DNA of 64,000 bases, from NCBI GenBank assembly GCA_963771355.1, contig CAVYTA010000004.1, positions 224,001-288,000 of the forward strand. Reading direction: 5' to 3'. Origin of the DNA: an uncultured Candidatus Rokubacteria bacterium (GTDB lineage Bacteria; Methylomirabilota; Methylomirabilia; Rokubacteriales; CSP1-6). Both the position numbers and the translations under genes were made by a program. The notes under the pieces are model-generated. The model saw nothing but the letters and a program-made list of their open reading frames with translations. It was not told where the DNA came from and made no database searches. Below, one piece after another: positions 1-64,000 of the stretch. Numbering within the stretch: the first letter of the stretch is position 1; every line of letters begins with the position of its first letter.

Positions 1-128
1 GAGGCCGGCGGCGATTTCGCGAAGTACTCCGCGAAGCCCGGCTCCTGAGAAAAGCTGTTGCGCCCGTTGCCGCAGCCGGCCAGGCCCACCGACAGAGCCA
101 GCAGCAGCGCCATGATACGCTCGGTCAC
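1..128 (-). CDS. Putative lipoprotein, 5' part only (runs off window edge)
   Basis: Manual translation from GTG at 128: MTERIMALLLALSVGLAGCGNGRNSFSQEPGFAEYFAKSPPA, with lipobox LAGC. Confidence 0.55.
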   Translation of the reverse strand, partial: MTERIMALLLALSVGLAGCGNGRNSFSQEPGFAEYFAKSPPA

Positions 129-134
129 GACGTC

Positions 135-2377
135 ATGATGACCGCGGGCGGCGAAATTCGCCACGATCTCGTGCTGGTGGGGGGCGGTCATACCCATGTC
201 CAGGTGCTGCGGGCCTGGGCCATGCGCCCCGTGCCGGGGGTCCGGCTGACCGTGGTGGTGGATTGGCCCGAGGCCGTCTACTCGGGGATGGTGCCCGGCT
301 TCGTGGCCGGCCAGTACCGGCGTGAAGACCTCGAGATCGACGTCCGCCCGCTGGCCCTCCGGGCCGGAGCGCGCTTCATCGTGACCCCGGCGGTGGGCCT
401 GGACCCGCGCGAGCGGCTCATTCACCTGGCCGGCCGGCCCCCGCTGCGCTATGACACGGCCGCCTTCGACGTGGGCTCGACGGTGGCGGGCCTCGCGCTG
501 CCCGGCGTGCGCGAGCACGCGCTGGCCTCGCGGCCCATCGGGCGCTTCGTGGAGCACGTCGAGGCCCTCGTCGCGCGGGCGCGCGAGCGCGGGCGCTGCC
601 GGCTGGTGGCGGTGGGCGCGGGCGCGGGCGGCGTGGAGCTGGCCTTCGCCTTCCGGGCGCGGCTCGAGCGGGAGGGCGTGCGCGAGGCCTCCGTGCTGCT
701 GCTGGAGTCGGGCCCGCGCGTGCTGGCCGGCTATCCCGCCGGCACTGCGCGCCGGGTGGAGGCCAATGCCCGCGCGCGCGGCATCGAGATCCGGCTGGGC
801 GCGCGTGTGGCCGAAGCGCGCGCGTCGGAGCTCGTGCTGGCGGACGGTCAGGTCGTCCCGTTCGACGCGCTGGTGTGGGTGACGGGAGCGGCGAGCCTGC
901 CGCTCTTCCACGGGGCGGGCGTGGCGCTCGACGAGCGCGGCTTCGTGCGCGTGCGCCGGACGCTCCAGCTCCTGGAGCACGAGGACATCTTCGCGGTCGG
1001 CGATTGCGCGAGCCTCGAGGGCGCGACGGATCTGGCCAAGGCCGGAGTCTACGCCGTGCGCGAGGGGCCCGTCCTCACCGCCAATCTCCGCGCCCGCCTC
1101 ATGGGGCAGCCGCTGGAACCCTATCGCCCCCAGCGCGATTTCCTGTCGCTGCTCAACCTGGGGGACGGACGCGCCATCGGCAGCAAGTGGGGCGTGAGCT
1201 TCGAGGGTCGCTGGGTGTTCCGATTGAAGGACTGGATCGACCGGCGCTTCATGGCGCGCTTCCAGGTGCTCGCGGCCGACGGCGCGCTCGCCCCCGAGTT
1301 CGCGCCTCTGCCCGCGATGCCTGGCGCCGAGGTGGTCTGCGGCGGCTGCGCGGCCAAGGTGGGCGAGTCCACCCTCAGCCGCGCGCTGGAGCGACTGGGC
1401 GTGGCGAGCGATCCCAGCGTGGTGCTGGGCCTGGGCGTGCCCGACGACGTCGCCGCGGTGGCCACCGAGCGCGGCGAGATCGTGGTGTCGAGCGTGGACG
1501 GGTTCCGCGCCTTCACCGACGATCCCTATCTCGTCGGCCGCGTGGCCGCGGTGAACGCCGCCAGCGACCTGTGGGCGAAGGGGGCCACGCCCCGCTGGGC
1601 GCTGGCCTCGGTGGAGATCCCGGACCTCGAGCCCGCGCGCGCGGAGGAGACCTTGTATCAGACGCTGGCGGGCGCGCGCGCCGCGCTGGACGCGGACGGC
1701 ATCACGCTCGTGGGCGGGCACACCACCAGCGGCGCCGCGCTCCACGTGGGCTTCGCGGTGCACGGAACCGCGCCCTCCGCCGACGCGCTGATGCGCAAGG
1801 GCGGCGTCTCGCCCGGCGAGCGGCTCATCCTCACCAAGCCGCTCGGCACGGGCGTGCTCTTCTTCGCCGACATGCGCGGCCGCGCGCGGGGCGAGTGGAT
1901 GGAGGCCGCGATCGCGTCCATGGTGCGCAGCAATGCCGCCGCCGCGCGCGTGGCCCGGGCGCTGGGCGCCACCGCCTGCACGGACGTGAGCGGCTTCGGC
2001 CTGGCGGGCCACCTGGGTGAGATGCTCCGCGCCAGCAAGTGCGCGGCGATCCTGGATCTGGCCGCCCTGCCGCTCCTGCCCGGCGCCGGCGCCCTGCTGG
2101 CCCGCGGCGACCGCAGCACCTTCCACCCGGAGAACGCAAAATCGCGACGCGCGCTCCGTATAGACGCGGGCGCGCAAGCCCATCCGGCGCTGGACATCCT
2201 CTTCGACCCGCAGACCTCGGGCGGGCTTCTCTTCGCGGTGCCCGCCGAGCGCGCGGAGGCGGCGCTGGCCGCGCTGCGGGCCGCCGGCGATGGCGCGACG
2301 CCGCCCTGATCGGCGAGGTCACGCCGCCGCGCGGCGATCAGGCGCTGTTCGAGGTGGTGGCGCGCTCTACTTCGTAG
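135..2377 (+). CDS. selD: Pyridine nucleotide-disulfide oxidoreductase / selenide,water dikinase fusion; C-terminal frameshift near 2290
   Basis: N-terminal GGGHTH and GAGAGGVE Rossmann motifs; SelD motifs CGGCAAKV, GGHTT, LTKPLGTG, TDVSGFGLAGHL, DPQTSGGLL. The usual tail (DAALIGEV...) lies in the frame ending 2377, while the main ORF stops at 2309. Confidence 0.9.
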
Positions 2378-2867
2378 CCGGGCGCGCCGCGAGGCCCATC
2401 ACGCGGCCCACCTGCGGCAGGCGCGGCAGCGCGTCGTGGGCGGCCTGGGCCTGGGCCAGCCGCGCGAGGATGGCCGGTGCCATCGGCGCGCCCCGGCGGG
2501 TGGCCTGGCTCACGTGCAGCGACATCAGCTCGTTGGTGGCGGCGAGATAGCCGGCGTCCGCGTGGAACATCTCGTGGATGTAGTGGATGCGCTTGGCGTC
2601 GTGACCGAGGAGCCGCGTGGTGAAGCGCAGCGGATCACCCTCGCGGACCTCCTGATGATAGGTCACGTGGGCCTCGAGGCAGAAGGTGGTGACCCGATGC
2701 GTGTCGCGGTGCGCGGCATCGAGCCCCACCCAGCTGAGCCACTCGTCCGTGGCGAGGTCGAAGACCACCACGTAGTAGCCCATGTTCATGTGCCCGTTGT
2801 TGTCGATCCACTCGGGGCGCACACGCGTGCGGTAGCGGTCGAAGGGCGCGGGAATCGGCTCGGTCAC
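2367..2867 (-). CDS. Hotdog-fold acyl-CoA thioesterase (4-HBT-like)
   Basis: VRPEWIDNNGHMNMGYY motif; GTG start overlaps the ogt stop. Confidence 0.85.
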   Translation of the reverse strand: MTEPIPAPFDRYRTRVRPEWIDNNGHMNMGYYVVVFDLATDEWLSWVGLDAAHRDTHRVTTFCLEAHVTYHQEVREGDPLRFTTRLLGHDAKRIHYIHEMFHADAGYLAATNELMSLHVSQATRRGAPMAPAILARLAQAQAAHDALPRLPQVGRVMGLAARPATK

Positions 2868-3370
2868 GGAAGGAGCGGGCGCTGGCGCGATTCGAGGGCG
2901 AGGAGCGCCCGCTTGATGGGAAGCCCGCCGCCATACCCGGTGAGGCTGCCGTTGCTGCCGATCACGCGGTGGCAGGGAATGACGATGGGCAGCGGGTTCT
3001 GGCCGTTGGCGGCGCCCACCGCGCGCACCGCGTTCGGCCGGCGGATGCGCCGCGCCACTTCCCCATACGCGCGTGTTTGTCCATACGGGATCTCCGCCAC
3101 CGCGCGCCACACCTTCACCTGGAAGGGCGTGCCGTCGAGCGCCAGCGGCAGGTCGAAGACTTCGAGGCGGCCCGCGAAGTAGGCCTCGAGCTGACGCCGC
3201 GCGTCCGCGAAGGGGCGCGGATCCTCATGCCAGGCCGGATCCGGCGTCATCCGACCCGGCCCGCTCATGAAGTAGATGAGCGAGAGCGCGCCCGCGCGGC
3301 CGGCCAGGAGCAAGCGGCCGATGGGGCTGTCCAGGTAGGCAAACTGGGTGGCGGCGGTATCGCTGGTCAT
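2864..3370 (-). CDS. ogt: Methylated-DNA-protein-cysteine methyltransferase
   Basis: IPYGQTRAYG, RAVGAANGQNP and PCHRV active-site motifs. Confidence 0.95.
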   Translation of the reverse strand: MTSDTAATQFAYLDSPIGRLLLAGRAGALSLIYFMSGPGRMTPDPAWHEDPRPFADARRQLEAYFAGRLEVFDLPLALDGTPFQVKVWRAVAEIPYGQTRAYGEVARRIRRPNAVRAVGAANGQNPLPIVIPCHRVIGSNGSLTGYGGGLPIKRALLALESRQRPLLP

Positions 3371-3441
3371 ACGGTTTCTGCTATCTTACCCGATGCTCGG
3401 ACAGCCCACGCCCGGCTCGAGCGAGCCCAGGGAGGTGCGTC

Positions 3442-4590
3442 ATGCGCTCAATGTGGAGTCTGGTGCTGATACTCGGGATGGCCACCGCCGCCGAAGCCCA
3501 GCTCGCGATCTCCGTGAACGACAACAAGGTGGTGCTGGTCAACGGCGCCGTCCAGGTGGTGCAGAACCCCGCCCCCGACACCCTGACCGTGCTCGACCTC
3601 AAGGGGGGCTCGCCGAAGGTGATCGCCGAGATCCCCGTGCCCGCCAGCGTGGTGGGTCCGCCGCTGTCCGTGGCCATCACGCCGGACGAGGGGCTGGCGC
3701 TGGTCACCTCTGCCATGAAGGTGGATCCCGCCGACAAGACCAAGACCATCAACGACAATCGCCTGTCGGTGGTGGATCTCTCGTCGAGTCCGCCCCGGTT
3801 GCTCGGCACGATGGAAACGGGCGCGTCGCCCGCCGGGATCTCGATCAACCGGCAGGGTAATCTCGCCCTGGTGGCCAATCGAGGCGAAGGCACCGTCTCG
3901 GTCTTCACCATCTCCGGCAAGACCGTGAGCGGGCTGGGCAAGATCGCGGTGGGGCCGGCCAACGGGGGTCCGAGCCACGTGGCCATCACGCCGGACGGCA
4001 AGATGGCGCTGGTCACCCGCGACGGGGACAGCTACATCTCCGTGCTGTCCATCGACGGCACCAAGGTCGAGTACACCAAGCGGGATCTCGCCGCGGGGCT
4101 CCGGCCCTACGGGCTCGACATCAGCAAGAACGGCGCGGTGGCGGTGGTCGCCAATATCGGCCGCGGCCTCGGCGACAACGACAGCGTGAGCGTCATCGAC
4201 CTCAAGGCCCGGCCGCCCCGCGTGGTGGAGACCATCTCGGTGGACCAGACGCCCGAGGGGATCAAGCTCTCGCCGGACGGCACCTTGCTGGGCGTGATCG
4301 TGATGAACGGGAGCAACAAGCCCAAGGAGTCCCCCTTCTACAACGACTCCGGCAAGCTCCTGCTCTATCGCCTCGACGGCACGCGCCTCCTCGGGCTCGG
4401 GGCGGCGTGGATCGGCCGCTGGTCGCAGGGCGTCGCGTTCTCGCCCGACAACAAGGTGATCCTCGTGGGCAACATGGTGGAGCGGAACGTCCAGGTGCTG
4501 CGCTGGGACGACGTCTCGCTGAAGGACCTGGGCGAGCGCATCAACGTCAACGGTGGCTCGGCCGCAATCCGCACCGCGGACAAGCCGTAG
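3442..4590 (+). CDS. Secreted YncE/YVTN-like beta-propeller protein
   Basis: Signal peptide, repeated (V/I)AITPDG and SVIDL blades, GGAGG RBS. Confidence 0.8.
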   Translation: MRSMWSLVLILGMATAAEAQLAISVNDNKVVLVNGAVQVVQNPAPDTLTVLDLKGGSPKVIAEIPVPASVVGPPLSVAITPDEGLALVTSAMKVDPADKTKTINDNRLSVVDLSSSPPRLLGTMETGASPAGISINRQGNLALVANRGEGTVSVFTISGKTVSGLGKIAVGPANGGPSHVAITPDGKMALVTRDGDSYISVLSIDGTKVEYTKRDLAAGLRPYGLDISKNGAVAVVANIGRGLGDNDSVSVIDLKARPPRVVETISVDQTPEGIKLSPDGTLLGVIVMNGSNKPKESPFYNDSGKLLLYRLDGTRLLGLGAAWIGRWSQGVAFSPDNKVILVGNMVERNVQVLRWDDVSLKDLGERINVNGGSAAIRTADKP

Positions 4591-5621
4591 CCCCGCGCTC
4601 GCCGCTCGCCTCCTGGTTCGAGGGCGCCGCCGCCGAGGACGCGTTCCGGCGGCACCGGCTCGGCGCGCGGCCGGCGCTCCTGTCCCCGCGCGACCGCGCC
4701 TGGCGGGCGATCGCGCCCGCGTTCGCCGACTGCCTCGCGCTGGCCGAGGCGGGCTCGCCCTTCCAGACCGCGGTCGAGCGGCGCTATGACCGCTCGGCCG
4801 ACCGCCGCCGTCTGCCGCGCGCGCTGGCCGCGGGGGAGTCGGTGTTCTTCCCCCAGGTGCACCAGGTGCTTCCGCGCCTCATGCGGCTCATGGTGGCGCT
4901 TCGTGCCAGCTTCCTCGGCGGGGGCCGCGAGGAATGCTCCTTCCTCTTTCTCGCCGAGGGGCGCGGGCGCGAGGCCCTGGGCCTCCACCACGACGGCGAG
5001 ACGGATGCCTTCTGGCTCCAGCTCGAGGGCCGGCGCCACCTCACGGTCGGCCCGCCCGTCCCGCGCGGCACGCCGGAAGACCTCGACCCGCGGGTGATCC
5101 CCGCGCGTCGCGCCGGGAGTCCGCAGCCCTCCGGCGGCTGGTGGTCGGGGACGCTGGGGCCCGGCACGCTCTTCTATCTACCGCCGCGCACGCCGCACCG
5201 GGTGGTCTATCACGGCCGCTCGCTCGCGCTGTCGCTGACGTGGAAGCGGCCGGGGCGCCGTGCTCGGCCCGATCCCGCCGCGCTGCTGGACTGGGACGTG
5301 GCGCCGGGCCGCGCCGATCGCGTGCCGCCCGCGAGTCGCGACCGGCTCTGGGCTCAGGCGCCCGCGCTGGCGGGCCACCTGCGCCCCGGCGCGCGCGCCT
5401 TCACGCTGCGCGTGCCCGGCGGCGCGCTGAGCTTGCCCGCCTCCGCGCATGCGCTCGCGCGCCGGCTCGCGGTCATGCCGTGGTGGCAGGGCGTGCCGGT
5501 GCCGCCGCGCGGGGGCGCGCTGGCCCTCCTCCTGGCGCACGGCCTCATCGCCCGCCGCGATCTTCCGCTCCGCATCGTCCCCGCGGAGCCGAAGGCGCTC
5601 GACGGCTGGCGCTTCGCCTGA
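4587..5621 (+). CDS. JmjC/cupin-domain oxygenase (YcfD/ROXA-like); start uncertain
   Basis: LGLHHDG...FWLQLEGRR...LGPGTLFYLPPRTPH gives an HxD...H triad; no canonical start codon near 4590. Confidence 0.6.
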   Translation, partial: VAPRSPLASWFEGAAAEDAFRRHRLGARPALLSPRDRAWRAIAPAFADCLALAEAGSPFQTAVERRYDRSADRRRLPRALAAGESVFFPQVHQVLPRLMRLMVALRASFLGGGREECSFLFLAEGRGREALGLHHDGETDAFWLQLEGRRHLTVGPPVPRGTPEDLDPRVIPARRAGSPQPSGGWWSGTLGPGTLFYLPPRTPHRVVYHGRSLALSLTWKRPGRRARPDPAALLDWDVAPGRADRVPPASRDRLWAQAPALAGHLRPGARAFTLRVPGGALSLPASAHALARRLAVMPWWQGVPVPPRGGALALLLAHGLIARRDLPLRIVPAEPKALDGWRFA

Positions 5622-5631
5622 GCGGGCGTCC

Positions 5632-6828
5632 TCACGCCGCCACCTGGCGCCAGAGGCGCGAGCGCGTGAGGAGCGCGGCGAGCACCACCAGCATGCCGGC
5701 GGCGGGATAGACGGCGGCCTGGCGCGGCCCGGTGAAGGCGGCGAGATAGCCGATGAGGAGCGAGCCCACCGGCGCCCCGCCCATGAGGCCGAGCTGGAAG
5801 AGCGAGAGGATGCGCGCGCGGTGGGTCTCGGGCGCGGCGATCTGCACGATGGTGCGGCCCTGGGTCATCACCACGCCCGCGCCGAGCCCCCAGAGCAGGC
5901 ACAGCAGCAGGAGGCCGCGGAACGGGAGCCCGATCGACATGGCGGCCAGGATCATCGCCCCGAAGGCCAGCGCGACGATCATGGCGCGGCCCGGCCGGCG
6001 GAGCGCGCCCAGCTTGATCTGCGCGAGCGTGGCGGCGATGGTGCCGCCCCAGAAGCAGATGGAGACCAGCGACAGCTCCGCCGATCCGCCGTGGTAGTCG
6101 TCGCGGACCATGAGCGGCAGGATCACGAAGAACGCGCCCACGTAGAGCACGCCCACCGCGAGCTGGGCCACCAGCACCGGCGCGATCACGGCCGAGCGCG
6201 CGCCTTCACGCAGGCCGTCCAGCATGGCGGCGAGCCGGCTCTCCACGACCGGCGCCGCCGCCGGCGGACCGGGCGGCAATTGCAGGGCGGCCAGACCGCC
6301 CAGCGCCAGCACCCCGGCCTGGAGCAGGAGCAGCGCCGGGGCGCCCACCGTCTCCGCCGCCGCGCCGGAGGCGATGCCCACGAGCTGCGCGCCGAACTGG
6401 GTGGCGGTCATGATGGCCACCGCGCGGCCCAGATTGCCCGTGGCCACGCGCGTGAGCATGGCGTCGCGCGCGGGCAGGACGAAGGCGCCGACGGTGCCGA
6501 CGCCGAGCGCGTAGACGATGAGGGCGCCATACGAGAGCCGCCCGCCGGCAACGGCGAGGGCCAGGCCCAGCGGGAGAAGCGCCACCAGGAAATGCCCGCG
6601 CACGAGGAGGCGCCGGCAGTCGGCACGGTCCGCCACCGCGCCGCCCAGCAGCATGAAGAGGATGGAGGGCGCCATCAGCGACATCACCGCCACCCCCACT
6701 CGCGAGGCCGGCTCGTGCAGCACCACGGTGACGAGCCAGGGGAAGACGATGTTCTGCATCCCGAAGCTCGAGAACCAGGAGGCGACGCCGGTGAGGTACC
6801 AGGGGAATGCGTGGGCGGGTTGCCGCAC
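5632..6828 (-). CDS. MFS transporter
   Basis: About 12 hydrophobic segments; GGAVADRADCRR motif A. Confidence 0.9.
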   Translation of the reverse strand: MRQPAHAFPWYLTGVASWFSSFGMQNIVFPWLVTVVLHEPASRVGVAVMSLMAPSILFMLLGGAVADRADCRRLLVRGHFLVALLPLGLALAVAGGRLSYGALIVYALGVGTVGAFVLPARDAMLTRVATGNLGRAVAIMTATQFGAQLVGIASGAAAETVGAPALLLLQAGVLALGGLAALQLPPGPPAAAPVVESRLAAMLDGLREGARSAVIAPVLVAQLAVGVLYVGAFFVILPLMVRDDYHGGSAELSLVSICFWGGTIAATLAQIKLGALRRPGRAMIVALAFGAMILAAMSIGLPFRGLLLLCLLWGLGAGVVMTQGRTIVQIAAPETHRARILSLFQLGLMGGAPVGSLLIGYLAAFTGPRQAAVYPAAGMLVVLAALLTRSRLWRQVAA

Positions 6829-6849
6829 TATCCACCGACCTTAGCACGC

Positions 6850-6878
6850 TTGACTCGGCCGACCCCGCCGCCTAGCAT
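6850..6878 (+). promoter_or_regulatory. Sigma70-type promoter for the LLM/aminotransferase operon
   Basis: TTGACT-N17-TAGCAT, followed by GAGGAGG RBS. Confidence 0.65.
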
Positions 6879-6895
6879 CCGGCGAGGAGGCGCGC

Positions 6896-7807
6896 ATGCG
6901 AATCGGGATCTCACTCACGAGCGGGCGCACGGTGTCGGATCCGCGCGCGGGCGCGCGCTGGATGGTGGAGCGCACGGCGGCGGCGCGGCAGGCGGGCCTG
7001 GACTCGCTCTTCGTGGGCGATCACCACGCCACGCCCGGCCCCTACTACCAGAACGTGCCCATCATGGGCCGGCTGCTCGCCGAGTGGGGCGCGACGCCTG
7101 CGGGCTGCCTCTTCCTCCTGCCGCTGTGGAATCCCGTGCTGATCGCGGAGCAGGTGGGCACGCTGGCCGCCATCGCCCAGGGCCGATTCATCTTCCAGTG
7201 CGGCCTGGGCGACGACGCCCAGCAGTTCGCGGCGATGGGGGCGGACATCCGCTTCCGGCCGTCGGCCTTCGAGGCGTCCTTCGATCTCGTGCAGCGCTTG
7301 CTCCGCGGCGAGACGGTGAGCGCGTCCGGCCGCTTCCGCCTCGAGCGCGCGCGCGTGGCGCTGCGCCCGGCCGAGCCGGTGGAGTACTGGATCGGCGCCA
7401 GCGCGGACGTGGCCATCGACCGCGCCGCGCGCATCGCCGATGGCTGGCTGGCCTCGCCGGGGCAGACTCCGGAGATGGCGCGCCGCCAGGTGGAGCTCTA
7501 CCGCGAGCGCTGCGCGAAGCACGGCCGGTCGCCCGCGGCCGTCGCCATCCGGCGCGACATCTTCGTGGGCGCCACGCCCGAGGCGGCGGAGGCCGTGGCC
7601 GGTCCCATCGTGAAGCGGGGCTATCGCGGCTTCGATCCCGCCGCCCTGGTCTGGGGCTCGGTGGAGCAGGTGACCGAGAAGTTCCGCGCGCTGGCCGCCA
7701 TGGGCTATACCGACGTGATCGTCCGGCACCTCACCGACGAGCAGGCCGACGTGCTGGGCTCGCTCGAGCGCCTCGCGGCGGTGCGCGAGGCGCTGCGGAG
7801 CACGTGA
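6896..7807 (+). CDS. LLM-class flavin-dependent oxidoreductase
   Basis: GLDSLFVGDHH, LPLWNPVLIAEQVGTL, RAARIADGW motifs. Confidence 0.85.
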   Translation: MRIGISLTSGRTVSDPRAGARWMVERTAAARQAGLDSLFVGDHHATPGPYYQNVPIMGRLLAEWGATPAGCLFLLPLWNPVLIAEQVGTLAAIAQGRFIFQCGLGDDAQQFAAMGADIRFRPSAFEASFDLVQRLLRGETVSASGRFRLERARVALRPAEPVEYWIGASADVAIDRAARIADGWLASPGQTPEMARRQVELYRERCAKHGRSPAAVAIRRDIFVGATPEAAEAVAGPIVKRGYRGFDPAALVWGSVEQVTEKFRALAAMGYTDVIVRHLTDEQADVLGSLERLAAVREALRST

Positions 7808-7811
7808 CGCG

Positions 7812-9014
7812 GTGACGCTCGACCTCGAGCGCGCCCGGCGCGAGACGCCGGGCTGCGCGACGGTGCTGCACTTCAACAATGCCGGCGCCGCGCTCATGCC
7901 AAAGCCGGTGCTGGACGCCCTCCAGCGCCATCTCCAGCTCGAGGCCACCATCGGCGGCTACGAGGCGGCGGACCGCGAGCACGCCGCGGTGGAGCGCGTC
8001 TACGATGCCCTCGCGCACCTGCTGGGCGGGCACCGCGACGAGATCGCGGTGATCGAGAACGCCACCCGCGCCTGGGACATGGCGTTCTACTCGCTCCGCT
8101 TCGGCCCCGGTGACCGCATCCTCACCGCCACCGCGGAGTACGCGAGCAACTACATCGCCTATCTCCAGGTCGCGGCCCGGACCGGCGCGGTGGTGGAGGT
8201 GATCCCCGACGACGAGCACGGCCAGGTGTCGGTGGACGCGCTCCGCCGCATGCTGGATGACCGCGTCAAGCTCATCGCCATCACCCATGTGCCGACCAAT
8301 GGCGGCCTCGTGAATCCGGCCGCCGCGGTGGGCCGGGTGGCGCGGGAGGCCGGCGTGCCCTATCTCCTCGACGCCTGCCAGTCGGTGGGCCAGCTCCCGA
8401 TGGACGTGACGGAGCTGGGCTGCGACATGCTCTCCGCCACCGGCCGCAAGTATCTGCGCGGGCCGCGCGCCACCGGCTTTCTCTGGGTCCGGCGGGACTT
8501 CCTCCCGCAGATGACCCCGCCCTTCCTCGACCTGCACGCGGCCACCTGGGTGGCGCGCGACCGCTACGAGGTGCGGGCGGACGCGCGGCGCTTCGAGAAC
8601 TGGGAGACCTACTACGCGGGGAAGATCGCGCTCGGCGTGGCGGTGGACTATGCGCTCGCCTGGGGCCTGCCCGCCATCCGCGAGCGCGTGTACCTGCTCG
8701 CGGCGCGCCTCCGCGAGCGGCTGGCGGCGCTGCCGGGCATCACCCTGCGCGACAAGGGGGCCGAGCGCTGCGGCATCGTCACCTTCACCGCCGCGGGCTG
8801 CGCGGCGGCCTTGATCAGGCAGGTGCTCCTCTCCCAGGCCATCAATGTCTCGGTGTCCTCGTACGCGGGCACGCGGCTCGACATGGAGGCCCGCCGCCTG
8901 CCGGGGGTGGTGCGGGCGTCCGTGCACTACTACAACAGCGAGGAGGAGATCGAGCGCTTCTGCGCCGCCCTGGCGCCGCTGCTCGCGCGTCCTAGGGGCG
9001 GGGCCGCAAGGTGA
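7812..9014 (+). CDS. Class V PLP aminotransferase-fold enzyme (cysteine desulfurase-like / EgtE-like C-S lyase)
   Basis: HFNNAGAAL, LDACQSVGQ, SATGRKYLRGP (PLP lysine), RASVHYYN; lacks the RxGxHC persulfide cysteine. Confidence 0.85.
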   Translation: MTLDLERARRETPGCATVLHFNNAGAALMPKPVLDALQRHLQLEATIGGYEAADREHAAVERVYDALAHLLGGHRDEIAVIENATRAWDMAFYSLRFGPGDRILTATAEYASNYIAYLQVAARTGAVVEVIPDDEHGQVSVDALRRMLDDRVKLIAITHVPTNGGLVNPAAAVGRVAREAGVPYLLDACQSVGQLPMDVTELGCDMLSATGRKYLRGPRATGFLWVRRDFLPQMTPPFLDLHAATWVARDRYEVRADARRFENWETYYAGKIALGVAVDYALAWGLPAIRERVYLLAARLRERLAALPGITLRDKGAERCGIVTFTAAGCAAALIRQVLLSQAINVSVSSYAGTRLDMEARRLPGVVRASVHYYNSEEEIERFCAALAPLLARPRGGAAR

Positions 9015-10416
9015 TGGCGTCGTACCAGGCGGTGGCGGTCTCGCCCGTGTCGTCGGTGTCCGTCATCACCGCCACGCCCACGAGCCGCGTCGGCTCCCCG
9101 CCGAAGAGCCGCTTGTAGTCGTCGTAGAGGTTGCGGGTCTCGGCCACCCAGCGGCCGACCTCTTCCCCTCCGCTCTCGAGCACGAGCATGCGCGCGCGGC
9201 TCGTGTAGGCATTGGGCAGGGCGGTGTTCTTCGCCAGGCGGCTGTCCCAGATGTAGTTGATGACGGCGCCGGGTGGGTATTCGCCGTAGAAGGCCCGGTA
9301 GAACTCGTACCGGGTCCGCTCCCAGATCCCCGCCCGCTCCGGATCGTAGCGGAACGCCACGTAGACGCGCGCGGCATAGTCGTCCCCGGACTTGCGAAAG
9401 GGGTTGCTCCTCTCGAGCACGCGCGAGACCTTCCAGCGCCAGGCGATCAGCTGGTAGACGCGCGGGTCCAGGTCGAGCGGGCGATAGAGCGCGGCGGCGG
9501 CGGCCTCGCTGTCGGCGCGGAGCGCCCACCCCGCGCCCTCGGGCACGATCTGGTAGCGCGTGTGGCGGTCGATCGTGCGAAAGGTCACCGGGCGCCAGTC
9601 GGGCGGCAGCGCGTCGGGGCTGGCGGGCGGGCCGAGGCGGAGCACGTCCAGCGGGGCCACCGACGGGGAACCGGAGGGGGCCTGCGCGCCGGCGCCGGGG
9701 GCACCCAGCGCCAGCAGCAGCGCGAGGGCGGTCACGCCGAGGCGCGGGTAGTACCAGCGGTGCAGCCGCGCCGGGCTCACGCCGCAGGCGTAGAGCAGGC
9801 GCAGCGTCCACATGAGGAGGGTGGTCCGCGCCACGCCCTCCTGCTCCCACTTGCGCGCCGAGGTGATCACACGCTCGCGGAGCGCGCCGACCCGGCCGCG
9901 CCGCTTGAGCCGGCGCGTGAGCTCGATGTCCTCCATGAGCGGGATGTCCGGATAGCCGCCCAGGGCCTCGAAGACGGCGCGCCGGACGAAGAGGCCCTGA
10001 TCGCCCGTCGAGATCCCGGACAGGCGCGAGCGCCAGTTCATGAGCCCGCCGATCAGGCGAAAGGGCCAGCGGGGATTGTCCAGGCGCACGTCGAAGCGCC
10101 CGCCCACCACGCCCGGCTCCGCCAGCGCGCGCGCGATGGCCCGCTCGAAGCCCGCGGGCAGGACGGTGTCGGCGTGGAGGAAGAGGAGCACGTCGCCCCG
10201 TGCCGCCGCCGCGCCCGTGTTCATCTGGCGGGCGCGACCGCGCGGGCAGTCGAGCACGGTGACGCCGGGCACGCGCGCGGCGATCTCGCGGCTGCCGTCG
10301 TCGCTCCCCGCATCGGCCACGATGACCTCGGCGCCGGGCGCCTCGGCGCGAAGCGCGGGCAGCAGGCGCGCGAGGTTCTCCGCCTCGCGCAGCACGGGCA
10401 CGATGATGGAGAGCAC
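8992..10416 (-). CDS. GT2 glycosyltransferase (TIGR04283-like) fused to a DUF3047-like domain
   Basis: LSIIVPVL, GRARQMN.GA, LFLHADT, GDQGLFVRR, LMED, TSARKW; hydrophobic linker; then WRWKV...KSGDDYAARVYVAF...MTDTDDT. Confidence 0.85.
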   Translation of the reverse strand: MLSIIVPVLREAENLARLLPALRAEAPGAEVIVADAGSDDGSREIAARVPGVTVLDCPRGRARQMNTGAAAARGDVLLFLHADTVLPAGFERAIARALAEPGVVGGRFDVRLDNPRWPFRLIGGLMNWRSRLSGISTGDQGLFVRRAVFEALGGYPDIPLMEDIELTRRLKRRGRVGALRERVITSARKWEQEGVARTTLLMWTLRLLYACGVSPARLHRWYYPRLGVTALALLLALGAPGAGAQAPSGSPSVAPLDVLRLGPPASPDALPPDWRPVTFRTIDRHTRYQIVPEGAGWALRADSEAAAAALYRPLDLDPRVYQLIAWRWKVSRVLERSNPFRKSGDDYAARVYVAFRYDPERAGIWERTRYEFYRAFYGEYPPGAVINYIWDSRLAKNTALPNAYTSRARMLVLESGGEEVGRWVAETRNLYDDYKRLFGGEPTRLVGVAVMTDTDDTGETATAWYDAITLRPRP

Positions 10417-11144
10417 TACCCCCCGCTCGGGCCCGCGAGACCGATCTTGACGCGCCGGTTGTGGCGGCCCTTGTTGTCGATCTTGAGGATGCGGAGGGGC
10501 CGGGAGCCTCGGGTCGACGCCAGATGCGTCCCGCCGCAGGCCTGCCGGTCGAGCCCGACGATCTCGACGACGCGAATGGTTCCGTCGGACGCCGGCGGCG
10601 GCGCCACCGAGCGGTTGCGGACGAGCCCGTGCTCGGCGAGCGCGTCTGCCTCCGTCACATAGGCGTAGCGGATCGGCAGGTCCTGCCGGATGACGTCGTT
10701 GATCTCGGGCTCGAGCGCGCGGAGCCGCTCGTTGTCGGCGTCGGGCAGGTCGAAATCCATGCGCGCGGTGCCGTCGGCGTTCAACTGGGCGCCGGTGACG
10801 AGCGCGCCCGCGAAATCCCGGAAGACGAGCGCGTTCAGGATGTGCGTGTCCGTGTGGAGCTGCGCCATCATCGAGCGGAAGTCCGCATCCACGCCCGTCT
10901 CCACGACCCCCGCGAGCTCCACCGGCTCGGCGAGGAGATGCCAGAACCCCTCGGCAGTGGCTTCGATGCCGATCACCCGTACCTCGCCGCCGCCCCAGCG
11001 AAGGGAGCCCTGGTCGGCGAGCTGGCCGCCGCCGCCGGGATGAAACGGGCTCTGCTCGAGGATCACCGCGCCCGGCCGCGCATTCACCACGCGGGTCTCG
11101 AGCCGCAGGGTCTCGGGATGCTCGTGGCAGAAGTAGCGGGTCAT
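10416..11144 (-). CDS. Alanyl-tRNA editing protein, AlaX family
   Basis: FHPGGGGQLAD, HTDTH (HxxxH) and QACGGTH (CxxxH) zinc motifs; ATG at 11144. Confidence 0.9.
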   Translation of the reverse strand: MTRYFCHEHPETLRLETRVVNARPGAVILEQSPFHPGGGGQLADQGSLRWGGGEVRVIGIEATAEGFWHLLAEPVELAGVVETGVDADFRSMMAQLHTDTHILNALVFRDFAGALVTGAQLNADGTARMDFDLPDADNERLRALEPEINDVIRQDLPIRYAYVTEADALAEHGLVRNRSVAPPPASDGTIRVVEIVGLDRQACGGTHLASTRGSRPLRILKIDNKGRHNRRVKIGLAGPSGG

Positions 11145-11155
11145 GCTCAGGCTCC

Positions 11156-12682
11156 CTAGCGCGTCCAGCGCAGCCAGGCCGCGAAGAGGCGCTTCACCGT
11201 GGGCGTGAGCCGGGTGCGGTTGTAGGCGTCGCCGAGCTTGCGGATGGCCTCGGCCTGGGTCGGATAGGAGTGGATGACGTCGGCGAGCCGCCCGAGCCCG
11301 ATGCCTCGAGTGACCGCCAGCGTGAGCTCGGGCAGCAGCTCGCCCGCGTGCCGGGCCACGATGGTGGCGCCCACGATCTGGTCGCTGCCGGCCCGCACGT
11401 GGACCTTCACGAAGCCCTCGGTCTCGCCGTCGAGCACGGCACGGTCCACCTCCGCCAGCGGCTGGACGAAGGTGGTCACGCGGAGTCCGCGCGCGGATGC
11501 CGCCTGCGCGTCGAGCCCCACCGAGGCCACCTCGGGATCGGTGTAGGTGCAGCGGGGGACCACCAGGGCGCTGGCGCGGGCGCGGCCGAGGAAGAGCGCG
11601 TTCCGGATGACGAGGCGCGCCTGGAAGTCCGAGTGATGGGTGAACTTCTGCGCCGTGCACACGTCCCCCGCGGCATAGATGCGGGGATTGGTGGTGCGCA
11701 GGCGGTCGTCCACCCGCACGCCCGCGGTGGCGTCGTACGCCACCCCCGCCGCCTCGAGCCCCAGGCCCTCGACGTTGGGCTTGCGCCCCACGCCCACCAG
11801 GATCGCGTCCACCTCGAGCGTCTCGAGGGCGCCGCCCGCGTCCACGTGCAGCGTCCGGCCGCCCGCGCTCCGCTCCACGCGGCGGACGCTCGCGCCCATC
11901 AGGAGCCGCACGCCATCCCGCCCCAGGGCCGCGCGCACCAGGGCGGCGGCGTCCGGGTCCTCGCGGCCCAGCAGCTGCGCTCCCGTCTGGACGAGGGTGA
12001 CCTGCGCGCCGAAGCGCGCGAAGGCCTGGGCCAGCTCGCACCCGATGGGTCCGCCGCCGATCACCGCCAGCCGGCGCGGCAGCGCGGTGAGCGAGAACAC
12101 GGTCTCGTTGGTGAGATAGCCCGCCTCGGTCAGACCCGGGACGGCGGGCACCGCCGCGCGCGCGCCGGTGGCGATCACCGCCTTCTTGAAGCGCAAGGTG
12201 GCGTCGCCGACCGCGACCGCGTCCCGTCCCGTGAACGCGCCCGCGCCGAGGAAGACATCCACGCCCAGCCCCCGGAAGCGCGCGGCGGAGTCGAGGGGGC
12301 TGAGCCCCGCCCGGATGCGCCGCATCCGCTCCATCGCCGCCGCGAAGTCCACCGCCGCCTCGCCGGTGACCCGGACGCCGAAGGCGGCGGCGCCGCGCAC
12401 GTCGGCCACGGCCCGCGCGGATCGGAGCAAGCCCTTCGACGGCACGCAGCCCACGTTCAGACAGTCGCCGCCCATGAGATCCCGCTCGACCAGGGCCACC
12501 TTGGCGCCCAGCCCCGCCGCGCCGGCCGCGGTGACCAGGCCCGCGGTGCCCGCGCCGAGCACCACGAGGTTGTAGCGGGGCGCCGGCGTCGGGTTCACCC
12601 AGTCCGGCGGGTGGACATTGGCGACGAGCGCCTGGTTGTGCGCGTCCCACGGCTCGACGCGCACGGGCGCCGCGGCCCTCAT
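11156..12682 (-). CDS. Flavoprotein disulfide reductase (mercuric reductase/dihydrolipoamide dehydrogenase-like)
   Basis: GAGTAG, GGDCLNVGCVPSK, GGGPIGCE, HSYPTQAE; no C-terminal Cys-Cys pair. Confidence 0.85.
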   Translation of the reverse strand: MRAAAPVRVEPWDAHNQALVANVHPPDWVNPTPAPRYNLVVLGAGTAGLVTAAGAAGLGAKVALVERDLMGGDCLNVGCVPSKGLLRSARAVADVRGAAAFGVRVTGEAAVDFAAAMERMRRIRAGLSPLDSAARFRGLGVDVFLGAGAFTGRDAVAVGDATLRFKKAVIATGARAAVPAVPGLTEAGYLTNETVFSLTALPRRLAVIGGGPIGCELAQAFARFGAQVTLVQTGAQLLGREDPDAAALVRAALGRDGVRLLMGASVRRVERSAGGRTLHVDAGGALETLEVDAILVGVGRKPNVEGLGLEAAGVAYDATAGVRVDDRLRTTNPRIYAAGDVCTAQKFTHHSDFQARLVIRNALFLGRARASALVVPRCTYTDPEVASVGLDAQAASARGLRVTTFVQPLAEVDRAVLDGETEGFVKVHVRAGSDQIVGATIVARHAGELLPELTLAVTRGIGLGRLADVIHSYPTQAEAIRKLGDAYNRTRLTPTVKRLFAAWLRWTR

Positions 12683-13383
12683 AGCGGTACCCGCTTCGCG
12701 AGCGCGGCGCGCGCCACGCGCGCCACGTAGATGGTCACGGCCACCGTGGCCAGGAGCCCGACCGCGTAGAACGCCCACTCGGCCGGGGTGCGCGTGCGCC
12801 CGGTGGCCACGCCGCTCGCGAGATCGCCGGCCAGGGAGCCCAGGTACACGTAGAGCAACACGCCCGGCAGCATGCCCGCCCACGAGGCGATGACGTAGTC
12901 GCGGAGGCGCACGCGGGTGACGCCGAAGGCATAGTTGAGCAGGTTGAAGGGGACCACCGGCGAGAGCCGGAGCAGCGCGACGATCTTCCCGCCCTCGCGC
13001 GCCACCGCGGCGTCGATGGCCTGGAAGCGCGAATCGGCGGCGATGGTGCGCTCGACCCAGCCGCGCGCGACGTAACGCCCCACGAGGAACGCGGCGGTGG
13101 CGCCCAGGGTGGCAGAGATCGAGACCACGGCAATGCCCTTGACCAGGCCGAAGACCGCGCCCGCGCCCACCGAGAGCACCGAGCCGGGCAGGAGGAGCAC
13201 GCAGGCCACCACGTAGAGCGCACAGAACACCACCGGCGCCCAGGGCCCGAGCCCGCGGATCCACTCCAGCGCGCTCACGAGCCACGCCCGGGCGTCCAGG
13301 AGATGCGCCACGAGCAGCAGCGCCGCCACGCCGGCCGCGATCGCGACGACGCGGGCCCGCCCCCCTCCCCGCTGCGAGGTCAT
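12679..13383 (-). CDS. TVP38/TMEM64 (DedA/VTT) family membrane protein
   Basis: LPGSVLSVGAGAVFG, ATLGATAAFLVGRY, LLRLSPVVPFNLLNY. Confidence 0.9.
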   Translation of the reverse strand: MTSQRGGGRARVVAIAAGVAALLLVAHLLDARAWLVSALEWIRGLGPWAPVVFCALYVVACVLLLPGSVLSVGAGAVFGLVKGIAVVSISATLGATAAFLVGRYVARGWVERTIAADSRFQAIDAAVAREGGKIVALLRLSPVVPFNLLNYAFGVTRVRLRDYVIASWAGMLPGVLLYVYLGSLAGDLASGVATGRTRTPAEWAFYAVGLLATVAVTIYVARVARAALAKRVPL

Positions 13384-13390
13384 GTCCCGC

Positions 13391-13400
13391 AGTATAGAAT
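13391..13400. promoter_or_regulatory. Overlapping bidirectional -10 elements, probably leaderless transcripts
   Basis: AGTATAGAAT: TATACT on the - strand 7 nt before ATG 13383; TAGAAT on the + strand 6 nt before GTG 13407. Confidence 0.55.
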
Positions 13401-15122
13401 GTGATCGTGATCCGCCGCCCTGCCTCTCTTTCCGGGATCGTCCTGCTCGCGCTGCTGCTGACGTCGAGCCTCGGGCCCGCTCAGCCCGCCCTGGTTCCGC
13501 CCGGCGCCGAGGAGCTCGCCGCGCACACGGTGGCCCTCACCGCACCCGAGATGGAGGGCCGCGGCTCCGGCACGCCCGGCGGCGCCCTCGCCGCGCGCTA
13601 TATCGAGGAGCGCCTGGCCGCCGCCGGCCTGCGGCCGGGCGGCGACGCCGGCGGCTGGCGCCAGTCCTTCGTGCTGCGCCCGGGCACCCGGCTCGCACCG
13701 GGCAATGCGCTGGCGCGCACCGGCGGCACCCCCCTCGCGCTGGAGGTGTCCCGCGACTGGACCCCCCATGGCGGCGCGCCGGCGAGCGACGTCGAGGCGG
13801 AGCTGGTGTTCGTGGGCCCGGCCGGCGCGGGCAGGGGCGACAGTATGGGCGAGGCCGTGCGGGGGAAGATCGCGCTCGTCCTCGAGGGCGGCGCCACGCG
13901 GCTCGAGCGCCTCATCGCCGCGCGGCGCGCGGGGGCGGTAGCGCTTCTCCTGGTGGGCGACAACCTGCTCGCGCTCGAGCGCACCGCGGTGAGCGCGGGC
14001 CTTCCGTCGGCGACGGTGACGCCGGCGGCCGCCGACCTCCTGCTTGCGCCCGCGGGCATGACGGTGGCGTCGCTGACACGGACGCCGGCGGCCCCGGGGA
14101 GCCCCGCGCCCGTCATCGCCACCGGCGTCACCGCGCGGCTGGCCATCCGCCTCGAGCCCGCCGACCGCCGCGCGGACAATGTCATCGGCATCCTGCCGGG
14201 CACCGATCCCGGGCTGGCGGGCGAATCCGTGGTGATCGGCGCGCACTACGACCACATGGGACGCATCGGCGGCGCCATCTACCACGGCGCCGACGACAAT
14301 GCCTCCGGCACCGCGGTGGTGCTGGGCCTGGCCAAGGCCTTCGCGGCGGCGGGCGGCGCGCCGCGCACGCTCGTGTTCGTCCTCTTCTCCGGCGAGGAGG
14401 TGGGCCTGATCGGCTCCGGCCACTACGTGCGCCATCCGGTGCTGCCCCTCGAGCGCGCGTCGGCCATGGTCAACTTCGACATGGTGGGGCGCATGCGCGA
14501 GGGGCGTGTGACCGTGGCCGGCGTCGAGAGCGGCGACGCGCTGCGCGCGCTGATGACCGCGGCCGCGGCGGGCGTGCCGCTCGCCGTCTCGTATCGCGAA
14601 TCCCCCTTCGCCCCCTCCGACCAGGCGCGGTTCTACGCGGCCGGCGTGCCCGTCCTCTTCTTCACCACCGGGCAGCATCCGGACTACCACCAGCCCACCG
14701 ACACCGCCGACCGCCTCGACACCGCCGGCATGGCGCATATCGCCGCCGTGGGCATGCGCGCGGTGGCGGGCCTGGCGGCCTCCGCGCGCCCGGTCTATGT
14801 GAAGGTGGCGCCCCCCGCGGGCGGCCGCACGCGCGAGGCCACCGGCGCGCGGCCGGCGGGTGGCGCCTTTCTCGGCGTGAGCACGGACGGCGAGGGCGGC
14901 GAGGGGCTGCGCATCGGCGGGGTCGTGCCCGACAGCGGAGCCGAGCGCGGCGGGCTCCGCCCGGGCGACGTGGTCATCCGCATCGACGAGAGCGGCATCG
15001 GCGGCTTCGAGGATCTCGTGGCCGCGCTCGGGCGCCGGCGCCCGGGCGAGACGGCACGCGTGGTCTATCTCCGGGACGGCGAGATCTTCACCGCTCCGGT
15101 CACCCTGGGCGAGCGCCCGTAG
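13401..15122 (+). CDS. Secreted M28 family peptidase with PA and PDZ domains (start 13401 or 13407)
   Basis: MEGRGSGT, GAHYDH, GADDNASG, FSGEEVGLIGS, NFDMVGR, DYHQPTD; C-terminal PDZ. Confidence 0.9.
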   Translation: MIVIRRPASLSGIVLLALLLTSSLGPAQPALVPPGAEELAAHTVALTAPEMEGRGSGTPGGALAARYIEERLAAAGLRPGGDAGGWRQSFVLRPGTRLAPGNALARTGGTPLALEVSRDWTPHGGAPASDVEAELVFVGPAGAGRGDSMGEAVRGKIALVLEGGATRLERLIAARRAGAVALLLVGDNLLALERTAVSAGLPSATVTPAAADLLLAPAGMTVASLTRTPAAPGSPAPVIATGVTARLAIRLEPADRRADNVIGILPGTDPGLAGESVVIGAHYDHMGRIGGAIYHGADDNASGTAVVLGLAKAFAAAGGAPRTLVFVLFSGEEVGLIGSGHYVRHPVLPLERASAMVNFDMVGRMREGRVTVAGVESGDALRALMTAAAAGVPLAVSYRESPFAPSDQARFYAAGVPVLFFTTGQHPDYHQPTDTADRLDTAGMAHIAAVGMRAVAGLAASARPVYVKVAPPAGGRTREATGARPAGGAFLGVSTDGEGGEGLRIGGVVPDSGAERGGLRPGDVVIRIDESGIGGFEDLVAALGRRRPGETARVVYLRDGEIFTAPVTLGERP

Positions 15123-15147
15123 CGCGAGGGCGCGGGAGAGCTTCGAC

Positions 15148-16179
15148 ATGCGGATCGGCATCATCGGCGCGGGCGCCATCGGCAGCGTGGTGGGCGGGCT
15201 CCTCACCAAGGCGGGCAACGACGTGACCCTGGCCGATCAGTGGCCGGAGCACGTCGAGCAGATGCGCACCCACGGCCTGCGCCTCTCCGGCACCTGCGGC
15301 GACCATCTGATTCCCGTGAACGCCATCCACATCCACGAGCTGCAGAAGATCAGCGAGCCCTTCGAGGCGGCCTTCGTGGCGGTGAAGTCCTACGACACCG
15401 AGTGGGCCACCGCGCTCGCCATCCAGTACCTCCGCCGGCCCGACGGCGTGGTGGTGGACTTCCAGAACGGCATCAACGACCACCGCGTGGCCGCGGTGGC
15501 GGGCAAGGAGCGCACGCTCGGCTGCGTCATCACCATCGGCGCGGGCATGTACGAGCCCGGGCACGCCATGCGCACCGACAATGGCAGCGTCGGCTTCAAG
15601 ATCGGTGAGCTGGACGGCAAGGACACCCCGCGCGCGCAGCACCTGGCCAAAGTGCTCAGCGCGGTGGCCGCCACCAAGGTGACGACCAACCTCTTCGGCG
15701 AGCGCTGGTCCAAGCTGGCCGTCAACTGCATGGCCAATCCGATCGCGGGGCTGTCCGGCCTGGGCTCGGCGGAGGTGCGCAGCGAGCCTGTCCCCAGCCG
15801 CATCGCCATCTTCGTGGCCGCGGAGGCCATCCGCGTGGGCCGCGCCGCCGGCTACGAGGTGGAGCCCATCTTCGGCGTCGCCGCCCAGCGCTTCGTGGAC
15901 GCCGCCGCGGGGCACGGCTACGCCGAGCTGGCCGCGGACATGGCGGCCAGCGCGAAGTCCTTCTCCGGCGGCCGCCCGTCCCTCTTGCAGGACGTGATGC
16001 GCGGGCGGCGCACCGAGATCCAGTACCTGAACGGCTACGTCGCGGACGAGGGGCGGCGCCTCGGCGTGCCCACGCCGGTGAACGACGTGGTCGTCAAGAC
16101 CGTGCTCTCCTTCAAGGTGGGCGCGCTCAAGCCGGATCCCAAGAACCTGGAGCCCATCGCCGCCGTCCTGCCGCGCTGA
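15148..16179 (+). CDS. panE: 2-dehydropantoate 2-reductase (ketopantoate reductase family)
   Basis: GAGAIG, VKSYDT, QNG, WSKLAVN, SLLQDV..GRRTE. Confidence 0.8.
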   Translation: MRIGIIGAGAIGSVVGGLLTKAGNDVTLADQWPEHVEQMRTHGLRLSGTCGDHLIPVNAIHIHELQKISEPFEAAFVAVKSYDTEWATALAIQYLRRPDGVVVDFQNGINDHRVAAVAGKERTLGCVITIGAGMYEPGHAMRTDNGSVGFKIGELDGKDTPRAQHLAKVLSAVAATKVTTNLFGERWSKLAVNCMANPIAGLSGLGSAEVRSEPVPSRIAIFVAAEAIRVGRAAGYEVEPIFGVAAQRFVDAAAGHGYAELAADMAASAKSFSGGRPSLLQDVMRGRRTEIQYLNGYVADEGRRLGVPTPVNDVVVKTVLSFKVGALKPDPKNLEPIAAVLPR

Positions 16180-16203
16180 ATCCGCTTCCATGGAGGATCT
16201 TGC

Positions 16204-16497
16204 ATGTGCCGCAACATCAAGACGCTGCACAATTTCAAGCCGCCGGCCACGGATGAGGAGATCCGCGCGTCGTCGCTTCAGTTCGTCCGGAAGCTGAGCG
16301 GCTTCGCGCGGCCGTCCAAGGCCAACGAGGCCGCCTTTGCCCAGGGGGTGGACGAGGTGACACGGGCGGCCCGGACCCTGCTCGGCGCGCTGGTCACTAA
16401 CTCCCCGCCGCGCGATCGTGAGGTTGAAGCGTCGAAGGCCCGCGCGAGAACGGCGGGCCGCTTTCCCGCGCGGGAGTCGGGAGCGAGTTCCGACTGA
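16204..16497 (+). CDS. DUF2277 family protein
   Basis: MCRNIKTLHNFKPPATDEEI...QFVRKLSGF signature. Confidence 0.85.
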   Translation: MCRNIKTLHNFKPPATDEEIRASSLQFVRKLSGFARPSKANEAAFAQGVDEVTRAARTLLGALVTNSPPRDREVEASKARARTAGRFPARESGASSD

Positions 16498-16569
16498 CGC
16501 CGCAGCACTAGCAAGGGAACGCCATGAGGGCACGTCCTGCCGCGCTGACGGGCGTGTCTCCAGGGAGAG

Positions 16570-16637
16570 ATCTACACCCCGTCCTCAACCGCGGCCCCGC
16601 CGGCGTCCGCAGCCCCGCCGACCGCATAGGCCTCTGA
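16570..16637 (+). pseudogene. intI: C-terminal remnant of an integron integrase
   Basis: atc tac acc c-c gtc ctc aac cgc ggc ccc gcc ggc gtc cgc agc ccc gcc gac cgc = IYT(H, 1-nt deletion)VLNRGPAGVRSPADRIGL*, matching the IntI-type terminus IYTHVLNRG..GVRSP.D; no upstream integrase sequence recognisable. Confidence 0.85.
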
Positions 16638-16663
16638 CCCTTCCCCCATGCCCGCAGTCTCCG

Positions 16664-16811
16664 CCGCGCTACACTGGTCCGCCTATCCCCGCCCGCCCCA
16701 CCCCCAGAGTCCAGCCAACTACGCACCACCTGGGCTATCCTTGAAGATAAGGAGACCACCCCAGCGATGCTACACAGCCCCCCTCGCTCGGTCCCCCGCG
16801 CTACACAGACC
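16664..16811 (+). repeat. Direct repeats upstream of attI
   Basis: CCGCGCTACACTGGTCC (16664-16680), ATGCTACACAGCCC (16767-16780), CCGCGCTACACAGACC (16796-16811). Confidence 0.65.
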
Positions 16812-16830
16812 AAGATAATTCTAGTTGGGC
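16811..16830 (+). other. Putative attI site (crossover G|TT at 16824/16825)
   Basis: CAAGATAATTCTAGTTGGGC; no attC hairpin upstream; downstream GTTGGGCGG(G)CT is the reverse complement of AGCCGCCCAAC at the end of cassette 1. Confidence 0.75.
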
Positions 16831-16879
16831 GGGCTATGAGCAAGGCTGGCGATGGTCTCGTGCACGTAAGGCAGCGTAT

Positions 16880-17854
16880 ATGACAGTTTGTCGGCTGGTC
16901 GTCGCGTTGTTGCTGCTTCTCCTCCCGTGTTCCGCCGGAGCCCAGCAAGCCACGAGGATTCCACGCATTGGCGTTCTCAGCCCGGCGCCGATCGGGGCGG
17001 CCTCGGCGTCCCCGTTCTCCGCCCTTCGGGACAAGCTGCGTGAGCTTGGTTACATCGAGGGCCAGAATATAGCGCTGGAGTTCCGCCTCGCAGATGGTCA
17101 CCTCAACCGGTTGCCCGAACTCGCCGCAGATCTCGTCCGCCTACGAGTCGACGTCATCGTGACCGACGGTGGGGATTCCGTGGCTCGTGTCGCTGCGGCT
17201 GCCACCAAGACCATTCCGATCGTGATGGGGACCTCGACTGATCCCGTGGCGAGTGGCCTGGTGGCCAGCATCGCCCAGCCAGGCGGCAACGTCACCGGAT
17301 TCATGCTCCCGTACGCGGACCTCGCAGGAAGACGGTTGCAGCTCCTCAAGGAGATGGTCCCAACCGTCAGCCGCGTAGCTGTCTTGTGGGATGCGGACTC
17401 CGGCGAGCCCCAGCTCCGTGCCGCGGCTGCCGCAGCACCGGCGCTCGGCCTCCACCTCGAGTCCCTGCCGGTGCGCGACCGCGCAGATCTCGACACCGCG
17501 TTCGAAAAGGCCCGTCGCCAGGGCGCCGGGGCCCTGCTGCAGTTGGCCTCGCGGCGGCTGTCCGACAACAGGAAGGCGATCGCCGAACGCGTGCTCAGAT
17601 ATCGACTTCCCGGTGTGTTCGAGCTCGGATTCGCCGAAACTGGTGTCCTCGCCTCCTATGGACCGAGGACCGCGGACAACTTCAGCCGGGCCGCCCTCTA
17701 CGTCGACAGGATCCTGAAGGGCGCGCGCCCCGGCGACCTTCCGGTGCAGTATCCCCTCACGTACTACCTGGAGATCAATCTCCGAACCGCCAAATCTCTC
17801 GGGCTCACGATGCCGCCCTCGGTACTGCTGCAGGCAACGCGGGTCATCGAGTGA
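16880..17854 (+). CDS. Orphan ABC transporter substrate-binding protein (ABC_sub_bind type), cassette 1
   Basis: Signal peptide; LRELGYIEGQN, LPELAADLVRL.VDVIV, DPVASGLVASIAQPGGNVTG, YVDRILKGARPGDLPV, INLRTAKSLGL. Confidence 0.9.
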   Translation: MTVCRLVVALLLLLLPCSAGAQQATRIPRIGVLSPAPIGAASASPFSALRDKLRELGYIEGQNIALEFRLADGHLNRLPELAADLVRLRVDVIVTDGGDSVARVAAAATKTIPIVMGTSTDPVASGLVASIAQPGGNVTGFMLPYADLAGRRLQLLKEMVPTVSRVAVLWDADSGEPQLRAAAAAAPALGLHLESLPVRDRADLDTAFEKARRQGAGALLQLASRRLSDNRKAIAERVLRYRLPGVFELGFAETGVLASYGPRTADNFSRAALYVDRILKGARPGDLPVQYPLTYYLEINLRTAKSLGLTMPPSVLLQATRVIE

Positions 17855-17897
17855 CGCCGCCGTGAAGGGTGTGCCGAGCCAATGCGACGAATCAGCC

Positions 17898-17955
17898 GCC
17901 CAACTCCTGCATTCAGCCGACGCGCTATCGCGCGCGGCTGATGCGGGCGTTGGAC
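17898..17955 (+). other. attC site 1
   Basis: GCCCAAC tcc TGCATTCA GCCGACGCGC tatc GCGCGCGGC TGATGCG ggc GTTGGAC; imperfect palindrome with two extrahelical bases. Confidence 0.9.
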
Positions 17956-17976
17956 GACAACAATAGGTAAACAACG

Positions 17977-18603
17977 TTGAAGCTCCCACCCTTGCCAATC
18001 TTGTCCGACCTGGACGGCACGCTGATTGATTCGAAGGCCTCTGTGGTTGCCGCCTTCCGGTGGTGGGCGGAATCGAAAGGTCTTCCTGCCGATACCGCCT
18101 CGCGCATTCCGTTTGGAAGAACATCAACGGACGCGGCGGCGGTACTTGCGCCACACCTAGATCACATCAAGGAAGGCGCCCTACTTGATCAACGGCAGGA
18201 GCAAGACACCGCCGGCGTCATTGCGCTGGACGGCGCAAGCGAACTCCTTTCATCGCACGACAACTTGGCCATCGTTACGTCCTGTCCACGCCGTCTTGCG
18301 GAAGCTCGGCTGAAAGCAGCGAAGCTACCGACGCCTCGCTTCCTCATCACGCCGGAATGCTGGTCTCGCGGCAAGCCTGACCCTGAGCCCTACTTGCGAG
18401 GAGCGCAGGCGCTTGGTACTGCACCTGAGGCGTGCATCGTGCTGGAGGATGCGCCGTCCGGGGTTGAATCTGGAGTCAGGGCAGGAATGCGAGTCATAGG
18501 AATACTTACAACTCACACGGCGCAGCAACTCTCGGCCGCAACGTGCCTCATCAAGTCCCTGCGTGAGCTTCCAGATGCTTTGCGGTCCGTAAGCAATCAG
18601 TGA
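17977..18603 (+). CDS. HAD-family sugar-phosphatase-like hydrolase (cassette)
   Basis: DLDGTLIDS, IVTS, GKPDPEPY, EDAPSG. Confidence 0.9.
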   Translation: MKLPPLPILSDLDGTLIDSKASVVAAFRWWAESKGLPADTASRIPFGRTSTDAAAVLAPHLDHIKEGALLDQRQEQDTAGVIALDGASELLSSHDNLAIVTSCPRRLAEARLKAAKLPTPRFLITPECWSRGKPDPEPYLRGAQALGTAPEACIVLEDAPSGVESGVRAGMRVIGILTTHTAQQLSAATCLIKSLRELPDALRSVSNQ

Positions 18604-18610
18604 AGTTGTC

Positions 18611-18706
18611 GTCCAACCCATCGCTGCAGCGGACGGTCCCGCCTTCGGCGGTCCTTCCCTCCGCGCGCTTCGCGCGCGTCGGCGCCGCTGAGCTTAGTCG
18701 TTAGGC
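18611..18706 (+). other. attC site 2
   Basis: GTCCAAC..GCTGCAGCGG...CCGCTGAGC..GTTAGGC with two internal TTC-loop hairpins. Confidence 0.9.
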
Positions 18707-18709
18707 GTC

Positions 18710-19009
18710 ATGACGCCAATTACTCCAGCAGTCTCGCAGAAGATCGATGCACTCTTTCTGCCAGAGAGCAGAGACGCAGCGCGGCGACTGCTCGCGGAGC
18801 GGTGCGGGACTGACCTTCCCCTTTCGACTCACATGGGACCCGATCCTTCCGGCTTTGACCGCGTTCGCTTTGCAGTCCTGAAGCTGTCACGCGGGGACTT
18901 GGAGCGGCTGCGGCGAGAGATAGAGGGCGCGCACTGCGACTGGCGTGACACTTTGATGGCGGCTGGGTTCGGCGAGGACATTCATGCACATTTGCAATGG
19001 AACCCTTGA
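18710..19009 (+). CDS. Hypothetical protein (cassette)
   Basis: ORF fills the space between attC2 and attC3; RVRFAVLKLS.GD...DWRDTLMAAGF. Confidence 0.75.
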   Translation: MTPITPAVSQKIDALFLPESRDAARRLLAERCGTDLPLSTHMGPDPSGFDRVRFAVLKLSRGDLERLRREIEGAHCDWRDTLMAAGFGEDIHAHLQWNP

Positions 19010-19010
19010 T

Positions 19011-19102
19011 GCCTAACCATGCGCTCAGCGAACCCGGCCATCGCGCTCTGGTGGCAATCCACGCCTCCCGTGGGCCGGGTCGCTGAGCTTGGGTCGTTAG
19101 GC
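19011..19102 (+). other. attC site 3
   Basis: GCCTAAC..GCTCAGCGAACCCGGCC...GGCCGGGTCGCTGAGC..GTTAGGC. Confidence 0.9.
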
Positions 19103-19122
19103 GCAACAACGAGGAGACTTGC

Positions 19123-19527
19123 ATGTCGCAGGAAGAGAACAAAGCGATCGTGCGGCGATTCTTCGAGGAAGCGTGGAATCAGCAGAACTTGAACGTCATC
19201 GATGAGATCTTCGCTCCGACCGTAGTGTTCAACGGGCAGCCGATCACTCGCGACGCGCTCAAGCAGGCTCTCGCAGGTCGCCGTACCGCGTTCCCCGATA
19301 TCCAGGTTACGGTTGACGATCAGATCGCCGAGGGCGAGAAGGTGTCGACACGCCGGACGTGGCAAGCCACTCACCGGGGTCAGTATCGCGGGATTGCCCC
19401 GACTGGTAAGCAGGTGAAATGGACCCAGATCAGTGTCGTTCGATTTTCCCAGGGCCGGATCGTGGAGGATTGGGCCGTCGCCGACGAGTTGGGCATACTG
19501 CAGCAGCTGGGAGCGTTGCCCACGTGA
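19123..19527 (+). CDS. SnoaL-like ester cyclase (cassette)
   Basis: EENKAIVRRF, AFPD, IAEGEKV, GIAPTGK, LGILQQLG. Confidence 0.9.
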   Translation: MSQEENKAIVRRFFEEAWNQQNLNVIDEIFAPTVVFNGQPITRDALKQALAGRRTAFPDIQVTVDDQIAEGEKVSTRRTWQATHRGQYRGIAPTGKQVKWTQISVVRFSQGRIVEDWAVADELGILQQLGALPT

Positions 19528-19559
19528 CGAGTGCTTGCGAAGGACGCGGCAGCCTCGGT

Positions 19560-19630
19560 GTCCAACACAGCAGTGCAGCGGACGGCGCGCTCACGTTGCT
19601 CGCCCGCCGCCGCTGACCGCAGCGTTAGGC
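19560..19630 (+). other. attC site 4
   Basis: GTCCAAC..GTGCAGCGGACGGCG..CTCACGTTGCTCG..CGCCGCCGCTGAC..GTTAGGC. Confidence 0.88.
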
Positions 19631-19655
19631 CGACTCGCCCGATTTCGCAGACTTG

Positions 19656-19904
19656 ATGAGCACTCAAGAGGGGCTCCGTGTCATTGCCACGCTCATCGGC
19701 GGTGGCTTCCTCGCATACGCTGCTATAGCCGTCTTTAGAGGAACGCTGTATGACGTGGACGACGGGCATGTCGACCGGGCTACACGGCCAGTCACTTTCT
19801 GGCTGTTAGTGTTCGGCATGACCCTCCTCGGGTTAGTTATCCTGGGTGTCGGCTGGGAGTGGCCGATCGTGGGCACCATAGTCCGGACGATGGGCACCTC
19901 CTGA
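19656..19904 (+). CDS. Small two-TM membrane protein (cassette)
   Basis: Two hydrophobic helices; lies between attC4 and attC5. Confidence 0.65.
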   Translation: MSTQEGLRVIATLIGGGFLAYAAIAVFRGTLYDVDDGHVDRATRPVTFWLLVFGMTLLGLVILGVGWEWPIVGTIVRTMGTS

Positions 19905-19940
19905 CCAAGGTTGTCCATGCCACAACCTGAAGCGCATCGT

Positions 19941-20042
19941 GCCTAACAACGTGGGTGCAGAGGACACCGGGCGCGCCACGGTTTGGCGAATCTTCTGGGA
20001 TGCGGCGCCGCCCCCGGCGCCTCTGACCTACCTTCGTTAGAC
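19941..20042 (+). other. attC site 5
   Basis: GCCTAAC..GGTGCAGAGGACACCGGG...CCCGGCGCCTCTGACC..GTTAGAC. Confidence 0.85.
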
Positions 20043-20059
20043 GGATAGAGGAAGAGAGA

Positions 20060-20626
20060 GTGTGGCGACCGAGTAGACTGGGCAGCATCATCGCGGAACG
20101 TCGGCTGAGGCTAGTGCGGCGCCGGAAACGGGCCCGCACTGTCCGCGTCAGATTCGGTCGCCCGCTCAGGTCCCCACAAGCCGAACGTAAGGATCCGTGG
20201 TGGTGCCCCGTCGAAATCGCCGGCTTGGGCAGGCGTAGGCTGAGGTCGATTGCCGGTGAAGATTCCCTCCAAGCGCTTGTCCTGGCGTTCCAGTTCGTCA
20301 CTCTCACTCTCCCTGCGGAGGCAGAGCGTGCTGGTGGCCGTATCGAATGGCTGGGCGAACGTGAGAGTCTGGTGTTTGCACACACGCGCTTGCTCAACAT
20401 GGCGAGCGACGCCTTAGAGAATCTCGCGAGTGGGCTCACGGAGGCGGTCGGCATTCTGGAGAATGGCGGAGCCCGTCGTCCCGGCGCGAGGGCGGTTGTT
20501 CGCCGGTTGAGGGCGCTCATTGCGTCAGGTGGCTACACCTCCGATCATCGGCGTGTCTCGGCACCGTCCAACAGCGCGTTGGAGGCGGACGCGCCGCGAC
20601 GGCGCTCCACTCAACGCGGACGTTAA
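20060..20626 (+). CDS. DUF6968-like protein (cassette); ORF reads through attC6
   Basis: WWCPVEIAGLG...IAGEDSLQALVLA; stop TAA lies within the attC R' box. Confidence 0.65.
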   Translation: MWRPSRLGSIIAERRLRLVRRRKRARTVRVRFGRPLRSPQAERKDPWWCPVEIAGLGRRRLRSIAGEDSLQALVLAFQFVTLTLPAEAERAGGRIEWLGERESLVFAHTRLLNMASDALENLASGLTEAVGILENGGARRPGARAVVRRLRALIASGGYTSDHRRVSAPSNSALEADAPRRRSTQRGR

Positions 20627-20628
20627 GC
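20566..20628 (+). other. attC site 6
   Basis: GTCCAAC AGCGCGTTGGAGGCGGACGCGCCG cga CGGCGCTCCACTCAACGCGGAC GTTAAGC. Confidence 0.85.
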
Positions 20629-20646
20629 GTCAATCTGGATCGAGGT

Positions 20647-21315
20647 GTGAAGATGACACGAATACGAGTCGAGAGTTTTGCCATCTCACTTGACGGATAC
20701 GGAGCTGGTCCGAATCAAGACATCAATAATCCGCTTGGTGCGGGCGGGACTGAGTTGCACCAATGGGCATTTCCGACGCGCACATTCCAGCGGAAACTCT
20801 TTGGCGCCGACAGCGGCGCTACGGGGATCAATGACGACTTCGCCGCACGTGGCTTCAGGAACGTCGGTGCATGGATTCTCGGAAGGAACATGTTCGGACC
20901 GGTTCGCGGAGCCTGGCCGGACATGAACTGGAAAGGTTGGTGGGGGGACAATCCGCCATACCATGTTCCAGTCTTCGTCCTGACTCATCACGCCCGCCCG
21001 CCTATTCAGATGGAAGGCGATACCACGTTCCATTTCGTCACGGACGGCATTCACGAAGCGCTGGATCGGGCGCGGAAGGCAGCCAACGGGATGGATGTGC
21101 GCATTGGCGGTGGGCCCCACACCATACAGCAGTACCTTCGTGCTGGCCTCGTGGATGAGTTGCATATCGCTATCGCGCCCATCCTGCTAGGTGGAGGAGA
21201 GCGACTGTTCGAGGGAGTCGACTTGCGATCTCTTGGATACAGCTGCGTCGAGCACGTGCCCTCAGAGAAGGCAACCCATGTTGTGCTCCGGCGCCGGGGT
21301 CAGAGTGACGCCTAA
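20647..21315 (+). CDS. Dihydrofolate reductase / RibD C-terminal family protein (cassette)
   Basis: ISLDGYGAGP, ILGRNMF, PVFVLTHH, VRIGGG, GLVDELHIAIAPILLGGGERLF. Confidence 0.9.
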   Translation: MKMTRIRVESFAISLDGYGAGPNQDINNPLGAGGTELHQWAFPTRTFQRKLFGADSGATGINDDFAARGFRNVGAWILGRNMFGPVRGAWPDMNWKGWWGDNPPYHVPVFVLTHHARPPIQMEGDTTFHFVTDGIHEALDRARKAANGMDVRIGGGPHTIQQYLRAGLVDELHIAIAPILLGGGERLFEGVDLRSLGYSCVEHVPSEKATHVVLRRRGQSDA

Positions 21316-21371
21316 CAACCGGTTGCACGGAGGGCGCTCCGCGCCGCCGCTGAGTGGGGGGTCGGTGAGGC
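21310..21371 (+). other. attC site 7 (degenerate R' GTGAGGC)
   Basis: GCCTAAC AACCGGTTGCAC...CCGCTGAG...GTGAGGC. Confidence 0.65.
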
Positions 21372-21394
21372 GAGAAGGAACGGCGAGAGGAGTC

Positions 21395-22384
21395 GTGTCA
21401 GGGTCCTGGGTCGGGCCCTTCGTTCTCGCCCTTTTGATGCTGGCCGTCCCCCTCGCCGTAGGAGCGCAGCCGACGGGGAAGGTGGCCCGCATCGGCATCT
21501 TCGGGGACAAGGCGGCGGACGCCTCCGAGAAGCATCTCTGGCAGGTCTTCCGCGACGGCCTGCGCGAGCACGGATGGTCCGAGGGCGCCAACCTCGCCAT
21601 CGAATACCGGTGGGCCGAGGGTAATGCCGCGCGGCTTCCGGAGCTGGCGGCGCAGCTGGTCCGGCTCAAGCCGGATGTGATCGTGACGCGGGGCTCGCTG
21701 TTCACCGGCGCCCTGAAGGCCGCGACATCCTCCATTCCCATCGTGTTCGTCGGCCACGCGGATCCTGTGGAGACCGGCCACGTCGCGAGCCTCGCCAGGC
21801 CGGGCGGAAACATCACCGGGATGGCGGTGCTCCAGACCGAGCTCGGCCCCAAGGGCCTAGAGCTCCTGCACGCCGTCGTCCCCTCGGCCACGCGTGTCGC
21901 CGTGCTGTGGCACCAGGGCACTCCGTCAGCCGTGCCCGGGCTCAAGGCGCTGGAGGGTCCAGCGCGAACGCTCGGCCTCAAGCTGCAGCCCGTCGGGGCG
22001 CGGAGCGCCGGTGAGCTGGAAAGCGCCTTCGCGACCATGGCCAAAGCTGGCGCGGAAGCCGCGCTGGTCTTCAACACCGTCCCGTTCAACAACGCGAGGG
22101 GGCGCATCGTGGAGCTAGCCGGCGCGCATCGGCTGCCGACGATGTACCAGGGAAGGCTCTTCATAGAGGCCGGCGGTCTGATGAGCTACTACCCGAAACA
22201 CGAGGACTTCTGGCGGCGTTCCGCCGCGTACGCGGACAAGATCCTCAGGGGCGCGAAGCCGGCCGACCTCCCGGTCGAGCAGCCGACGAAGTTCGAGCTG
22301 ATCATCAATCTCAAGACCGCCAAAGCGCTTGGCCTCACGATCCCGCAACCGGTGTTGGCTCGCGCCGATGAGGTCATCGAATGA
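21395..22384 (+). CDS. Orphan ABC substrate-binding protein, paralog 2 (cassette)
   Basis: Same family motifs as 16880-17854 (ASLARPGGNITG, YADKILRGAKPADLPVEQPTKFELIINLKTAKALG, RADEVIE). Confidence 0.9.
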   Translation: MSGSWVGPFVLALLMLAVPLAVGAQPTGKVARIGIFGDKAADASEKHLWQVFRDGLREHGWSEGANLAIEYRWAEGNAARLPELAAQLVRLKPDVIVTRGSLFTGALKAATSSIPIVFVGHADPVETGHVASLARPGGNITGMAVLQTELGPKGLELLHAVVPSATRVAVLWHQGTPSAVPGLKALEGPARTLGLKLQPVGARSAGELESAFATMAKAGAEAALVFNTVPFNNARGRIVELAGAHRLPTMYQGRLFIEAGGLMSYYPKHEDFWRRSAAYADKILRGAKPADLPVEQPTKFELIINLKTAKALGLTIPQPVLARADEVIE

Positions 22385-22432
22385 GCGCGACCGATAAGCA
22401 TGCGATCCCAGCTTGCGTCGACATATTCGGGC

Positions 22433-22505
22433 GTCGAACTTCCCGCTGCAGCGGACCGGAGGCTCGCGTTGCTCGCCCTCCGGCCGCTGAGCGCGAGCGT
22501 TAGCC
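22433..22505 (+). other. attC site 8
   Basis: GTCGAAC..GCTGCAGCGGACCGGAGG CTCGCGTTGCTCG CCCTCCGGCCGCTGAGC..GTTAGCC. Confidence 0.88.
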
Positions 22506-22510
22506 AGCGC

Positions 22511-22837
22511 ATGGAATCATCGAACACGCTCTTCGCCGTCGTTCGCGTGCGTGGCGCGGCCTGGGAGCCGGCCCGTCAAATGCGCGAACAGCGCGCTTGG
22601 CAAGAACATGCTGCGTTCATGAATGCCCTCGCGGCCAACCGATTCATCGTCTTAGGTGGCCCGCTCGGCGACGGGCAACGCGTGCTCCTCATTGTCGAGT
22701 CAAACTCCGAGGCCACGGTTTGCAGTCGCCTTGCACTCGATCCTTGGTCAACAATGGACCTCTTGCGCATTGAGAGCGTCCATCCGTGGAGAGTTCTTCT
22801 TGACCGCAATTCCACGAATCAGCCGCATGGTGGCTAA
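22511..22837 (+). CDS. YciI-like protein (cassette)
   Basis: EHAAFMNAL, LGGPLGDG, LALDPW. Confidence 0.75.
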   Translation: MESSNTLFAVVRVRGAAWEPARQMREQRAWQEHAAFMNALAANRFIVLGGPLGDGQRVLLIVESNSEATVCSRLALDPWSTMDLLRIESVHPWRVLLDRNSTNQPHGG

Positions 22838-22910
22838 CCCTTCGTTACACCCGACCTCGCTACGGCTGGCTTCGCCAACCTCCGCGAGCGGGTGAACTCA
22901 AACGTTGGGT
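22832..22910 (+). other. attC site 9
   Basis: GGCTAAC CCTTC GTTACACCCGACCTCGC...GCGAGCGGGTGAAC TCAAAC GTTGGGT. Confidence 0.9.
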
Positions 22911-22963
22911 CTCAACCGTCAGGAGCGTCGCGCTGCGACCAATCTGCGACTGAAAGGCGCCGA

Positions 22964-23566
22964 TTGCCGAAAGCAAAAACTCTCCTGCTGATCGCACTCT
23001 GCCTCGCGCTCGCCGGCGCGGCACGCGCGGAGGACTGGTCGGCGTGGCAGCGCGCCCACGATCCGGCGACGCGCACGCGCTTCATTCCCGTGGAACTCTG
23101 GACCGGCGCGCCTTGGGACGGCACGCAGGAGATCCGCATGGCGCCCGCGGCGCTCGAGTTCGGGCGGCAGGGAGACAAGAGCATCAAGGGGCCGACGACC
23201 TGGAACGGTATCCAGGTCTACGAGCGCCTGAACCGCGACAAGCTCCAGCTCTTCGCCATCCGCGACGACCGGACGGGCCTCGGTCGCGTTTTCGACTCGC
23301 GCTATCCGCAGCTCGGCTGCCGCGGCGAGGTGAAATTTCCGCTCGGCCGCTGGAAGCAGGGCGAGGTGCGCGAGTACCAGCTCGACTGCGCGCGCGGTAA
23401 GCGCCCGCTCAGAGTGGCGATCGAGGAGATCGACTTCGTCTACGACGGCGTGCCACACTCGCTGCGCTTCCACTGGCTCTTCATGGAAGGGCGCGGCCGC
23501 GGCACCGATATGCGCTACGTGTATAGCCCGCTGCGCGGGCTGGTCGACGTGCAGGGGAACGAGTAG
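22964..23566 (+). CDS. Secreted hypothetical protein (cassette); start uncertain
   Basis: Signal peptide LLLIALCLALAGAARA; RFIPVELWTG, KFPLG.W. Confidence 0.7.
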   Translation: MPKAKTLLLIALCLALAGAARAEDWSAWQRAHDPATRTRFIPVELWTGAPWDGTQEIRMAPAALEFGRQGDKSIKGPTTWNGIQVYERLNRDKLQLFAIRDDRTGLGRVFDSRYPQLGCRGEVKFPLGRWKQGEVREYQLDCARGKRPLRVAIEEIDFVYDGVPHSLRFHWLFMEGRGRGTDMRYVYSPLRGLVDVQGNE

Positions 23567-23586
23567 GCATAGGGGTTCGAAAGTCA

Positions 23587-23675
23587 GCCTAACAACTGAT
23601 TGGAGCGGGCGGCGTTGATGGATGGATGGTCAAGTCGAGATGCTGACAGCGCCGCCGCTGAGTGCAACACTAGGA
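23587..23675 (+). other. attC site 10 (R' mutated to ACTAGGA)
   Basis: GCCTAAC..TTGGAGCGGGCGGCG...CGCCGCCGCTGAG.. Confidence 0.65.
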
Positions 23676-23687
23676 CTCGGAGGAGAA

Positions 23688-24137
23688 ATGGTGATGAGTG
23701 CACAAGGGGTCGTTGTACTGCCGGGACAGGGCTCGGTCTGGAACATATCGCAGGACCGATCGCTCGTGCTCAAGCTCTTGGGCGGAGCGACCGGAGGCAG
23801 CATCATGCTGTTCGAGGAGACCGTTCCCGCAGGGACGAAGAGCTGGTTCCACCTGCATCATGACAGCGACGAGGTAGCCTACGTCCTGAGCGGCGAGATC
23901 ACATTCAAGATTGGCGACGAGGTCACCGCCGGTGGTCCCGGCACCTGCGCCTTCATGCCGCGCGGCGTCCAGCACGCCTGGAAGAACAGCGGCGCGGAAG
24001 CCGGACGGGTGCTGTTCCTCTACACCCCGGCCGCGGCGGGTGGGCTGGTTGAGGAGCAACAGCGGACGCATGAGCGTGCGGGGACCGAGTTGCTCCAGCG
24101 TCACGGCTGGGAGATCGTCGGACCCAATCCGCTCTAA
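23688..24137 (+). CDS. Cupin domain protein
   Basis: HLHHDSDEVAYVLSGE, PRGVQHAW. Confidence 0.9.
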   Translation: MVMSAQGVVVLPGQGSVWNISQDRSLVLKLLGGATGGSIMLFEETVPAGTKSWFHLHHDSDEVAYVLSGEITFKIGDEVTAGGPGTCAFMPRGVQHAWKNSGAEAGRVLFLYTPAAAGGLVEEQQRTHERAGTELLQRHGWEIVGPNPL

Positions 24138-24172
24138 CTGTCTTCAAGAACTTAGCGGAGCGCTGGGATGCC

Positions 24173-24223
24173 GTCTAGCAAGCCGTTAGAGCGGGGCCGG
24201 CCGTCTGCGCCGATCCGTTAGAG
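24173..24223 (+). other. Degenerate attC remnant
   Basis: GTCTAGC AAGCC GTTAGAGCGG...GCGCCGATCC GTTAGAG; internal deletion. Confidence 0.55.
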
Positions 24224-24312
24224 CGCAAATCATTCTTCTCAACCCCATCAACACTAGGCTACCTATCAGAGTCATTGCTGCTGCACTATCCCTCTCCACG
24301 GTCGCGTGCGCC

Positions 24313-25368
24313 GTGCCACCTAAGAGAGTGAACCCTGTTGGCCTTTCCTTTGCTGCGTATGAAGACGCTGCGCGCCGCAGCTGGACCGGGCCTCAGGACC
24401 GCCCATTGGCCACGGCGATCTGGTATCCCGCAGCGCCGGGAAGTCGTGAATCTGAATGGCGAGTCGGCATCTTCAACGCCGGGTGGAACGCACAAAAGGC
24501 CCCGCTGTCCGCTGCCACCACCAAACGTCCGTTGGTCGTCCTATCGCACGGAACCGGCGGTGGAGCGGCAGGAATGGCCTGGCTTGCCGAGACCCTCGCG
24601 TCGAATGGGTATATCGTTGCTGCTGTAAATCACCACGGCAACACGGCGGCCGAACCTTCATACCAGCTTGAAGGGTTTATCCTGTGGTGGGAACGGGCGA
24701 GGGATATTTCGGTCCTCATCGACAAGGTGTCGGCCGACCCACAGTTTGGCGCTCACATAGACCCATCTCGAATCGGAGTCGCAGGGTTCTCTCTAGGTGG
24801 GTATACCGCGTTGGCAACGGTTGGCGCCAGGCTCGCGTATCAGCAGTGGAAGAGCTTTTGCGCCAGCCAGCCACTAGAGCCAAACTGCAACTTGCCCCCG
24901 GAAGCTTCCTTCTCTATGGCAAACGTCCAGCGACTTCTCGATCACGATGATCGTGTCAAGGAGGCGGTCAGCCACTCGCACGAGTCATTCCGTGATGCAC
25001 GAGTCAGGGCAGCATTCGCCATTGCCCCGGTGCTCGGGCCGGCCATGACAAGGGCCAGTCTGGCTGAGGTTAAGGCTCCGGTCCGCATCATCGTCGGCTC
25101 GAAGGATGACCAAGCGGCTCCAGACGTCAACGCGAGGCCGATAGCATCTGCCATTCCGTACGCTGAACTCGAGATTATCCCCAACGTCATGCACTATACG
25201 TTCCTCGCCAGATGCAATTTCTTGGGTAAAGTCATGGCGCGCTCGCTCTGCACTGACCCTGACGAGATCGACAGGGAGGAAGTGCACAGAAGGATCAGCG
25301 CCGACGCGCTCAGCTTCTTCAACCGCACACTACGAGGAGAACTAGACGGCAATGAAGCACGCAAATAA
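24313..25368 (+). CDS. Alpha/beta hydrolase (PAF-acetylhydrolase/dienelactone hydrolase-like); start may lie upstream
   Basis: VLSHGTGG, LASNGYIVAAVNHHG, GFSLGG nucleophile elbow, HYTF. Confidence 0.85.
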   Translation: MPPKRVNPVGLSFAAYEDAARRSWTGPQDRPLATAIWYPAAPGSRESEWRVGIFNAGWNAQKAPLSAATTKRPLVVLSHGTGGGAAGMAWLAETLASNGYIVAAVNHHGNTAAEPSYQLEGFILWWERARDISVLIDKVSADPQFGAHIDPSRIGVAGFSLGGYTALATVGARLAYQQWKSFCASQPLEPNCNLPPEASFSMANVQRLLDHDDRVKEAVSHSHESFRDARVRAAFAIAPVLGPAMTRASLAEVKAPVRIIVGSKDDQAAPDVNARPIASAIPYAELEIIPNVMHYTFLARCNFLGKVMARSLCTDPDEIDREEVHRRISADALSFFNRTLRGELDGNEARK

Positions 25369-25951
25369 GCTGGCAGCGGCTACTCTCGCCATCTTGTTGA
25401 TGGTCGCGCCGGGGCTCGCCAGCGACGATTCCAGCGAAGCGTGGGCGGCGCTGGCCAAGGGCGGCCACGTGGCGTTGATTCGGCACGGTAACGCGCCGCC
25501 CGGCTATGGCGGCGACCCGCCCGGCTTCAGGTTCGACGACTGCAAGACGCAACGGAACCTGGATGACGTGGGGCGCGAGCAAGCCAGGGCGCTTGGTGAG
25601 GCATTTCGGAAGCACGGCGTGCGCGTGGACCGGATCGTGTCTTCGCCCATCTGCCGCTGCGTGGAGACGGGGCAGTTGATGGCGGTCGGCTCGGTTGAGA
25701 CTTCGGGGGGCCTCCTGCCTGATATCGGGTCGGGTAGAGCCCGGGTCCTGGAGCTGGAGGAGATGGTGTCTTCGTGGCGGGGACCGGGCACGCTGGTGCT
25801 GGTGACTCACGCGCTGACCGTCGGGCGCCTGACCGGATTCACCCTGGAACAGGCCGAAACGCTCGTGCTTCAACCGACCCCTGAGAAGCTGCCGGCCGGC
25901 CATCTTCCACGGGGGGGACGCTTGGCGGGCAGGATCCCGCCACCCCAATAG
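25352..25951 (+). CDS. Secreted histidine phosphatase family protein
   Basis: LIRHG, QRNL..GREQA, SSPICRC.ET, LVTH. Confidence 0.85.
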   Translation: MKHANKLAAATLAILLMVAPGLASDDSSEAWAALAKGGHVALIRHGNAPPGYGGDPPGFRFDDCKTQRNLDDVGREQARALGEAFRKHGVRVDRIVSSPICRCVETGQLMAVGSVETSGGLLPDIGSGRARVLELEEMVSSWRGPGTLVLVTHALTVGRLTGFTLEQAETLVLQPTPEKLPAGHLPRGGRLAGRIPPPQ

Positions 25952-25957
25952 GGACGG

Positions 25958-26008
25958 AGACCCTCGCGCTCGAGCGGACGCGCTTCGCGCGCGACCGGGA
26001 CATTAGAG
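25958..26008 (+). other. Degenerate attC remnant
   Basis: GCTCGAGCGGACGCGC TTC GCGCGC-GACCGGGAC ATTAGAG. Confidence 0.5.
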
Positions 26009-26016
26009 GGAGCCGG

Positions 26017-26409
26017 ATGAAATACGGCATCGAGGTATTGGGTGAACAGCCGGGCGACGGACCGATCGTCGAACGCCGCGAGTCGTACCGCATCCGCGTG
26101 AAGATGTGGCTGAACCGAGGCGATCTGGTTCGATGGGAGCGTCCCTGGGATTTTCTTACTCAGGCATACCTCGAGGACGATGGCGCCACACTCGTTACCG
26201 ACGTGCGCATGGATCGAGCCTTCCTGATTCCTGGCCTCTTCTACGGGATGGAGGGGATGCGAATCGGGGGCACACGAAAGCTCCGCATTCCGCCCTCGTT
26301 CGCTTTCGGTGAGACCGGGATCCCCGATCGCATCCCGCCGAATGCCGTGATCACAGCGGAGGTATCCGTGCTGGCGAAGGGGACCGCATCAGGCTGCACA
26401 ATCACGTAA
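26017..26409 (+). CDS. FKBP-type peptidyl-prolyl isomerase-like protein
   Basis: LIPGLFYGMEGMRIGGTRKLRIPPSFAFG...IPPNA. Confidence 0.8.
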   Translation: MKYGIEVLGEQPGDGPIVERRESYRIRVKMWLNRGDLVRWERPWDFLTQAYLEDDGATLVTDVRMDRAFLIPGLFYGMEGMRIGGTRKLRIPPSFAFGETGIPDRIPPNAVITAEVSVLAKGTASGCTIT

Positions 26410-26507
26410 GGCACGCTGGCGCCACCATGGGCATGGGCTCGAGCAGCGTAGGGTAAACTCAGAGCGATAGCCCATTAAGGGGCCCCTTCAGGAGGAGGAC
26501 AAAGAGA

Positions 26508-26807
26508 ATGCTTCTGGACGTCAAGATTCCGCATGAGACCTTCAACGCTGCAGTCCGGGACGGGAGCGCCGGGGAGAAACTGAAGCGAATTCTGGAGGCT
26601 ACGAAGCCGGAGGCAGTCTACTTCACGGAGCGCGACGGGCACCGTGGCGGGATCCTGATCGTGAATCTGGACGACCCGTCGAAGATTCCGGCGTTGGTGG
26701 AGCCGTGGTTTCTCACCTTCAACGCAGATGTAGAGATCCGCGTGGCGATGACACCGGAGGATCTGGCCCGTGCCGGCCTCGATGCGCTTGGGAAGAAGTG
26801 GGTATAG
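26508..26807 (+). CDS. Conserved hypothetical protein
   Basis: KPEAVYFTERDG.RG...IPALVEPWFL; GGAGGAGG RBS. Confidence 0.75.
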   Translation: MLLDVKIPHETFNAAVRDGSAGEKLKRILEATKPEAVYFTERDGHRGGILIVNLDDPSKIPALVEPWFLTFNADVEIRVAMTPEDLARAGLDALGKKWV

Positions 26808-26832
26808 GCCCCGATAACTTCGCAGTTCAGCG

Positions 26833-27660
26833 ATGACGGGAAGCGTTCCTCCACGGATCTACTGCATTCCAGCGACGGTGGCGCCGATCGTGGCGGTGTT
26901 CCGGCGCGGGCCGACGAACTGGTCCCACGTGGGTCGCTGGGATCTCGGAGAGAGACGGTACGAGGCCGGCGCGTGGCTCGGTGGACGGATCTTTCCACGA
27001 CGGTCCGATCTCTCCCCCGACGGTCGTTTCCTCTGCTACTTTGCGCATAAGCCCAGCGCCACCTGGGAACACGGGGAGGCGTACGTGGCCTTGTCGAAGG
27101 TCCCCTGGCTCACCGCGCTCCACGCCTTCCGTACCTGTGGCACGTGGACGCGTGGCTACTACTTCACCGAGGCTGACGATGACGAGAACCCAGCGGAGAC
27201 GAACCTTCCGATCCCCTACGGGTTGCGCTCCATTCCGGTGATTCAATTTGCGAACGAACGACGTCGCGGCTGGGAGGAAGCGACGGACTCTCCCCCACGC
27301 GACCCCGGGGACGCATGGGATGAGCGCCGCAACGCCCGCATCCAGAAACGCCAGCCCGGCGGCGACCGGCTACTGTGTGTGGAAAGTCTCGGACGGGCGG
27401 GAGGCGAGTTCGGCGTCGATCAGGCGGTCGACGGCCTGCGTGTCAGCTACTGGCTGGAAGTAAGTGGAGAGATCCAACTCTTGAATCACCTCCAATGGGC
27501 GGACTGGGATCGAGAAGGACACCTGCTGGTCGCCACACGGAGCGGGCAGCTTCAGGTCTGGAAACTCGATGGCGATGGCTCCGAGGTACTGTTCGAAGAA
27601 GACCTGTCTGTCTCCGAGCCGAACCCGATTCCCGCGCCGGCATGGGCCACGCGATGGTAA
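26833..27660 (+). CDS. Hypothetical protein
   Basis: 275-aa ORF co-oriented with the array; VFRRGP, RRSDLSPDG, WADWD. Confidence 0.7.
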   Translation: MTGSVPPRIYCIPATVAPIVAVFRRGPTNWSHVGRWDLGERRYEAGAWLGGRIFPRRSDLSPDGRFLCYFAHKPSATWEHGEAYVALSKVPWLTALHAFRTCGTWTRGYYFTEADDDENPAETNLPIPYGLRSIPVIQFANERRRGWEEATDSPPRDPGDAWDERRNARIQKRQPGGDRLLCVESLGRAGGEFGVDQAVDGLRVSYWLEVSGEIQLLNHLQWADWDREGHLLVATRSGQLQVWKLDGDGSEVLFEEDLSVSEPNPIPAPAWATRW

Positions 27661-27706
27661 GGGGCTGGGACGACGCCCCGTGTTCAGCGGACACACGGCA
27701 ATCGTC

Positions 27707-28369
27707 ATGACCGACCCGGACCGCCTGGCACACACGGCGCGCGTTCTGAGCGCACACGGCCTAACCTTGCCCGAGCATTACGTGATGTGCTCGGCGGGCT
27801 ATCGCGTGACGCTGCCTTCCGAGGCGTTCGTCTCGCACGCGTTCGCAGTCACGGAAGGCGACCCTCGTGGCCACCCGGCGCGTCCAGAGCTGGCGGCGGC
27901 CCTCCGGCGGCTTCAGACACGTGGGCTGATGTCATGCCTGACCGCAGCGGCCCTTCGCGCGGACGCCCGACGGAGGGCCGCCTCCAGGGTTCCGGAGGTA
28001 ATCACCGAATACCGAGTCGGTCACGTCGATTTCACTCCCAAAGGATACGGGGTCCATCGGGAGGTGATTCGAGCCATCCACGGCGACGACTTTCTCGCAC
28101 GGAGCGACGCGGGCTTCAATCTCGATCTGGACGCGGGCCGCTTCGACGTGTATGCCGTGAGCGTGGACGAGTGTCGCCGGCTGATGGACGAGATCCAAGC
28201 CGGGGGCGACGATTACACGGGTGCAGAGTGCACCCGGTTCGTTGGTCGGGACGGGCCGGCCGCGATCGCGGCATGGCGGCCCAATCGCTTCTTTGTGCGC
28301 GAGGCCGGGTATCATGGCGCTCTGCGCTTTATCAGCGATGCCGCCGAGCTGGCCGTTCGGCATAGCTGA
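27707..28369 (+). CDS. Hypothetical protein
   Basis: Co-oriented ORF after an attC-like fragment TGTTCAGCGGAC. Confidence 0.55.
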   Translation: MTDPDRLAHTARVLSAHGLTLPEHYVMCSAGYRVTLPSEAFVSHAFAVTEGDPRGHPARPELAAALRRLQTRGLMSCLTAAALRADARRRAASRVPEVITEYRVGHVDFTPKGYGVHREVIRAIHGDDFLARSDAGFNLDLDAGRFDVYAVSVDECRRLMDEIQAGGDDYTGAECTRFVGRDGPAAIAAWRPNRFFVREAGYHGALRFISDAAELAVRHS

Positions 28370-28430
28370 GCGGAAACGCGGTGGTCGTGGCCCCCGATAC
28401 GGAGCGTCCGATATCAGAGAGGAGGCCCTG

Positions 28431-28580
28431 GTGACACCAGAAAATCACAAGGCGATCGCTCGGCGGTTCTTCGAGGACGTCTGGAACAAGCAAGCGTTAG
28501 AGGCGATCGACGACATCTTCGCTGCGTCTGTGGCGGATGAGCTCAGCATCCTACAGCAGCTCGGCCAGTTGAGCGCATGA
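28431..28580 (+). pseudogene. Internally deleted SnoaL-like ester cyclase
   Basis: MTPENHKAIARRFFEDVWNKQALEAIDDIFAASV|ADELSILQQLGQLSA aligns to both ends of the 19123-19527 protein. Confidence 0.8.
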
Positions 28581-28602
28581 CCCCCACGCCGAACCGGCGG
28601 AT

Positions 28603-28643
28603 GTCCAACCCCGCAGTCCAGCGGTTTGCGGGCTCGCGCTGCT
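28603..28643 (+). other. Left half of an attC (right arm deleted)
   Basis: GTCCAAC CCCGC AGTCCAGCGG...CTCGCGCTGCT, same family as attC4 and attC8. Confidence 0.6.
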
Positions 28644-28672
28644 GGCCATCACACTGAGAGAGGAGAATCGCC

Positions 28673-29428
28673 ATGCCGTTCTACGAACGAGGCCCCGTCC
28701 GCATCCACTACCAGGAGGCAGGTTCCGGCTTCCCCCTGCTGCTCATTCCCGGCGGCGGGCTCAATTCAGCCCTATCATCCTGGCAGACCGCCTCGCCCTT
28801 CAACCCGATGGAACGGTACAAGGGCGACTTCCGCTGTATCTGCGCCGACCTGCGCAATGCCAATCCCGGCCAGTCCAGCGGCCCGCTGGAGATCGACCGT
28901 CCCTGGGACGCCTATGCCGACGACCAGCTTGGCCTGATGGACCACCTCGGCATCCGGGAGTTCCTGGTCATGGGCTTCTGCATCGGCGGACCGATGATCC
29001 ATAACCTGATCAAGCGGGCGCCGGAGCGCGTCGTCGCGGCCGCGATGATGCAACCCAGCGGGTCCAGGCCTGAGCTCCCGGACCTGTTCTACCAGAACAA
29101 CATCAAGGGCTGGGGACCCGCGCTGTGCGAGAAGCGCCCCGACGTCACGATGGCCATGGTCCATGACTTCCTCACCAGCATGTACACCAACCGCGCCGAC
29201 TTCGTTTTCACCGTGTCGCGCGATTTCGTGCGCTCGATCCAGACGCCGCTGCTGATCGCGCCGGACGACGTGCCCGCGCACCCGTACAAGGTCGCGATGG
29301 AGGTGGCTAGCCTCGCCCGGAACGCCGAGGTGACCATCTATCCCTGGAAGGATTCGCAGGAGCACATCGACGAGGTCGTGGAGCACGCGCGGCGCTTCCT
29401 CAAGGCGCACGAGCCCGTCAGAGCCTAG
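28673..29428 (+). CDS. Alpha/beta fold hydrolase
   Basis: IHYQEAGSGFPLLLIPGGG, GFCIGG elbow. Confidence 0.85.
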   Translation: MPFYERGPVRIHYQEAGSGFPLLLIPGGGLNSALSSWQTASPFNPMERYKGDFRCICADLRNANPGQSSGPLEIDRPWDAYADDQLGLMDHLGIREFLVMGFCIGGPMIHNLIKRAPERVVAAAMMQPSGSRPELPDLFYQNNIKGWGPALCEKRPDVTMAMVHDFLTSMYTNRADFVFTVSRDFVRSIQTPLLIAPDDVPAHPYKVAMEVASLARNAEVTIYPWKDSQEHIDEVVEHARRFLKAHEPVRA

Positions 29429-29436
29429 GATTTCTC

Positions 29437-29489
29437 CATCAACGTGGGAGCGGACGCGCTCGGTGCACCGCTGACCGTGGACGTTAAAG
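29437..29489 (+). other. Degenerate attC
   Basis: CATCAAC..GAGCGGACGCGCTCGGTGCACCGCTGACCGTGGAC GTTAAAG. Confidence 0.6.
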
Positions 29490-29499
29490 GGCCGGTGTG

Positions 29500-29976
29500 A
29501 TGGGCATTCTGGACTTCCTAAAGCGGCCCGCGTTCAGAGATCCGGTGGTGGGCAATCTTCTCCGCCAAGGGCGCTACTGGCGAGGCCAGATCAGCCTCGG
29601 ATCGGAGCGTGACGTGCCGATGCTTCTCGCCGGATCTCGGGCCGCTCCGGACGAAGCAGGCCTCGGACTCGCTCGCGAGCTCGGTCCTCGGTACGCGACG
29701 CTTCTACCGGCCATCGAGCGGGCGCTGTTCGAGCACCAAGAGCCGTATGCCGAGGCGGTGGCATCAGGCGAGGCCGGGCATCTGGTGGAAGTCCCGCGCC
29801 TTGCGAGTCCGGAGCAAGTGTGGGGGCATATCTCGGTCGTGCGCGTGCTGATCGAACCATTGGACGGGGTCGATACGGTGGAGATTGCCTATCGGACGGA
29901 CTGGGACACGGAACACACGCTGGGTGCTCGGTTTCAGGGCTGGGCATTGATCGAACTCAATGGCAGTGTCATCTGA
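29500..29976 (+). CDS. Hypothetical protein
   Basis: Co-oriented ORF directly after attC; WDTEHTLGARF. Confidence 0.7.
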   Translation: MGILDFLKRPAFRDPVVGNLLRQGRYWRGQISLGSERDVPMLLAGSRAAPDEAGLGLARELGPRYATLLPAIERALFEHQEPYAEAVASGEAGHLVEVPRLASPEQVWGHISVVRVLIEPLDGVDTVEIAYRTDWDTEHTLGARFQGWALIELNGSVI

Positions 29977-30067
29977 GGGGACGGGACCGGGTGAGAGAGG
30001 AGCCATCAAAGTAAGCTATGGCCATGTGGGTGGGACATACACGACCAGCTAACCTCGGAGGGCCTCC

Positions 30068-30871
30068 ATGATCATTGGCCTGGCGTCGCCTGGTATCGCC
30101 TCAACCCTTGATGAGGGCTTGGACCGGATCCAGCGGCTCCTGTCCGAAGCGTCGACCCAGGGCGCGGAGATCGTGTGTTTCCCGGAAGCCTATCTCCCGG
30201 GACTGCGGGGACAGGATTTTGAAGTAATGCCCTTTGATCTGGCGCTCCAGGAGCGGGCACTCGGGGCCGTGGCTCAGTGGGCGCGAACCTATGGGGTGGC
30301 CACTATCCTCGGGATGGAAAGGATCACGGGGGCGGGTCGGCAGATTGTCGCGTTCGTCATCGACGCCCGGGGCCAGATTCAGGGATACCAAACCAAGAAC
30401 CAACTAGACCCGACCGAGGATCAGTTCTACGTGCCTGGCGATACCCGGCGACTCTTCGAGATCAACGGGACGAAGTTTGGAGTGGCGATCTGCCATGAGG
30501 GCTGGCGCTATCCGGAGACGGTGCGGTGGGCGGCGGTGCGGGGCGCCAAGATCGTCTTCCACCCCCATCACACGGGGAGTGATCGAGAAGGTGTCCGACT
30601 GTCGGAATGGGGCGCGGCCAGCAGCCCGTACTACGAGAAGGCGATGGCCATGCGCAGCCGGGAGAACACGATCTACTTTGCCAGCGTCAACTACGCGTTG
30701 CGCTTCCAGGAATCGGCGACAAGTCTGATCACCCCGTCCGGCGAGTGCCAGGCGTACCTCCCTTATGGGCAGGAAGGCGTACTGGTGCAGGCCATCAAGG
30801 TCGAGGAAGCAACCGGATTGCTCGCGAGTCGATACGCACCCCAGCGCTATCCAGAATTCCCGCGGGAGTGA
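30068..30871 (+). CDS. Carbon-nitrogen hydrolase (nitrilase family)
   Basis: VCFPE, K, AICHEG catalytic E-K-C pattern. Confidence 0.9.
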   Translation: MIIGLASPGIASTLDEGLDRIQRLLSEASTQGAEIVCFPEAYLPGLRGQDFEVMPFDLALQERALGAVAQWARTYGVATILGMERITGAGRQIVAFVIDARGQIQGYQTKNQLDPTEDQFYVPGDTRRLFEINGTKFGVAICHEGWRYPETVRWAAVRGAKIVFHPHHTGSDREGVRLSEWGAASSPYYEKAMAMRSRENTIYFASVNYALRFQESATSLITPSGECQAYLPYGQEGVLVQAIKVEEATGLLASRYAPQRYPEFPRE

Positions 30872-30873
30872 CC

Positions 30874-30917
30874 GCTCAACCCCGCATGCCGTCGACGCCG
30901 TTCCGCCGGCGTTAGGG
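30874..30917 (+). other. Shortened attC remnant
   Basis: GCTCAAC CCCGCATGC...CGCCGGC GTTAGGG. Confidence 0.45.
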
Positions 30918-30925
30918 CGCTGCCC

Positions 30926-31744
30926 GTGCTGGCCACCCTCAGACAGGCTCGCCGCGCGGACATTCCGGCGATGCATCGTGTTCGGCTCGCCGTGCGTGAG
31001 AACCGGCTCACCTCGAGGATCACCGAAGAGGACTATATTCCGGCGATCGAGGAAACCGGTCGTGGGTGGGTCGTCGAAGTCGACGGTGGGGTGGTAGGCT
31101 TTGCGGTCGGAAACGCGGCGACCGGGAACATCTGGGCATTGTTCGTGGATCCCGCGCATGAAGGTCAGGGCCATGGCCGCCGCTTGCACGATGCCATGGT
31201 CGAGTGGCTGTTCTCTCGCGGTCTCGAGCGGCTATGGCTCAGTACCGATCCCAACACACGTGCCCACCGGTTCTACGAGTCGGCGGGATGGCGGCATACG
31301 GGTATGCTCGCCAACGGCGAAGCAACCTTTGAGCGCCATGCTCCAATCGGCCCGCACCCTATGCCGGGGAGGTCAGGAGGCATGATCAAGTTCGATCATC
31401 TCAGGATCCCGGTCACTGATCTGGCGCGCTCGCGCGACTGGTACATTCGCACGCTGGGCCTGAAGGTCGAGTTCGAGGTTCCGGACCGGCAGACGGTCGC
31501 GCTCCAGGACAGCGACGGCTTTACGATCTTTCTTCAGGAGGTACCCCCTCCCGTCGTGCCAAACCAGTGCGCTCTGTGGTTTCAGGTCACCGATGTCGAC
31601 ACCATGTTCACGGACTGGTCCGCACGAGGAGTCGAGTTCGCCCATAGCCCGCGCAAGTCCTACTGGGGCTACGGGGCCGAGCTCGTCGATCCCGACGGGT
31701 ACTTGATTCGGCTCTGGGACGAGCATTCGATGAAGGCAAAGTGA
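30926..31744 (+). CDS. GNAT acetyltransferase fused in frame to a VOC/glyoxalase protein
   Basis: WALFVDPAHEGQGHGRRL...FYESAGW; internal AGGAGG plus ATG 31382 starts MIKFDHL...YWGYGAELVDPDGY. Confidence 0.8.
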   Translation: MLATLRQARRADIPAMHRVRLAVRENRLTSRITEEDYIPAIEETGRGWVVEVDGGVVGFAVGNAATGNIWALFVDPAHEGQGHGRRLHDAMVEWLFSRGLERLWLSTDPNTRAHRFYESAGWRHTGMLANGEATFERHAPIGPHPMPGRSGGMIKFDHLRIPVTDLARSRDWYIRTLGLKVEFEVPDRQTVALQDSDGFTIFLQEVPPPVVPNQCALWFQVTDVDTMFTDWSARGVEFAHSPRKSYWGYGAELVDPDGYLIRLWDEHSMKAK

Positions 31745-31769
31745 CGGGGTTGCCGAACAGAGGGCGTGG

Positions 31770-32321
31770 ATGGCTACTCTCGAAGAGTACAGCGGGCTCC
31801 CGATAGAGGCTCGTCTCCGACGTCTGGAGCAGACGCCGGGCGAGCTGGAGCGCGACCTGTCTGGAAAGACGGACGCCGAGCTTTCCCGGCGCCCCGACGC
31901 CCACAATTGGGCCGTCAAGGAAATCGTCTGTCACCTGCGTGATGTCGAGGAGCTCTTCCAGATCCGGTTCCACACCGTGGTGGCCCTCGACGAGCCTCGC
32001 ATCCTCGTGCTGGGGGCGCGCGCGAACGACCTGGCGGCCTGGCGGATCGGAGGCGCGATTGGCCACCCGCTCGATCCGGGGCGGTGGGCCGAGGAGCGCC
32101 AGTATCTCCGCAACGACACCGGTGAGGCGCTGGCCGCATTTCAGCGGCGCCGGACCGAGGTCTTGGTGCTCCTGCGTTCCCTCTCGCCGGCGGAATGGCA
32201 GCGCGGAGGTATTCATCTCAGCCAGGGTCGCCTCACTCTGGCGGACTGGGTGGCCAGGCTCGCCGCGCACGATGACAACCACGTCACCCAGCTCCGCCGC
32301 GCACTCGAAGGTCGGGCATGA
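31770..32321 (+). CDS. DinB family protein
   Basis: WAVKEIVCHLRD.E, AHDDNH..Q. Confidence 0.85.
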   Translation: MATLEEYSGLPIEARLRRLEQTPGELERDLSGKTDAELSRRPDAHNWAVKEIVCHLRDVEELFQIRFHTVVALDEPRILVLGARANDLAAWRIGGAIGHPLDPGRWAEERQYLRNDTGEALAAFQRRRTEVLVLLRSLSPAEWQRGGIHLSQGRLTLADWVARLAAHDDNHVTQLRRALEGRA

Positions 32322-32360
32322 AGTCGGAGCGGTGGTAGGATCGCCCGAAGGGGATCTCAC

Positions 32361-32768
32361 ATGGCATCGATTCGTAAAGAGATCGTAGTCGAGGTCAGCC
32401 CGGAGAATGTCTGGGCGGCGGTTCGCGATGTCGGCGCAATCCATGTGCGCCTGGTACGGGGCTTCGTGGTCGACTGTCGCCTGGAAGGCGACGCCCGGAT
32501 CGTCACCTTTGCCAATGGGTTGGTCGTACGCGAGCTGATCGTGGACGTCGACGACACCGCGCGCCGGCTGGCATGGGCGGTGGTGGGAGGACCGCTCACG
32601 CACCACAATGCGTCGGTGCAGGTGTTCGCCGAGGGGGCTGGTCATACCCGGCTCGTCTGGATCGCCGACTTGCTGCCGAACGAGATGGCCGGGACCATCG
32701 ACGGAATGATCCAGCTGGGGATCGTCGCCATGAAGCGGACGCTGGAGGGCAATTCGACGAATGGCTGA
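32361..32768 (+). CDS. SRPBCC family protein
   Basis: ENVWAAVRDVG, RIVTFANG, TRLVWIADLLP. Confidence 0.85.
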   Translation: MASIRKEIVVEVSPENVWAAVRDVGAIHVRLVRGFVVDCRLEGDARIVTFANGLVVRELIVDVDDTARRLAWAVVGGPLTHHNASVQVFAEGAGHTRLVWIADLLPNEMAGTIDGMIQLGIVAMKRTLEGNSTNG

Positions 32769-32827
32769 ACGCAAACGGTGGGCTTCGGGGCTCCCACCCG
32801 CGGCCGTCTAGCTCGGGCGCCGGAGTG

Positions 32828-33154
32828 GTGCTGAGACCTCCCGCGATACTGACGGTGTTGGCCTGCCTGGGTTTGACGACGTGGCCGTCGCTACAAGCGA
32901 CAGAGCGCTGGTACCTGATGTCCCGACATGGGGATTGCGTGGAAGTCGACACCCTCAAGCGCAAGGTGCCCGACCTCGGTGGTATCAACGACCCGCACTC
33001 GTTTGCCGGGCTTATGCGGCAGAAGGGATTCAAGGTGACGTCGATCCCGACCTCGGTGCCGGCAGGACAGGCCCACCAGGTGAGCGTGCCGGAGAAGGAC
33101 TTGTCCTTGATGTTCGTCACATCGGAAGTGTGTCGCGGATCAGGCGTGCGGTGA
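32828..33154 (+). CDS. Secreted hypothetical protein
   Basis: Signal-like N-terminus, two Cys; co-oriented with the array. Confidence 0.5.
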   Translation: MLRPPAILTVLACLGLTTWPSLQATERWYLMSRHGDCVEVDTLKRKVPDLGGINDPHSFAGLMRQKGFKVTSIPTSVPAGQAHQVSVPEKDLSLMFVTSEVCRGSGVR

Positions 33155-33245
33155 ACGGCCGCCCCGCCGAGGCGAAGGTGAGTGACGGTGCACCATCGAC
33201 TCGAAGCAGCGCGGCGCGGTTCCCGCGCGGGCGTCTCCGGCTTAG

Positions 33246-33632
33246 ATGCTGATCCTGGTGGTCGGCCTGCTGGTTCCGGTAGCGATGGTGGCACTGTACC
33301 GGTACTTCGTGAGGAAGCGGGATGGGCGGGCTCGGTGGCGCTCGGCCGCCACGATCGGCGCATCGGTTGGCATCACGCGCGCGGTGTTGGCCTGTACGGG
33401 GTGGTACGTAGTCGAGCACACGGGCGGACCACTTCAGATCCCGGCTTTCGCGCTGGCGATGTTGGCATGGCCCGAAGCGATTGTGTTCGGCCGGCATCGA
33501 GGCCCTGTTCCGCTGAGTTTCTATCCCGTGCTTGCACTTCTGCTCATCGTGACATCTATGTCGCTGGTGACCAGTGTGGCTCTCGCGGCACACGCCAGCC
33601 ACGGGCAGCGCGCCGCCCGGAGCGGATCATGA
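33246..33632 (+). CDS. Hypothetical membrane protein
   Basis: Several hydrophobic segments. Confidence 0.6.
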   Translation: MLILVVGLLVPVAMVALYRYFVRKRDGRARWRSAATIGASVGITRAVLACTGWYVVEHTGGPLQIPAFALAMLAWPEAIVFGRHRGPVPLSFYPVLALLLIVTSMSLVTSVALAAHASHGQRAARSGS

Positions 33633-34291
33633 GCGATGACGAGGTTGACCAGACATGGGTCTCGCGCGAGGCCGCCGTGTGTAGTTCGAGGGCGCGGAAG
33701 GCTTTGGTCGCGGCTTTTGTCGCTCTGCTCATAGCGAGCCTGGCGGCGGCTGGCGTCGCCGACGCGGCCGCCGGACCGGGGCGCCCCAGTCTTCCCCAAG
33801 TTCCCTATGAGGACCACGGTGCGTGTCCCTTCGAGTGCTGCACCTATCGGACGTGGACGGTCAAAGCCGATACACCGGTCCGCACGGATCGCCGGGACAC
33901 CGCCCCGGTGGCCTTTCGTGTCCGTCCGGGCGAGCAGGTAAATGGTCTCACGGGCGTCGTGGTCACGAGGAAGCTGGGTAGGGCCACGATCCGGGAGCCG
34001 ATAGTCGTCGAGACGGACAAGCTCGCGCTTGAACCCGGTGAAGCAGTGTCCGTCGTCAACTACATCGGCGAGGGAGTGTGGAAGATCTGGGCGCGGGGAC
34101 GACTTTACCACCTTGAGATCGCGAGCAAGGAGCACACCTGCGCTGGGCACGCCCGAACACCCGGTCCATGTGCCGCCCAGATCGTCGAGGAACCGGAGAC
34201 CGTGTGGTGGGCGAAGGTACGCAACCGCGGTGGGCAGGAAGGTTGGACGCGACAGCTGGATCACTTCGGTCAGATCGACGCTTGCGGCTAG
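33629..34291 (+). CDS. Secreted hypothetical protein (SH3-like beta protein)
   Basis: GACPFECCTY..W, YIGEG..KIW, WWAKVRN..GQEGW, DACG. Confidence 0.7.
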   Translation: MSDDEVDQTWVSREAAVCSSRARKALVAAFVALLIASLAAAGVADAAAGPGRPSLPQVPYEDHGACPFECCTYRTWTVKADTPVRTDRRDTAPVAFRVRPGEQVNGLTGVVVTRKLGRATIREPIVVETDKLALEPGEAVSVVNYIGEGVWKIWARGRLYHLEIASKEHTCAGHARTPGPCAAQIVEEPETVWWAKVRNRGGQEGWTRQLDHFGQIDACG

Positions 34292-34358
34292 ATCCCGTGC
34301 TCGCAAGGGCTGAACCACGGTGGGACAGAGGACTTCGAGAGGGCATGGGCGGTCGTCG

Positions 34359-34796
34359 ATGCTGAACCTGTTCGGCTTCCTGGCGGTGGGGTGCTGCGGC
34401 TTGTTCGCCGGCGCCGCGCTCTACGTCAACCTGGTCGAGCATCCGGCTCGAATGAGCTGCGGCGTGGACCTTGCGCTCCGTGAGTGGGCGCCCAGCTACA
34501 AGCGTGCCTCGGTCATGCAGGCGTCCCTTGCCGTGATCGGCGGCGTGGCCGGCGTGTTGGCGTGGGCGCTCCTGGGCGGTCTCGGCTACCTCGTCGGGGC
34601 TCTCCTCCTGCTGGCGGTGGTGCCGTTCACACTTCTCGTCGTCTTCCCGACAAACAAGCGCCTCCTGGAGCTCCATGCCGAAGGTCAGATTGGTAACGCG
34701 CGCGAGCTGCTCAAGCGGTGGAACGCGCTTCACGCGGTACGGACCGCATTGAGCGTGGTGGCATTCGTCTTGATGCTGCGTGCGCTCAGGGGGTAG
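34359..34796 (+). CDS. DUF1772 (anthrone oxygenase-like) membrane protein
   Basis: GLFAGAALYVNLVEHPAR, PTNKRL, WNALHAVRT. Confidence 0.85.
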   Translation: MLNLFGFLAVGCCGLFAGAALYVNLVEHPARMSCGVDLALREWAPSYKRASVMQASLAVIGGVAGVLAWALLGGLGYLVGALLLLAVVPFTLLVVFPTNKRLLELHAEGQIGNARELLKRWNALHAVRTALSVVAFVLMLRALRG

Positions 34797-34973
34797 ATGC
34801 CAAGTCGGCACCGCCCCCGTCCCCGGCGCGCGATGGTCGCTGGTGTTATGGTTTGTGATGATGATTGCCCGCTGACGCGACTCTTGTGACGATGCGGGGC
34901 TCGTCAACCTGCAAACCTCTTCACGCCTGGTGGCCGAGCTTCGCGGTTGGCGCGACGGATAGAGGAGAAACAC

Positions 34974-35507
34974 ATGGCCGAGCCCCTGAAGGCACTGAAC
35001 CTGAAACGCTGGATCGACGAACACCGTCACCTGTTGAAGCCTCCGGTAGGGGCTGAGGTGATCTGGAAGGACTCCCAGTTCATGGTCATGCTCATCGGGG
35101 GCCCGAACGCGCGCCGAGACTTCCACATCGACCCGCGCGATGAGTTCTTTTACCAGCTTGAAGGCGACATGATCCTGGAGCTCATCGACGAAAGAGGCAA
35201 GAGACAGCGGGAGAAGATCCGGGAGGGAGACGTACTTCTGTTACCGGCCAATACTCCTCATTCTCCACAGCGGCCGGCGAACACGGTGGGCTTGGTGGTG
35301 GAGCCCGTCCGAGGCCCGCATGAACCTGAAAGCTACGCCTGGTACTGTGAGCAGTGCGACGCCAAGCTGTACGACATGTCCAGGGGGGAGGGCGACCTCC
35401 TGCTGGACCTGCGAAGGGTGTCGGAGAAGTTCAATGCGAGTGAAGCGCTTCGAACATGCAGGCCCTGCGGTTACGTGCAGCCGGTGGCGACGGGCCCCCG
35501 CTTGTAG
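34974..35507 (+). CDS. nbaC: 3-hydroxyanthranilate 3,4-dioxygenase
   Basis: LLKPPVG, GGPNARRDFH, EFFYQLEGDM, PHSPQR, rubredoxin-like CxxC pairs. Confidence 0.9.
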   Translation: MAEPLKALNLKRWIDEHRHLLKPPVGAEVIWKDSQFMVMLIGGPNARRDFHIDPRDEFFYQLEGDMILELIDERGKRQREKIREGDVLLLPANTPHSPQRPANTVGLVVEPVRGPHEPESYAWYCEQCDAKLYDMSRGEGDLLLDLRRVSEKFNASEALRTCRPCGYVQPVATGPRL

Positions 35508-35580
35508 TTCGAATGGTCCCGTCGCCCTTGTCGCGAACTCTCGCGGCGGTTCGACAACATCATTCTGGGGAGGAACAGCC

Positions 35581-35880
35581 ATGATCATGCGGATCACGTG
35601 GGGCAAGCTCCGGCCCGGCTCATGGAACGAGTTCGAGAGGACGTACAAGGCGACGGTGGCCGCCAAGGGGGGCACCAGCAAAGGCCTGCGTGGACGGTGG
35701 CTCATGCAGGACACGGCCGATGCGGATACGGGGTTCGCGGTCAGCCTGTGGGAAAACGCGGCGGAGATGCAGGCCTACGAGAAGAGCGATCTCTACCAGA
35801 AGGAGTTCGCGCCCGCCCTCCAGCCGTTCTTCGTCGGGGAGTACAAGACCTATCGCTGTGAGGTCAAGTACATGCAATAG
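35581..35880 (+). CDS. Antibiotic biosynthesis monooxygenase (ABM)-like protein
   Basis: MIMRITWGKLRPGSW...SLWE; GGAGG RBS. Confidence 0.75.
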   Translation: MIMRITWGKLRPGSWNEFERTYKATVAAKGGTSKGLRGRWLMQDTADADTGFAVSLWENAAEMQAYEKSDLYQKEFAPALQPFFVGEYKTYRCEVKYMQ

Positions 35881-35908
35881 CCCGCGCATGGCGGCGCGGT
35901 CGCACACG

Positions 35909-36022
35909 CCCAGGGCCCGGGGGGTCCTCGATACCGATCTGACCGGGAAGAACGCGAGCTTCTCGAATGCGACGATCTTCGTCGGTCTCGTGGAGTGGGC
36001 CGACAAAGTCCTCACGGAATAG
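35909..36022 (+). pseudogene. 3' fragment of a DsrE-like protein
   Basis: ARGVLDTDLTGKNASF...LVEWADKVLTE* resembles a DsrE/F C-terminus; 5' part missing. Confidence 0.5.
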
Positions 36023-36084
36023 TAGCGCGGTCAACCGGACCTACCGGCGAGCCACCGGCAACACCTCGAAAGGAGCACGGGCCG

Positions 36085-36498
36085 ATGCCGCTGCAGGACA
36101 TGTACCCCGTCATCGTCACGCCCCAGCACAAGGAGTGCCGGGACTTCTATGCGCGCTGGTTCGAAGCCGCCGTCGTGTTCGAGGCGTCGTGGTTTGTCCT
36201 TCTGGCATTGCCCGGCGATCCGCCGCGGACGGTGGCCTTCATGGCCCCCGACCATCCCTCCTCGCCTCCAGGCCCCGAAACCTTCAACGGCACGGGTCTC
36301 TTCCTCACGTTCCAGGTCTCGGATGCGGCCGCGGAGTACGCGCGGCTCGAGCAGGGGGGCGCGACGTTTGTCTACGCGTTGCGAGACGAACCGTGGGGCC
36401 AGCGTCGCTTCGCACTGCGGGATCCGTCGGGTTGCTGGGTTGATGTGGTGGAGCAAACGGAGCCGGCGCCGGGCTTCTGGGATCCCTATGTCTCGTAG
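36085..36498 (+). CDS. VOC/glyoxalase family protein
   Basis: RDFY, LRDEPWGQRRFALRDPSG. Confidence 0.88.
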   Translation: MPLQDMYPVIVTPQHKECRDFYARWFEAAVVFEASWFVLLALPGDPPRTVAFMAPDHPSSPPGPETFNGTGLFLTFQVSDAAAEYARLEQGGATFVYALRDEPWGQRRFALRDPSGCWVDVVEQTEPAPGFWDPYVS

Positions 36499-36514
36499 CG
36501 CCGCGCCCTGAGCG

Positions 36515-36994
36515 GTGAACCCCTCGGCTCCCGACCACCCCGCGAACACCGGCCTGCGTCGCCACTGCCAGGCGCAGGCTCAGCGATCGGGCATGCCGCC
36601 GCTCGCCTCTCCCGATGAGGTCGTGCGACCGTACGAGACGCTGGGCACGCATCCTGATCTGGTCGCCCGACTCTGGGACGAGCTCCCGGCCGAGCTGCCC
36701 GTGGATTGTCGAGTGGTCTTCTACGGCATGCCCGTCTTGATGCACCCCACGACGGGCATCGTGTTCGGCTTCGCGGGCGGCACCCACACCTACGCGCTCC
36801 GACTTCCCGAGCGGGAACGGGCGGAAGCGCTCCAAGCCGGCGCCACCCGGATCAAGCACTACCGTTCGGTCCAGATCAGCTTCGATCTCGACGACATCGG
36901 GCCAGAGTGGGTATTTTGCGGGTGGTTCAAGGGCGAGGAAGCGTGGTGTCGTTCGGCGTTCGAGAGCGCGGGTTCTCAAGGGAGCAGAGTATGA
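36515..36994 (+). CDS. Hypothetical protein
   Basis: LGTHPDLVARLW...FAGGTHTYALRLP. Confidence 0.7.
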   Translation: MNPSAPDHPANTGLRRHCQAQAQRSGMPPLASPDEVVRPYETLGTHPDLVARLWDELPAELPVDCRVVFYGMPVLMHPTTGIVFGFAGGTHTYALRLPERERAEALQAGATRIKHYRSVQISFDLDDIGPEWVFCGWFKGEEAWCRSAFESAGSQGSRV

Positions 36995-37054
36995 AGACCA
37001 CCTCGAGCCCTGGCGGCTGAAGCGGGACGGGTGCGGTCGAGAGGCCGTCGCGCC

Positions 37055-37612
37055 ATGGAGCTGGTCTGGCCTTCCCCGCAGCACCTCGAAAGCTATGTCG
37101 CCGCCCTCGAGCGCGGCTGGTCGCCCGACAACGTTCGCGGTGAGACGGCCGCGCGCGAGGAGCTGAGGTCGATCGCCACCGACCCCGCCGCATTCCTCGC
37201 CGGTCTGGTGGACCGTGAGGCAAAGGGCTCGCCCATCACCCTTCCCGACGGCTCGAGGGTCCCACGCCTTCCCGGGTATCGTCGTTGGATGTGGGATGGT
37301 GAGTTCTGCGGGAGCATCGGCTTTCGCTGGCAGCCCGGGACCCCGGCGCTCCCGCCACATTGCCTGGGGCACGTAGGATACGCGGTCGTTCCTTGGAAGC
37401 AGGGAAGAGGGTATGCAACACTCGCGCTCAGGCTATTGCTGCCAGAGGCCCGCGCGGAGGGGTTGCCGTTCATCGAGCTCACCACCGACCCGACGAACAT
37501 GGCCTCTCAGCGAGTCATCCGGGCCAATGGTGGTGTTCTGGTCGAACGCTTCACAACGCCCGCCCAGCTCGGGGCGACTGAGACCCTCCGGTTCAGAATC
37601 ACGCTGTCATGA
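37055..37612 (+). CDS. GNAT family N-acetyltransferase
   Basis: GHVGYAVVPWKQGRGYAT, N.ASQRVI..NGG. Confidence 0.88.
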   Translation: MELVWPSPQHLESYVAALERGWSPDNVRGETAAREELRSIATDPAAFLAGLVDREAKGSPITLPDGSRVPRLPGYRRWMWDGEFCGSIGFRWQPGTPALPPHCLGHVGYAVVPWKQGRGYATLALRLLLPEARAEGLPFIELTTDPTNMASQRVIRANGGVLVERFTTPAQLGATETLRFRITLS

Positions 37613-37622
37613 AAGGGGGGAC

Positions 37623-38621
37623 ATGACAAGAAGGTTGCCGGTCATGCGGAGGCTCCGGGTATTCGTGGCCATCGTGCTCGGCCTCCTCTGCGTGCCCTCT
37701 CCGTCCGAGGCTCAGCGGTCCGCCGGGATCGCCCGGATCGGCTACCTCACCCCCACCTCGCAGCCGGCGCGTGAGGAAGTGTTCCGCCAGGAGCTGCGCC
37801 GGCTCGGCTACGCCGAGGGCCAGAATTTTGTCCTGGAGTACCGGTCGGCAAATGGGGACTTCGACCGGCTGCCGGACCTCGCGGCGGAGCTGATCGCGCT
37901 CAACGTGGACGTCCTGGTCACGGTGGTGACTCAGGCCGCTCTGGCGGCAAAGAAGGCGACGGCCACGATCCCCATCGTCATGGTGGGCGTGTCCGACCCC
38001 GTCGGGGTCGGGCTGGTCGCGAGCCTCGCGCGACCGGGCGGCAATGTCACGGGAACGTCGTCCCTGGCGGCCAATGTGGTGGGAAAGCAGCTCGAGTCAT
38101 TGCGAGAGATGCTGCCCAAGGTCTCCCGGGTGGCCACCCTCTGGAACCCGGCGAATCCTGTGTTCCAGAAGCTCCAGCTGGGAGAGGTCAAGGCGGCCGC
38201 CGCGAAGCTGCGGCTGCAGATCCAGCTCTTCGAGGCCCGGACCCCCGACCGGCTGGATCACGCCTTCACGTCGATGGCGAGGCAACGCCCGGAGGCGCTC
38301 CTTGTCCTGGGGGATCCGATGTTCGGCGCGCACTGGGCGCGGATTGCCGAGCTGGCCGCCCGGCACCGCATGCCGACGGTGAGCGGGACGCGAGAGTTCG
38401 CGGACGCCGGTGGCCTCATGACCTATGGACCGGACTACTTCGAGGCGTACCAGCGGGCCGGCCGGTACGTGGACCAGATCCTGAGGGGCGGCCGGCCGGC
38501 CGACCTTCCCGTCGAACAGTCCACCAAGTTCGAGCTGGTCATCAATGCCCGGACGGCGGCGACGCTCGGGATCACCATCCCACGGTCGCTGGTCGGGCGC
38601 GCCGACCGGGTGGTGGAGTGA
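37623..38621 (+). CDS. Orphan ABC substrate-binding protein, paralog 3
   Basis: LRRLGYAEGQN, DPVGVGLVASLARPGGNVTG, PADLPVEQSTKFELVIN, RADRVVE. Confidence 0.9.
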   Translation: MTRRLPVMRRLRVFVAIVLGLLCVPSPSEAQRSAGIARIGYLTPTSQPAREEVFRQELRRLGYAEGQNFVLEYRSANGDFDRLPDLAAELIALNVDVLVTVVTQAALAAKKATATIPIVMVGVSDPVGVGLVASLARPGGNVTGTSSLAANVVGKQLESLREMLPKVSRVATLWNPANPVFQKLQLGEVKAAAAKLRLQIQLFEARTPDRLDHAFTSMARQRPEALLVLGDPMFGAHWARIAELAARHRMPTVSGTREFADAGGLMTYGPDYFEAYQRAGRYVDQILRGGRPADLPVEQSTKFELVINARTAATLGITIPRSLVGRADRVVE

Positions 38622-39559
38622 CGGCGCTGAGGCCGTTTCGCTTCGGCGTGAACGTGTGGGGCGCTGGATCCCGGGGCGAGTGGATCGACAAGGCCCGGAA
38701 GATCGAGGCGCTGGGCTACTCCATCCTGACGGTGCCGGATCACCTGGGGGAGTTCTTCGCGCCCATGCCGGCGCTGGTGAGCGCGGCGCAGGCAACAACG
38801 CATCTTCGCGTGGGCACGAACGTGCTCAACAACGATTTCCGGCATCCCGTGGTCGTGGCGCGCGAGGCGGCCACCGCCGACGTCTTGACCGATGGCCGGC
38901 TGCAGCTCGGCCTGGGCGCCGGCCACATGAGGTCGGAATACGACGAGGCCGGACTGCGCTTCGAGGCCGGGGCCACCAGGGTCGAGCGGCTGGCGGAGGC
39001 GGTCGCCATCGTCAAGGGCCTGCTCGGGGGTGAGGCGGTCACCTCCACCGGGCGGCACTACCGAGTGACCGGGCACACGGTCTACCCGCTTCCCGTCCAG
39101 CGCCCCCGCCCTCCCATCCTCATCGGCGGCAATGGCCGGCGCCTCCTCACCCTCGCGGCGAAGGAAGCCGACATCGTCGGGCTGTCGGGGATCACGTTCC
39201 GGAGCGGTGGGGTCGAGCGGGACCTGTCCGGCTGGCGCACCGTGGGCGTCGACGAGCGGATCCAGCTCATCCGGGAGGCGGCCGGCGACCGCTACGCGCA
39301 GCTCGAGCTGAACGCGCTGGTCCAGCGCGTCGTGGTGACCGACGATCGCCGCCGGGCTGCCGAGGAGCTCGCGCGGCGCTGGACGCCGCTGAGCCCGGCC
39401 GAGATCCTGTCGAGCCCGTACGTCCTGGTGGGAACGATCGACGAGCAGGTCGAGGATCTTCAAGCGCGCAGGGCACGGTGGGGTCTCTCCTACTACGTCA
39501 TCTTCGAGCCGTACGTGGACGCTTTCGCTCCCGTCGTCGCCCGGCTCGCGGGGAGATAG
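38618..39559 (+). CDS. LLM-class (probable F420-dependent) oxidoreductase
   Basis: RPFRFGV, PDHL, NNDFRHP, GRLQLGLGAG, PPILIGGNG. Confidence 0.88.
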   Translation: MTALRPFRFGVNVWGAGSRGEWIDKARKIEALGYSILTVPDHLGEFFAPMPALVSAAQATTHLRVGTNVLNNDFRHPVVVAREAATADVLTDGRLQLGLGAGHMRSEYDEAGLRFEAGATRVERLAEAVAIVKGLLGGEAVTSTGRHYRVTGHTVYPLPVQRPRPPILIGGNGRRLLTLAAKEADIVGLSGITFRSGGVERDLSGWRTVGVDERIQLIREAAGDRYAQLELNALVQRVVVTDDRRRAAEELARRWTPLSPAEILSSPYVLVGTIDEQVEDLQARRARWGLSYYVIFEPYVDAFAPVVARLAGR

Positions 39560-40000
39560 ATGAAAATCGCGATTGGCTCCGATCACGCCGGATTCCGCTA
39601 CAAGGAGATTCTCAAGTCCGCCCTCGCCGCGCGCGGGCACGAGGTGCGCGACTTCGGTACCAGCTCGTCGATGCCCGTCGACTATCCCCTGTTCATCCGG
39701 CCGGTGGCCTTGGGAGTCGCGCGGGGTGAGTTCGAACGGGGGCTCGTGCTGGGGGGGTCGGGCAATGGGGAGGCGATCGTCGCCAACCGGGTCCGCGGCA
39801 TCCGGTGCACGATCGGGTGGAACGTCGAGTCCGTGCGCCTCGGGCGCGCGCACAACGACTCGAACGTCTTGTCGCTGGGGGAGCGGTTCGTCGCGGAGGG
39901 GGACCTCCTGGCCATGCTGGACATGTGGCTGACCACGCCCTTCGAAGGCGGGCGTCACCAGAGACGAATCGAGCTCATCGACGCGGGGGATGGCGCCTAG
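39560..40000 (+). CDS. rpiB: Ribose-5-phosphate isomerase B
   Basis: MKIAIGSDHAG, VDYP, GSGNGE, HND.NV, FEGGRH.RR. Confidence 0.92.
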   Translation: MKIAIGSDHAGFRYKEILKSALAARGHEVRDFGTSSSMPVDYPLFIRPVALGVARGEFERGLVLGGSGNGEAIVANRVRGIRCTIGWNVESVRLGRAHNDSNVLSLGERFVAEGDLLAMLDMWLTTPFEGGRHQRRIELIDAGDGA

Positions 40001-40007
40001 CCTGCCG

Positions 40008-40157
40008 GTGGCCGCCGTGATCACCGCGGCCCGCGGCACGTTTGACACGCTCCGGCTGCGGACGGAGAATCCGACCGCGGCGCGCCTCTACGAGCGGATG
40101 GGGTTTCGCCGCTGCGTCGAGGCCGACGACAGCACGCATGTCATGGAGCTAGCGTGA
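40008..40157 (+). pseudogene. 3' fragment of a GNAT acetyltransferase
   Basis: VITAARGTFDTLRLRTENPTAARLYERMGFRR...THVMELA*. Confidence 0.65.
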
Positions 40158-40173
40158 GTTGCCTGGAGGGCAG

Positions 40174-40542
40174 ATGCAGATCACGGGCGTCATTCCCCAG
40201 CTACGGACGACCGATCTGGCGGCCTCGATCCGGTTCTACACCACCAAGCTCGGCTTGACGCTCGAATTCCAGTACGAGGACTTCTACGCCGGCATCCGAG
40301 CGGGGAACCAGGTCTTCCACCTCAAGCTCTCGGACGAGAAGGACCCGTCGATCGCGTTCGTGGACCAGGAGGAGCACTTTCACCTCTACTTCGAGACCGA
40401 CGATGCCGCCGCGGTGGTGGCCGGATTGAAGAAGAACGGAGTGCCGCTGGTGAAGGAGCTGCACGAGACGCCCTGGGAGACGCGGGAGTTCGCGGTCAAG
40501 GACGATCAGGGGCACACGCTCTACTTCGGGGAGCGGCGCTAG
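40174..40542 (+). CDS. VOC/glyoxalase family protein
   Basis: DLAASIRFY, TPWETREFAVKDDQG. Confidence 0.88.
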   Translation: MQITGVIPQLRTTDLAASIRFYTTKLGLTLEFQYEDFYAGIRAGNQVFHLKLSDEKDPSIAFVDQEEHFHLYFETDDAAAVVAGLKKNGVPLVKELHETPWETREFAVKDDQGHTLYFGERR

Positions 40543-40575
40543 ATTCCCACCGGCGGCGTCGCGGAGCCGACGGCG

Positions 40576-41052
40576 ATGACGGGACGGCGGCTATCGTCGT
40601 CGCTGACCTTTTTCTGGAAGGTTGTCCTCCCGGCGGCCTGGATCGCCGGCTTCGTGGTCTGCGCGGAGTCCGTGTTCTTCGTCTCCCGCGGGAAGGCTCC
40701 CGATCCCGGGCTCCAGTCGCTGAAATGGGCCTTCCTGCTCGTGTCCCTCGTGGGGGCGCCGGCGCTACTCTGGTTCGCCACCGGGCTCAAGCGGGTGACG
40801 CGAGATGGGCCCGATCTGCTCGTCTCGAACTACCGGCGGGAGCTGCGGATCCCGGTGGGGGAGATCCGGCATGTCTACCAGAGCTGGGCGGTGAGCCCCT
40901 GGCGCGTGGTGATCGACATGCGCGCCCCGACCGAGCTCGGCTCGACCTTCGTCTTCATCCCCCGATTCCGTGACGGGCTCACGCATCGGGCGCTCGGCGG
41001 CCAGCATCCCGTGGTCGAGGAGATCCGGGCGATGTGCGATGCGGCGCGCTAG
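40576..41052 (+). CDS. Hypothetical membrane protein
   Basis: Two TM segments, LSSSLTFFWK. Confidence 0.7.
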   Translation: MTGRRLSSSLTFFWKVVLPAAWIAGFVVCAESVFFVSRGKAPDPGLQSLKWAFLLVSLVGAPALLWFATGLKRVTRDGPDLLVSNYRRELRIPVGEIRHVYQSWAVSPWRVVIDMRAPTELGSTFVFIPRFRDGLTHRALGGQHPVVEEIRAMCDAAR

Positions 41053-42716
41053 GCGGGCGGGCGGCTCGCGTCCGGCCTGAAGCGGATCCCCGGCCGCGCC
41101 AGCCCGCCCCCGACGCCGATGGGCGTGCCGTCGGCGCGCCAGCAGGCCGCGCCCTCCAGGGTGCCGTCTCCGGCGAAAGCCACCGCGTTCATCCCGCCCG
41201 CCACTGCGGGCACCGTCACCACTCGATGCCCGCGGGCGGCGACTGCGTCGCGGATGGCGGCGGGAATGTCCTGCTCCATCTCGAGCTCCTGGCCCTGGCT
41301 CCACACTCGCGGCGCCTCCACTGCTTGCTGGAGCGTCATGCCGTGATCGATCAGGTTGACCACCGCCTGGAACACGGAGGTGAAGATGCGCACGCCGCCC
41401 GGCAGGCCGAGCGCCCACGCGGGCTTGCCCTCGCGGAAGACGATGGTGGGCGCCATGCTGCTGGTCACGCGCTTGCCGGGGGCGATGGAGGCGGGCGTGC
41501 CGGGATGCGGATCGAAGAGCGCCATGGTGTTGTTGAGCAGGATGCCCGTGCCCGGCACGGTGGCCTTGGCGCCGAAGAGATTGTTGATGGTCTGGGTCAT
41601 CGCGACCACGTTGCCGTCGGCGTCCGCCGTCGTTACGTGGGTGGTGTGGGCGGAGGCGCCCTGCGCGCTGGTGGCGGCGTTCCCCACGTAGTTGCCCGCA
41701 CGATCCGGGCGGATCTCCGCGCGCCGGGCCGCCGCGTACTCCTTGGAGGTGAGACGCTCCATCGGGATGTCCACGAAGGCGGGATCACCGGTGCAGGCAT
41801 TGCGATCGGCGAAGCCGATCTTGAGCACTTCCGCGATGAGGTGGAAATAGTCCGCGGTGCCGAAACCCAGGCCGCGCGGGTCGAAGCCCTCGAGGATGTT
41901 CAGCATCTCCACGAGGTGGAGCCCGCCCGCGGTGGGCGGCGGGGCGCCCGCGATCTCGAAGCCGCGGTAGCGGCCGACAATGGGCCGCCGCTCGACCGTC
42001 TCGTAGCGCGCGAGGTCGTCGAGGGTCATGATGCCGCCGGCGCGGCGCATGTAGTCCACTACCGCGGCGCCGAGGTCCCCGCCATAGAGCACGCGGGGGC
42101 CCTTGGCCGCGATGAGGCGTAGCGTGGCCGCGTAGTCGGGCATGACCACGAGGTCGCCGGGCTTGATGGGAGCGCCACCGGGCAGGAAGGTGCGCGCGCT
42201 CTCCGGGAAGCGCGCGAGGTCTGCCGCGGTTTCCGTGACCGCTTCCACCAGATACGGGGTGGCGCGGAAGCCGCGCTCGGCGTGGCGGATGGCCGGCTGC
42301 ATGACCGTCTCGAGATCGAGCCGGCCGAAGCGCGCCATTGCCTCCGACCAGGCCTTGAGCGTGCCGGGCACGCCCACCGCAAGGGGGCCGATCAGGTTCA
42401 GATCGCCGTCCACGCGGAGATAGTCGGGCCAGGTGTCGGCGAGGGGCCGGTACATGTCGGGCCGCGAGGCGGCGGGAGCGGTGGTGTAGTTGTCGATGAC
42501 GAGATGGCGGGCGTCGCCGAGCCGCAGATGCGTCATGCCGGCGCCGAAGATGCCCACCATCATGGGCTCCACCACGGTGAGCGCGAAGAGCGCGGCGATG
42601 GCCGCATCCACCGCATTGCCGCCCGCGGCGAGCATTTCCGCCCCCGCCGCCGAGCCGAGCGGGTGATTGGTCACCACCATGCCGCGGGATGCCGTTGCCG
42701 GTCGCTTGTCGGTCAT
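41049..42716 (-). CDS. ggt: Gamma-glutamyltransferase
   Basis: GGNAVDAAIA, VGVPG, HTTH autoprocessing Thr, SSMAP, GLPGG. Confidence 0.92.
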   Translation of the reverse strand: MTDKRPATASRGMVVTNHPLGSAAGAEMLAAGGNAVDAAIAALFALTVVEPMMVGIFGAGMTHLRLGDARHLVIDNYTTAPAASRPDMYRPLADTWPDYLRVDGDLNLIGPLAVGVPGTLKAWSEAMARFGRLDLETVMQPAIRHAERGFRATPYLVEAVTETAADLARFPESARTFLPGGAPIKPGDLVVMPDYAATLRLIAAKGPRVLYGGDLGAAVVDYMRRAGGIMTLDDLARYETVERRPIVGRYRGFEIAGAPPPTAGGLHLVEMLNILEGFDPRGLGFGTADYFHLIAEVLKIGFADRNACTGDPAFVDIPMERLTSKEYAAARRAEIRPDRAGNYVGNAATSAQGASAHTTHVTTADADGNVVAMTQTINNLFGAKATVPGTGILLNNTMALFDPHPGTPASIAPGKRVTSSMAPTIVFREGKPAWALGLPGGVRIFTSVFQAVVNLIDHGMTLQQAVEAPRVWSQGQELEMEQDIPAAIRDAVAARGHRVVTVPAVAGGMNAVAFAGDGTLEGAACWRADGTPIGVGGGLARPGIRFRPDASRPPA

Positions 42717-42758
42717 GGGCGGGATCATAGCCGATGGCGCCGTGGTACGCTCGCCGAC

Positions 42759-43661
42759 ATGACCGCGACCTGGACCTGGGACCACGCGCTCACCGGGGTC
42801 GTCCCGCCGCTCATCTCCCCGCTGGGCGACGGCGGCGACGCCGACGCCGGGGCCATGGCCGCGCTGGTGGAGCACGTGGTCACGGGCGGCTGCACCGGCC
42901 TCTTCGTGCTCGGCGGCTGCGGGGAGGGCGCCTGGCTCACCACCGCCCAGCGCGACGCCGTCGTGCGGGCGGCGGTGAAGGCGGCCGCGGGCCGCGTGCC
43001 CGTGCTCGCGGCGGTGATGCTGCCCGCCACCGGGCCGGCGGTGGAGGCGGCGCGCCGCGCGCGCGGTGAGGGCGCCGACGCGCTCGTGGTGGGCTCGCCC
43101 TACTACTTCGCCGTGGACGGCGGCGGTCATCGGCGCCACGTGGAGGCGGTGCTGGAGGCGGCGGGGCTGCCCGGCCTGCTCTACAATATCCCGCAGTGCA
43201 CGCACGCGGTGCTCGCCGCCGACACGGTGGCCGCGCTCGCGCGTGACGCGCGCGTCCTGGGGATGAAGGACTCGGCGGGGGACTTCCTGACCTTCCAGCG
43301 CTACCTCGCCGTGAAGCGCGACCGGCCCGACTTCCGCGTGCTCCAGGGCCAGGAGTCCTTGCTGGCCTCGAGCGTGCTGCACGGCGGCGACGGCGCGGTG
43401 CCCGGCGTGGCGAACATCGCGCCGCGGCTCTGCGTGGACCTCGTGCGCGCGGCCCACGCCGGAGATTCAGCGCGGGCCACCCAGCTCCAGGAGCAGGTGA
43501 CGGGGCTGACGCGGGTGTACGAGCAGGGGCACTGGCTGCCCGCGCTCAAGAGCGCGTGCGCCCAACTCGGGCTGGGCAATGGCCGCCCGGCGCCTCCCCT
43601 CGAGCCCGCCGGGGACGCCCAGCGCGCGGCCATCGCCGCCCTCCTCGCCCGTCTCCCCTAG
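42759..43661 (+). CDS. Dihydrodipicolinate synthase family aldolase
   Basis: GVVPPLISP, GLFVLGGCGE, LYNIPQ, GMKDS. Confidence 0.88.
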   Translation: MTATWTWDHALTGVVPPLISPLGDGGDADAGAMAALVEHVVTGGCTGLFVLGGCGEGAWLTTAQRDAVVRAAVKAAAGRVPVLAAVMLPATGPAVEAARRARGEGADALVVGSPYYFAVDGGGHRRHVEAVLEAAGLPGLLYNIPQCTHAVLAADTVAALARDARVLGMKDSAGDFLTFQRYLAVKRDRPDFRVLQGQESLLASSVLHGGDGAVPGVANIAPRLCVDLVRAAHAGDSARATQLQEQVTGLTRVYEQGHWLPALKSACAQLGLGNGRPAPPLEPAGDAQRAAIAALLARLP

Positions 43662-43712
43662 CCGGCTACGGAAACACCACCGGCGCATTTTTCAGCGGCA
43701 GACTAGGGCAGA

Positions 43713-44450
43713 CTAGACGGCGATATCCGCCGACTGCATCCGCTTCACGCCGGCCGCCTGCATCTCCTTCCAGGCCTTGCCGAGCGAGCCGTCCACGTCG
43801 ATGCCGCGGCAGGCGTCCTCGATCACCGCGGCCTCGAAGCCGGCCTTGCGCGCGTCCAGCGCGGACCAGGCCACGCAGAAGTCGGTGGCCAGCCCCACGA
43901 AATAGCAGCGAGAGAGATTTCGCTCGCGAAGATAGCCGGCCAGCCCGGTGGGCGTCTTCCCATCCGCTTCCATGAAGGCGGAGTAGGAGTCCACGTCCTT
44001 GCGGTAGCCCTTGCGGATCACGAGCTCGGCGTGCGGGATCTTGAGCGCGGGGTGCAGGTTGGCGCCGTCGGTGCCCTGCACGCAGTGATCGGGCCAGAGG
44101 ACCTGGGGGCCGTACTGCAGCGCGACCATCTCGAACGGCTTCTTCCCCGCATGACTGGACGCGAACGACACGTGCCCCGGGGTATGCCAGTCCTGGGTGA
44201 GCACCACGTGCTCGAAGCCGCCCGCCAGCTTGTTGATCAGCGGGACGATGGTGTCGCCGTCCTTCACCGCCAGGGAGCCGCCCGGCGTGAAGCAGTTCTG
44301 CACGTCGATGACGAGCAGCACGTCCTGCGCGCCCGGCTTGATCTTGGTGCCCTGCGCGGCGGCGCGGCCGGTCCGCCCCGTCATCGCGGCCGCCGCGAGC
44401 CCGGCGGCGGCCAGTCCGAGAAACACCCGACGATCGTGACGCATGGTCAT
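43713..44450 (-). CDS. pncA: Nicotinamidase/pyrazinamidase with Tat signal peptide
   Basis: LLVIDVQNCF, TQDWH, WPDHCVQGT, DSYSAF, GLATDFCV; N-terminal DRRVFLG. Confidence 0.92.
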   Translation of the reverse strand: MTMRHDRRVFLGLAAAGLAAAAMTGRTGRAAAQGTKIKPGAQDVLLVIDVQNCFTPGGSLAVKDGDTIVPLINKLAGGFEHVVLTQDWHTPGHVSFASSHAGKKPFEMVALQYGPQVLWPDHCVQGTDGANLHPALKIPHAELVIRKGYRKDVDSYSAFMEADGKTPTGLAGYLRERNLSRCYFVGLATDFCVAWSALDARKAGFEAAVIEDACRGIDVDGSLGKAWKEMQAAGVKRMQSADIAV

Positions 44451-44505
44451 CCTCCTCTCGCTGCCCCGTCCCGCGGCAGCGCGCCAGTGTGTGGCGAGTA
44501 TAGCG

Positions 44506-45785
44506 CTAGCCGAGCTTGAGGAGGCGCGGAAGGATGAGCGTGACCCACGGCACCAGGATCACGATGAGGAGGCCGGCGCACATCATGTAAACGTACGGCA
44601 TCATGTCACGGGTGGCGCGGTCCACCGGCACCCGGGCGATGCCGCAGGCGATGAAGAAGCCGACGCCGATGGGCGGCAGGAAGAGGCCGATCCCGGTGGC
44701 GGCCACCACCACGGTGGAGTAGTGGATCACGTCGATGCCGAGCCGCTGCACCACCGGCATGAAGGTGGGGAGGAGGATGACCACGGCCGGTAAACCCTCC
44801 AGGACGGCGCCGAGGAGTATGAAGAGGAGCGCAGTGAGGACGAGGAAGACGATATTGCCCCCCGGCACCGCCAGCATGAGGCGGAGCAGCATCTGCGGCA
44901 CCTGCTCCACCGCGAGGATCCACGCCACCACCGCGGCGGTGCCGAGGAGGAAGCACACCGTCGCGGTGACCACCGCGCTGGTGATGAAGATGCCGGGGAG
45001 ATCCCGCCACTTGATCTCGCGGTACACGAACACGCCCACGATGAAGGCGTAGACCACCGCGAGCACCGCCGCCTCGGTGGGGGTGACCACACCCCCAGGA
45101 TGCCGCCGAAGATGATGGCGGGCAGCCCCAGCGGGATCACCGCGTCCACGAAGGCCTTCCAGATGGTGCGGAGCCCGGCCACCTGGCGCGCCTCGATGCC
45201 GCTGCGCCGGGCGTCGAACCAGATGTAGACCATGATGGCGAGGGCCAGCACCACCGCGGGCAGGAAGCCGGCGGCGAACAGCGCCGCCACCGAGACGTTC
45301 GCCACCGAGCCGATGACGATCATGAGGATGCACGGCGGCACCAGGATGCCCATGGCGGAGGCGGCGGACACCACCGCGACCGCCTGCTCCGGGCGATATC
45401 CCGCGCGCAGCATGGGCGGGATCATGGTGGAGCCGATGGCGGAGACGTCAGCGACGGTCGAGCCAGAAATACCGGAGAAGATGTACTCGGCCACCACCAC
45501 CGCCATGGAGAGCCCGCCGCGGATCCAGCCCACCAGTGCCTGCGCCAGACGGACCAGCCGCACCGCGATGCCGCCCGTCTCCATGAGGGCGCCGGCGAGG
45601 ATGAAGAGGGGAATGGCGAGGAGCACGAAGGAGTCCACGCCCTCGAACGTCTGCTTGACGATCACGGTGTAGGGGTAGGCTCCCGACCACCAGAGCCCGA
45701 CGAAGCCGGCCAGCCCGATGACGAAGGCCACCGGCACGCCCAGCAGCAGAAGCGTGATGAAGGCGAGAGCGACGAGGACGACCAT
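44506..45785 (-). CDS. dctM: TRAP transporter large permease, frameshifted near 45090
   Basis: SFVLLAIPLFILAG, ISGSTVAD, then TPTEAA and PPIG in a second frame. Confidence 0.88.
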
Positions 45786-45786
45786 C

Positions 45787-46269
45787 TCAGTGGCCGTCCG
45801 CCTCGACGGCGGGCCGGCCCCGGAAGGCGCGCCACAGATGCGGCAGGCTATAGAGAATGATGAGCGCGCCCCCCACCGGCACGGACGCGTAGACGTACTG
45901 CTTGGACAGCCCCATCACCGGCGTCTGCTGGAACTGGCCCAGCTCCACCAGCTTCCAGCCCTGCTCGATGAGGATCCAGCCGAAGCCGATCACGGCCAGG
46001 ATGCCGAGGATGGTCGCCTGGCGCCGGAGCCCGGCCGGGAAGCGGTCGATCACGAGATGGAGGCGGAAGTGGGCGGCGCGCTTCACGCCCACCGCCGCCC
46101 CCAGGAACACGATCCACACGAAGAGGAGCCGCGCGATCTCGTCGTACCACGTGAACGTGCGGCCCATCACGTAGCGCGAGAAGACGCCGAGAAACACGTC
46201 CGCGCAGAGCAGCACCATCATGACGAGGAGGATGCCCTCGACGGTATTGCCGAGCGCGCGACGAATCAC
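45787..46269 (-). CDS. dctQ: TRAP transporter small permease
   Basis: VFSRY, WYDEIARLLFVWIVFLGAA..H. Confidence 0.88.
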   Translation of the reverse strand: MIRRALGNTVEGILLVMMVLLCADVFLGVFSRYVMGRTFTWYDEIARLLFVWIVFLGAAVGVKRAAHFRLHLVIDRFPAGLRRQATILGILAVIGFGWILIEQGWKLVELGQFQQTPVMGLSKQYVYASVPVGGALIILYSLPHLWRAFRGRPAVEADGH

Positions 46270-46284
46270 CGAGAGGCTACGATG

Positions 46285-47304
46285 CTATTTGCCGGCGGCG
46301 GCGATGGCCGCGTTCAGGCGCCCCATGAACTCCTTGCCGACCTTGGACTCGACGCTGTCGTAGACCGGCTTCATGAGCGCCTGGAACTGCTTGATGTCCT
46401 TCACCTCGTTGATCTGGGTCCCCGCCTTCTTCATGATGTCGAAGTCCGCCTTCTCGCGCTCGACCTCGATCTTGCGATTGGCGTCGCACGCGGCGCGCAT
46501 GGACTCGTCCACCGCCTTCTGCAGATCCGGCGGCAGGGCCTGATACTTCTTGAGGTTGGCGAACCACCCGATGGGCGGGTAGGAGTGCCGGGTGAGCGAG
46601 TAGAACTTGGTCACCTCCTGGAACTTGTCCGCGGTGACGGTGAAGGAGGGTAGCTCCATCCCGTCGATGGTGCCCTGCTTCATGGCGAGGTAGACCTCGA
46701 CGTAGGGCATGGGGACGGGGTTGGCGCCCAGCGCCTTCATGAGCGAGATGTAGGTGGGCGACTCCTGCACGCGTATGGTCTGGCCCTTCATGTCCTCCGG
46801 CGTGAAGATCGCGCGCTTGTTGGACATCATGTTGCGGAAGCCCCAGCCGCCGCCGAAGCAGAAGGCGCGGAGCCCCTTGGCCTCCATCTTCTTGAGCAGC
46901 TCCTGGCCGAGCGGGCCATCCATGACCTTCCAGACCTGCTCGCGGCTCGACCAGAGGAAGGGAAGGTCGAGCGCCTGATAGAGGGGCTCGAACATGCCAC
47001 CGATGGGCGCGGAGCCGATGGGAACGATGTCGATGGTGCCGAGCTGGGCGCCTTCCAGATGCGCGGCCTCGCCCTTGGCGATCGAGTTGCCGAGATGGAG
47101 CTCGATCTTCATCCGGCCCTTGGACTTCTCCTGGAGCGTCTTGTCGAGGACGGCGGCCGCCAGGTTGATCGGACTATCGGGGCCGGTGGGGGTGCCCATC
47201 TTCCAGACCATTGGCGCGGTAGGTGTCGTCTGCGCGGCGGCGGGCGCGACGGCGACGAGCAGGGCCAGGCCGAGACACAGCACGAGGGCGAGCAGTCGCG
47301 TCAT
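46285..47304 (-). CDS. dctP: TRAP transporter substrate-binding protein
   Basis: DLPFL, GFRNM, DMKGQTIRVQ, LGANPVPMPYVEVY. Confidence 0.9.
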   Translation of the reverse strand: MTRLLALVLCLGLALLVAVAPAAAQTTPTAPMVWKMGTPTGPDSPINLAAAVLDKTLQEKSKGRMKIELHLGNSIAKGEAAHLEGAQLGTIDIVPIGSAPIGGMFEPLYQALDLPFLWSSREQVWKVMDGPLGQELLKKMEAKGLRAFCFGGGWGFRNMMSNKRAIFTPEDMKGQTIRVQESPTYISLMKALGANPVPMPYVEVYLAMKQGTIDGMELPSFTVTADKFQEVTKFYSLTRHSYPPIGWFANLKKYQALPPDLQKAVDESMRAACDANRKIEVEREKADFDIMKKAGTQINEVKDIKQFQALMKPVYDSVESKVGKEFMGRLNAAIAAAGK

Positions 47305-47455
47305 CGCGGATTCTCCTTCGGCTGAGCGGGTTCGGATAGTGGAAGCGCGGACCATGGACGTAGGCCACCCTGGTAACACGGGGCTTCGAGACGGTCAAGG
47401 CGCATGCGGTGCGGGGCCCCGGAGTGCGATACCCTCGCGCGCGGGAGGGCCCGAC

Positions 47456-47980
47456 ATGGCTCGGATCGCACGGTGGCTGGCGGCGGCGCTGGTGGCGGCG
47501 GGGTGCATGCATCCGCAGTCCGAGGTCCCCTACGTACAGACGCCCGACGACGTGGCCATCCAGATGCTGCGGCTCGCCGACGTGCGGGCGGAGGACACGG
47601 TCTGGGATCTCGGCTCGGGCGACGGCCGCATCGTCCTCCTGGCCGCCCGCCAGTTCGGCGCCCGGGGCGTGGGGGTCGAGATCGAGCCCCGGCTGGTGAC
47701 GGAGAGCCGCGACAGCGCGCGGAAGCTCAAGGTGGACGACCGCGTGGAGTTCGTCCAGAAGAGCTTCTTCGACGTGGACGTGAGCCCGGCCACCGTGGTG
47801 ACCCTGTATCTCGGGCAGGACCTCAATCTCCGCCTGCGCCCGAAGCTCCAGCGTGAGCTGCGCAAAGGCTCGCGCATCGTCTCCAACGAGTTCGACATGG
47901 GCGAGTGGGCGCCGGACAAGACGGTGATCGTCCGCAGCCGGGAGCGCACCTACCGGCTGATGCTCTGGACGGTGCGCTGA
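47456..47980 (+). CDS. SAM-dependent methyltransferase (lipoprotein)
   Basis: VAAGC lipobox, VPYVQTP, DLGSGDGRI, ATVVTLYL. Confidence 0.88.
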   Translation: MARIARWLAAALVAAGCMHPQSEVPYVQTPDDVAIQMLRLADVRAEDTVWDLGSGDGRIVLLAARQFGARGVGVEIEPRLVTESRDSARKLKVDDRVEFVQKSFFDVDVSPATVVTLYLGQDLNLRLRPKLQRELRKGSRIVSNEFDMGEWAPDKTVIVRSRERTYRLMLWTVR

Positions 47981-47985
47981 GGCGG

Positions 47986-48948
47986 ATGCGCGCTCGCCGT
48001 CGCGCGCTCCTCGCCCTGCTCGCCGTCCTGGGCCTGGCCGTCCCGGCGCCGGCCCAGCCGCCGGCTTCGCTGAAGATCCTCATCCCCGCCGATCCCGGCG
48101 GGAGCTGGGATCAGATGGCTCGCGCGATGGAGCAAGCGCTCCGGATGGAGAAGCTCGTGGCGGGGCCCATCCGGCTGACCAACCGCGGCGGCGGCGACGG
48201 CACCGCGGGGCTCGCCAGGTTCGCCCGGGCCAAGGGGGAGGCCGGCTCCCTCATGGTCATGGGCCAGACGATGATCGCCGCCATCGTCACCGGCGGGTCG
48301 CTCCGTACGCTGGCCTCGGTGACGCCCATCGCGCGGCTCACCTCCGAGCCCGCGGTGATCGTGGTGCCGGCGAGCTCGCCGTTCCGGACGCTCAAGGACT
48401 TGACCGAGAGGCTGAAGAAGGATGCCGACACGGTGTCCATCACCGGCGGCTCGCGCGGCGGCTCCGACCACATCCTCGCCGCGCTCATCGCCGAGTCGCA
48501 GGGCGTGCCCGCCAGCAGGGTCAACTACGTCGCCTACGCCGGCGGCGGCGACGCGGTAGCGGCGCTGCTGGAGGCGCGGGTGGCGGCCGGTATCGGCGGC
48601 TGGGGCGAGCTCCAGGCGCATGTCGGGTCCGGCAAGCTGCGCGCGCTCGCCATTTCGTCGCCGCGGCGGGTGCCCGGGATCAACGCGCCCACCCTCAAGG
48701 AGCAGGGGGTCGCCATCGAGTTCGGCAACTGGCGCGGAGTGGTCGCGCCCGAGGGCGTTTCCGTCGCCGACCGCAAAGCCCTCCTCGACACGATGGAGCG
48801 ACTGGCGAAGTCGGCGACGTGGAAGCAGACCCTCAGAAAGCAGAGCTGGGAGGACGCGTATCTTGCGGGCGCCGCCTTCGGTGAGGCCATTGAGGCCGAG
48901 ACCGCGCGGATCGCCACCGTGCTGCGCGGCCTCGGCGTGGCCCCCTGA
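47986..48948 (+). CDS. Tripartite tricarboxylate transporter substrate-binding protein (TctC/Bug)
   Basis: IPADPGGSWD, NRGGGDG, NWRGVVAP. Confidence 0.88.
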   Translation: MRARRRALLALLAVLGLAVPAPAQPPASLKILIPADPGGSWDQMARAMEQALRMEKLVAGPIRLTNRGGGDGTAGLARFARAKGEAGSLMVMGQTMIAAIVTGGSLRTLASVTPIARLTSEPAVIVVPASSPFRTLKDLTERLKKDADTVSITGGSRGGSDHILAALIAESQGVPASRVNYVAYAGGGDAVAALLEARVAAGIGGWGELQAHVGSGKLRALAISSPRRVPGINAPTLKEQGVAIEFGNWRGVVAPEGVSVADRKALLDTMERLAKSATWKQTLRKQSWEDAYLAGAAFGEAIEAETARIATVLRGLGVAP

Positions 48949-48962
48949 TCCCTCCTCGCACC

Positions 48963-49556
48963 CTATGTGTTGCGACTACTCCGCCGGCCCGCCTGAGCGG
49001 ACTCCGTCGGGGACGACCGCGGATCGCCCACCGCGAGGACCTTGTCGCTCTGCTCTTTCCTGAAGCGGTGGAGGGCGTCGCGCAACCGCCGGTCGTGGGC
49101 GGCGAGGATGGCCACCGCGAAGAGCGCGGCATTGGTGGCGCCGGCGCGGCCGATAGCGAAGGTGGCCACCGGGATGCCGGCGGGCATCTGCACGGTGGAC
49201 AGGAGCGAGTCCATGCCCTTGAGCGCCGCCGACTCCATCGGCACGCCCAGCACGGGGAGCACCGTCTTGGCCGCGGTGACGCCGGCCAGATGGGCGGCCC
49301 CGCCGGCGGCGGCGATGATGACCGCGAGGCCGCGCGCCTCCGCGGTGGACGCCCACTCGAGCAGCGCGTCGGGCGTGCGGTGCGCGGAGAGGACCCGGAC
49401 CTCGAAGGGCACCGCGAAGGAGTCGAGTGTCTCCGCCGCGTGGGCCATCGTCTCCCAGTCCGAGCGCGAGCCCATCACGACGCCGACCACGGATTTCGTG
49501 GGGGGCTTCTTGGGGGTTTTCGTGGAGGGGTTCGGAGGGTTCGCGGGGGGTTTCAT
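48963..49556 (-). CDS. purE: N5-carboxyaminoimidazole ribonucleotide mutase
   Basis: [32 protein letters not shown]. Confidence 0.95.
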
Positions 49557-49564
49557 GAGGAGGA

Positions 49565-49603
49565 ATTGTAGCAGGGCCGACGCGGAGTTGGCAGTGATAT
49601 ACT
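49565..49603. promoter_or_regulatory. Divergent extended -10 promoters for purE and nuo
   Basis: TGcTACAAT on the - strand (49573-49565); TGaTATACT on the + strand (49595-49603). Confidence 0.55.
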
Positions 49604-49636
49604 CGCGTCGATGTATCAATTCCTCCGGAGGTTTCC

Positions 49637-49990
49637 GTGAGCGGGTATCTGCCCGTTGTCATCTATCTGGCGCTCATCGTCGCGTTCGGCGTGGTGTCGC
49701 TCGGGATGGCCATGATCCTTCGTCCCGCCCGGCCCACCGTGACCAAGCTCGAGAACTACGAGTGCGGCGCGGAGCCCATCGGCCAGGCCTGGGTGCAGTT
49801 CCCGGTGGGCTTCTATCTGGTGGCGCTGATCTTCATCGTCTTCGACGCCCTCGCGGTCTTCCTCTTCCCGTGGGCGCTCTCGCTCCGCGGGCTGGGGCTG
49901 CCCGCCGTCGGGGCCATGGCGATCTTTCTCGGCTTCCTGTCGCTCGGCTGGCTCTACGCGCTCAGGGAGGGCATCCTGGAGTGGAAGTGA
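49637..49990 (+). CDS. nuoA: NADH-quinone oxidoreductase subunit A
   Basis: [29 protein letters not shown]. Confidence 0.95.
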
Positions 49991-50619
49991 AGGGACCTGT
50001 CCCGCAGATTCCCCCCGCGGTGTGGACCGAGTTCAAGGATCTGCAGGAGTGGGAGAAGTATCATCAGTCGCGGCCCGAGGGTGACAAGCACTCCGCGCTC
50101 TTCGAGGCGATCACCGACGGCATCCACCATTTCCCCGGTGGCTTCCTCGTCACCACGGTGGCGGACGGGTTTCTCAACTGGGCCCGCAAGTCCTCCGTCT
50201 GGCCGGTGACGTTCGGCCTCGCCTGCTGCGCCATCGAGATGATGGCCACCTTCGCCTCGCGCTTCGATGTGGAGCGCCTGGGCATGGTGCCGTGGGCCTC
50301 GCCGCGCCACTCCGACCTCATGATCGTGTCGGGCACGGTGACGATCAAGATGGCGCCCATGCTCAAGCGCATCTACGACCAGATGCCCGATCCCAAGTGG
50401 GTGGTGTCCATGGGCTCGTGCGCCAACTCGGGGGGCCCCTTCCGGCACGGCTATCACGTGGTGAAGGGCGTGGATCGCGTGGTGCCGGTGGACGTCTACG
50501 TACCGGGCTGCCCGCCGCCGCCGGAGTCCCTGCTCAACGGGCTCCTGATCCTCCAGGACCAGATCTCGCACTTCCGCCAGTCGGGGAAGCGCCCCGCCCC
50601 CACGGCGAAGATCGACTGA
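49987..50619 (+). CDS. nuoB: NADH-quinone oxidoreductase subunit B
   Basis: [22 protein letters not shown]. Confidence 0.95.
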
Positions 50620-50621
50620 GC

Positions 50622-51074
50622 GTGACGCCCGACCAGGCCCGCGCGGTGATCCAGGAGAAGCTCGGCGTGGCGGCGACCGGCGAGGGCCCCGCCCTCGCGG
50701 TGACGGTGCCCGCCGGGCAGTGGCTCACCGCCGCCCGCCTGGCCCGCGAGGCCCTCGGCTGCGTCTACTTCAACTTCTGCAGCGCGGTGGACTGGAAGGA
50801 GGAGGGGCTCGAGGTGCTGGCGCGCGTGGAGAATCTCGACGCGCCCTTCGCGCTCACCCTCCGGACCCGGCTCGGCGCCGGCGTCACCGCGTGCCCGTCC
50901 CTGACCTCCCTCTGGCGCGGGGCGGACTGGATGGAGCGCGAGTGCTACGACATGTTCGGGATCCGCTTCGAGGGCCATCCGGATCTCCGGCGCATCCTCC
51001 TTCCCCAGGACTGGGAGGGGCATCCGCTGCTGAAGTCCTACGCGGTGGACACACCGCATCCGCCCTATCGGTGA
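50622..51074 (+). CDS. nuoC: NADH-quinone oxidoreductase subunit C
   Basis: ADWMERECYDMFGIRFEGHPDLRRILL..WEGHPL. Confidence 0.95.
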   Translation: MTPDQARAVIQEKLGVAATGEGPALAVTVPAGQWLTAARLAREALGCVYFNFCSAVDWKEEGLEVLARVENLDAPFALTLRTRLGAGVTACPSLTSLWRGADWMERECYDMFGIRFEGHPDLRRILLPQDWEGHPLLKSYAVDTPHPPYR

Positions 51075-51087
51075 GGGAGGCGAGGCC

Positions 51088-51723
51088 ATGATCCACGAGC
51101 TCCGGACCTACACGCTGCAGCCGGGCGCCCAGGCGAAGTATCTCCAGCTCTCCGGTGAGGTTGGCCGCAAGATCCGCGGCGACCGGTTCGGCAAGCAGGA
51201 GGGGTTCTGGTTCACCGAGTTCGGCACGCTGAACCAGCTGGTGCATCTCTGGAGCTTTCCCGACCTCAACGAGCGGGAGCGGCTGCGGGGCCTCCTGGCC
51301 AAGGACGACGCGTGGAACAAGGAGTACATCCCGCAGGTCCGGCCCCTGATGCTGGCGCAGGAGAACAAGATCATGTCTCCGGTACTGCCGCTCAATCCCA
51401 CCCCCGATCCCGGCTGGGTCTACGAGCTGCGCTGGTACCGTACCCACGTGGGTCGCGCCAAGGAGTGGCTCGACCACTTCACGGCGGTCATGCCCACGCG
51501 GGAGAAGCACATGCATCGGGTCGGCCTCTGGCAGACCGAGATCGCCCAGCTCAACGAGGTCGTGCACATGTGGGCGTTCCGCGACCTCAAGGAGCGCGCG
51601 GAAGCGCGCGGACGCCTGGCCAAGGAGCCGGCCTGGCAGGACTTCCTCGCCAAGTCCATCTCCTGCCTCGCTCACATGCAGGCCATCGTGCTCATGCCCG
51701 CCCCGTTCTCTGTCATGCGCTAA
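51088..51723 (+). CDS. NIPSNAP family protein (tandem domains)
   Basis: IHELRTYTL and VYELRWY repeats; GTLNQLVHLW and LNEVVHMW. Confidence 0.9.
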   Translation: MIHELRTYTLQPGAQAKYLQLSGEVGRKIRGDRFGKQEGFWFTEFGTLNQLVHLWSFPDLNERERLRGLLAKDDAWNKEYIPQVRPLMLAQENKIMSPVLPLNPTPDPGWVYELRWYRTHVGRAKEWLDHFTAVMPTREKHMHRVGLWQTEIAQLNEVVHMWAFRDLKERAEARGRLAKEPAWQDFLAKSISCLAHMQAIVLMPAPFSVMR

Positions 51724-51741
51724 GCCCGGCCGCGACTCGCC

Positions 51742-52906
51742 ATGACCGACCCCGAAGCGCGCAAAGTCATCGAGATGGGCTACGGCGGCAGCGAGCGGCT
51801 CACCATGAACATGGGGCCGCAGCACCCGTCCGCCCACGGGGTCTTCCGCGCCATCCTCACCCTCGAGGGCGAGACGGTGGCGGCGGTGGATGCGGTGATC
51901 GGCTACCTCCACCGCTGCCACGAGAAGCTCGGGGAGAGCCTGACCTACACCCAGTACCCCTCCATCGCGTCGAAGACCGACTACGTGGCGGCGATGACCA
52001 GCGAGCTCGCCTACGTGCGCGCGGCGGAGATCATCGGCAAGTTCGAGGTGCCCAAGCGCGCCCAGTACCTGCGCGTGCTGGTGGCGGAGCTCCAGCGCGT
52101 GGCCTCGCACTGTCTCTGGCTGGGCACCTGGTGCCTGGACATGGGCGGCGCGCTCGGCGGCGGCGCCACCGTGTTCCTCTACTGCATCCGCGAGCGCGAG
52201 GCGGTGCTCGACCTCTTCGAGTCGCTGGTCGGGCGCGCGCCTCCTCTACGGCTTCCACCAGGTGGGCGGCACCCGCTACGATTTACCAAGCGGTTGGGCA
52301 GACGCGTGTCGTCGGACGGTGGCCCTCATCGACAAGCGGGTGGACGAGTACGAGGACATGCTCGAGGGAAACCCCTTCTTCCTCGCGCGCACCCAGGGGG
52401 TGGGGGTGATCTCGCGCACGCTCGCGCAGGAGGTCGGCATCTCCGGTCCCCTCATCCGCGGCTCCGGGGTGAACTACGACATCCGCCGGATGGAGCCCTA
52501 CTCGTCCTACGAAGATTTCGACTTCAAGGTACCGGTGGAGACGGCGGGTGACTGCTACGCGCGCTACCGGGTCCGGATGCAGGAGTTCCGCGAGTCTCTC
52601 AAGATCGTCCGCCAGGCCCTGGACGGACTGCCGGACGGGCCCATCTCCTCACGGCCGGGCGTCAAGTCGGTGGGGCAGGTGCGCGTCCCCAAGGGGGAGG
52701 GCTACGCCCGGGTGGAGGGCGCGCGGGGTGAGGTCGGCTGCTATCTCATCGCCGACGGCAGCGCCAAGCCCTATCGCATGAAGTGGCGGGGCGCCTCCTT
52801 CTCCAACCTCTCGGTCCTCCCCCACATCATTCCCGGCCACAAGGTCGCCGACGTGGTGGCGATCATGGGCTCGGTGGACCCCGTGTTCGGAGAAGTCGAT
52901 CGATGA
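51742..52906 (+). CDS. nuoD: NADH-quinone oxidoreductase subunit D, frameshifted near 52232
   Basis: NMGPQHPSAHGV, IGYLHR, then GDCYARY and DPVFGEVDR in a second frame. Confidence 0.92.
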
Positions 52907-52961
52907 CGCCAGAGGCGTCATCGATGAGGGGGAGAGCGGGGGCCATTTCGAGGCCCCCGCT
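52899..52961. repeat. Two adjacent palindromes (REP-like)
   Basis: ATCGATGACGCC-aga-GGCGTCATCGAT and AGCGGGGGCC-atttcga-GGCCCCCGCT. Confidence 0.7.
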
Positions 52962-52984
52962 GATGGTGATCAGAGCGGGTCGCC

Positions 52985-53986
52985 ATGCCTGACGCACTGT
53001 ACGGGGCCATCGTCGCCTTCACCGTGCTCAACGCGGTGATCGGCATGGTCACCTACGTGACGCTGCTCGAGCGCAAGTTCGCGGCGCGCATGCAGTCGCG
53101 CATCGGGCCCTATCGCGTCGGCCCGCACGGCCTGCTCCAGCCCATCGCCGACGCGCTCAAGCTGATGATGAAGGAAGACGTGGTACCGGCCCTGGCCGAC
53201 CGCGGCGTCTACAACCTCGCCCCCATCGTCTTCCTGATCCCCTGCATGCTGATCTTCGCCACCATTCCCTTCGCGCCCGGACTGGGGGTGGCCGACCTCA
53301 ATATCGGCATCCTCTTCTTCCTCGCGGTGTCCGCGATGGAGATCGTGGGCCTGTTCATGGCGGGCTGGGGCTCGAACAACAAGTACGCGCTGCTCTCCGC
53401 GATGCGGGCGGTGAACCAGATCATCTCCTACGACCTGCCCTTCATCTTCGTGGCCCTGGTGCCGGTGATCCTCACCGGCTCGCTCCGCCTGGGGGACATC
53501 GCGGCGGCGCAGTCGGGCTTCTCGCCCTGGCTGCTGCCGAACTGGTTCATCTTCTACCCCCTCATCGGCCAGCTCGCCTTCCTCGCCTATATCGTCACCA
53601 CGCTGGCCGCCGAGAACCGCGTGCCCTTCGACATCCTGGAGGCGGAGTCGGAGCTGGTGGCGGGCTTCCGCGTCGAGTACTCGGGCATGAAGTTCGCCCT
53701 CATCCAGCTCGGCGAGTACGCGCACATGATCGCCACCTCGTTCCTGGGCGCGCTCCTCTTCCTGGGCGCCTGGTCCGGCCCGGGGCCGGAGGCGCTGGGC
53801 CCCCTCTGGTTCCTCCTCAAGGCGATGGGCATCTTCCTGCTCGTCACCTGGGTGCGCTGGAGCTTCGTCCGCATTCGCGTGGACCAGATCCTGCAGATCT
53901 CGTGGAAGATCATGATGCCCGCCACGCTGCTGCTGCTCATGGCGACGGCGGTGTGGGTGGCGTGGAGGAGCGGCGGTGGCGCCTGA
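52985..53986 (+). CDS. nuoH: NADH-quinone oxidoreductase subunit H
   Basis: ERK..ARMQ.RIGP, GLLQPIADALKL, RVPFDILEAESELVAG. Confidence 0.95.
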   Translation: MPDALYGAIVAFTVLNAVIGMVTYVTLLERKFAARMQSRIGPYRVGPHGLLQPIADALKLMMKEDVVPALADRGVYNLAPIVFLIPCMLIFATIPFAPGLGVADLNIGILFFLAVSAMEIVGLFMAGWGSNNKYALLSAMRAVNQIISYDLPFIFVALVPVILTGSLRLGDIAAAQSGFSPWLLPNWFIFYPLIGQLAFLAYIVTTLAAENRVPFDILEAESELVAGFRVEYSGMKFALIQLGEYAHMIATSFLGALLFLGAWSGPGPEALGPLWFLLKAMGIFLLVTWVRWSFVRIRVDQILQISWKIMMPATLLLLMATAVWVAWRSGGGA

Positions 53987-54539
53987 GGGGTCTCCGCGCG
54001 GTTTCCTGGGTGAAGTCGGCAATCTCTGCCGCGCGGTGTTCCGCGCCATGGGGAGCACCTTCATCAACTTCCTCCGGAAACCGGTCACGGTGCACTACCC
54101 CACCGTCACCCGCGACTACCCGGACCGGTTTCGCGGCGTGCTCGCGCTCACCTACGATCCGCAGACGGGCGAGGAGAACTGCATCGGCTGCCGGCTCTGC
54201 GAGTACATCTGCCCGCCCCAGGTCATCAAGGTGGAGATGCTCAAGGCGGAGAAGCGCAACTTCGCCAAGATCTTCACCCTCGAGCTGTACGCCTGCGAGT
54301 TCTGCGAGCTCTGCGTGCAGGTGTGCCCGACGGACGCCATCATCATGATGAAGTCGTTCGACGTGGCCACCGCGGACCGGCGGGAGCTCCTCTTCGACAA
54401 GGATCGCCTCCATGCCGTTGGGCTACAGTTCGCCCCTTCCTGGGCCACCGGCAACCTCCTGCGCGACATGCAGTCGCCGCCCAAGGCGGCCAAGACGGCC
54501 GAGGTGACCCCCGGCAAGGCGGCGGGGACCGCGGAGTGA
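53976..54539 (+). CDS. nuoI: NADH-quinone oxidoreductase subunit I
   Basis: CIGCRLCEYICP and CEFCELCVQVCP 2x[4Fe-4S] motifs. Confidence 0.95.
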   Translation: MAPEGSPRGFLGEVGNLCRAVFRAMGSTFINFLRKPVTVHYPTVTRDYPDRFRGVLALTYDPQTGEENCIGCRLCEYICPPQVIKVEMLKAEKRNFAKIFTLELYACEFCELCVQVCPTDAIIMMKSFDVATADRRELLFDKDRLHAVGLQFAPSWATGNLLRDMQSPPKAAKTAEVTPGKAAGTAE

Positions 54540-55030
54540 GCCTGGAGCCGATAGCCTTCGGGGCCCTGGCGGTGCTGCTGGTGGCCTCGGCCCTCGCCGT
54601 CGTCCTCACCAAGAATCTCTTCCACTCGGTCCTCTGGCTCGCCCTCACCCTCACCGGGACCGCGGGGATCTTCCTCACCCTCGACGCGGAGTTTCTCGCC
54701 GCCGTCCAGCTCCTCCTCTACGCGGGCGGGGTGGTGACCATCGCCGTCTTCGCGATCGTGGTGACGGAGCGGCTGGTGGGCGACCGCATCACCCAGACCA
54801 GCCGGCAGATCTTCAGCGGGCTCATCATCGCGGGCGCGGTGCTGGTGGGGCTCTTGACCTTCATCCTGCGGGCGCCGCTGACGCGGCCGCGGCCGCCCTT
54901 GGCGGGCGACCTCACGCGCGCCATCGGGGACGCGGTGCTGACGCGCTTCGTGCTCTCCTTCGAGCTGCTGGGCATGCTCTTCCTCGCCGCCCTGCTCGGC
55001 GCCCTCTACTTCGCGCGCCCGGACGACTAG
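54536..55030 (+). CDS. nuoJ: NADH-quinone oxidoreductase subunit J
   Basis: AEFLAAVQLLLYAGG, SFEL. Confidence 0.93.
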   Translation: MSLEPIAFGALAVLLVASALAVVLTKNLFHSVLWLALTLTGTAGIFLTLDAEFLAAVQLLLYAGGVVTIAVFAIVVTERLVGDRITQTSRQIFSGLIIAGAVLVGLLTFILRAPLTRPRPPLAGDLTRAIGDAVLTRFVLSFELLGMLFLAALLGALYFARPDD

Positions 55031-55034
55031 CGCC

Positions 55035-55346
55035 ATGCCCGCCTCGGTCTCGCTCCAGGGCTATCTCATCCTCGCCGCGGTGCTCTTCGCGATCGGGCTC
55101 TTCGGCGTGGTCACGCGCCGGAACACCATCGGCATCCTCCTCGGCATCGAGCTCATGCTCAACGCCGTCAACATCAACCTGGTCGCCTTCGCCCGCTTCA
55201 ACGGCGACACCGTGGGGATGGTGTTCACGCTGTTCACGATCTCCATCACGGTGGCGGAGGTCGCGCTGGGCCTGGCCCTGGTGATCCTCATCTTCCGGGT
55301 GCGCCGTACCGCCATCGCCGACCATCTCGACCTCCTCAGGGGATGA
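55035..55346 (+). CDS. nuoK: NADH-quinone oxidoreductase subunit K
   Basis: RRN.I..LLGIELMLNA, AEVALGLA. Confidence 0.95.
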   Translation: MPASVSLQGYLILAAVLFAIGLFGVVTRRNTIGILLGIELMLNAVNINLVAFARFNGDTVGMVFTLFTISITVAEVALGLALVILIFRVRRTAIADHLDLLRG

Positions 55347-55356
55347 CGCCCGCGCC

Positions 55357-57237
55357 ATGACCGATCCCGGCTCCCTCGTCATCCTCGCGCTCCTCCTGCC
55401 CGCGACGACCTTCCTCCTGCTGGCGCTCGCGTATCCGTTGCGGCGCCGGGGACGGGCGGCGGGCATCGTGTCCGTCCTGGGCGCGGCGGGCGCCCTGGCC
55501 GCCGCGCTCCGGGCGTGGCAGCTGCAGAGCGCGGAGGGCTTCACGCGCATCGTCGTCGAGTGGATCCCGCAGGAGTCGGGATCGCTGGCCACGGTGGGCG
55601 TGCTCGCCGACGCGGACTCCACCGTGATGCTGGTGCTGGTGGCCCTGGTGTCGTTCCTCGTCCAGCTCTACTCGCTGGGCTATCTCGACACGGAGCCGCC
55701 GGCCTCGCTGGGCCGGTACTACGTCTATCAGGCCCTCTTCGCTTTCTCGATGATGGGGCTGGTGCTGGCGCCCGGCTTCGTCCAGCTCTTCATCTGCTGG
55801 GAGCTGGTGGGCCTCTGCTCCTATCTCCTCATCGGCTACTGGTACGACCGGCCGGAGGCCGCGCGCGCGGCGGTGAAGGCGTTCTGGACCACCAAGGCCG
55901 GCGACGTGGGGCTGCTCGTCGGCATCGTGCTCCTGTGGTTCCGTGCCGGCACCTTCGATTTCCTGGAGCTCTACGATCTCGTGCGTGCCGGCCAGCTCCC
56001 CCTCGCGGGGCTGGGCCTCGTGACCTTCTGCATCTACCTCGGCGCCGTCGGCAAGTCGGCCCAGTTCCCGCTCCACGTCTGGCTGCCCGACGCCATGGAA
56101 GGCCCCACGCCCGTCTCCGCCCTCATCCACGCCGCCACCATGGTCACCGCCGGGGTCTACCTCCTCAAGCGCACCAACTGGCTCTTCGCCCTCACCCCCG
56201 ACGTGCTCCTCCTGGTGGGCTGGATCGGGGCCTTCACCGCGCTGCTGGCCGCGGTGCTCGCCTGCGTGCAGTCGGACATCAAGCGCGTGCTCGCGTACTC
56301 CACGGTGTCCCAGCTCGGCTACATGATGGCGGCGATGGGGGCGGGGTTCGCCGCCGCGGGCTTCCTGCACCTCCTCACCCACGGCATCTTCAAGGCGCTG
56401 CTCTTCCTCGGGGCGGGGGCGGTGATCCACGCGGTGGGCAGCAACGACATCTACCGCATGGGCGGGCTCCGCCGGCACATGCCGCAGACGACCATCGTGT
56501 TCCTGGTGGGCACGCTGTCCCTCGCCGGCATCCCGCTCTTCGGCGGCTTCTTCTCGAAGGAAGAGATCCTGGGCGCGGTGTGGAGCGGCGGCCTCTCGGT
56601 GCCGTTCTGGATGCTGGTGACGGCGGCTTTCCTCACCGCGTTCTACATGTTCCGGGTGGTGTTCATCGCCTTCTTCGGCGCTCCGGCGGCGCCCGCTCCC
56701 CTTGCGCATGGGGCGCACGGCGGCCACGGGACCCCCGGCGGCGGCCACCTCCACGACGCGCCCCCGGTGATGACCCTGCCGCTCTGGCTCCTGGCCGTCC
56801 TGTCGGTGGGGATCGGCGTGTACTTCACCATGCATCACGGCGAGCCCGAGTTCACCACGCCGCGTTGGCTCAGCCCGTTGGCAATTGCGGTGGCGGTGAG
56901 CGGCATCGCGCTGGCCTGGCTCACCTACTCGCGCCGCGTGATCAGCGCGGACCTCCTCGCCGCGATCTTCGCGCCCATCCGCCGCGCTGCCCTCGCGCGC
57001 TTCTGGCTGGACGACCTCTTCGAAGGGCTCTACCGCGGCGCGCTCCTCGGCATGTCGGCGGCGGTGGGCTGGGTGGACCGCTACCTCGTGGACGGGGTCG
57101 TGAACGTCCTCTCCGCGTGGACGCTCACCTGGGGCGACCGTCTCCGGCGCATGCAGAGCGGTCTCCCGCAGGACTACGTGTACGGCCTCGCGGTGGGGCT
57201 CCTGCTGCTGCTCATCTGGGTCCAGTGGCCGCGATGA
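55357..57237 (+). CDS. nuoL: NADH-quinone oxidoreductase subunit L
   Basis: WELVGLCSYLLIG, GKSAQFPLHVWLPDAMEGPTPVSALIHAATMV. Confidence 0.95.
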   Translation: MTDPGSLVILALLLPATTFLLLALAYPLRRRGRAAGIVSVLGAAGALAAALRAWQLQSAEGFTRIVVEWIPQESGSLATVGVLADADSTVMLVLVALVSFLVQLYSLGYLDTEPPASLGRYYVYQALFAFSMMGLVLAPGFVQLFICWELVGLCSYLLIGYWYDRPEAARAAVKAFWTTKAGDVGLLVGIVLLWFRAGTFDFLELYDLVRAGQLPLAGLGLVTFCIYLGAVGKSAQFPLHVWLPDAMEGPTPVSALIHAATMVTAGVYLLKRTNWLFALTPDVLLLVGWIGAFTALLAAVLACVQSDIKRVLAYSTVSQLGYMMAAMGAGFAAAGFLHLLTHGIFKALLFLGAGAVIHAVGSNDIYRMGGLRRHMPQTTIVFLVGTLSLAGIPLFGGFFSKEEILGAVWSGGLSVPFWMLVTAAFLTAFYMFRVVFIAFFGAPAAPAPLAHGAHGGHGTPGGGHLHDAPPVMTLPLWLLAVLSVGIGVYFTMHHGEPEFTTPRWLSPLAIAVAVSGIALAWLTYSRRVISADLLAAIFAPIRRAALARFWLDDLFEGLYRGALLGMSAAVGWVDRYLVDGVVNVLSAWTLTWGDRLRRMQSGLPQDYVYGLAVGLLLLLIWVQWPR

Positions 57238-58779
57238 GTCCCGTGCCCGTTCCCATCCTGTCCCTGATCACGTGGATGCCCTTCCTGGGGGCCGCTCCTC
57301 ATCATGTTCGGGGCGCGGCACAACCCGTTCCTGGTGCGGCTGATCTCGGTGGTCACCACGGGGATCTCGCTGCTGCTCTCGCTGCGCATCTTCTGGCTCT
57401 ACGACCGCGACGCGGCGGGCTACCAGTTCTACGAGGAGGTGTCGCTGGTCCCGCCGCTGGGCATCTCGTACCAGGTCGGCGTGGACGGCATGAGCCTCCT
57501 CATGGTGCTGCTCACCTCCATCATCATCTTCGCGGGGGTGTGGGCGTCGTGGACGGTGAAGGAGCGGAGCCAGGAGTTCTACGCGCTCCTCCTTCTGCTG
57601 GTGACCGGCGTCTACGGCGTCTTCGTCTCTCTCGACCTGTTCGTGCTCTTCCTCTTCTACGAGATCGCGGTGCTGCCGATGTACCTCCTCATCGGCATCT
57701 GGGGCTCCTCGGGCGAGGTGCGGCCGCAGGGCATCTTCGGCTGGGCGTTCCGGCGGACCGGAGTGGGGACCAAAGAATACGCGGCGATGAAGCTGACCCT
57801 CTACCTCCTCTTCGGGTCCGCGTTCATCCTCGTCGGCATCCTGGCCCTCTACGTGGCCTCGGGCTCGTCGTCCTTCTCGCTGCTCGAGCTGGAGCAGGTG
57901 AAGTTCGGGCGGGGGCTCCAGTCGTGGGTGTTCCTCGCCTTCTACGTGGGCTTCGGCATCCTGGCCGGCATCTGGCCGCTGCACACGTGGTCGCCCGACG
58001 GCCACGCGTCGGCCCCCACCGCGGTCTCCATGCTCCACGCGGGCGTGCTGATGAAGCTGGGCGCCTACGGCGTGGTCCGGCTCGGCATGGGCTTGCTGCC
58101 CGACGGCACGCATGAGTGGATGTGGCTGGTGGGGCTCATCGCCTGCATCAACATCGTCTACGGCGCGCTCTCCGCCATGGCGCAGGTGGACCTCAAGTAC
58201 GTCATCGCCTACTCGTCCGTCTCTCACATGGGCGTGGTGATGCTGGGGGCGGCCACCCTGACCGAGAGCGGCCTCAACGGCTCCGTGTTCCAGATGTTCG
58301 CCCACGGGCTCATGACCGGCCTCTTCTTCGCGCTGGTGGGCCTCGTCTACGAGAAGGCGCACTCGCGCGCCATCTTCAGGATGAGCGGATTCGGCAAGAT
58401 GATGCCCGGCATCGCCACCGCCTTCACCATCGGCGGCCTCTCCTCGCTGGGCCTGCCCGCCACCGCCGGCTTCGTCGCCGAGTTCCTCACCTTTCTGGGC
58501 GCCTGGCAGTCACGCCATCGCTGGTGGCTGTTTCCCGCCGTGCTCGGCGCCTTTTTGACCTCGATCTACGTCCTGCGGGTGGCCAAGCAGATCTTCTGGG
58601 GCCCGCCCTCGAAGGATCCCCACTTCCGGGGCCTGGCCGATGCGGAGGGCCCGGAGTGGGTGGCCCTCATCCTCCTGGTCGGTGCCCTCGTGCTCTTCGG
58701 CGTGGCTCCGGGTATCGCGATCGGCCCGGTGGATACCGCCACCGTGCCCCTGCTGGTGCGCCTGGGGGTGCTGCCCTGA
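57234..58779 (+). CDS. nuoM: NADH-quinone oxidoreductase subunit M, 5' frameshift near 57292
   Basis: MSPVPVPILSLITWMPFLG then shifted frame; PLHTWSPDGH, VLMKLGAYG, IAYSSVSHMG. Confidence 0.92.
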
Positions 58780-60185
58780 GCGCGCTCGGGCTGGAGCTGG
58801 GCGTCCTCGCGGTGATGCTGGTCGTCTTCTTCGGTGGGCTCTTCGGCCGCCGCGACGACACGCGGCGGGTGGGTGTGATCTCGGTGCTGGGGCTGGTGGT
58901 GCTGCTCGGCTGGGCGTTGCGGATGGAGCCGGGAGCCACGTGGCTGGGGGAGGGCTTCGTCCAGGACGAGCTGGCGCTCTTCGGCAAGCGGCTGTTCCTG
59001 GTCGCCACCGCCCTGGGGATACTCGGCTCGCTGACCTTGAGGGCGCCGGTCTTCGCGCGGCGGGCCACCGAGTACTACCTGCTCATGCTCGCCTCGCTGC
59101 TGGGCATGCTGGTGCTCGCGTCCGCGCGGGATCTCATCCTCCTCTTCGTGGCCTTCGAGCTGATGTCGATCCCGCTCTACGTGCTGGCCGGCTTCCAGAA
59201 GGGCGAGGACCTGGCGGTGGAGGCCGCGCTCAAGTTCTTCCTGGTGGGGACGGTCTCGTCGGCGCTCATCGCCTATGGGCTGTCCTTCGTGTACGGCATC
59301 GCCCGCACCACGGCGCTGCCCGGTGTGGCCTCCGCGCTCTCGGCCGGCTCACCGCTCATGATCCTCGGGCTCGTCATCACCCTCGCCGGGCTCGGCTTCA
59401 AGATCGCCGCCGTCCCCTTCCACATGTGGGTGCCCGACACCTACGAGGCAGCCAATGCCCCGTTCGTGGCATGGCTCTCGGTGGCGCCCAAGGCGGCCGG
59501 CTTCATCGTGATCTTCCGCCTCTACCTCGAGGGGGTGGGGGACCGCGCCGTGCTGTGGGTGCCCATCGCCACCGGGCTCGCCGCCCTCACCATCGTGGCC
59601 GGCAATCTCATGGCCATTCCTCAGCAGAACGTGAAGCGCCTGCTGGCCTACTCCGGCATCGCGCACATCGGCTACATGCTCATCGGCTTCGCCGCCGTCT
59701 CCGCCAACGGCGTCGCGATGATGCTCTTCTACCTGGTCGCCTACCTCTTCGGGAACATGGGCGCGTTCCTGGTGGTGGAGGCGGTGACGCAGTCCGAGGG
59801 CTCGGAGCGGATCGACGCCTACAAGGGGCTCGCCCAGCGGTCCCCCGTCCTCGCGCTGGCCATGCTCCTCTTTCTCCTGTCTCTCGGCGGTATCCCGTTC
59901 GTGGCCGGCTTCTGGGCCAAGCTCTACGTATTCTGGGCCGCCGCCGACAAGGGGCTGTACTGGCTGGTGCTCCTGGGCGCCGTCCTCACCGTGGTCGCGC
60001 TTTTCTACTACCTCTTGGTGGCCAAGCGGATGTACATCGATGCGCCCGAGCGCACGGCGCCTATCCCCGTGCCGCCGCTGCTGGCCCTGGCCATCCTCAT
60101 CTGCAGCCTGGGGGTGGTGATCATGGGGATCTATCCCAAGCCGTTCGTTCTGAGTGCCCTTCGCGTCGCCGCCACGCTATTCTAG
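58776..60185 (+). CDS. nuoN: NADH-quinone oxidoreductase subunit N (apparent CTG start)
   Basis: FELMSIPLY, FKIAAVPFHMWVPD, KRLLAYSGIAH. Confidence 0.92.
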   Translation: MSALGLELGVLAVMLVVFFGGLFGRRDDTRRVGVISVLGLVVLLGWALRMEPGATWLGEGFVQDELALFGKRLFLVATALGILGSLTLRAPVFARRATEYYLLMLASLLGMLVLASARDLILLFVAFELMSIPLYVLAGFQKGEDLAVEAALKFFLVGTVSSALIAYGLSFVYGIARTTALPGVASALSAGSPLMILGLVITLAGLGFKIAAVPFHMWVPDTYEAANAPFVAWLSVAPKAAGFIVIFRLYLEGVGDRAVLWVPIATGLAALTIVAGNLMAIPQQNVKRLLAYSGIAHIGYMLIGFAAVSANGVAMMLFYLVAYLFGNMGAFLVVEAVTQSEGSERIDAYKGLAQRSPVLALAMLLFLLSLGGIPFVAGFWAKLYVFWAAADKGLYWLVLLGAVLTVVALFYYLLVAKRMYIDAPERTAPIPVPPLLALAILICSLGVVIMGIYPKPFVLSALRVAATLF

Positions 60186-60190
60186 GAGGC

Positions 60191-61015
60191 ATGGGGAAGC
60201 TGGCGCGTCTCTCCGCATGCGCGCTCGCGCTCCTCCTGGCGGTGACGACCTCCGCCACCGCCCAGCTCGAAGCCCGGCGATTTCCCCTCGCGGACCCCAA
60301 GCAAGTAGTCGCCGGCTCCTTCTTCGCGGAGCACGCCGCGCTGCTGGCCTTGAACCCCTCGTGGGAGGCGGAGGAGCTGCGCGCGATGGGCGGCCCCGAG
60401 AAGCGCGCCGAGCTGGCCGAGTCGGCCGGCCGCATGGAGGACGACAGCCTGGCCCGCGAGCTCATTCGAGCCATGGACGCGGTGCGGAGCGCGGAGCTGA
60501 CGGTCCGGGTGCTGCGCGGTCTCTTCACGGAGGAGTCGGCCTTTCTCGCCCAGGTCGACGCTGCTCAGCACCTGGTCTACATGCCGGACGGCTCCACGCG
60601 GCGGCTGCCGCTGGTGCAGGTCTGGCGGCTGCAGCGCGGTCTCGCGCGCATCGCCGCCCGCTCGCTGGCAGCACGGCCGGCGGCCCCGCCGCTGGCCGGG
60701 ACCTATACCGGGCGGGCCGAGGGGACGGATTGCCCTGTCGAGTCCGGCCCGGTGGAGCTGGTCCAGCAGGGCCGCGCGGTGGAGCTGGTGCGGGAGGGCC
60801 GCCTGCTCTTCTCGGTGGTGCTGGGGACGAGTGAGCTGGCCGCGCTCGCCACCGAGCAGCGCCATGCCACCGTCACGCGCGGAGTGGACGGCGCCCAGGT
60901 CGATGCGCCCGACCGCGCCTCCGAGGTCTATCTGGCCCCGCTGGGCTCGCGGGATCTCGTCCTCGCCGGCAGCAAGTTCCTGGCCTGCACGTTCACGGTG
61001 ACGGGCAAGCGCTAG
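60191..61015 (+). CDS. Secreted hypothetical protein
   Basis: GGAGG RBS, signal peptide LALLLAVTTSATA. Confidence 0.65.
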   Translation: MGKLARLSACALALLLAVTTSATAQLEARRFPLADPKQVVAGSFFAEHAALLALNPSWEAEELRAMGGPEKRAELAESAGRMEDDSLARELIRAMDAVRSAELTVRVLRGLFTEESAFLAQVDAAQHLVYMPDGSTRRLPLVQVWRLQRGLARIAARSLAARPAAPPLAGTYTGRAEGTDCPVESGPVELVQQGRAVELVREGRLLFSVVLGTSELAALATEQRHATVTRGVDGAQVDAPDRASEVYLAPLGSRDLVLAGSKFLACTFTVTGKR

Positions 61016-61034
61016 TCCCGCGTCGAGTCGGCGG

Positions 61035-62024
61035 TCACGGCGCGAATCCGTCGAGCCCACGCAGGAAGTCGACGAGCGCGGCATTGACCTCCGCGGGACG
61101 CTCCTGCTGGGTCCAATGCCCGCAGCCGGGGAGAATGAGGGACTGGCGCAGCGCGGGCACGGTCTCTCGCAGCCGCGGGAGATCGCTGCGACGTCGCGCG
61201 ATGACGGGATCGCGCTCGCCGGCCACGAAGAGCGCGGGCACGGTGACGGGCGCGCCTTGCCAGGCCGCCATCAGCTCCCAGGTGCGGTCGAGGTTGCGGT
61301 ACCAGTTCAACCCGCCCCGGAAGCCCGTCCGCGTGAACTCCGCGGTGTAGAAGTCCACGTCCTCTTCGCGGAGCCAGGGCGGCAGGCGCGGCGGCGCCGG
61401 CATGTCGCCCAGAAAGGTCGAGCCCGGTGGTCGCGGCACGCGCCAGGCGGCGGCGTCTCCCGCGTCCCCCGAGATGCCATAGAGAACGCGGCGGATGGTG
61501 TCGCGCACGTCGCGCTCCAGCTCGGCCTCCGCTACCCCCGGCGCCTGGAAGTAGAGCATGTACATGAAGTGCGCCCCGGCGGCCCGGGCCAAGCCCTCGG
61601 TGGGACGGGTGCCTCCCCGCGGCGCGTAGGGCACGCTCAACGCGGCGACGGCGGGGAAGCGGTCCGGCCGGAGGAGGCCGGCGTTCCACGCCACCGGCGC
61701 GCCCCAGTCATGCCCCACGATCGCCGCGCGCTCGACCCCGAGGGCGTCGAGCAGGCCGACCATGTCACCCACGTGATGCAGCTGGGTGTACTGCTCCACC
61801 GCGCCGGGCCGGTCCGTGCCGCCATACCCGCGCATGTCGGGAGCCACCGCGTGGTAGCCGGCGGCGGCGAGGGCGGGGAGCTGATGCCGCCAGGAGTACC
61901 AGGACTCCGGGAAGCCGTGGCAGAGGACCACCGCGGGGCCCTCGCCCTGCTCGGCGATCCGCATGCGGATGCCGTTGGTCTCGACCACGCGATGGGAAAT
62001 CGAGGGATGCGAAAGCGTGCTCAT
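61035..62024 (-). CDS. Epoxide hydrolase-like alpha/beta hydrolase
   Basis: HGFPESWYSWRHQ, GHDWGA, LNWYRN, GHWTQQE. Confidence 0.9.
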   Translation of the reverse strand: MSTLSHPSISHRVVETNGIRMRIAEQGEGPAVVLCHGFPESWYSWRHQLPALAAAGYHAVAPDMRGYGGTDRPGAVEQYTQLHHVGDMVGLLDALGVERAAIVGHDWGAPVAWNAGLLRPDRFPAVAALSVPYAPRGGTRPTEGLARAAGAHFMYMLYFQAPGVAEAELERDVRDTIRRVLYGISGDAGDAAAWRVPRPPGSTFLGDMPAPPRLPPWLREEDVDFYTAEFTRTGFRGGLNWYRNLDRTWELMAAWQGAPVTVPALFVAGERDPVIARRRSDLPRLRETVPALRQSLILPGCGHWTQQERPAEVNAALVDFLRGLDGFAP

Positions 62025-62055
62025 GCGGTCTCCATCTGGCCCATTGGCCGGGGGG

Positions 62056-62084
62056 AATCTAGCACCTAAGTAATTGTTATGCAA
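62056..62084 (-). promoter_or_regulatory. Sigma70 promoter for the hydrolase
   Basis: TTGCAT-N17-TAGATT with an extended TG. Confidence 0.6.
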
Positions 62085-62101
62085 ACGTAATATGCTCTAA
62101 G

Positions 62102-62151
62102 TTGCCGTTCTCCCTTGGTCCATCTATACTCTGTACCGACCAGTTGGTACA
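62102..62151 (+). promoter_or_regulatory. Sigma70 promoter plus TetR-type operator
   Basis: TTGCCG-N17-TATACT, then near-palindrome TGTACCGACCAGTTGGTACA (62132-62151) over the expected start site. Confidence 0.7.
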
Positions 62152-62178
62152 AATCGCCGGTCAAGGTGAAAAGAGACG

Positions 62179-62796
62179 ATGGCGGTAGAGAGCAGGAGCG
62201 CCAAGGCAGCGGCCACCCGCGATCAGATCCTGGACGCGGCGGCAAGGCTCATCCACCTGCGCGGCTATCACGGCACCTCGCTGGACGACGTGCTGCGCGA
62301 GTCGGGCGTCGGCAAGGGCAATTTCTACTACTACTTCCGCAGCAAGGAAGACCTCGGCTTCGCGATCATCGACCGGGTGGTCGAGCGCTTCCTGGAGCGC
62401 ACGCTCGAGCCGGCCTTCGTCGATCTCACGGCCGATCCGCTCGATCAGGTGCGTGCCTTCCTCGACCGGCTGCTCGAGGTCCAGCGCCAGCGCAACTGCG
62501 TGGGCGGCTGTCCCATGGGCAATCTCGCCTCGGAGCTGTCGGACGTCCACGAGGGCTTCCGGCAGCGGCTGGCGGACATCTTCGAACGCTGGCGGGTCAC
62601 GCTGGCGACGACGCTGGAGCGAGGGCGCGCATCGGGGCGGCTCCGTGCGGACCTCGACGCGCCCAGCGCGGCGGGCTTCGTGGTGGCGGCGCTCGAGGGC
62701 GCTATCCTGATGGCGAAGGTGACCAAGGACATCTCGGTCATGGAGAAGTGTGTGACCGAGCTGAAGCACCACCTCACGCTGTATGCGCGAGGCTGA
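62179..62796 (+). CDS. TetR/AcrR family regulator (NemR-like)
   Basis: GYHGTSLDDV..SGVGKGNFYYYF.SKE HTH; GCPMGNLASE. Confidence 0.9.
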   Translation: MAVESRSAKAAATRDQILDAAARLIHLRGYHGTSLDDVLRESGVGKGNFYYYFRSKEDLGFAIIDRVVERFLERTLEPAFVDLTADPLDQVRAFLDRLLEVQRQRNCVGGCPMGNLASELSDVHEGFRQRLADIFERWRVTLATTLERGRASGRLRADLDAPSAAGFVVAALEGAILMAKVTKDISVMEKCVTELKHHLTLYARG

Positions 62797-62848
62797 TGTA
62801 ACCGTGACGGCGAGCGCGGCGACCAGCTCGGCGCGCAGGAGACAGAAC

Positions 62849-63499
62849 ATGAGCACCCCGACGCAGGACACGGCGGCTTCGCCGGAAGGGGGCGCGCGGG
62901 TGGGCGCGGGACGCGTCGACCCGGAAGCGGCCCTCGTCGCGAAGCTCCGCCGGGAGGAGCCGGACGCGCCCGAGCAGCTGGTGGCCACCTTCGGCGACCG
63001 CGTGTACCGGCTGGCCATCCGCATCACCGGCAACGAGCAGGACGCCGAGGAAGTGACGCAGGATGCGCTCTGGACGGCGGCGCGGAAGATTCACACCTTC
63101 AAGGGCGAGTCCGCCTTCGGGTCGTGGCTCTACCGCATCACCGCCAACACCGCCTATCAGAAGCTGCGGGGGCGCCAGAGCAAGAAGAACGAGGTCTCGT
63201 GGGAGGCGCTGTTCCCCTCCTTCGACGAGCTGGGCAATCACCTCGATCCGGGCAGCGACTGGTCGGCCAAGGCCGAGGAGCCCGCGCTGCAGAAGGAGCT
63301 CCGGGAGGTGCTGTCCGCGGCCATCGGCGACCTCCCGGACGACTACCGGACCGCGTTCCTGATGCATGACGTCGAGGGCCTCTCGAACCCCGAGATCGCC
63401 GAGAGCCTGGGCATCAGCCTGCCCGCGGTCAAGTCGCGGGTGCACCGGTCGCGGCTCTTCCTGCGGCAGCGGCTTTCGGGCTATCTCAACGCGGCCTGA
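62849..63499 (+). CDS. ECF sigma-70 factor
   Basis: DAEEVTQD, FGSWLYRITAN, EGLSNPEIA, VKSRVHRSR. Confidence 0.92.
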   Translation: MSTPTQDTAASPEGGARVGAGRVDPEAALVAKLRREEPDAPEQLVATFGDRVYRLAIRITGNEQDAEEVTQDALWTAARKIHTFKGESAFGSWLYRITANTAYQKLRGRQSKKNEVSWEALFPSFDELGNHLDPGSDWSAKAEEPALQKELREVLSAAIGDLPDDYRTAFLMHDVEGLSNPEIAESLGISLPAVKSRVHRSRLFLRQRLSGYLNAA

Positions 63500-63593
63500 C
63501 CGCCGGCGGCGGGGGCCGATCCTTGACTTGGAGCGGGGGCGTGTGGTCTTATTACCCTTCGCGGTGAATCTTTTCGAGTGAGGTCGTGAAGTC

Positions 63594-63905
63594 ATGGAAG
63601 CGGTGATCGCGACGGGCGGCAAGCAGTACCGGGTGGCTCCGGGGCAGGTCATCAAGGTGGAGCGTCTGGCCAAGGACAAGGGCACCGCGGTGGAGTTCAC
63701 GCAGGTCCTCCTCGTCAACCAGGATGGCCAGGTCACCGTGGAGCCCAAGGCACTCAAGTCGGCGAAGGTCACCGGCGAGGTCGTGGTCGAGAAGCAGGAG
63801 CGCAAGGTCCTCGTGGTGAAGTTCAAGCGGCGGAAGAACTATCGTCGGCATCGCGGACACCGCCAGATCCTGACGGCGGTCCGCATCACCAAGATCGAGG
63901 TGTAG
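63594..63905 (+). CDS. rplU: 50S ribosomal protein L21
   Basis: [20 protein letters not shown]...GHRQ. Confidence 0.97.
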
Positions 63906-63910
63906 GGGCA

Positions 63911-64000
63911 ATGGCGCACAAGAAGGGCGTCGGCAGCTCGCGGAACGGACGCGACTCCAATCCCCAGATGCTGGGGGTGAAGCGTTTCGGGGGCCAGTTC
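63911..64000 (+). CDS. rpmA: 50S ribosomal protein L27 (partial)
   Basis: [30 protein letters not shown]. Confidence 0.97.

What the first reader, a model, noticed from the sequence alone, without database searches (positions are those of the whole stretch)
16570..41052. Fossil inverted-orientation integron: a 22-codon intI stump heading a ~24 kb cassette array
Seen: a frameshifted IntI C-terminus (IYT-VLNRGPAGVRSPAD*), not represented in the ORF track, lies on the same strand as the cassettes. An attI-like site follows ~190 bp downstream, then about 37 co-oriented genes. Known: canonical integrons have intI divergent from the array with attI at its 5' side, whereas inverted-integrase integrons have it co-oriented. 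Inference: the integrase was deleted in place, leaving a CALIN-like array that still keeps its attI and could be served in trans.
Basis: partly seen in the sequence, partly recalled or inferred. Interest (0 to 1): 0.85.

Follow-up and report, generated by a model that had tools for sequence, protein, structure and literature searches.

The report
Integrase-deleted integron with decaying cassettes
This is a real bacterial gene-capture device (an integron) that has lost almost all of its recombinase gene but keeps its docking site and about ten recognisable captured-gene units, followed by older genes that likely were such units once; it is a known kind of genomic fossil, notable mainly because the genome holds four such orphan docking sites and no recombinase gene was found for them.

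Summary
Confirmed, with corrections. The last 23 codons of an integron integrase (16569-16637, one base missing) lie on the cassette strand, 187 bp before an attI whose crossover (G16824) is exactly complementary to the first cassette's R'' box. A same-genus genome (G002) has a full-length co-oriented intI at this site; G003 keeps different shards; contigs from three studies bridge the ~930-bp deletion. Only the first ~7 kb is a working-looking array: 8 clear and 3 damaged attC, then shards to ~31 kb, then none; GC3 rises along the 38 genes and the distal genes are shared with G002. No intI was found in this 99.8%-complete genome, so no resident enzyme serves the array, and conspecific soil populations hold the same cassettes. 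The genome has three more attI-headed, intI-less arrays. One is shared, already intI-less, by three species that have different, precisely joined first cassettes, which points to service in trans in the past. Known kind: CALIN beside an intI pseudogene, Treponema-type orientation, Xanthomonas-like decay. This scan noted orphan attI sites before in other genomes. Interest 0.42.

The parts
16204..16497 (+). DUF2277 gene, left chromosomal anchor of the integron site
   Evidence: Pfam PF10041; same position in G002, G003, G006
16498..16568 (+). 71-bp remainder where about 930 bp of intI and its upstream DNA were deleted
   Evidence: DUF2277 stop to the conserved tail is 72 nt here and 1003 nt in G002; junction bridged with 0 differences by contigs of three runs from three studies
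16569..16637 (+). intI 3' stump, 23 codons with the stop, one base missing in the His codon
16638..16799 (+). conserved non-coding leader between intI and attI, with GCTACAC repeats at 16668 and 16760; likely holds accessory integrase sites and/or the cassette promoter (inferred)
   Evidence: 70-88% identical to three other leaders in this genome; alignment of 10 leaders; no sigma-70 consensus hit
16800..16830 (+). attI simple site; crossover G|TT at 16824/16825, core GTTGGGC
   Evidence: core is the exact complement of the first cassette's R'' GCCCAAC, and the same holds at all 4 attI of this genome and at G002's intI-bearing locus; in intact relatives a GTT core sits at a like distance 3' of intI
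16825..17955 (+). cassette 1: stand-alone ABC substrate-binding protein (PF04392, 16880-17854) with attC 17898-17955
   Evidence: bottom-strand fold z -5.9
17956..20628 (+). cassettes 2-6: HAD hydrolase, unknown, SnoaL-like, unknown, DUF6968, with attC at 18611-18706, 19011-19102, 19560-19630, 19941-20042, 20566-20628
20629..22910 (+). cassettes 7-9: RibD-C (damaged attC 21310-21370, no GTT), second PF04392 (attC 22433-22505), unknown (attC 22832-22910)
22911..24228 (+). cassettes 10-11: unknown and cupin, with damaged attC at 23587-23676 and 24173-24228
   Evidence: the 22892 gene is shared with G002 (same array) and G003 (another array)
24313..30922 (+). eroded zone: 9 genes with attC shards at 25956, 26812, 28603, 29431-29494 and 30874-30922
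30926..41052 (+). distal zone: 18 small co-oriented genes (GNAT, glyoxalase, DinB, cyclase, 3-HAO, ABM, third PF04392, luciferase-like, RpiB and others) with no attC; 36084-41063 shared in order with G002; likely old cassettes (inferred)

Best explanation
This is a sedentary chromosomal integron of the co-oriented ('inverted integrase') type whose integrase gene has been deleted in place, leaving its last 23 codons, an intact attI docking site and an array that is likely frozen and decaying from its far end. How it worked (established integron biology applied to what the sequence shows): IntI bound the folded bottom strand of a cassette's attC and inserted the circle at G|TT of attI, pushing older cassettes away from attI. 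That order explains the age gradient: fresh, low-GC3, lineage-specific cassettes with intact attC next to attI; damaged and then absent attC, higher GC3 and sharing with sister species further out. Shown: stump, orientation, crossover point, deletion relative to G002, attC gradient, no intI found in the assembly, three more orphan attI arrays. Inferred: that the distal genes were cassettes; that integrase loss was favoured because it locks in useful cassettes and removes an integrase cost; that orphan platforms were served in trans while one intI survived in the lineage (locus C6:2498449 has lost intI in the same way in three species yet has different, precisely joined first cassettes); that the array is now inactive unless an integrase arrives from outside.
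For: Full-length co-oriented intI, attI and 25 attC at the same site in G002; different intI shards at the same site in G003; no attI or attC left in G006's 14-kb gene cluster there. All 13 of 19 same-order intI loci with an attC hit have it 3' of intI on the same strand. Start R' equals the complement of end R'' in 26 of 38 scorable cassettes against 3.3 in shuffles (maximum 12 in 10,000), and against 5 of 35 for a site's own R'. attC arm after 11/11, 4/10, 0/18 gene ends. GC3 rises along the array, rho 0.65, p 1e-5, n 38. TIGR02249 best 82 bits against a cut-off of 265. Same proximal cassettes in runs of four studies, e.g. a 2512-nt contig over 19797-22308 with 6 differences.
Against: G002's intI carries frameshifts, so no intact orthologue at this very site was seen; that assembly also has breaks in flanking genes, so they may be errors, which I could not settle. 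No homologue of a distal gene was found followed by an attC in the loci I hold (0 of 22 hits). Only 5 of 10 scorable window cassettes have exact end complementarity. The attI core is far better conserved among orphan sites than the rest of the leader, which a dead site would not need. One contig in one run has another gene start behind a near-identical attI (44 nt, 3 differences; may be another organism).
Confidence: 0.8

Rival explanations
1. The orphan attI sites are still live satellite platforms: they are kept by selection and reloaded whenever an integrase is present briefly (from an incoming element or a newly inserted integron that then decays).
For: Last 27 bp of the leader differ at 0-2 positions among this genome's four sites against 16-42% in the rest of the leader. 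Locus C changed cassettes after losing intI. Two platforms are new in this lineage: locus B is a 6.7-kb insertion not found in 6 congeners and already has only a 55-bp intI shard; locus D's attI was not found behind the same gene in 5 congeners. One cassette (19656) sits in another array of G003 with 3 of 49 four-fold sites different against 0.20-0.27 in flanking genes. Related intI tails occur in the same soil runs.
Against: Proximal cassettes are the same across four studies. Several sites were found through the conserved core, so its conservation is partly by selection of rows, and the pairs are not independent. G003 has lost the core at this locus. The other shared genes diverge like the flanks.
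Confidence: 0.25
2. The attI end is kept not for recombination but because it overlaps the promoter that drives the first cassettes (GATAAT at 16814-19 resembles a -10 hexamer).
For: The conserved block contains GATAAT/GATACT in 8 of 10 aligned leaders. An orphan site in G004 keeps only about 60 bp of leader in front of a gene.
Against: No consensus promoter scored. The conserved block also keeps the palindrome and the GTT. No transcript start could be mapped: only contigs were available.
Confidence: 0.35
3. The distal 10-17 kb never were cassettes but a variable gene cluster into which the integron inserted or beside which it grew.
For: No attC arm after the last 18 genes; some are tightly coupled like operons; G006 and G001 have variable gene clusters here with no attI or attC hit; one search found no distal homologue with an attC.
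Against: Shards fade gradually from 24 to 31 kb; all 38 genes are co-oriented and the first opposite gene is the syntenic right flank; GC3 is graded and below the flanks' 0.79-0.97 for most; families are typical of cassettes (recalled).
Confidence: 0.3
4. An intact intI exists in an unassembled part of this genome, so the arrays are served in trans now.
For: The assembly is in 8 contigs; 15 of 61 genomes searched have intI over the cut-off.
Against: 99.8% complete; 11 PF00589 matches, none reaching the intI cut-off; a sensitive DNA-profile search found only Xer-type genes and the two shards. Of 7 congeners only G002 reaches the cut-off.
Confidence: 0.07

Closest known systems
CALIN with a neighbouring intI pseudogene (Cury et al. 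2016, PMC4889954; passages and section 20 read)
   Same: Cluster of attC sites with no integrase gene; that paper found intI pseudogenes near 15 of 279 CALINs and half of CALINs in genomes lacking intI.
   Different: Here the attI is mapped to the base, the deletion can be dated against congeners, and the genome has four attI-headed arrays. The paper could not search for attI outside classes 1-3.
Inverted-integrase integrons of Treponema (PMC3607928, passages read) and archaeal integrons with attI downstream of intI (PMC9668308 and its preprint, passages read)
   Same: [quoted passage not shown]
   Different: Different lineage (probably Rokubacteria, inferred); integrase deleted; 187-bp leader with its own conserved motif.
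Xanthomonas ilvD-locus integrons (bioRxiv 10.1101/2025.06.18.660453, passages read; Gillings 2005 seen only as cited there)
   Same: Fixed chromosomal site, repeated lineage-specific inactivation of intI by frameshift or large deletion, frozen arrays afterwards, extra CALINs at conserved loci.
   Different: Divergent-type layout in Xanthomonas (recalled). The passages read do not describe attI at the secondary CALINs, nor cassette turnover at a site after it lost intI.
Pseudo-integrons (Nemergut et al. 2008, PMC2426708, passages read) and integrase cost (PMC3510236, passages read)
   Same: About a third of intI genes are pseudogenes; an active integrase has a fitness cost that inactivation removes.
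   Different: Here almost the whole gene is gone, in different ways at different loci and species.

Membership tests
Integron (platform) | intI gene, tyrosine recombinase with the IntI-specific domain | tested here: not met
   Only the 3' tail remains; no intI over cut-off in the genome. Met by relatives and, with frameshifts, by G002 at this site.
Integron (platform) | attI with a G|TT crossover where cassettes insert | tested here: met
   Core at 16824 is the complement of the first R''; same at all 4 sites of the genome.
Integron (platform) | attC sites: R''/L''/L'/R' boxes, bottom-strand hairpin with extrahelical bases | tested here: met
   8 clear sites with a model trained on other genomes; 6 of these 8 fold at z below -3.3, the other two at -1.2 and -2.2.
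Integron (platform) | cassette ends complementary as in the excised circle | tested here: met
   26 of 38 across three genomes, shuffle mean 3.3; 5 of 10 in the window.
Integron (platform) | Pc promoter driving cassettes | tested here: inconclusive
   No consensus hit; no start mapping possible.
Integron (platform) | IntI-mediated recombination demonstrated | not testable with these tools
   Needs a recombination assay.
CALIN | two or more attC sites in a cluster | tested here: met
CALIN | no intI gene nearby | tested here: met
   IntegronFinder itself was not available
Inverted-integrase integron | intI on the cassette strand with attI at its 3' side | tested here: met
   Stump and attC on +; G002 same site; 13 of 13 informative same-order loci.
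Inverted-integrase integron | IntI falls in the described inverted clade | not tested
   No tree built; PMC4889954 reports the group as paraphyletic.
XerC/XerD remnant | tail matches Xer better than IntI | tested here: not met
   XerD of this genome ends TTQIYTHLPSTVVRD; the stump matches IntI tails.

The most novel reading that the evidence does not exclude
In this soil lineage integrons run as a distributed system: integrase-bearing platforms land at new chromosomal sites, shed intI quickly, and leave attI-headed satellite arrays whose docking sites stay under selection and go on exchanging cassettes whenever any integrase is present in the cell; the far ends of the arrays lose their attC sites and turn captured genes into ordinary chromosomal genes. 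A genome with no integrase would then still be an integron client.
Probability: 0.3. Interest if true: 0.7.

Novelty: new member of a known kind. Interest (0 to 1): 0.42.

Why it matters
The origin of CALINs is open: Cury et al. found an integrase remnant near only about 5% of them. This locus and its congeners give a natural series from full-length gene (G002) to shards (G003, this genome) to no trace (G006), and show that the remnant can shrink below what protein profiles detect, so integrase loss may explain more CALINs than counted. It also gives a base-resolved attI for the co-oriented integron type, ready for an assay, and one locus where cassettes changed after the integrase was lost. 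I found no paper on integrons of this lineage in two searches. The element itself is of a known kind.

Tried and rejected
Rfam scan of the window: 0 matches. First fold-based attC scan was unspecific and hit both strands; replaced by a box scorer and covariance models. Model R1 matches its own training sites by construction; R2 holds no sequence of this genome, but its rows were collected and aligned with R1, so it is not fully independent. The right-arm weight matrix was built wrongly and its columns were ignored. GC3 used two wrong frames; one search replaces it. Idea that shared cassettes at 89-94% identity show recent transfer: rejected for most, since four-fold divergence equals the flanks; only gene 19656 is low, on 49 sites. 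Idea that the many PF04392 genes are all cassettes: only 5 of 34 full-length copies have a clear attC arm behind them. Assembly artefact: rejected. Expression: an RNA-run contig covers 16313-16637, but contigs cannot show strand, start or level. How new platforms insert: junctions of locus B gave no target duplication or terminal repeat that I could read; unexplained. A strict attI pattern found 5 of 159 family genomes, too genus-specific for a census. Joints had short sides and mostly lay in PF04392 paralogues; not used.
Full report
Setting. The window lies on contig C4 of a 5.5-Mb, 8-contig, about 70% GC assembly rated 99.8% complete. Runs that hold the stretch are soil and rhizosphere metagenomes. 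The organism is probably a Rokubacterium: this is inferred from a named Rokuibacteriota record whose IntI tail equals the stump at 14 of 14 residues and from the many stand-alone PF04392 genes (49 matches; link to the taxon recalled).

The stump. Bases 16569-16637 read IYT, then lack one base in the His codon, then VLNRGPAGVRSPADRIGL and a stop. The IntI of same-genus G002 ends VLNRGPAGVRSPADRMGL, 17 of 18 identical, and the DNA match (83.7%, 141 nt) runs on into the non-coding leader. The genome's XerD has another tail. A DNA profile from 8 relatives' intI, run over the whole genome, gave Xer-type genes and only two intI pieces: this one (E 1.3e-7) and a shard at C6:1214061 (E 7.7e-6). A protein family scan of the frame with the tail gave nothing, so such remnants escape ordinary profile searches.

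Deletion in place. G002 is collinear with the window at 88% up to the DUF2277 stop, then has a full-length intI on the same strand, the leader, attI and 25 attC sites (these sites were in the model's training set). The distance from the DUF2277 stop to the conserved tail is 1003 nt there and 72 nt here. G002's gene has frameshifts; that assembly also shows breaks in flanking genes, so I cannot say whether they are real. G003 has four other shards of intI at the same site and has lost the attI core, so erosion was independent. G006 has a 14-kb gene cluster between the same flanks with no attI or attC hit. The deletion and the missing base are bridged without differences by contigs from three runs of three studies; one may be the source sample.

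Orientation. 15 of 61 genomes searched have intI over the TIGR02249 cut-off. Of 19 same-order intI loci searched, 13 have an attC hit, all 3' of intI on its strand. Of 80 named loci from many phyla, 25 are co-oriented, 6 divergent and 49 without a hit. The layout is therefore normal for this integrase group, not the result of a local inversion.

attI. The crossover is G16824. Its core GTTGGGC is the exact complement of the first cassette's R'' GCCCAAC, as expected when a circle opens there. The same is true at the three other attI sites of this genome and at G002's intI locus. Over arrays of three genomes, 26 of 38 scorable cassettes have exact start-end complementarity (10,000 shuffles: mean 3.3, maximum 12); sites lacking AAC or GTT and gaps over 1.5 kb were left out. 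In the window the count is 5 of 10.

The array. 38 co-oriented genes lie between 16880 and 41052. A covariance model built from 84 sites of other genomes scores 8 window sites at 29.5-66 bits between 17895 and 22915, one damaged site at 21307 and weak ones at 23584, 24170, 29431 and 30871; the best hit outside is 17.7 bits. Six of the 8 clear sites fold at z below -3.3. An attC left arm above the 95th percentile of 150 control gene ends follows 11 of the first 11 gene ends, 4 of the next 10 and none of the last 18. GC3 rises from 0.73 to 0.82 on average (rho 0.65, p 1e-5; flanks 0.79-0.97). Genes at 36084-41063 are shared in order with G002, with four-fold divergence of 0.13-0.45 against 0.13-0.26 for most flanking genes; two middle genes are also shared; the proximal nine were not found in G002's array at 74% identity or more. 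This fits insertion at attI and ageing outward. That the distal genes were cassettes remains an inference: none of 22 homologues in the DNA I hold had an attC arm behind it.

No resident integrase. TIGR02249 scores at most 82 bits against a cut-off of 265. Pieces of the proximal cassettes occur almost unchanged in runs of four studies, among them a 2512-nt contig over 19797-22308 with 6 differences. The array looks frozen in this species. One contig shows another gene start behind a near-identical attI; it may be another organism and is weak.

Three more orphan platforms. The leader recurs at C6:1214152 (B), C6:2498626 (C) and C8:125227 (D) at 79, 70 and 88% identity, each followed by attC sites. 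B is a 6.7-kb insertion not found in 6 congeners and keeps a 55-bp intI shard. D was not found behind the same gene in 5 congeners. C is shared by G000, G002 and G003 with the same integrase-less junction in G000 and G003 and a shorter one in G002, yet their first cassettes differ and each is joined precisely at G|TT; the arrays are about 19 kb and 5 kb in G000 and G002. Precise joins need an integrase, so C was served in trans after its own was lost (inference). G003's C array also holds two genes that lie in the window's array here. The last 27 bp of the leader differ at 0-2 positions among the four sites against 16-42% in the rest; rows were partly found through this core and are not independent, and a promoter role would explain it as well.

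Comparison with what is known. CALINs, intI pseudogenes, co-oriented integrases and mobilisation of CALIN cassettes in trans are all in print (PMC4889954, passages and section 20; PMC2426708, PMC3607928, PMC9668308, 10.1101/2022.02.06.479319, PMC3510236 and 10.1101/2025.06.18.660453, passages only; no supplements read, and lists of taxa in them may include this lineage). Xanthomonas is the closest evolutionary parallel. Searches for integron with Rokubacteria (5 papers, listing only, none on its integrons by title or abstract start) and integron, CALIN, attC with Methylomirabilota (0) found no account for this lineage. Earlier notes of this scan report orphan attI sites and deleted integrases in other genomes; I read them after forming the same view and they are not independent support.

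Verdict. Real, correctly recognised, and of a known kind: a CALIN that keeps its attI and a trace of a co-oriented intI. Its value lies in the datable decay series and in the evidence for past service in trans at a sister site. Interest 0.42.

Noticed in passing
G000:C6:1214040-1220770 (L061), G000:C6:2479340-2498650 (L062), G000:C8:122960-125230 (L060): Three more attI-headed cassette arrays without intI in this genome; the first keeps a 55-bp intI shard.
   Followed up: yes
window 16880-17854, 21395-22384, 37623-38621: Stand-alone ABC substrate-binding genes (PF04392) travel as cassettes: 5 of 34 full-length copies in the genome are followed by a clear attC arm; most of the others are not.
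   Followed up: partly
window 16524-16637: The frameshift puts the IntI tail in frame with an upstream ATG preceded by AAGGGA, giving a 37-residue ORF; probably chance.
   Followed up: no
window 28431-28580 and 40020-40158: Gene shards inside the array: a 49-codon internally deleted SnoaL-like piece resembling cassette 4, and a short acetyltransferase-like tail (by eye).
   Followed up: no
L057:7465-7490: G003's first attC at locus C has collapsed to R'' and R' five bases apart, a deletion of the whole stem.
   Followed up: no
L191:1400-2010 and L193: An intI 3' fragment with attI directly behind a tRNA gene in G002, and an orphan attI behind a tRNA-like fragment in G102; integrative elements at tRNAs may be one route by which platforms arrive.
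   Followed up: no
L195:1420-1700: Orphan attI with a very short leader in G004, in front of a gene that looks like a molybdopterin oxidoreductase (by eye).
   Followed up: no
L189 (G006:C13:234899-240012): A cluster of 6 attC hits in G006 with no intI or attI match upstream.
   Followed up: partly
G000:C5:1000224-1000285: A lone attC-like hit (31 bits) near PF04392 fragments, away from the four arrays.
   Followed up: no

Follow-up and report, generated by a model that had tools for sequence, protein, structure and literature searches.

On balance, we favour a reading in which two of the three PF04392 (ABC_sub_bind) genes in the window, the 64,000-nucleotide stretch of Rokubacteria DNA analyzed here, are cassettes of an array whose integrase gene has been deleted, and in which the 35-copy family they belong to provides periplasmic co-receptors for a dCache sensor kinase and not components of an ABC importer. 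Routine annotation names the family as a component of ABC uptake of amino acids, so that the dozens of copies found per soil genome are taken for transport capacity. This transport reading would be wrong for an abundant soil lineage if the paralogs are sensor inputs.

The three genes placed at 16880, 21395, and 37623 in the initial annotation all matched PF04392 with scores over the Pfam cut-off and have the type I binding-protein fold. All lie on the plus strand: gene 1 at 16880..17854 (E = 5.5e-38), gene 2 at 21395..22384 (E = 1.6e-45; GTG start predicted by the initial annotation), and gene 3 at 37623..38621 (E = 1.4e-47, scored on a longer ORF, 37413-38621). Gene 1 shares 44% identity with gene 2 and 46% with gene 3, and its structure model had a pLDDT of 95.9 and a TM-score of 0.87 to 3LKV. 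Contigs from RNA runs overlap parts of genes 1 and 2; such contigs cannot show transcription.

The proposal that all three genes travel as cassettes held for genes 1 and 2. Gene 1 occupies the attI-proximal cassette, the ends of which match at 7/7 positions (GTTGGGC at 16824-16830 versus GCCCAAC at 17898). Downstream lies an attC site with R and L boxes and a hairpin, and the cassette start is complementary to the left box of this attC. A contig from another study runs across gene 1 (16580-17951) with two differences. Gene 2 is located, as had been noted, between attC7 and attC8, with attC8 following 48 nt past its stop codon. Its left boundary has decayed: attC7 is degenerate and 3 of 7 end positions differ. 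Gene 3 is followed by no attC, the last scored site being 8.1 kb upstream, and overlaps by 4 nt an LLM-class oxidoreductase gene (38618..39559, plus strand). The region is syntenic in the sister genome G002 (85.7% over 37618-39998). We concluded that gene 3 is a fixed array-tail gene common to both genomes and is not a cassette now.

A model scan of the window yielded a genuine array of 12 attC sites between 17898 and 29489. The window's own sites were used to build the model, which also finds new ones elsewhere in this and other genomes. All features of the array are on the plus strand. Site attC1 (17898..17955, 53 bits) folds into a hairpin with extra-helical bases. Cassettes 2-7 (17977..21315) encode a HAD hydrolase, an unknown protein, SnoaL, a second unknown protein, DUF6968, and RibD_C, and include attC2-attC6 at 18611, 19011, 19560, 19941, and 20566. 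These are followed by attC7 (21310..21371, 33 bits), with a degenerate right-hand box, and attC8 (22433..22505, 66 bits), the left box of which also occurs in PF04392 cassettes of other genomes. The distal array (22832..29489) thins out, with attC9-attC12 at 22832, 23587, 28603, and 29434, and gives way to an attC-less tail (29497..37612), in which small cassette-type genes (GNAT, VOC, DinB, cupin, and others) share one orientation and the GC content is 0.65 compared to 0.69-0.74 in the flanks. Among 10 cassettes checked, four besides that of gene 2 had mismatched ends, at one or two positions. No clean cassette-excision joint at attC sites occurred among the joints listed from contigs of 8 runs, although contigs cannot show absence, and the joints that were listed resemble cross-matches of one paralog with another. 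An Rfam search of the window gave no matches. The window also carries a complete TRAP set and an MFS gene.

The integrase loss had been overlooked in the initial annotation. The flank at 8001-16500 is syntenic with G002, which retains intI at the same locus. Here, only a 3' remnant is left (16569..16637, cassette strand), sharing 91.8% identity across 73 nt with the 3' end of the G002 gene; 15 of 16 residues of its translation equal IntI residues 300-315 of another genome (G010). Contigs from other studies bridge the deletion junction, ruling out an assembly artefact. No intact integron integrase was found in the window, and none in the genome scored over the curated TIGR02249 cut-off. Three tyrosine recombinases of the genome were considered as IntI and rejected, being far below the cut-off with no match over the IntI-specific segment. 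We concluded that the window contains a true integron platform whose integrase gene was deleted down to its last codons. With more than one attC site and no neighbouring intI, the array classifies as a CALIN; the intact intI of a complete integron is represented by the remnant alone, and its attI is probably present, as judged by homology. We call the site upstream of gene 1 (16650..16830, plus strand, recombination core 16824-16830) attI because the same motif lies directly 3' of intI in G002, an identification by homology. The platform has four homologous copies in the genome. PF04392 genes do not always take first place after attI, as they did so in 3 of 8 platforms seen. No sigma-70 consensus promoter was found in 16480-16900 around attI. 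An array without its own integrase is likely frozen unless an integrase arrives in trans.

The genome counts bore out the expansion of the family in Rokubacteria, with 35 full-length paralogs. An attC site lies directly downstream of 5 of the 34 testable paralogs compared to 4 of 2000 controls, a set that under-samples cassette genes, many of which the gene caller misses; correspondingly, 5 of the 27 attC sites in the genome come after a full paralog (hypergeometric P = 7.8e-7). The same PF04392 cassettes occur in ten other genomes, and 10 of 12 loci from other genomes have both the gene and a full attC. Integron mobilisation had been suggested to drive the expansion, most copies then being former cassettes that lost their attC. 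This view of the route, which is independent of function, we now consider improbable. It would fit the decay of attC sites along the window array, the location of gene 3 and C6:2487479 in array tails, and the spread of cassette-borne copies over the tree, two of them with non-cassette sisters at an SH-aLRT of 99; a single clade of cassette-borne copies was unsupported by this quick tree, in which 22 of 53 forks are open. However, only 5 of 35 full-length paralogs are cassettes, with those two more in array tails, and 29 of the 34 testable ones have no downstream attC. For 10 of the 35, a further paralog begins next in head-to-tail order with no attC, and such runs carry a conserved junction of their own. 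Moreover, six genomes (G001, G004, G006, G007, G015, and G017) hold 16-35 copies with no IntI match, a Bradyrhizobium plasmid has 10 PF04392 matches, and the abstract of Cury et al. (PMC4889954) reports alpha-proteobacteria to be without integrons. As roughly 80% of the paralogs lie outside arrays, many of them head-to-tail, integrons seem not to be the main driver but one route among at least two, most copies being attributable to head-to-tail runs and single insertions.

The same annotation had proposed a shared transporter or sensor as the partner of these proteins, and it is the sensor that gained specific support, from tight gene coupling of the family to one dCache sensor subfamily. One paralog (C6:309219-310199) is coupled to a dCache-HAMP-GAF kinase gene (C6:310196+), and in its close orthologs (65-94% identity) the sensor lies directly downstream in 27/27 cases. 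Among 28 sensor homologs in relatives, a PF04392 gene lies directly upstream of 13, with 6 of these beyond the sensor-1 ortholog set; 14 have none, and five of those 14 come after a gene that resembles, by eye, another binding-protein type. Sister sensors were found both with and without an upstream paralog. A second kinase (C6:1255535-) has no coupled paralog and is followed by a response regulator and a receiver-cyclase gene. On a Rhizobium plasmid, a relative overlaps a gene for a dCache-HAMP-cyclase, the sensor region of which shares 32-40% identity with the two kinases, and a Sinorhizobium relative is arranged tail-to-tail with a homologous cyclase gene. The expanded clade includes both these sensor-linked proteins and the cassette-borne ones, with an SH-aLRT of 98 in the quick tree. 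LuxPQ-like coupling was seen in one paralog and that paralog's relatives; the three genes of the window do not show it, are not beside a sensor, and have a mean identity of 33-38% to sensor-linked paralogs. Copy number tracks sensor presence (66/74 versus 6/15), a comparison confounded by kinship and incompleteness; of 15 genomes of the same family that yielded no sensor, 6 still hold at least three paralogs. In family f7, 16 of 18 genomes have one or two PF04392 matches, and neither the sensor nor TrpY was found. Binding-protein genes that stimulate kinases tend to adjoin signalling genes, according to sections of PMC8050422. Because of the kinase coupling in 27/27 orthologs and the dCache cyclase link in Rhizobium, we consider the PF04392 family likely to act as LuxP-like co-receptors.

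Alternatively, the orphans might pass their ligands to ABC permeases of the branched-chain type whose genes lie elsewhere, a role put forward for TctC/Bug orphans in part of PMC5994714, where the precedent is discussed. The fold is that of Trp/Phe/Tyr-binding proteins of ABC importers, and the genome has 145 ABC-ATPase and 71 BPD_transp_2 matches that could be borrowed; none of either is in the window, as had been observed. One BPD_transp_2 match lies 3.7 kb downstream of a paralog. In the attC-versus-permease census that the initial annotation had put forward, attC enrichment was strong and no paralog lay in a complete ABC operon, so that the outcome named there as refuting did not occur. Nor did any paralog lie in a TrpXYZ-type arrangement with permease and ATPase genes, and no importer permease was among 88 scanned neighbours. 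The TrpY permease was not found in this genome or in 89 others of its taxonomic family, whereas the same query detected it in 4 of 151 genomes of the phylum at 41-43% identity. The paralogs scored 102-151 bits against the NF041285 equivalog cut-off of 390, below which two operon-borne controls also fell (291 and 289), and they lack the conserved aromatic amino acid pocket. By a mapping to CD0873 made in this analysis, the pocket columns are among the most variable, with entropy percentiles of 96 and 97 for those matching Glu263 and Tyr279. The recurrent gene coupling is, in addition, to sensors. The failure to find the permease proper to this family disfavours the transporter branch, and we regard a shared importer as unlikely.

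A further explanation assigns the kinase to one conserved paralog, while the mobile copies hold or buffer periplasmic ligands or turn over with little function; we judge this to be rather unlikely. The same reading has the copies spread by recombination at conserved gene ends, the cassettes riding along by abundance, to which we give equally low credence. Many fragments and torn-off ends, single insertions scattered between unrelated genes, a low GC3 (median 0.82 versus 0.93), and the general richness of cassette pools in secreted proteins, as described in parts of PMC10661359, would be in line with passengers of this kind. However, the gene 1 subtype is intact and has full-length homologs by the dozen (59-94% identity), sensor-linked members of the expanded clade occur in G001, G006, and Rhizobium, and copy number follows the sensor, with the confounding described above.

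In the co-receptor model that we favour, each paralog would be exported, close on its own small ligand, in line with the variable pocket columns, and dock on the periplasmic dCache domain of C6:310196+ or C6:1255535- as LuxP does on LuxQ. Capture of a cassette would add or swap inputs and leave the kinase untouched; the cassettes would then be swappable chemical-sensing parts and, by plugging into a resident kinase, a clear case of integron cargo working via a host partner. As a tentative extension, Rokubacteria may possess plug-in sensing, dozens of binders with different pockets sharing one or two dCache kinases and cassettes delivering modules into several integrase-less attI arrays served in trans. 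If so, the integron would be a device that rewires signal-transduction inputs, beyond a store of stand-alone enzymes.

The literature search, which covered few subscription journals, returned no paper on cassettes that carry PF04392 genes or on this family together with dCache sensors. As in LuxP/LuxQ, HptA/HptS, ChvE/VirA, and CBP/ChiS, discussed in sections of PMC8050422, a periplasmic binding-protein gene is coupled to a TM-dCache-TM-HAMP kinase gene; in contrast to those systems, about 35 binders, some of them mobile cassettes, would face 2 sensors. The main text of that paper mentions neither PF04392 nor ABC_sub_bind. The paralogs share Pfam family and fold (TM 0.85-0.87) with TrpX, CD0873, VC_1101, and SP1069, as far as these are covered in portions of PMC9382623, PMC6816091, and PMC10443332, but form a separate clade without permease or ATPase partner and with unconserved pocket residues. 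The orphan TctC/Bug expansions of Rhodoplanes and Bordetella likewise combine many binders with few membrane partners, and both transport and sensing roles are proposed for them in part of PMC5994714, the main text of which does not contain the word integron; PF04392 is, however, another protein family. Finally, the window array resembles CALINs and inverted-integrase integrons as treated in passages of Cury et al. 2016 (PMC4889954), which name loss of intI as one origin of CALINs, describe a group with intI on the cassette strand, and report a nearby intI pseudogene for just 15 of 279 CALINs. It differs from these CALINs in that its attI survives, that a sister genome allows the deletion to be mapped, and that four homologous attI platforms with arrays lie in a single genome.

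All three PF04392 (ABC_sub_bind) genes of the window, genes 1, 2 and 3 (16880-17854, 21395-22384 and 37623-38621, plus strand), scored above the Pfam cut-off and, judged by eye, begin with a putative export signal; identity to gene 1 is 44% for gene 2 and 46% for gene 3. The predicted structure of gene 1 (pLDDT 95.9) matched the Phe-, Trp- and Tyr-binding proteins 3LKV, 3LFT and 6HNI with TM scores of 0.85-0.87. Dozens of full-length gene 1 homologs at 59-94% identity occurred among the 120 best listed, indicating that gene 1 is a maintained subtype. The initial annotation had described the three genes as orphans carried on integron cassettes. The orphan status was confirmed, as no ABC ATPase or BPD_transp_2 match was obtained within the window.

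With a covariance model built from the 12 window sites, 12 plus-strand attC sites (attC1-attC12) were located between 17898 and 29489, with scores of 25-68 bits; no other plus-strand match exceeded 18 bits. Among ten cassettes checked, the ends matched fully in five and with one or two differences in four, while those of gene 2 differed at three positions. The matched ends reported for gene 1 were exact (GTTGGGC at 16824, GCCCAAC at 17898). Gene 2 does lie between attC7 and attC8; however, attC7 is degenerate. Since other genomes also have the left box of attC8 in their PF04392 cassettes, the preferred reading of gene 2 is a cassette whose upstream boundary decayed. The cassette assignment did not hold for gene 3: no attC was detected downstream of it, and together with its LLM and RpiB neighbours it is syntenic (85.7%) in G002, a genome of the same genus. 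By its sequence context, gene 3 is a fixed array-tail gene, possibly an old cassette. Two of the three window genes are cassettes, located in an integrase-less integron. The window also contains a single ORF with GNAT and glyoxalase domains (30926-31744), possibly two former cassette genes joined through read-through, and an internally deleted SnoaL-like remnant (28430-28580) resembling, by eye, the cassette gene at 19123-19527. A gene at 135-2309 fuses a pyridine nucleotide-disulphide oxidoreductase to AIRS/AIRS_C domains, which we take to be selenophosphate-synthetase-like.

The source genome (5.53 Mb, 8 contigs, listed completeness 99.8%), in which the window occupies C4:224001-288000, contains no TIGR02249 match over the cut-off; such matches occurred in 4 of 21 genomes searched. 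At the orthologous locus of G002, the integrase gene intI has the same orientation as the cassettes and precedes the attI motif that is also seen in the window; it is frameshifted in that assembly. In the window, only its final codons are left (16569-16637). An assembly error was ruled out as the cause of the deletion because contigs of other studies span 16313-16637 with 0 differences and 16580-17951 with 2 differences. Soil and rhizosphere metagenomes contain DNA near-identical to the window, and summed contig depth at 22263-22543 reached hundreds to thousands in soil runs compared to about 10 elsewhere, because this conserved PF04392 3' end recruits contigs of many organisms.

By homology, the attI platform at 16650-16830 is one of four copies in the genome, the others being located at C6:1214152-1214333, C6:2498448-2498626 and C8:125033-125227 (contigs C6 and C8). 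Each is followed by its own attC array, intact intI occurs at none, and a different intI remnant is kept at a second platform. The DNA upstream of the platform at C6:2498449 is orthologous in G002 and a further genome, G003, and intI is absent in all three. The source genome and G002 have non-sister PF04392 genes as first cassettes there, whereas G003 has a different gene. These differences fit cassette gain through an integrase supplied in trans, although intI may instead have been lost three times independently. At L061:8151-8166 in G002, an attI-like site lies mid-array directly 3' of a PF04392 gene, replacing attC. Another deletion at an integron platform is seen at L146:1157-1744 in genome G136, where part of intI is joined directly to the 3' half of a PF04392 cassette gene.

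PF04392 matches number 49 in the source genome, and 35 of them have E values of 1e-20 or below. Leaving out one contig-edge paralog and applying a score of 20, an attC site started within about 100 nt of the stop in 5 of 34 testable paralogs compared to 4 of 2000 sampled control genes, three of the latter sitting in the same arrays. Although the training sites of the scanner include the five paralog sites, the window-only model had initially identified the three located elsewhere. Across the four arrays, 5 of 27 attC sites follow a full paralog (P 7.8e-7, with 35 in 5146 called genes; three of the 27 sites are weak, E 0.12-0.33), and at C6:2498449 PF04392 genes with matching ends make up both cassette 1 and cassette 2. 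In G002, 3 of 26 attC sites are preceded by PF04392 (two whole genes, one of them frameshifted, and a fragment), and a further PF04392 gene occupies the first cassette position at a second platform. Searching 251 phylum genomes for a stop-plus-attC pattern yielded 15 matches, spread over 13 genomes, compared to 1 for the reversed control. A PF04392 gene with a full attC was present at 10 of 12 non-self pattern loci (three genes being split or partial); these 10 loci span 8 genera, and at two non-self loci two PF04392 cassettes occur in a row. The attC enrichment and the loci in other genomes thus establish that the PF04392 cassette state is real, enriched and recurrent.

The proposal that integron mobilisation drives the family's expansion was only partly sustained, since 29 of 34 paralogs have no attC and 10 of 35 run head-to-tail into the start of another paralog (leaving out one case of an attC read in frame). 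Other paralogs stand singly amid unrelated genes. A near-identical PF04392 stop-start junction of about 60 nt accounted for 13 of 14 pattern matches, located at C5:14629, 15600, 989981 and 1004454; C6:34943, 982234 and 988122; C7:690790, 714532, 715503, 716477 and 777157; and C8:1119. Many copies at these junctions are torn-off ends, and 19 further PF04392 3'-end matches were found, one from a counted gene. This junction may serve as a site of recombination, or its conservation may simply reflect coding and translation coupling. The near-identical downstream flanks of two paralog runs 65 kb apart (C7:711919 and C7:778058) suggest a duplicated island. Median GC3 of the paralogs was 0.82 versus 0.93. 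In a quick tree, the copies carried on cassettes are dispersed, two having non-cassette sisters at SH-aLRT 99; exchange has therefore occurred between both states, the tree allowing either direction. We concluded that PF04392 is enriched in cassettes across Rokubacteria, yet spread mostly via other routes. Rokubacteria/Methylomirabilota were also the main source of close orthologs of one gene of this genome.

A shared transporter or sensor had been proposed as partner. Gene calling around the 32 paralogs that lie beyond the window gave 103 neighbours, of which 15 short ORFs were omitted; none of the 88 scanned was an importer permease, and the ABC-type neighbours were two fused exporter-type genes and one MacB-type permease. 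Orthologs of the permeases from two canonical operons (37% identity between the two) were absent from the source genome (best E 1.4e-5). A search with one of these permeases recovered it in 4 of 151 phylum genomes but in none of 89 other genomes of the same family, at most 15 candidates being scored per genome.

The paralog C6:309219-310199 shares a 4-nt overlap with a gene for a TM-dCache-TM-HAMP-GAF kinase. This sensor lay directly downstream at 27 of 27 related loci of 65-94% identity and at 0 of 6 of 32-39% (n=33). Among 28 sensor homologs from relatives, PF04392 was directly upstream of 13, within 0.9 kb of one and missing from 14, two of which sit near a contig edge. A relative encoded on a Rhizobium plasmid overlaps the gene for a dCache-HAMP-cyclase whose sensor region is homologous. 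The sensor is present in 74 of the 89 other family genomes; 66 of these 74 had at least three paralogs compared to 6 of 15 without it, in related, incomplete genomes with paralogs counted only up to 14. The columns matching CD0873 Glu263 and Tyr279, specificity residues according to PMC6816091, ranked in entropy at the 96th and 97th percentiles among 321 columns. Of 25 conserved columns absent from three importer-type proteins, 3 occur in all 13 sensor-linked proteins; with three importer controls, too few, we do not call these a docking face. Against a sensor role, window genes 1-3 do not adjoin a sensor, another family of genomes, f7, contains PF04392 but neither this sensor nor TrpY, the permease of TrpXYZ-type importers, and the source genome contains 71 BPD_transp_2 matches, one of them lying 3.7 kb from a paralog. 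The PF04392 family likely serves dCache sensors.

A second sensor gene of the source genome, encoding a dCache-HAMP-GAF kinase and without an adjacent paralog, is followed by response regulator and receiver-cyclase genes (L106:5675-9536 = C6:1251674-1255535, minus strand), a candidate for cyclic-nucleotide output. At C4:21389-24631 (L035), weak, fragmented PF04392 matches precede a HAMP-like match and two more genes; this locus may be a third binder-sensor pair that has decayed. At L116 in genome G012, a run of PF04392 genes and fragments leads straight into a dCache sensor gene, and at L128 and L130-L133 a distant branch of this dCache sensor family lies 3' of a gene that, judged by eye, resembles another binding-protein type.

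Our literature search returned no paper on PF04392 cassettes or on their pairing with dCache sensors. The main text of three cassette surveys (PMC7370490, PMC10661359, PMC11089894) has no match to 'ABC', figures or supplements of the latter two being places where PF04392 could be listed; six small supplements of PMC7370490 have none to the family, and the main text of PMC8050422 does not mention it. The ligands of known PF04392 structures are Trp, Tyr or Phe (PMC10443332), and TrpX shares a transcript with a permease and an ATPase (PMC9382623). Earlier descriptions exist of CALINs, the loss of intI and integrases in inverted orientation (PMC4889954), of dCache kinases stimulated by binding proteins (PMC8050422), and of orphan expansions of TctC (PMC5994714).

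Follow-up and report, generated by a model that had tools for sequence, protein, structure and literature searches.

Stepwise outward loss of attC sites along a chromosomal integron with a deleted integrase gene in a Candidatus Rokubacteria genome

The stabilization of cassettes through loss of attC is an idea already published as a proposal. Boucher et al. (2006, PMC1382264) describe cassette de-recruitment, by which attC loss renders a cassette sedentary, and Cury 2016 (PMC4889954) proposes CALINs with very degenerate attC sites as an intermediate between acquisition and 'definitive stabilization in the genome'. Fonseca and Vicente 2015 (PMC4670013) treat fused cassettes of class 1 integrons, where adjacent genes have become joined, in some cases as a single ORF, after attC was lost in part or completely; the truncated site is no integrase substrate and the fused pair is co-transcribed. 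Domestication through attC slippage, with hairpin deletion by slippage as the proposed route, has also been put forward (10.1101/2022.09.11.507474). As presented in PMC4670013, PMC1382264 and 10.1101/2022.09.11.507474, these are single junctions or cassettes outside arrays, whereas at the locus studied here some 28 consecutive junctions of a single chromosomal array are affected.

Closest in architecture are the inverted-integrase integrons of Treponema (PMC4889954; Wu, Doak and Ye 2013, PMC3607928), described with intI on the cassette strand and its tail at attI, as here. Like the present integron they occupy a fixed chromosomal locus, and some lineages have lost intI with attC remnants left (T. 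phagedenis); they belong to another lineage, and a site-less tail is absent from their description in PMC3607928. The ilvD integrons of Xanthomonas (Colombi et al. 2025, 10.1101/2025.06.18.660453) likewise derive from an ancestral platform at one locus and have undergone repeated lineage-specific intI inactivation, with more stable arrays afterwards. That study counts cassettes by attC, and the terms 'degenerat', 'distal' and 'older' are absent from its main text. Within the mostly non-subscription literature searched, no paper measuring attC decay by position or describing Rokubacteria integrons was found.

We analysed a window of 64,000 nucleotides (GCA_963771355.1, contig CAVYTA010000004.1, positions 224,001 to 288,000) from a 99.8% complete genome, G000, whose high GC and PF04392 expansion are in keeping with Candidatus Rokubacteria. 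The locus is a chromosomal integron of a soil bacterium whose integrase gene has been deleted (Table 1), a deletion that the initial annotation of this DNA had missed. No TIGR02249 match above cut-off occurs anywhere in G000, which therefore lacks an intact IntI. What remains matches the end of intI in G002, a genome of the same genus, at 84% (E 7e-32, match including attI). The remnant lies on the cassette strand with its tail pointing to attI, and the G002 gene is also on the cassette strand. By homology to the G002 DNA between intI and cassette 1, and to G003, we assign a putative attI to the head of the array; three further copies occur in G000. Of the parts of a complete sedentary chromosomal integron, this attI is thus present and the intact intI is missing. 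With at least two covariance-model attC sites and no intI nearby in the profile search, the locus falls within the CALIN definition. Most CALINs have no recognisable pseudogene (PMC4889954), whereas attI and an intI remnant survive here, and degeneration is ordered by position, which the account in that paper does not resolve. The platform or its remnant sits at the DUF2277 locus, with variable cassettes, in G000, G002 and G003. It was not found there in G006 and G001, and G004, G005 and G007 are fragmented at this point.

Table 1. Coordinates of integron features in the window
Feature	Coordinates	Strand	Evidence or score
intI 3' remnant, about 22 last codons, one-base frameshift	16569..16637	+	69 nt; translations
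Putative attI region (predicted crossover G/TT at 16824/16825)	16638..16830	+	alignment to G002, G003
Zone 1, nine cassettes	16880..22910	+	8/9 attC intact or nearly so
attC, intact	17898..17955	+	55.3 bits
attC, intact	18611..18706	+	42.7 bits
attC, apparently one base short in L''	19011..19102	+	33.4 bits
attC, intact	19560..19630	+	52.8 bits
attC, long type	19941..20042	+	32.6 bits
attC	20566..20628	+	36.4 bits; lowest-energy fold not the recombinogenic one
attC, damaged, R' altered, within the 'intact' zone	21310..21371	+	8.6 bits
attC, intact	22433..22505	+	59.6 bits
attC, last intact one	22832..22910	+	39.0 bits
Boundary cassette c10, no Pfam match	22911..23566	+	93% identity to G002 copy
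Zone 2, twelve junctions	23567..30925	+	half-site at p ≤ 0.01 in 6/12
attC, left half intact, R' core mutated	23587..23675	+	13.5 bits
attC remnant, R'' point change and internal deletion	24173..24224	+	half-site, local alignment
attC remnant without L'	25956..26010	+	half-site, local alignment
Left-half remnant, marginal	26812..26838	+	14-nt exact match to G002 attC
Short SnoaL-like fragment	28431-28580	+	no Pfam match; named from resemblance to c4
attC left half and central motif	28603..28652	+	half-site, local alignment
attC remnant with a shortened left part and an intact right half	29432..29491	+	half-site, local alignment
Last detectable remnant, R''/L''/R' kept, about 14 nt including L' deleted	30874..30919	+	half-site, local alignment
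In-frame GNAT::glyoxalase fusion ORF, 272 aa	30926..31744	+	ORF; metagenome contigs
Zone 3a, eleven attC-less genes	31770..37612	+	homolog and synteny comparison
3' gene fragment	35913-36022	+	Zone 3a
Zone 3b	37623..41052	+	syntenic in G002 and G003; GC3 0.89

An initial strict motif scan returned 2 sites only in the window and Rfam gave no match there; we used a covariance model instead, for which the training set was 24 attC sites taken from genomes other than G000 and G002 (3 of them from G003). This model placed eight bottom-strand sites of 32.6-59.6 bits between 17898 and 22910, and beyond 23587 nothing rose over the window background, where the best chance matches reach 14-15 bits. Half-sites were scored at 37 gene junctions against 500 genome junctions (cut-off p ≤ 0.01, background about 2%), and 23 junction segments were aligned locally to 57 intact sites with 60 shuffles. 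Either half-site was detected at all nine junctions between 17 and 23 kb, at six of twelve between 23 and 31 kb, and at none of sixteen between 31 and 41 kb. Across the 37 junctions the attC signal falls with position (rho -0.78), and there is no trend inside the zones (p 0.22, 0.91 and 0.98): attC decay runs in three steps, without a slope. The positional gradient first described is real in its polarity and stepwise in its form.

In the proximal zone, the cassettes encode two PF04392 ABC substrate-binding proteins, HAD, SnoaL, DUF6968 and RibD_C, and three have no Pfam match. Their sites show R'', L'', L' and R' boxes in a bottom-strand hairpin with extrahelical bases, with covariation in the training set, and seven of the nine fold at z ≤ -2.2. 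The attC at 18611..18706 is also present in G006 with a HAD cassette, at 96% identity. Up to 22910 the sites had been called mostly intact, which holds for eight of nine; three are already blemished, namely 21310, which folds no better than shuffles, and 19011 and 20566, which look one base short.

The middle zone includes genes for a cupin, two alpha/beta hydrolases, His_Phos_1, FKBP, DUF3303, DUF6985 and a CN hydrolase. Eight attC remnants had been named, and half-site scores together with local alignment uphold seven: 23587, 24173, 25956, 26812, 28603, 29432 and 30874 each beat all 60 shuffles, barely so for 26812 (half-site p 0.12) and for 28603, a member of family D2. The lesions comprise substitutions and small and large deletions. 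Of two sites described as point-mutated, 23587 is so, and 24173 carries a deletion in addition; the internal deletions reported at 25958, 29437 and 30874 agree with the loss of L' at the first and last and a shortened left part in the other. Left halves had been read at three positions, of which 26812 (marginally) and 28603 (with its centre) remain and 31752 does not (half-site p 0.33, local alignment p 0.52): at most 7 nt there resemble R'', and the remainder matches the DinB cassette leader of intact copies. Two other candidates, 26409 (p 0.07) and 27668 (p 0.46), were left out of the remnant count. Five of six Zone 2 remnants, when folded, showed no clear excess over shuffles. Genes c17 and c25, with GC3 of 0.51 and 0.45, may not be real genes and were retained in the counts.

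Deletions struck genes as well as attC sites, which the initial annotation had also overlooked. Fused cassettes, in which partial or total attC loss joins two cassette genes, have their counterpart here in the remnants, in a 17-nt overlap of two genes at 25352-25368, and in the GNAT::glyoxalase ORF, whose GNAT half is a putative cassette. The glyoxalase half retains its own Shine-Dalgarno and an ATG at 31382, and one of its six homolog loci has a right half-site upstream. Contigs of 2 runs cross the fusion gap-free; a search of 183 genomes gave 39 further matches, all of them confined to one half or the other. Beyond it, the DinB junction of Zone 3a retains part of a cassette leader; Zone 3b holds genes for ABC substrate-binding, LLM, RpiB, a GNAT-like fragment (39990-40157), glyoxalase and a hypothetical protein. 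A possible worn attC at 36994 beat 60 shuffles and was not counted, being one marginal match among 11 segments past 31 kb with half-site scores at background.

Domestication into operons, the second part of the original claim, is not supported. The overlaps or abutments at 33629/33632, 38618/38621 and 39559/39560 exist, but their rate is that of the genome background: they make up 3 of the 16 distal junctions, and across the genome 28.4% of the 3234 junctions between co-oriented genes are of this kind (Fisher p 0.58), with a median gap of 49.5 nt distally and 13.5 nt genome-wide. Pfam functions are unrelated and show no shared pathway, and the gene pair at 33629/33632 is not adjacent in G005. 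Distant relatives likewise show no non-integron synteny, which would have refuted the age series: a neighbouring RpiB or ABC gene occurs at 0 of 27 LLM loci and LLM at 1 of 79 RpiB loci, the ABC-LLM-RpiB adjacency being confined to G002 and G003. RNA runs contain a small share (0.06-0.22) of the stretch.

Comparison with relatives reproduces the polarity, within three genomes of one genus that are not independent. At the corresponding site G002 carries intI in full length (TIGR02249, 279 bits), together with its neighbours; this intI is frameshifted, and since its core neighbours are too, an assembly error is likely. Its 26 attC sites (C14:306551 to 327257) show no trend of score with position (rho -0.22, p 0.28), and the next 27 kb holds two half-sites only. 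The switch from sites to tail falls at c10, which comes directly after the last intact attC in G000 and G002 alike. G003 has sites within the first approximately 6 kb and then 0 in 26 kb of C16. In four more intI-positive contigs and one continuation stretch the arrays are short, with 2-7 sites, some of which belong to the training set. G000 and G002 have no proximal cassette in common. Of the G002 tail, G000 has c10, c19 and the final 5 kb and nothing else, while G002 and G003 have about 19 kb in common. The tail is therefore not frozen, and in G002 and G003 it also contains opposite-strand genes and long genes. Loss of attC is not strictly bound to position: another array of G003 has broken sites directly after attI, and neither c10 nor c11 has an attC in G006 and G003.

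Orthologs of distal genes were expected to carry attC elsewhere, and this was borne out for four of fifteen genes: DinB (31770; 2 of 6 loci), a membrane protein (33246; 1 of 2), an ABM monooxygenase (35581; 1 of 10) and GNAT (37055; 1 of 2). Of these genes and the glyoxalase half of the fusion, four recur at the same locus end of G005 in a different order, as expected for single-gene units. The other eleven have no attC-flanked close homolog: SRPBCC (0/3), c27 (0/10), DUF1772 (0/1), 3HAO (0/5), c31 (0/9), c32 (0/1), c34 (0/2), LLM (0/29), c37 (0/15), c38 (0/3) and RpiB (0/79 loci, with default filters and a model trained on this lineage). Cassette origin is accordingly not supported for the last five genes (37.6-41.05 kb), where 0 attC-flanked copies were found among the close homologs tested. 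That last 5 kb is inherited, syntenic in two relatives and under purifying selection; against G002 the distal block has dS 0.22-0.62, where the core has 0.16-0.32 and a single gene, aligned in part, reaches 1.23; dN/dS in the block is 0.14-0.54. For four genes lying no further out than 24.1 kb, copies in relatives stand at dS 0.06-0.17, under the relatives' core dS (0.27-0.66), in three cases at another locus. GC3 and CAI both increase distally (GC3s against position: rho 0.56, p 3e-4, n 38; without the last five genes 0.35, p 0.047, n 33). In G002, where gene calls are rough, rho is 0.63.

Taken together, we consider it probable that in this integron, its intI deleted and its sites intact, then broken, then undetectable outwards, the far genes are older cassettes kept since they can no longer be excised. 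The age series with attC loss locking genes in is thereby supported by cassette homologs, GC3 and CAI, the syntenic block and the polarity in G002 and G003, and fails as a smooth gradient. By established integron biology, each new cassette is inserted at attI and displaces the older ones outwards, and the array would act as a one-way filter. A cassette between two working attC sites could be excised and hence lost, so that the proximal zone would turn over, as the absence of common proximal cassettes in G000 and G002 suggests. Damage to an attC, in many cases probably a deletion that crosses the hairpin, would mean that the adjacent gene is no longer removable as a single unit, and such genes would accumulate distally. 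Ordinary deletion may then shorten spacers and remove genes that are not needed, with fragments, tight junctions and the one in-frame fusion as the outcome; genes of use would persist and drift towards host codon use. Many genes of the far part were likely once mobile cassettes and are now passed on as ordinary genes are, and the tail is likely a mosaic also holding DNA that was never a cassette.

The main competing reading is that the array proper ends near 31 kb and that the DNA up to the gamma-glutamyltransferase gene is an accessory-gene insertion hot spot beside the integron, with a few cassettes inserted at secondary sites. The absence of attC signal from the 16 distal junctions, the 11 of 15 distal genes without a cassette homolog, and an RpiB whose closest outside relatives are in other phyla all fit it, as do G001 and G006, with co-oriented accessory genes at this locus without attC or integron platform; these attC-less relatives may, however, simply have gone further along the path of decay seen here. 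The 16 distal genes are all short and co-oriented, with GC3 mostly low up to 37.6 kb, and the complete-cassette homologs of four of them, the leader at the DinB junction and the c34 ABC family, twice an intact cassette in the G000 array, also speak against it. We regard a hot spot as unlikely for the tail as a whole, and for the last five genes alone its chances are about even.

Decay might instead follow intI loss, with selection on all attC sites ended and the gradient a product of chance and a late insertion burst near attI. This would agree with the missing IntI, the three blemished proximal sites, the decay right at attI in the second G003 array and the different deletions by which G000 and G003 lost intI. 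But G002 has intI and a longer site-less tail from the same boundary gene, so loss of the integrase is not the chief cause and, unlike in the CALIN scenario, is not required; proximal scores in G000 and G002 are also alike (median 39 against 47 bits, p 0.32). We judge this account improbable. Under the filter favoured above, the boundary would be older than intI loss in the G000 lineage, and that loss would do no more than bring new damage to the proximal sites. Errors of long-read assembly at hairpins could be suspected from an assembly of few contigs, a noisy duplicated stretch in one other G000 array, and frameshifts in G002 and G006. Yet metagenome contigs of 4 studies cross 23587, 24173, 25956, 26812, 30874 and 31752 at about 98-99% identity (one of the runs may be the source sample), so those six of the eight named sites are not assembly errors; among the metagenome records listed, none crosses 28603 or 29437. 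ORFs are open on both sides, and errors would show no polarity. This explanation is largely refuted and has hardly any probability left.

A broader and more doubtful possibility is that arrays in this lineage act as a conveyor that builds accessory chromosome even with an integrase, deleting attC far faster than neutral substitution, with a sharp boundary gene and a tail that yields new genes such as GNAT::glyoxalase. Complete attC loss within dS 0.10-0.17 for c10 and c11 would fit, and one genus shows the stages at one locus: intI with 26 sites, an intI remnant with 8, an intI remnant with damaged attI, and no platform. If so, much site-less accessory content, including many PF04392 copies, would be hidden integron output. 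The locus also implies that tools which count attC detect about one quarter of such an array, the share being 6 of 24 kb in G000 and 21 of 49 kb in G002. The finding is unsurprising in principle, and its value is that of one well-controlled example for a systematic test: a dated, comparable locus with several relatives, full-length intI in one, a common boundary gene and complete-cassette homologs.

Some minor observations concern the array and its surroundings. In run X13, contig depth is low over much of 17-22 kb and higher from 23 kb, and metagenome contigs contain two joints, one connecting 16497 with 18699 and the other 16746 with 17963 (each side about 30 letters long, at 90% likeness); together they hint at strain-level turnover near attI, too weakly to count as evidence. 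Array orientation relative to replication, a subject treated in Loot 2017 (PMC5371416), was also considered, and skew on contig C4 is approximately zero.

A run of 38 short plus-strand genes in the window (C4:224001-288000) is flanked by a DUF2277 gene (end 16497) and, on the minus strand, a gamma-glutamyltransferase gene (41049); the run has a GC content of 61-70% vs 72-77% in the flanks. The genome (70% GC, 99.8% complete), probably of Ca. Rokubacteria, yielded no intact integron integrase, none of nine genome-wide TIGR02249 matches being over the cut-off. At the head of the stretch, an integrase gene (intI) remnant and an entry site (attI) align to the orthologous locus of G002, a relative of the same genus (see table). 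The locus is thus a chromosomal integron whose co-oriented integrase has since been deleted; under the IntegronFinder definition, the array is a CALIN, an attC cluster lacking an integrase. G003, also of the same genus, has intI at the same place with a different deletion. DNA near-identical to the window is contained in soil and rhizosphere metagenomes.

Platform features at the head of the array
Feature	Position	Strand	Basis
intI 3' end, frameshifted	16569-16637	cassette strand (+)	aligns to end of full-length intI of G002
attI, directly after intI remnant	predicted crossover 16824/16825		aligns to attI of G002, orthologous locus

The initial annotation described attC sites, the cassette recombination sites, as decaying with distance from attI. 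A covariance model trained on 24 attC sites from other genomes (none from this genome or G002, with covariation present in the set) identified eight window sites of 32.6-59.6 bits spanning 17898 to 22910; 21310 and 23587 scored 8.6 and 13.5 bits, and beyond 23587 no window site rose above background. Half-site matrices, applied to 37 window junctions and 500 genome junctions, gave scores falling with position (rho -0.78, 37 junctions), and junctions with either half at p<=0.01 numbered 9/9 in zone 1 (16880-22910), 6/12 in zone 2 (23567-30925) and 0/16 beyond ~31 kb (zone 3). No half-site trend was found inside any single zone. Alignment to 57 intact sites supported seven remnants (23587, 24173, 25956, 26812, 28603, 29432 and 30874) with substitutions and deletions, the L' box often being the part deleted; an eighth proposed half, at 31752, failed this alignment and mostly matches the leader of the DinB cassette. 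Of the eight named sites, at least six are crossed by metagenome contigs, which come from four studies and show ~98-99% identity. Taken together, model scores, half-site counts, remnant alignment and spanning contigs establish that the decay is real, but it is stepwise: a plateau, then a remnant zone of ~8 kb, then a blank zone of ~10 kb.

G002 carries 26 attC sites over 21 kb (25 of at least 26 bits), followed by 27 kb holding two half-sites only. Its last intact attC lies directly before the ortholog (93% identity) of the boundary cassette c10 (22911-23566), in precisely the arrangement that the window shows. The G002 array has none of the nine proximal cassettes seen there; the two have in common c10, c19 and the block 36085-41057. 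The attC polarity thus occurs alongside a full-length integrase gene; because neighbouring core genes are also frameshifted, the frameshifts in the G002 intI are probably assembly errors. In G003, attC sites occupy the first ~6 kb and none occurs in the next 26 kb contig; ~19 kb of tail common to G002 and G003 is missing from the genome under study. In both G006 and G001, the locus contains co-oriented accessory genes, and no attC (by the model), intI or attI was found there. In G005, the genes for DinB, the c26 membrane protein, 3HAO and ABM lie near the same right flank in changed order. G004 and G007 were examined by motif scan and by eye only, on broken contigs.

The array had also been read as an age series, to be checked by plotting GC3 and codon adaptation against distance from attI. 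GC3s rises outward (0.69, 0.74, 0.76, 0.89), the genome median being 0.92; rho is 0.56 (0.35 with the last five genes, at 37.6-41.05 kb, dropped), and CAI behaves likewise. The distal block is syntenic in G002 and G003 with dS at or above core and dN/dS of 0.14-0.54; on sequence comparison, the last 5 kb are vertically inherited. Copies of c2, c5, c10 and c11 in relatives are at dS 0.06-0.17, under core divergence, which indicates recent exchange; the remaining proximal genes have distant copies in relatives, or none. Position is nevertheless not a pure clock: decay affects the very head of a second G003 array, and in G006 and G003 attC has been lost from c10 and c11 at low dS. Loss of attC can be quick and is not limited to old cassettes.

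New cassettes insert at attI, moving older ones outward, and excision of a cassette requires two attC sites. We propose that the array could act as a one-way filter: cassettes whose sites still work would turn over, whereas cassettes with a damaged site would build up distally, and trimming by deletion, along with selection, would follow. In a fused class 1 cassette, a truncated attC was inactive (PMC4670013), and the attC deletions seen here could come from hairpin slippage, a proposed source of such deletions (10.1101/2022.09.11.507474). Degenerate CALINs have been proposed as a step toward stabilisation (Cury 2016, PMC4889954), and cassette de-recruitment (Boucher 2006, PMC1382264) and lineage-wise intI loss (Wu 2013, PMC3607928; Colombi 2025, 10.1101/2025.06.18.660453) have been described. 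No position-resolved study of attC decay was found in the literature searched; the array is a well-controlled further case of an already described phenomenon.

Domestication into operons, as initially proposed, is not supported. The overlapping or abutting junctions at 33629/33632, 38618/38621 and 39559/39560 exist, but such junctions (3/16 distally) are below the genome's 28.4%, the median distal spacer is 49.5 nt vs 13.5 nt genome-wide, and the distal genes have functions unrelated to each other. The latter two junctions are retained in G002 and G003 only; the pair 33629/33632 is separated in G005.

Deletion has left gene fragments at 28431, 35913-36022 and 39990-40157. The second, which we take to be the 3' fragment of a DsrE-like gene, corresponds to the 3' end of a longer G003 reading, and that copy (locus L048:18467-18826) has an in-frame internal TGA at a Cys-like position that may be selenocysteine or mark a broken gene. 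Variant metagenome contigs omit most of c12 (24193-25298; runs X5 and X9) and of c17 (27727-28530; run X5), not at attC crossovers, although this evidence is weak, the intervening letters being unseen. Around the c26/c27 junction (33641-33705), a run X9 contig begins to match c27 only at 33705, behind 537 other letters, whereas one of run X5 crosses the junction unchanged; the junction may differ between strains. An in-frame GNAT::glyoxalase fusion (30926-31744, 272 aa), found in this genome only among 40 matches in 183 genomes, likely arose recently, when a stop codon and spacer were lost.

Of the 16 genes beyond 31.75 kb, 15 had the loci of their homologs scanned for attC. Complete attC-flanked homologs were found for DinB (2/6 loci), c26 (1/2), ABM (1/10) and the GNAT c33 (1/2), and for none of the other eleven, including LLM (0/29), RpiB (0/79, default filters), c37 (0/15) and c38 (0/3). 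Evidence for a cassette origin thus extends as far as 37.6 kb. Beyond that point, where the last five genes lie, the only arguments for a putative cassette origin are their orientation, their absence from four relatives at this place and the ABC family of one of them, also present as intact cassettes c1 and c8. Genes of this kind (PF04392 ABC substrate-binding; 16880-17854, 21395-22384 and 37623-38621) are found as intact cassettes, and this genome and its relatives carry many copies, some near each other; the family's expansion may be fed by cassette traffic. The closest extra-genus relatives of RpiB (39560-40000) come from Verrucomicrobia, Planctomycetes and Gemmatimonadota (62-78% identity), which points to a horizontal origin.

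Elsewhere in the genome are three further attI-like heads, with 70-88% likeness to that of the window, at C8:125033 (-), C6:1214333 (+) and C6:2498448 (-), each followed by 4-8 attC-like sites without intI, making four platforms and no intact integrase. The C8 array contains, ~0.8-1.3 kb behind attI, a noisy, AT-shifted near-copy of its first cassette, which probably arose as an artefact of long-read assembly, and at ~1.5-2.0 kb a two-gene cassette, presumably resembling an addiction-module antitoxin and ParE/RelE-type toxin pair. Secondary arrays are also found in G006 (C19:714 kb) and G003 (C29). Right behind attI in the latter, an attC is reduced to R'' almost directly joined to R' (locus L050, C29:37465-37483; 19 nt, 18.8 bits), a clean case of whole-hairpin deletion.
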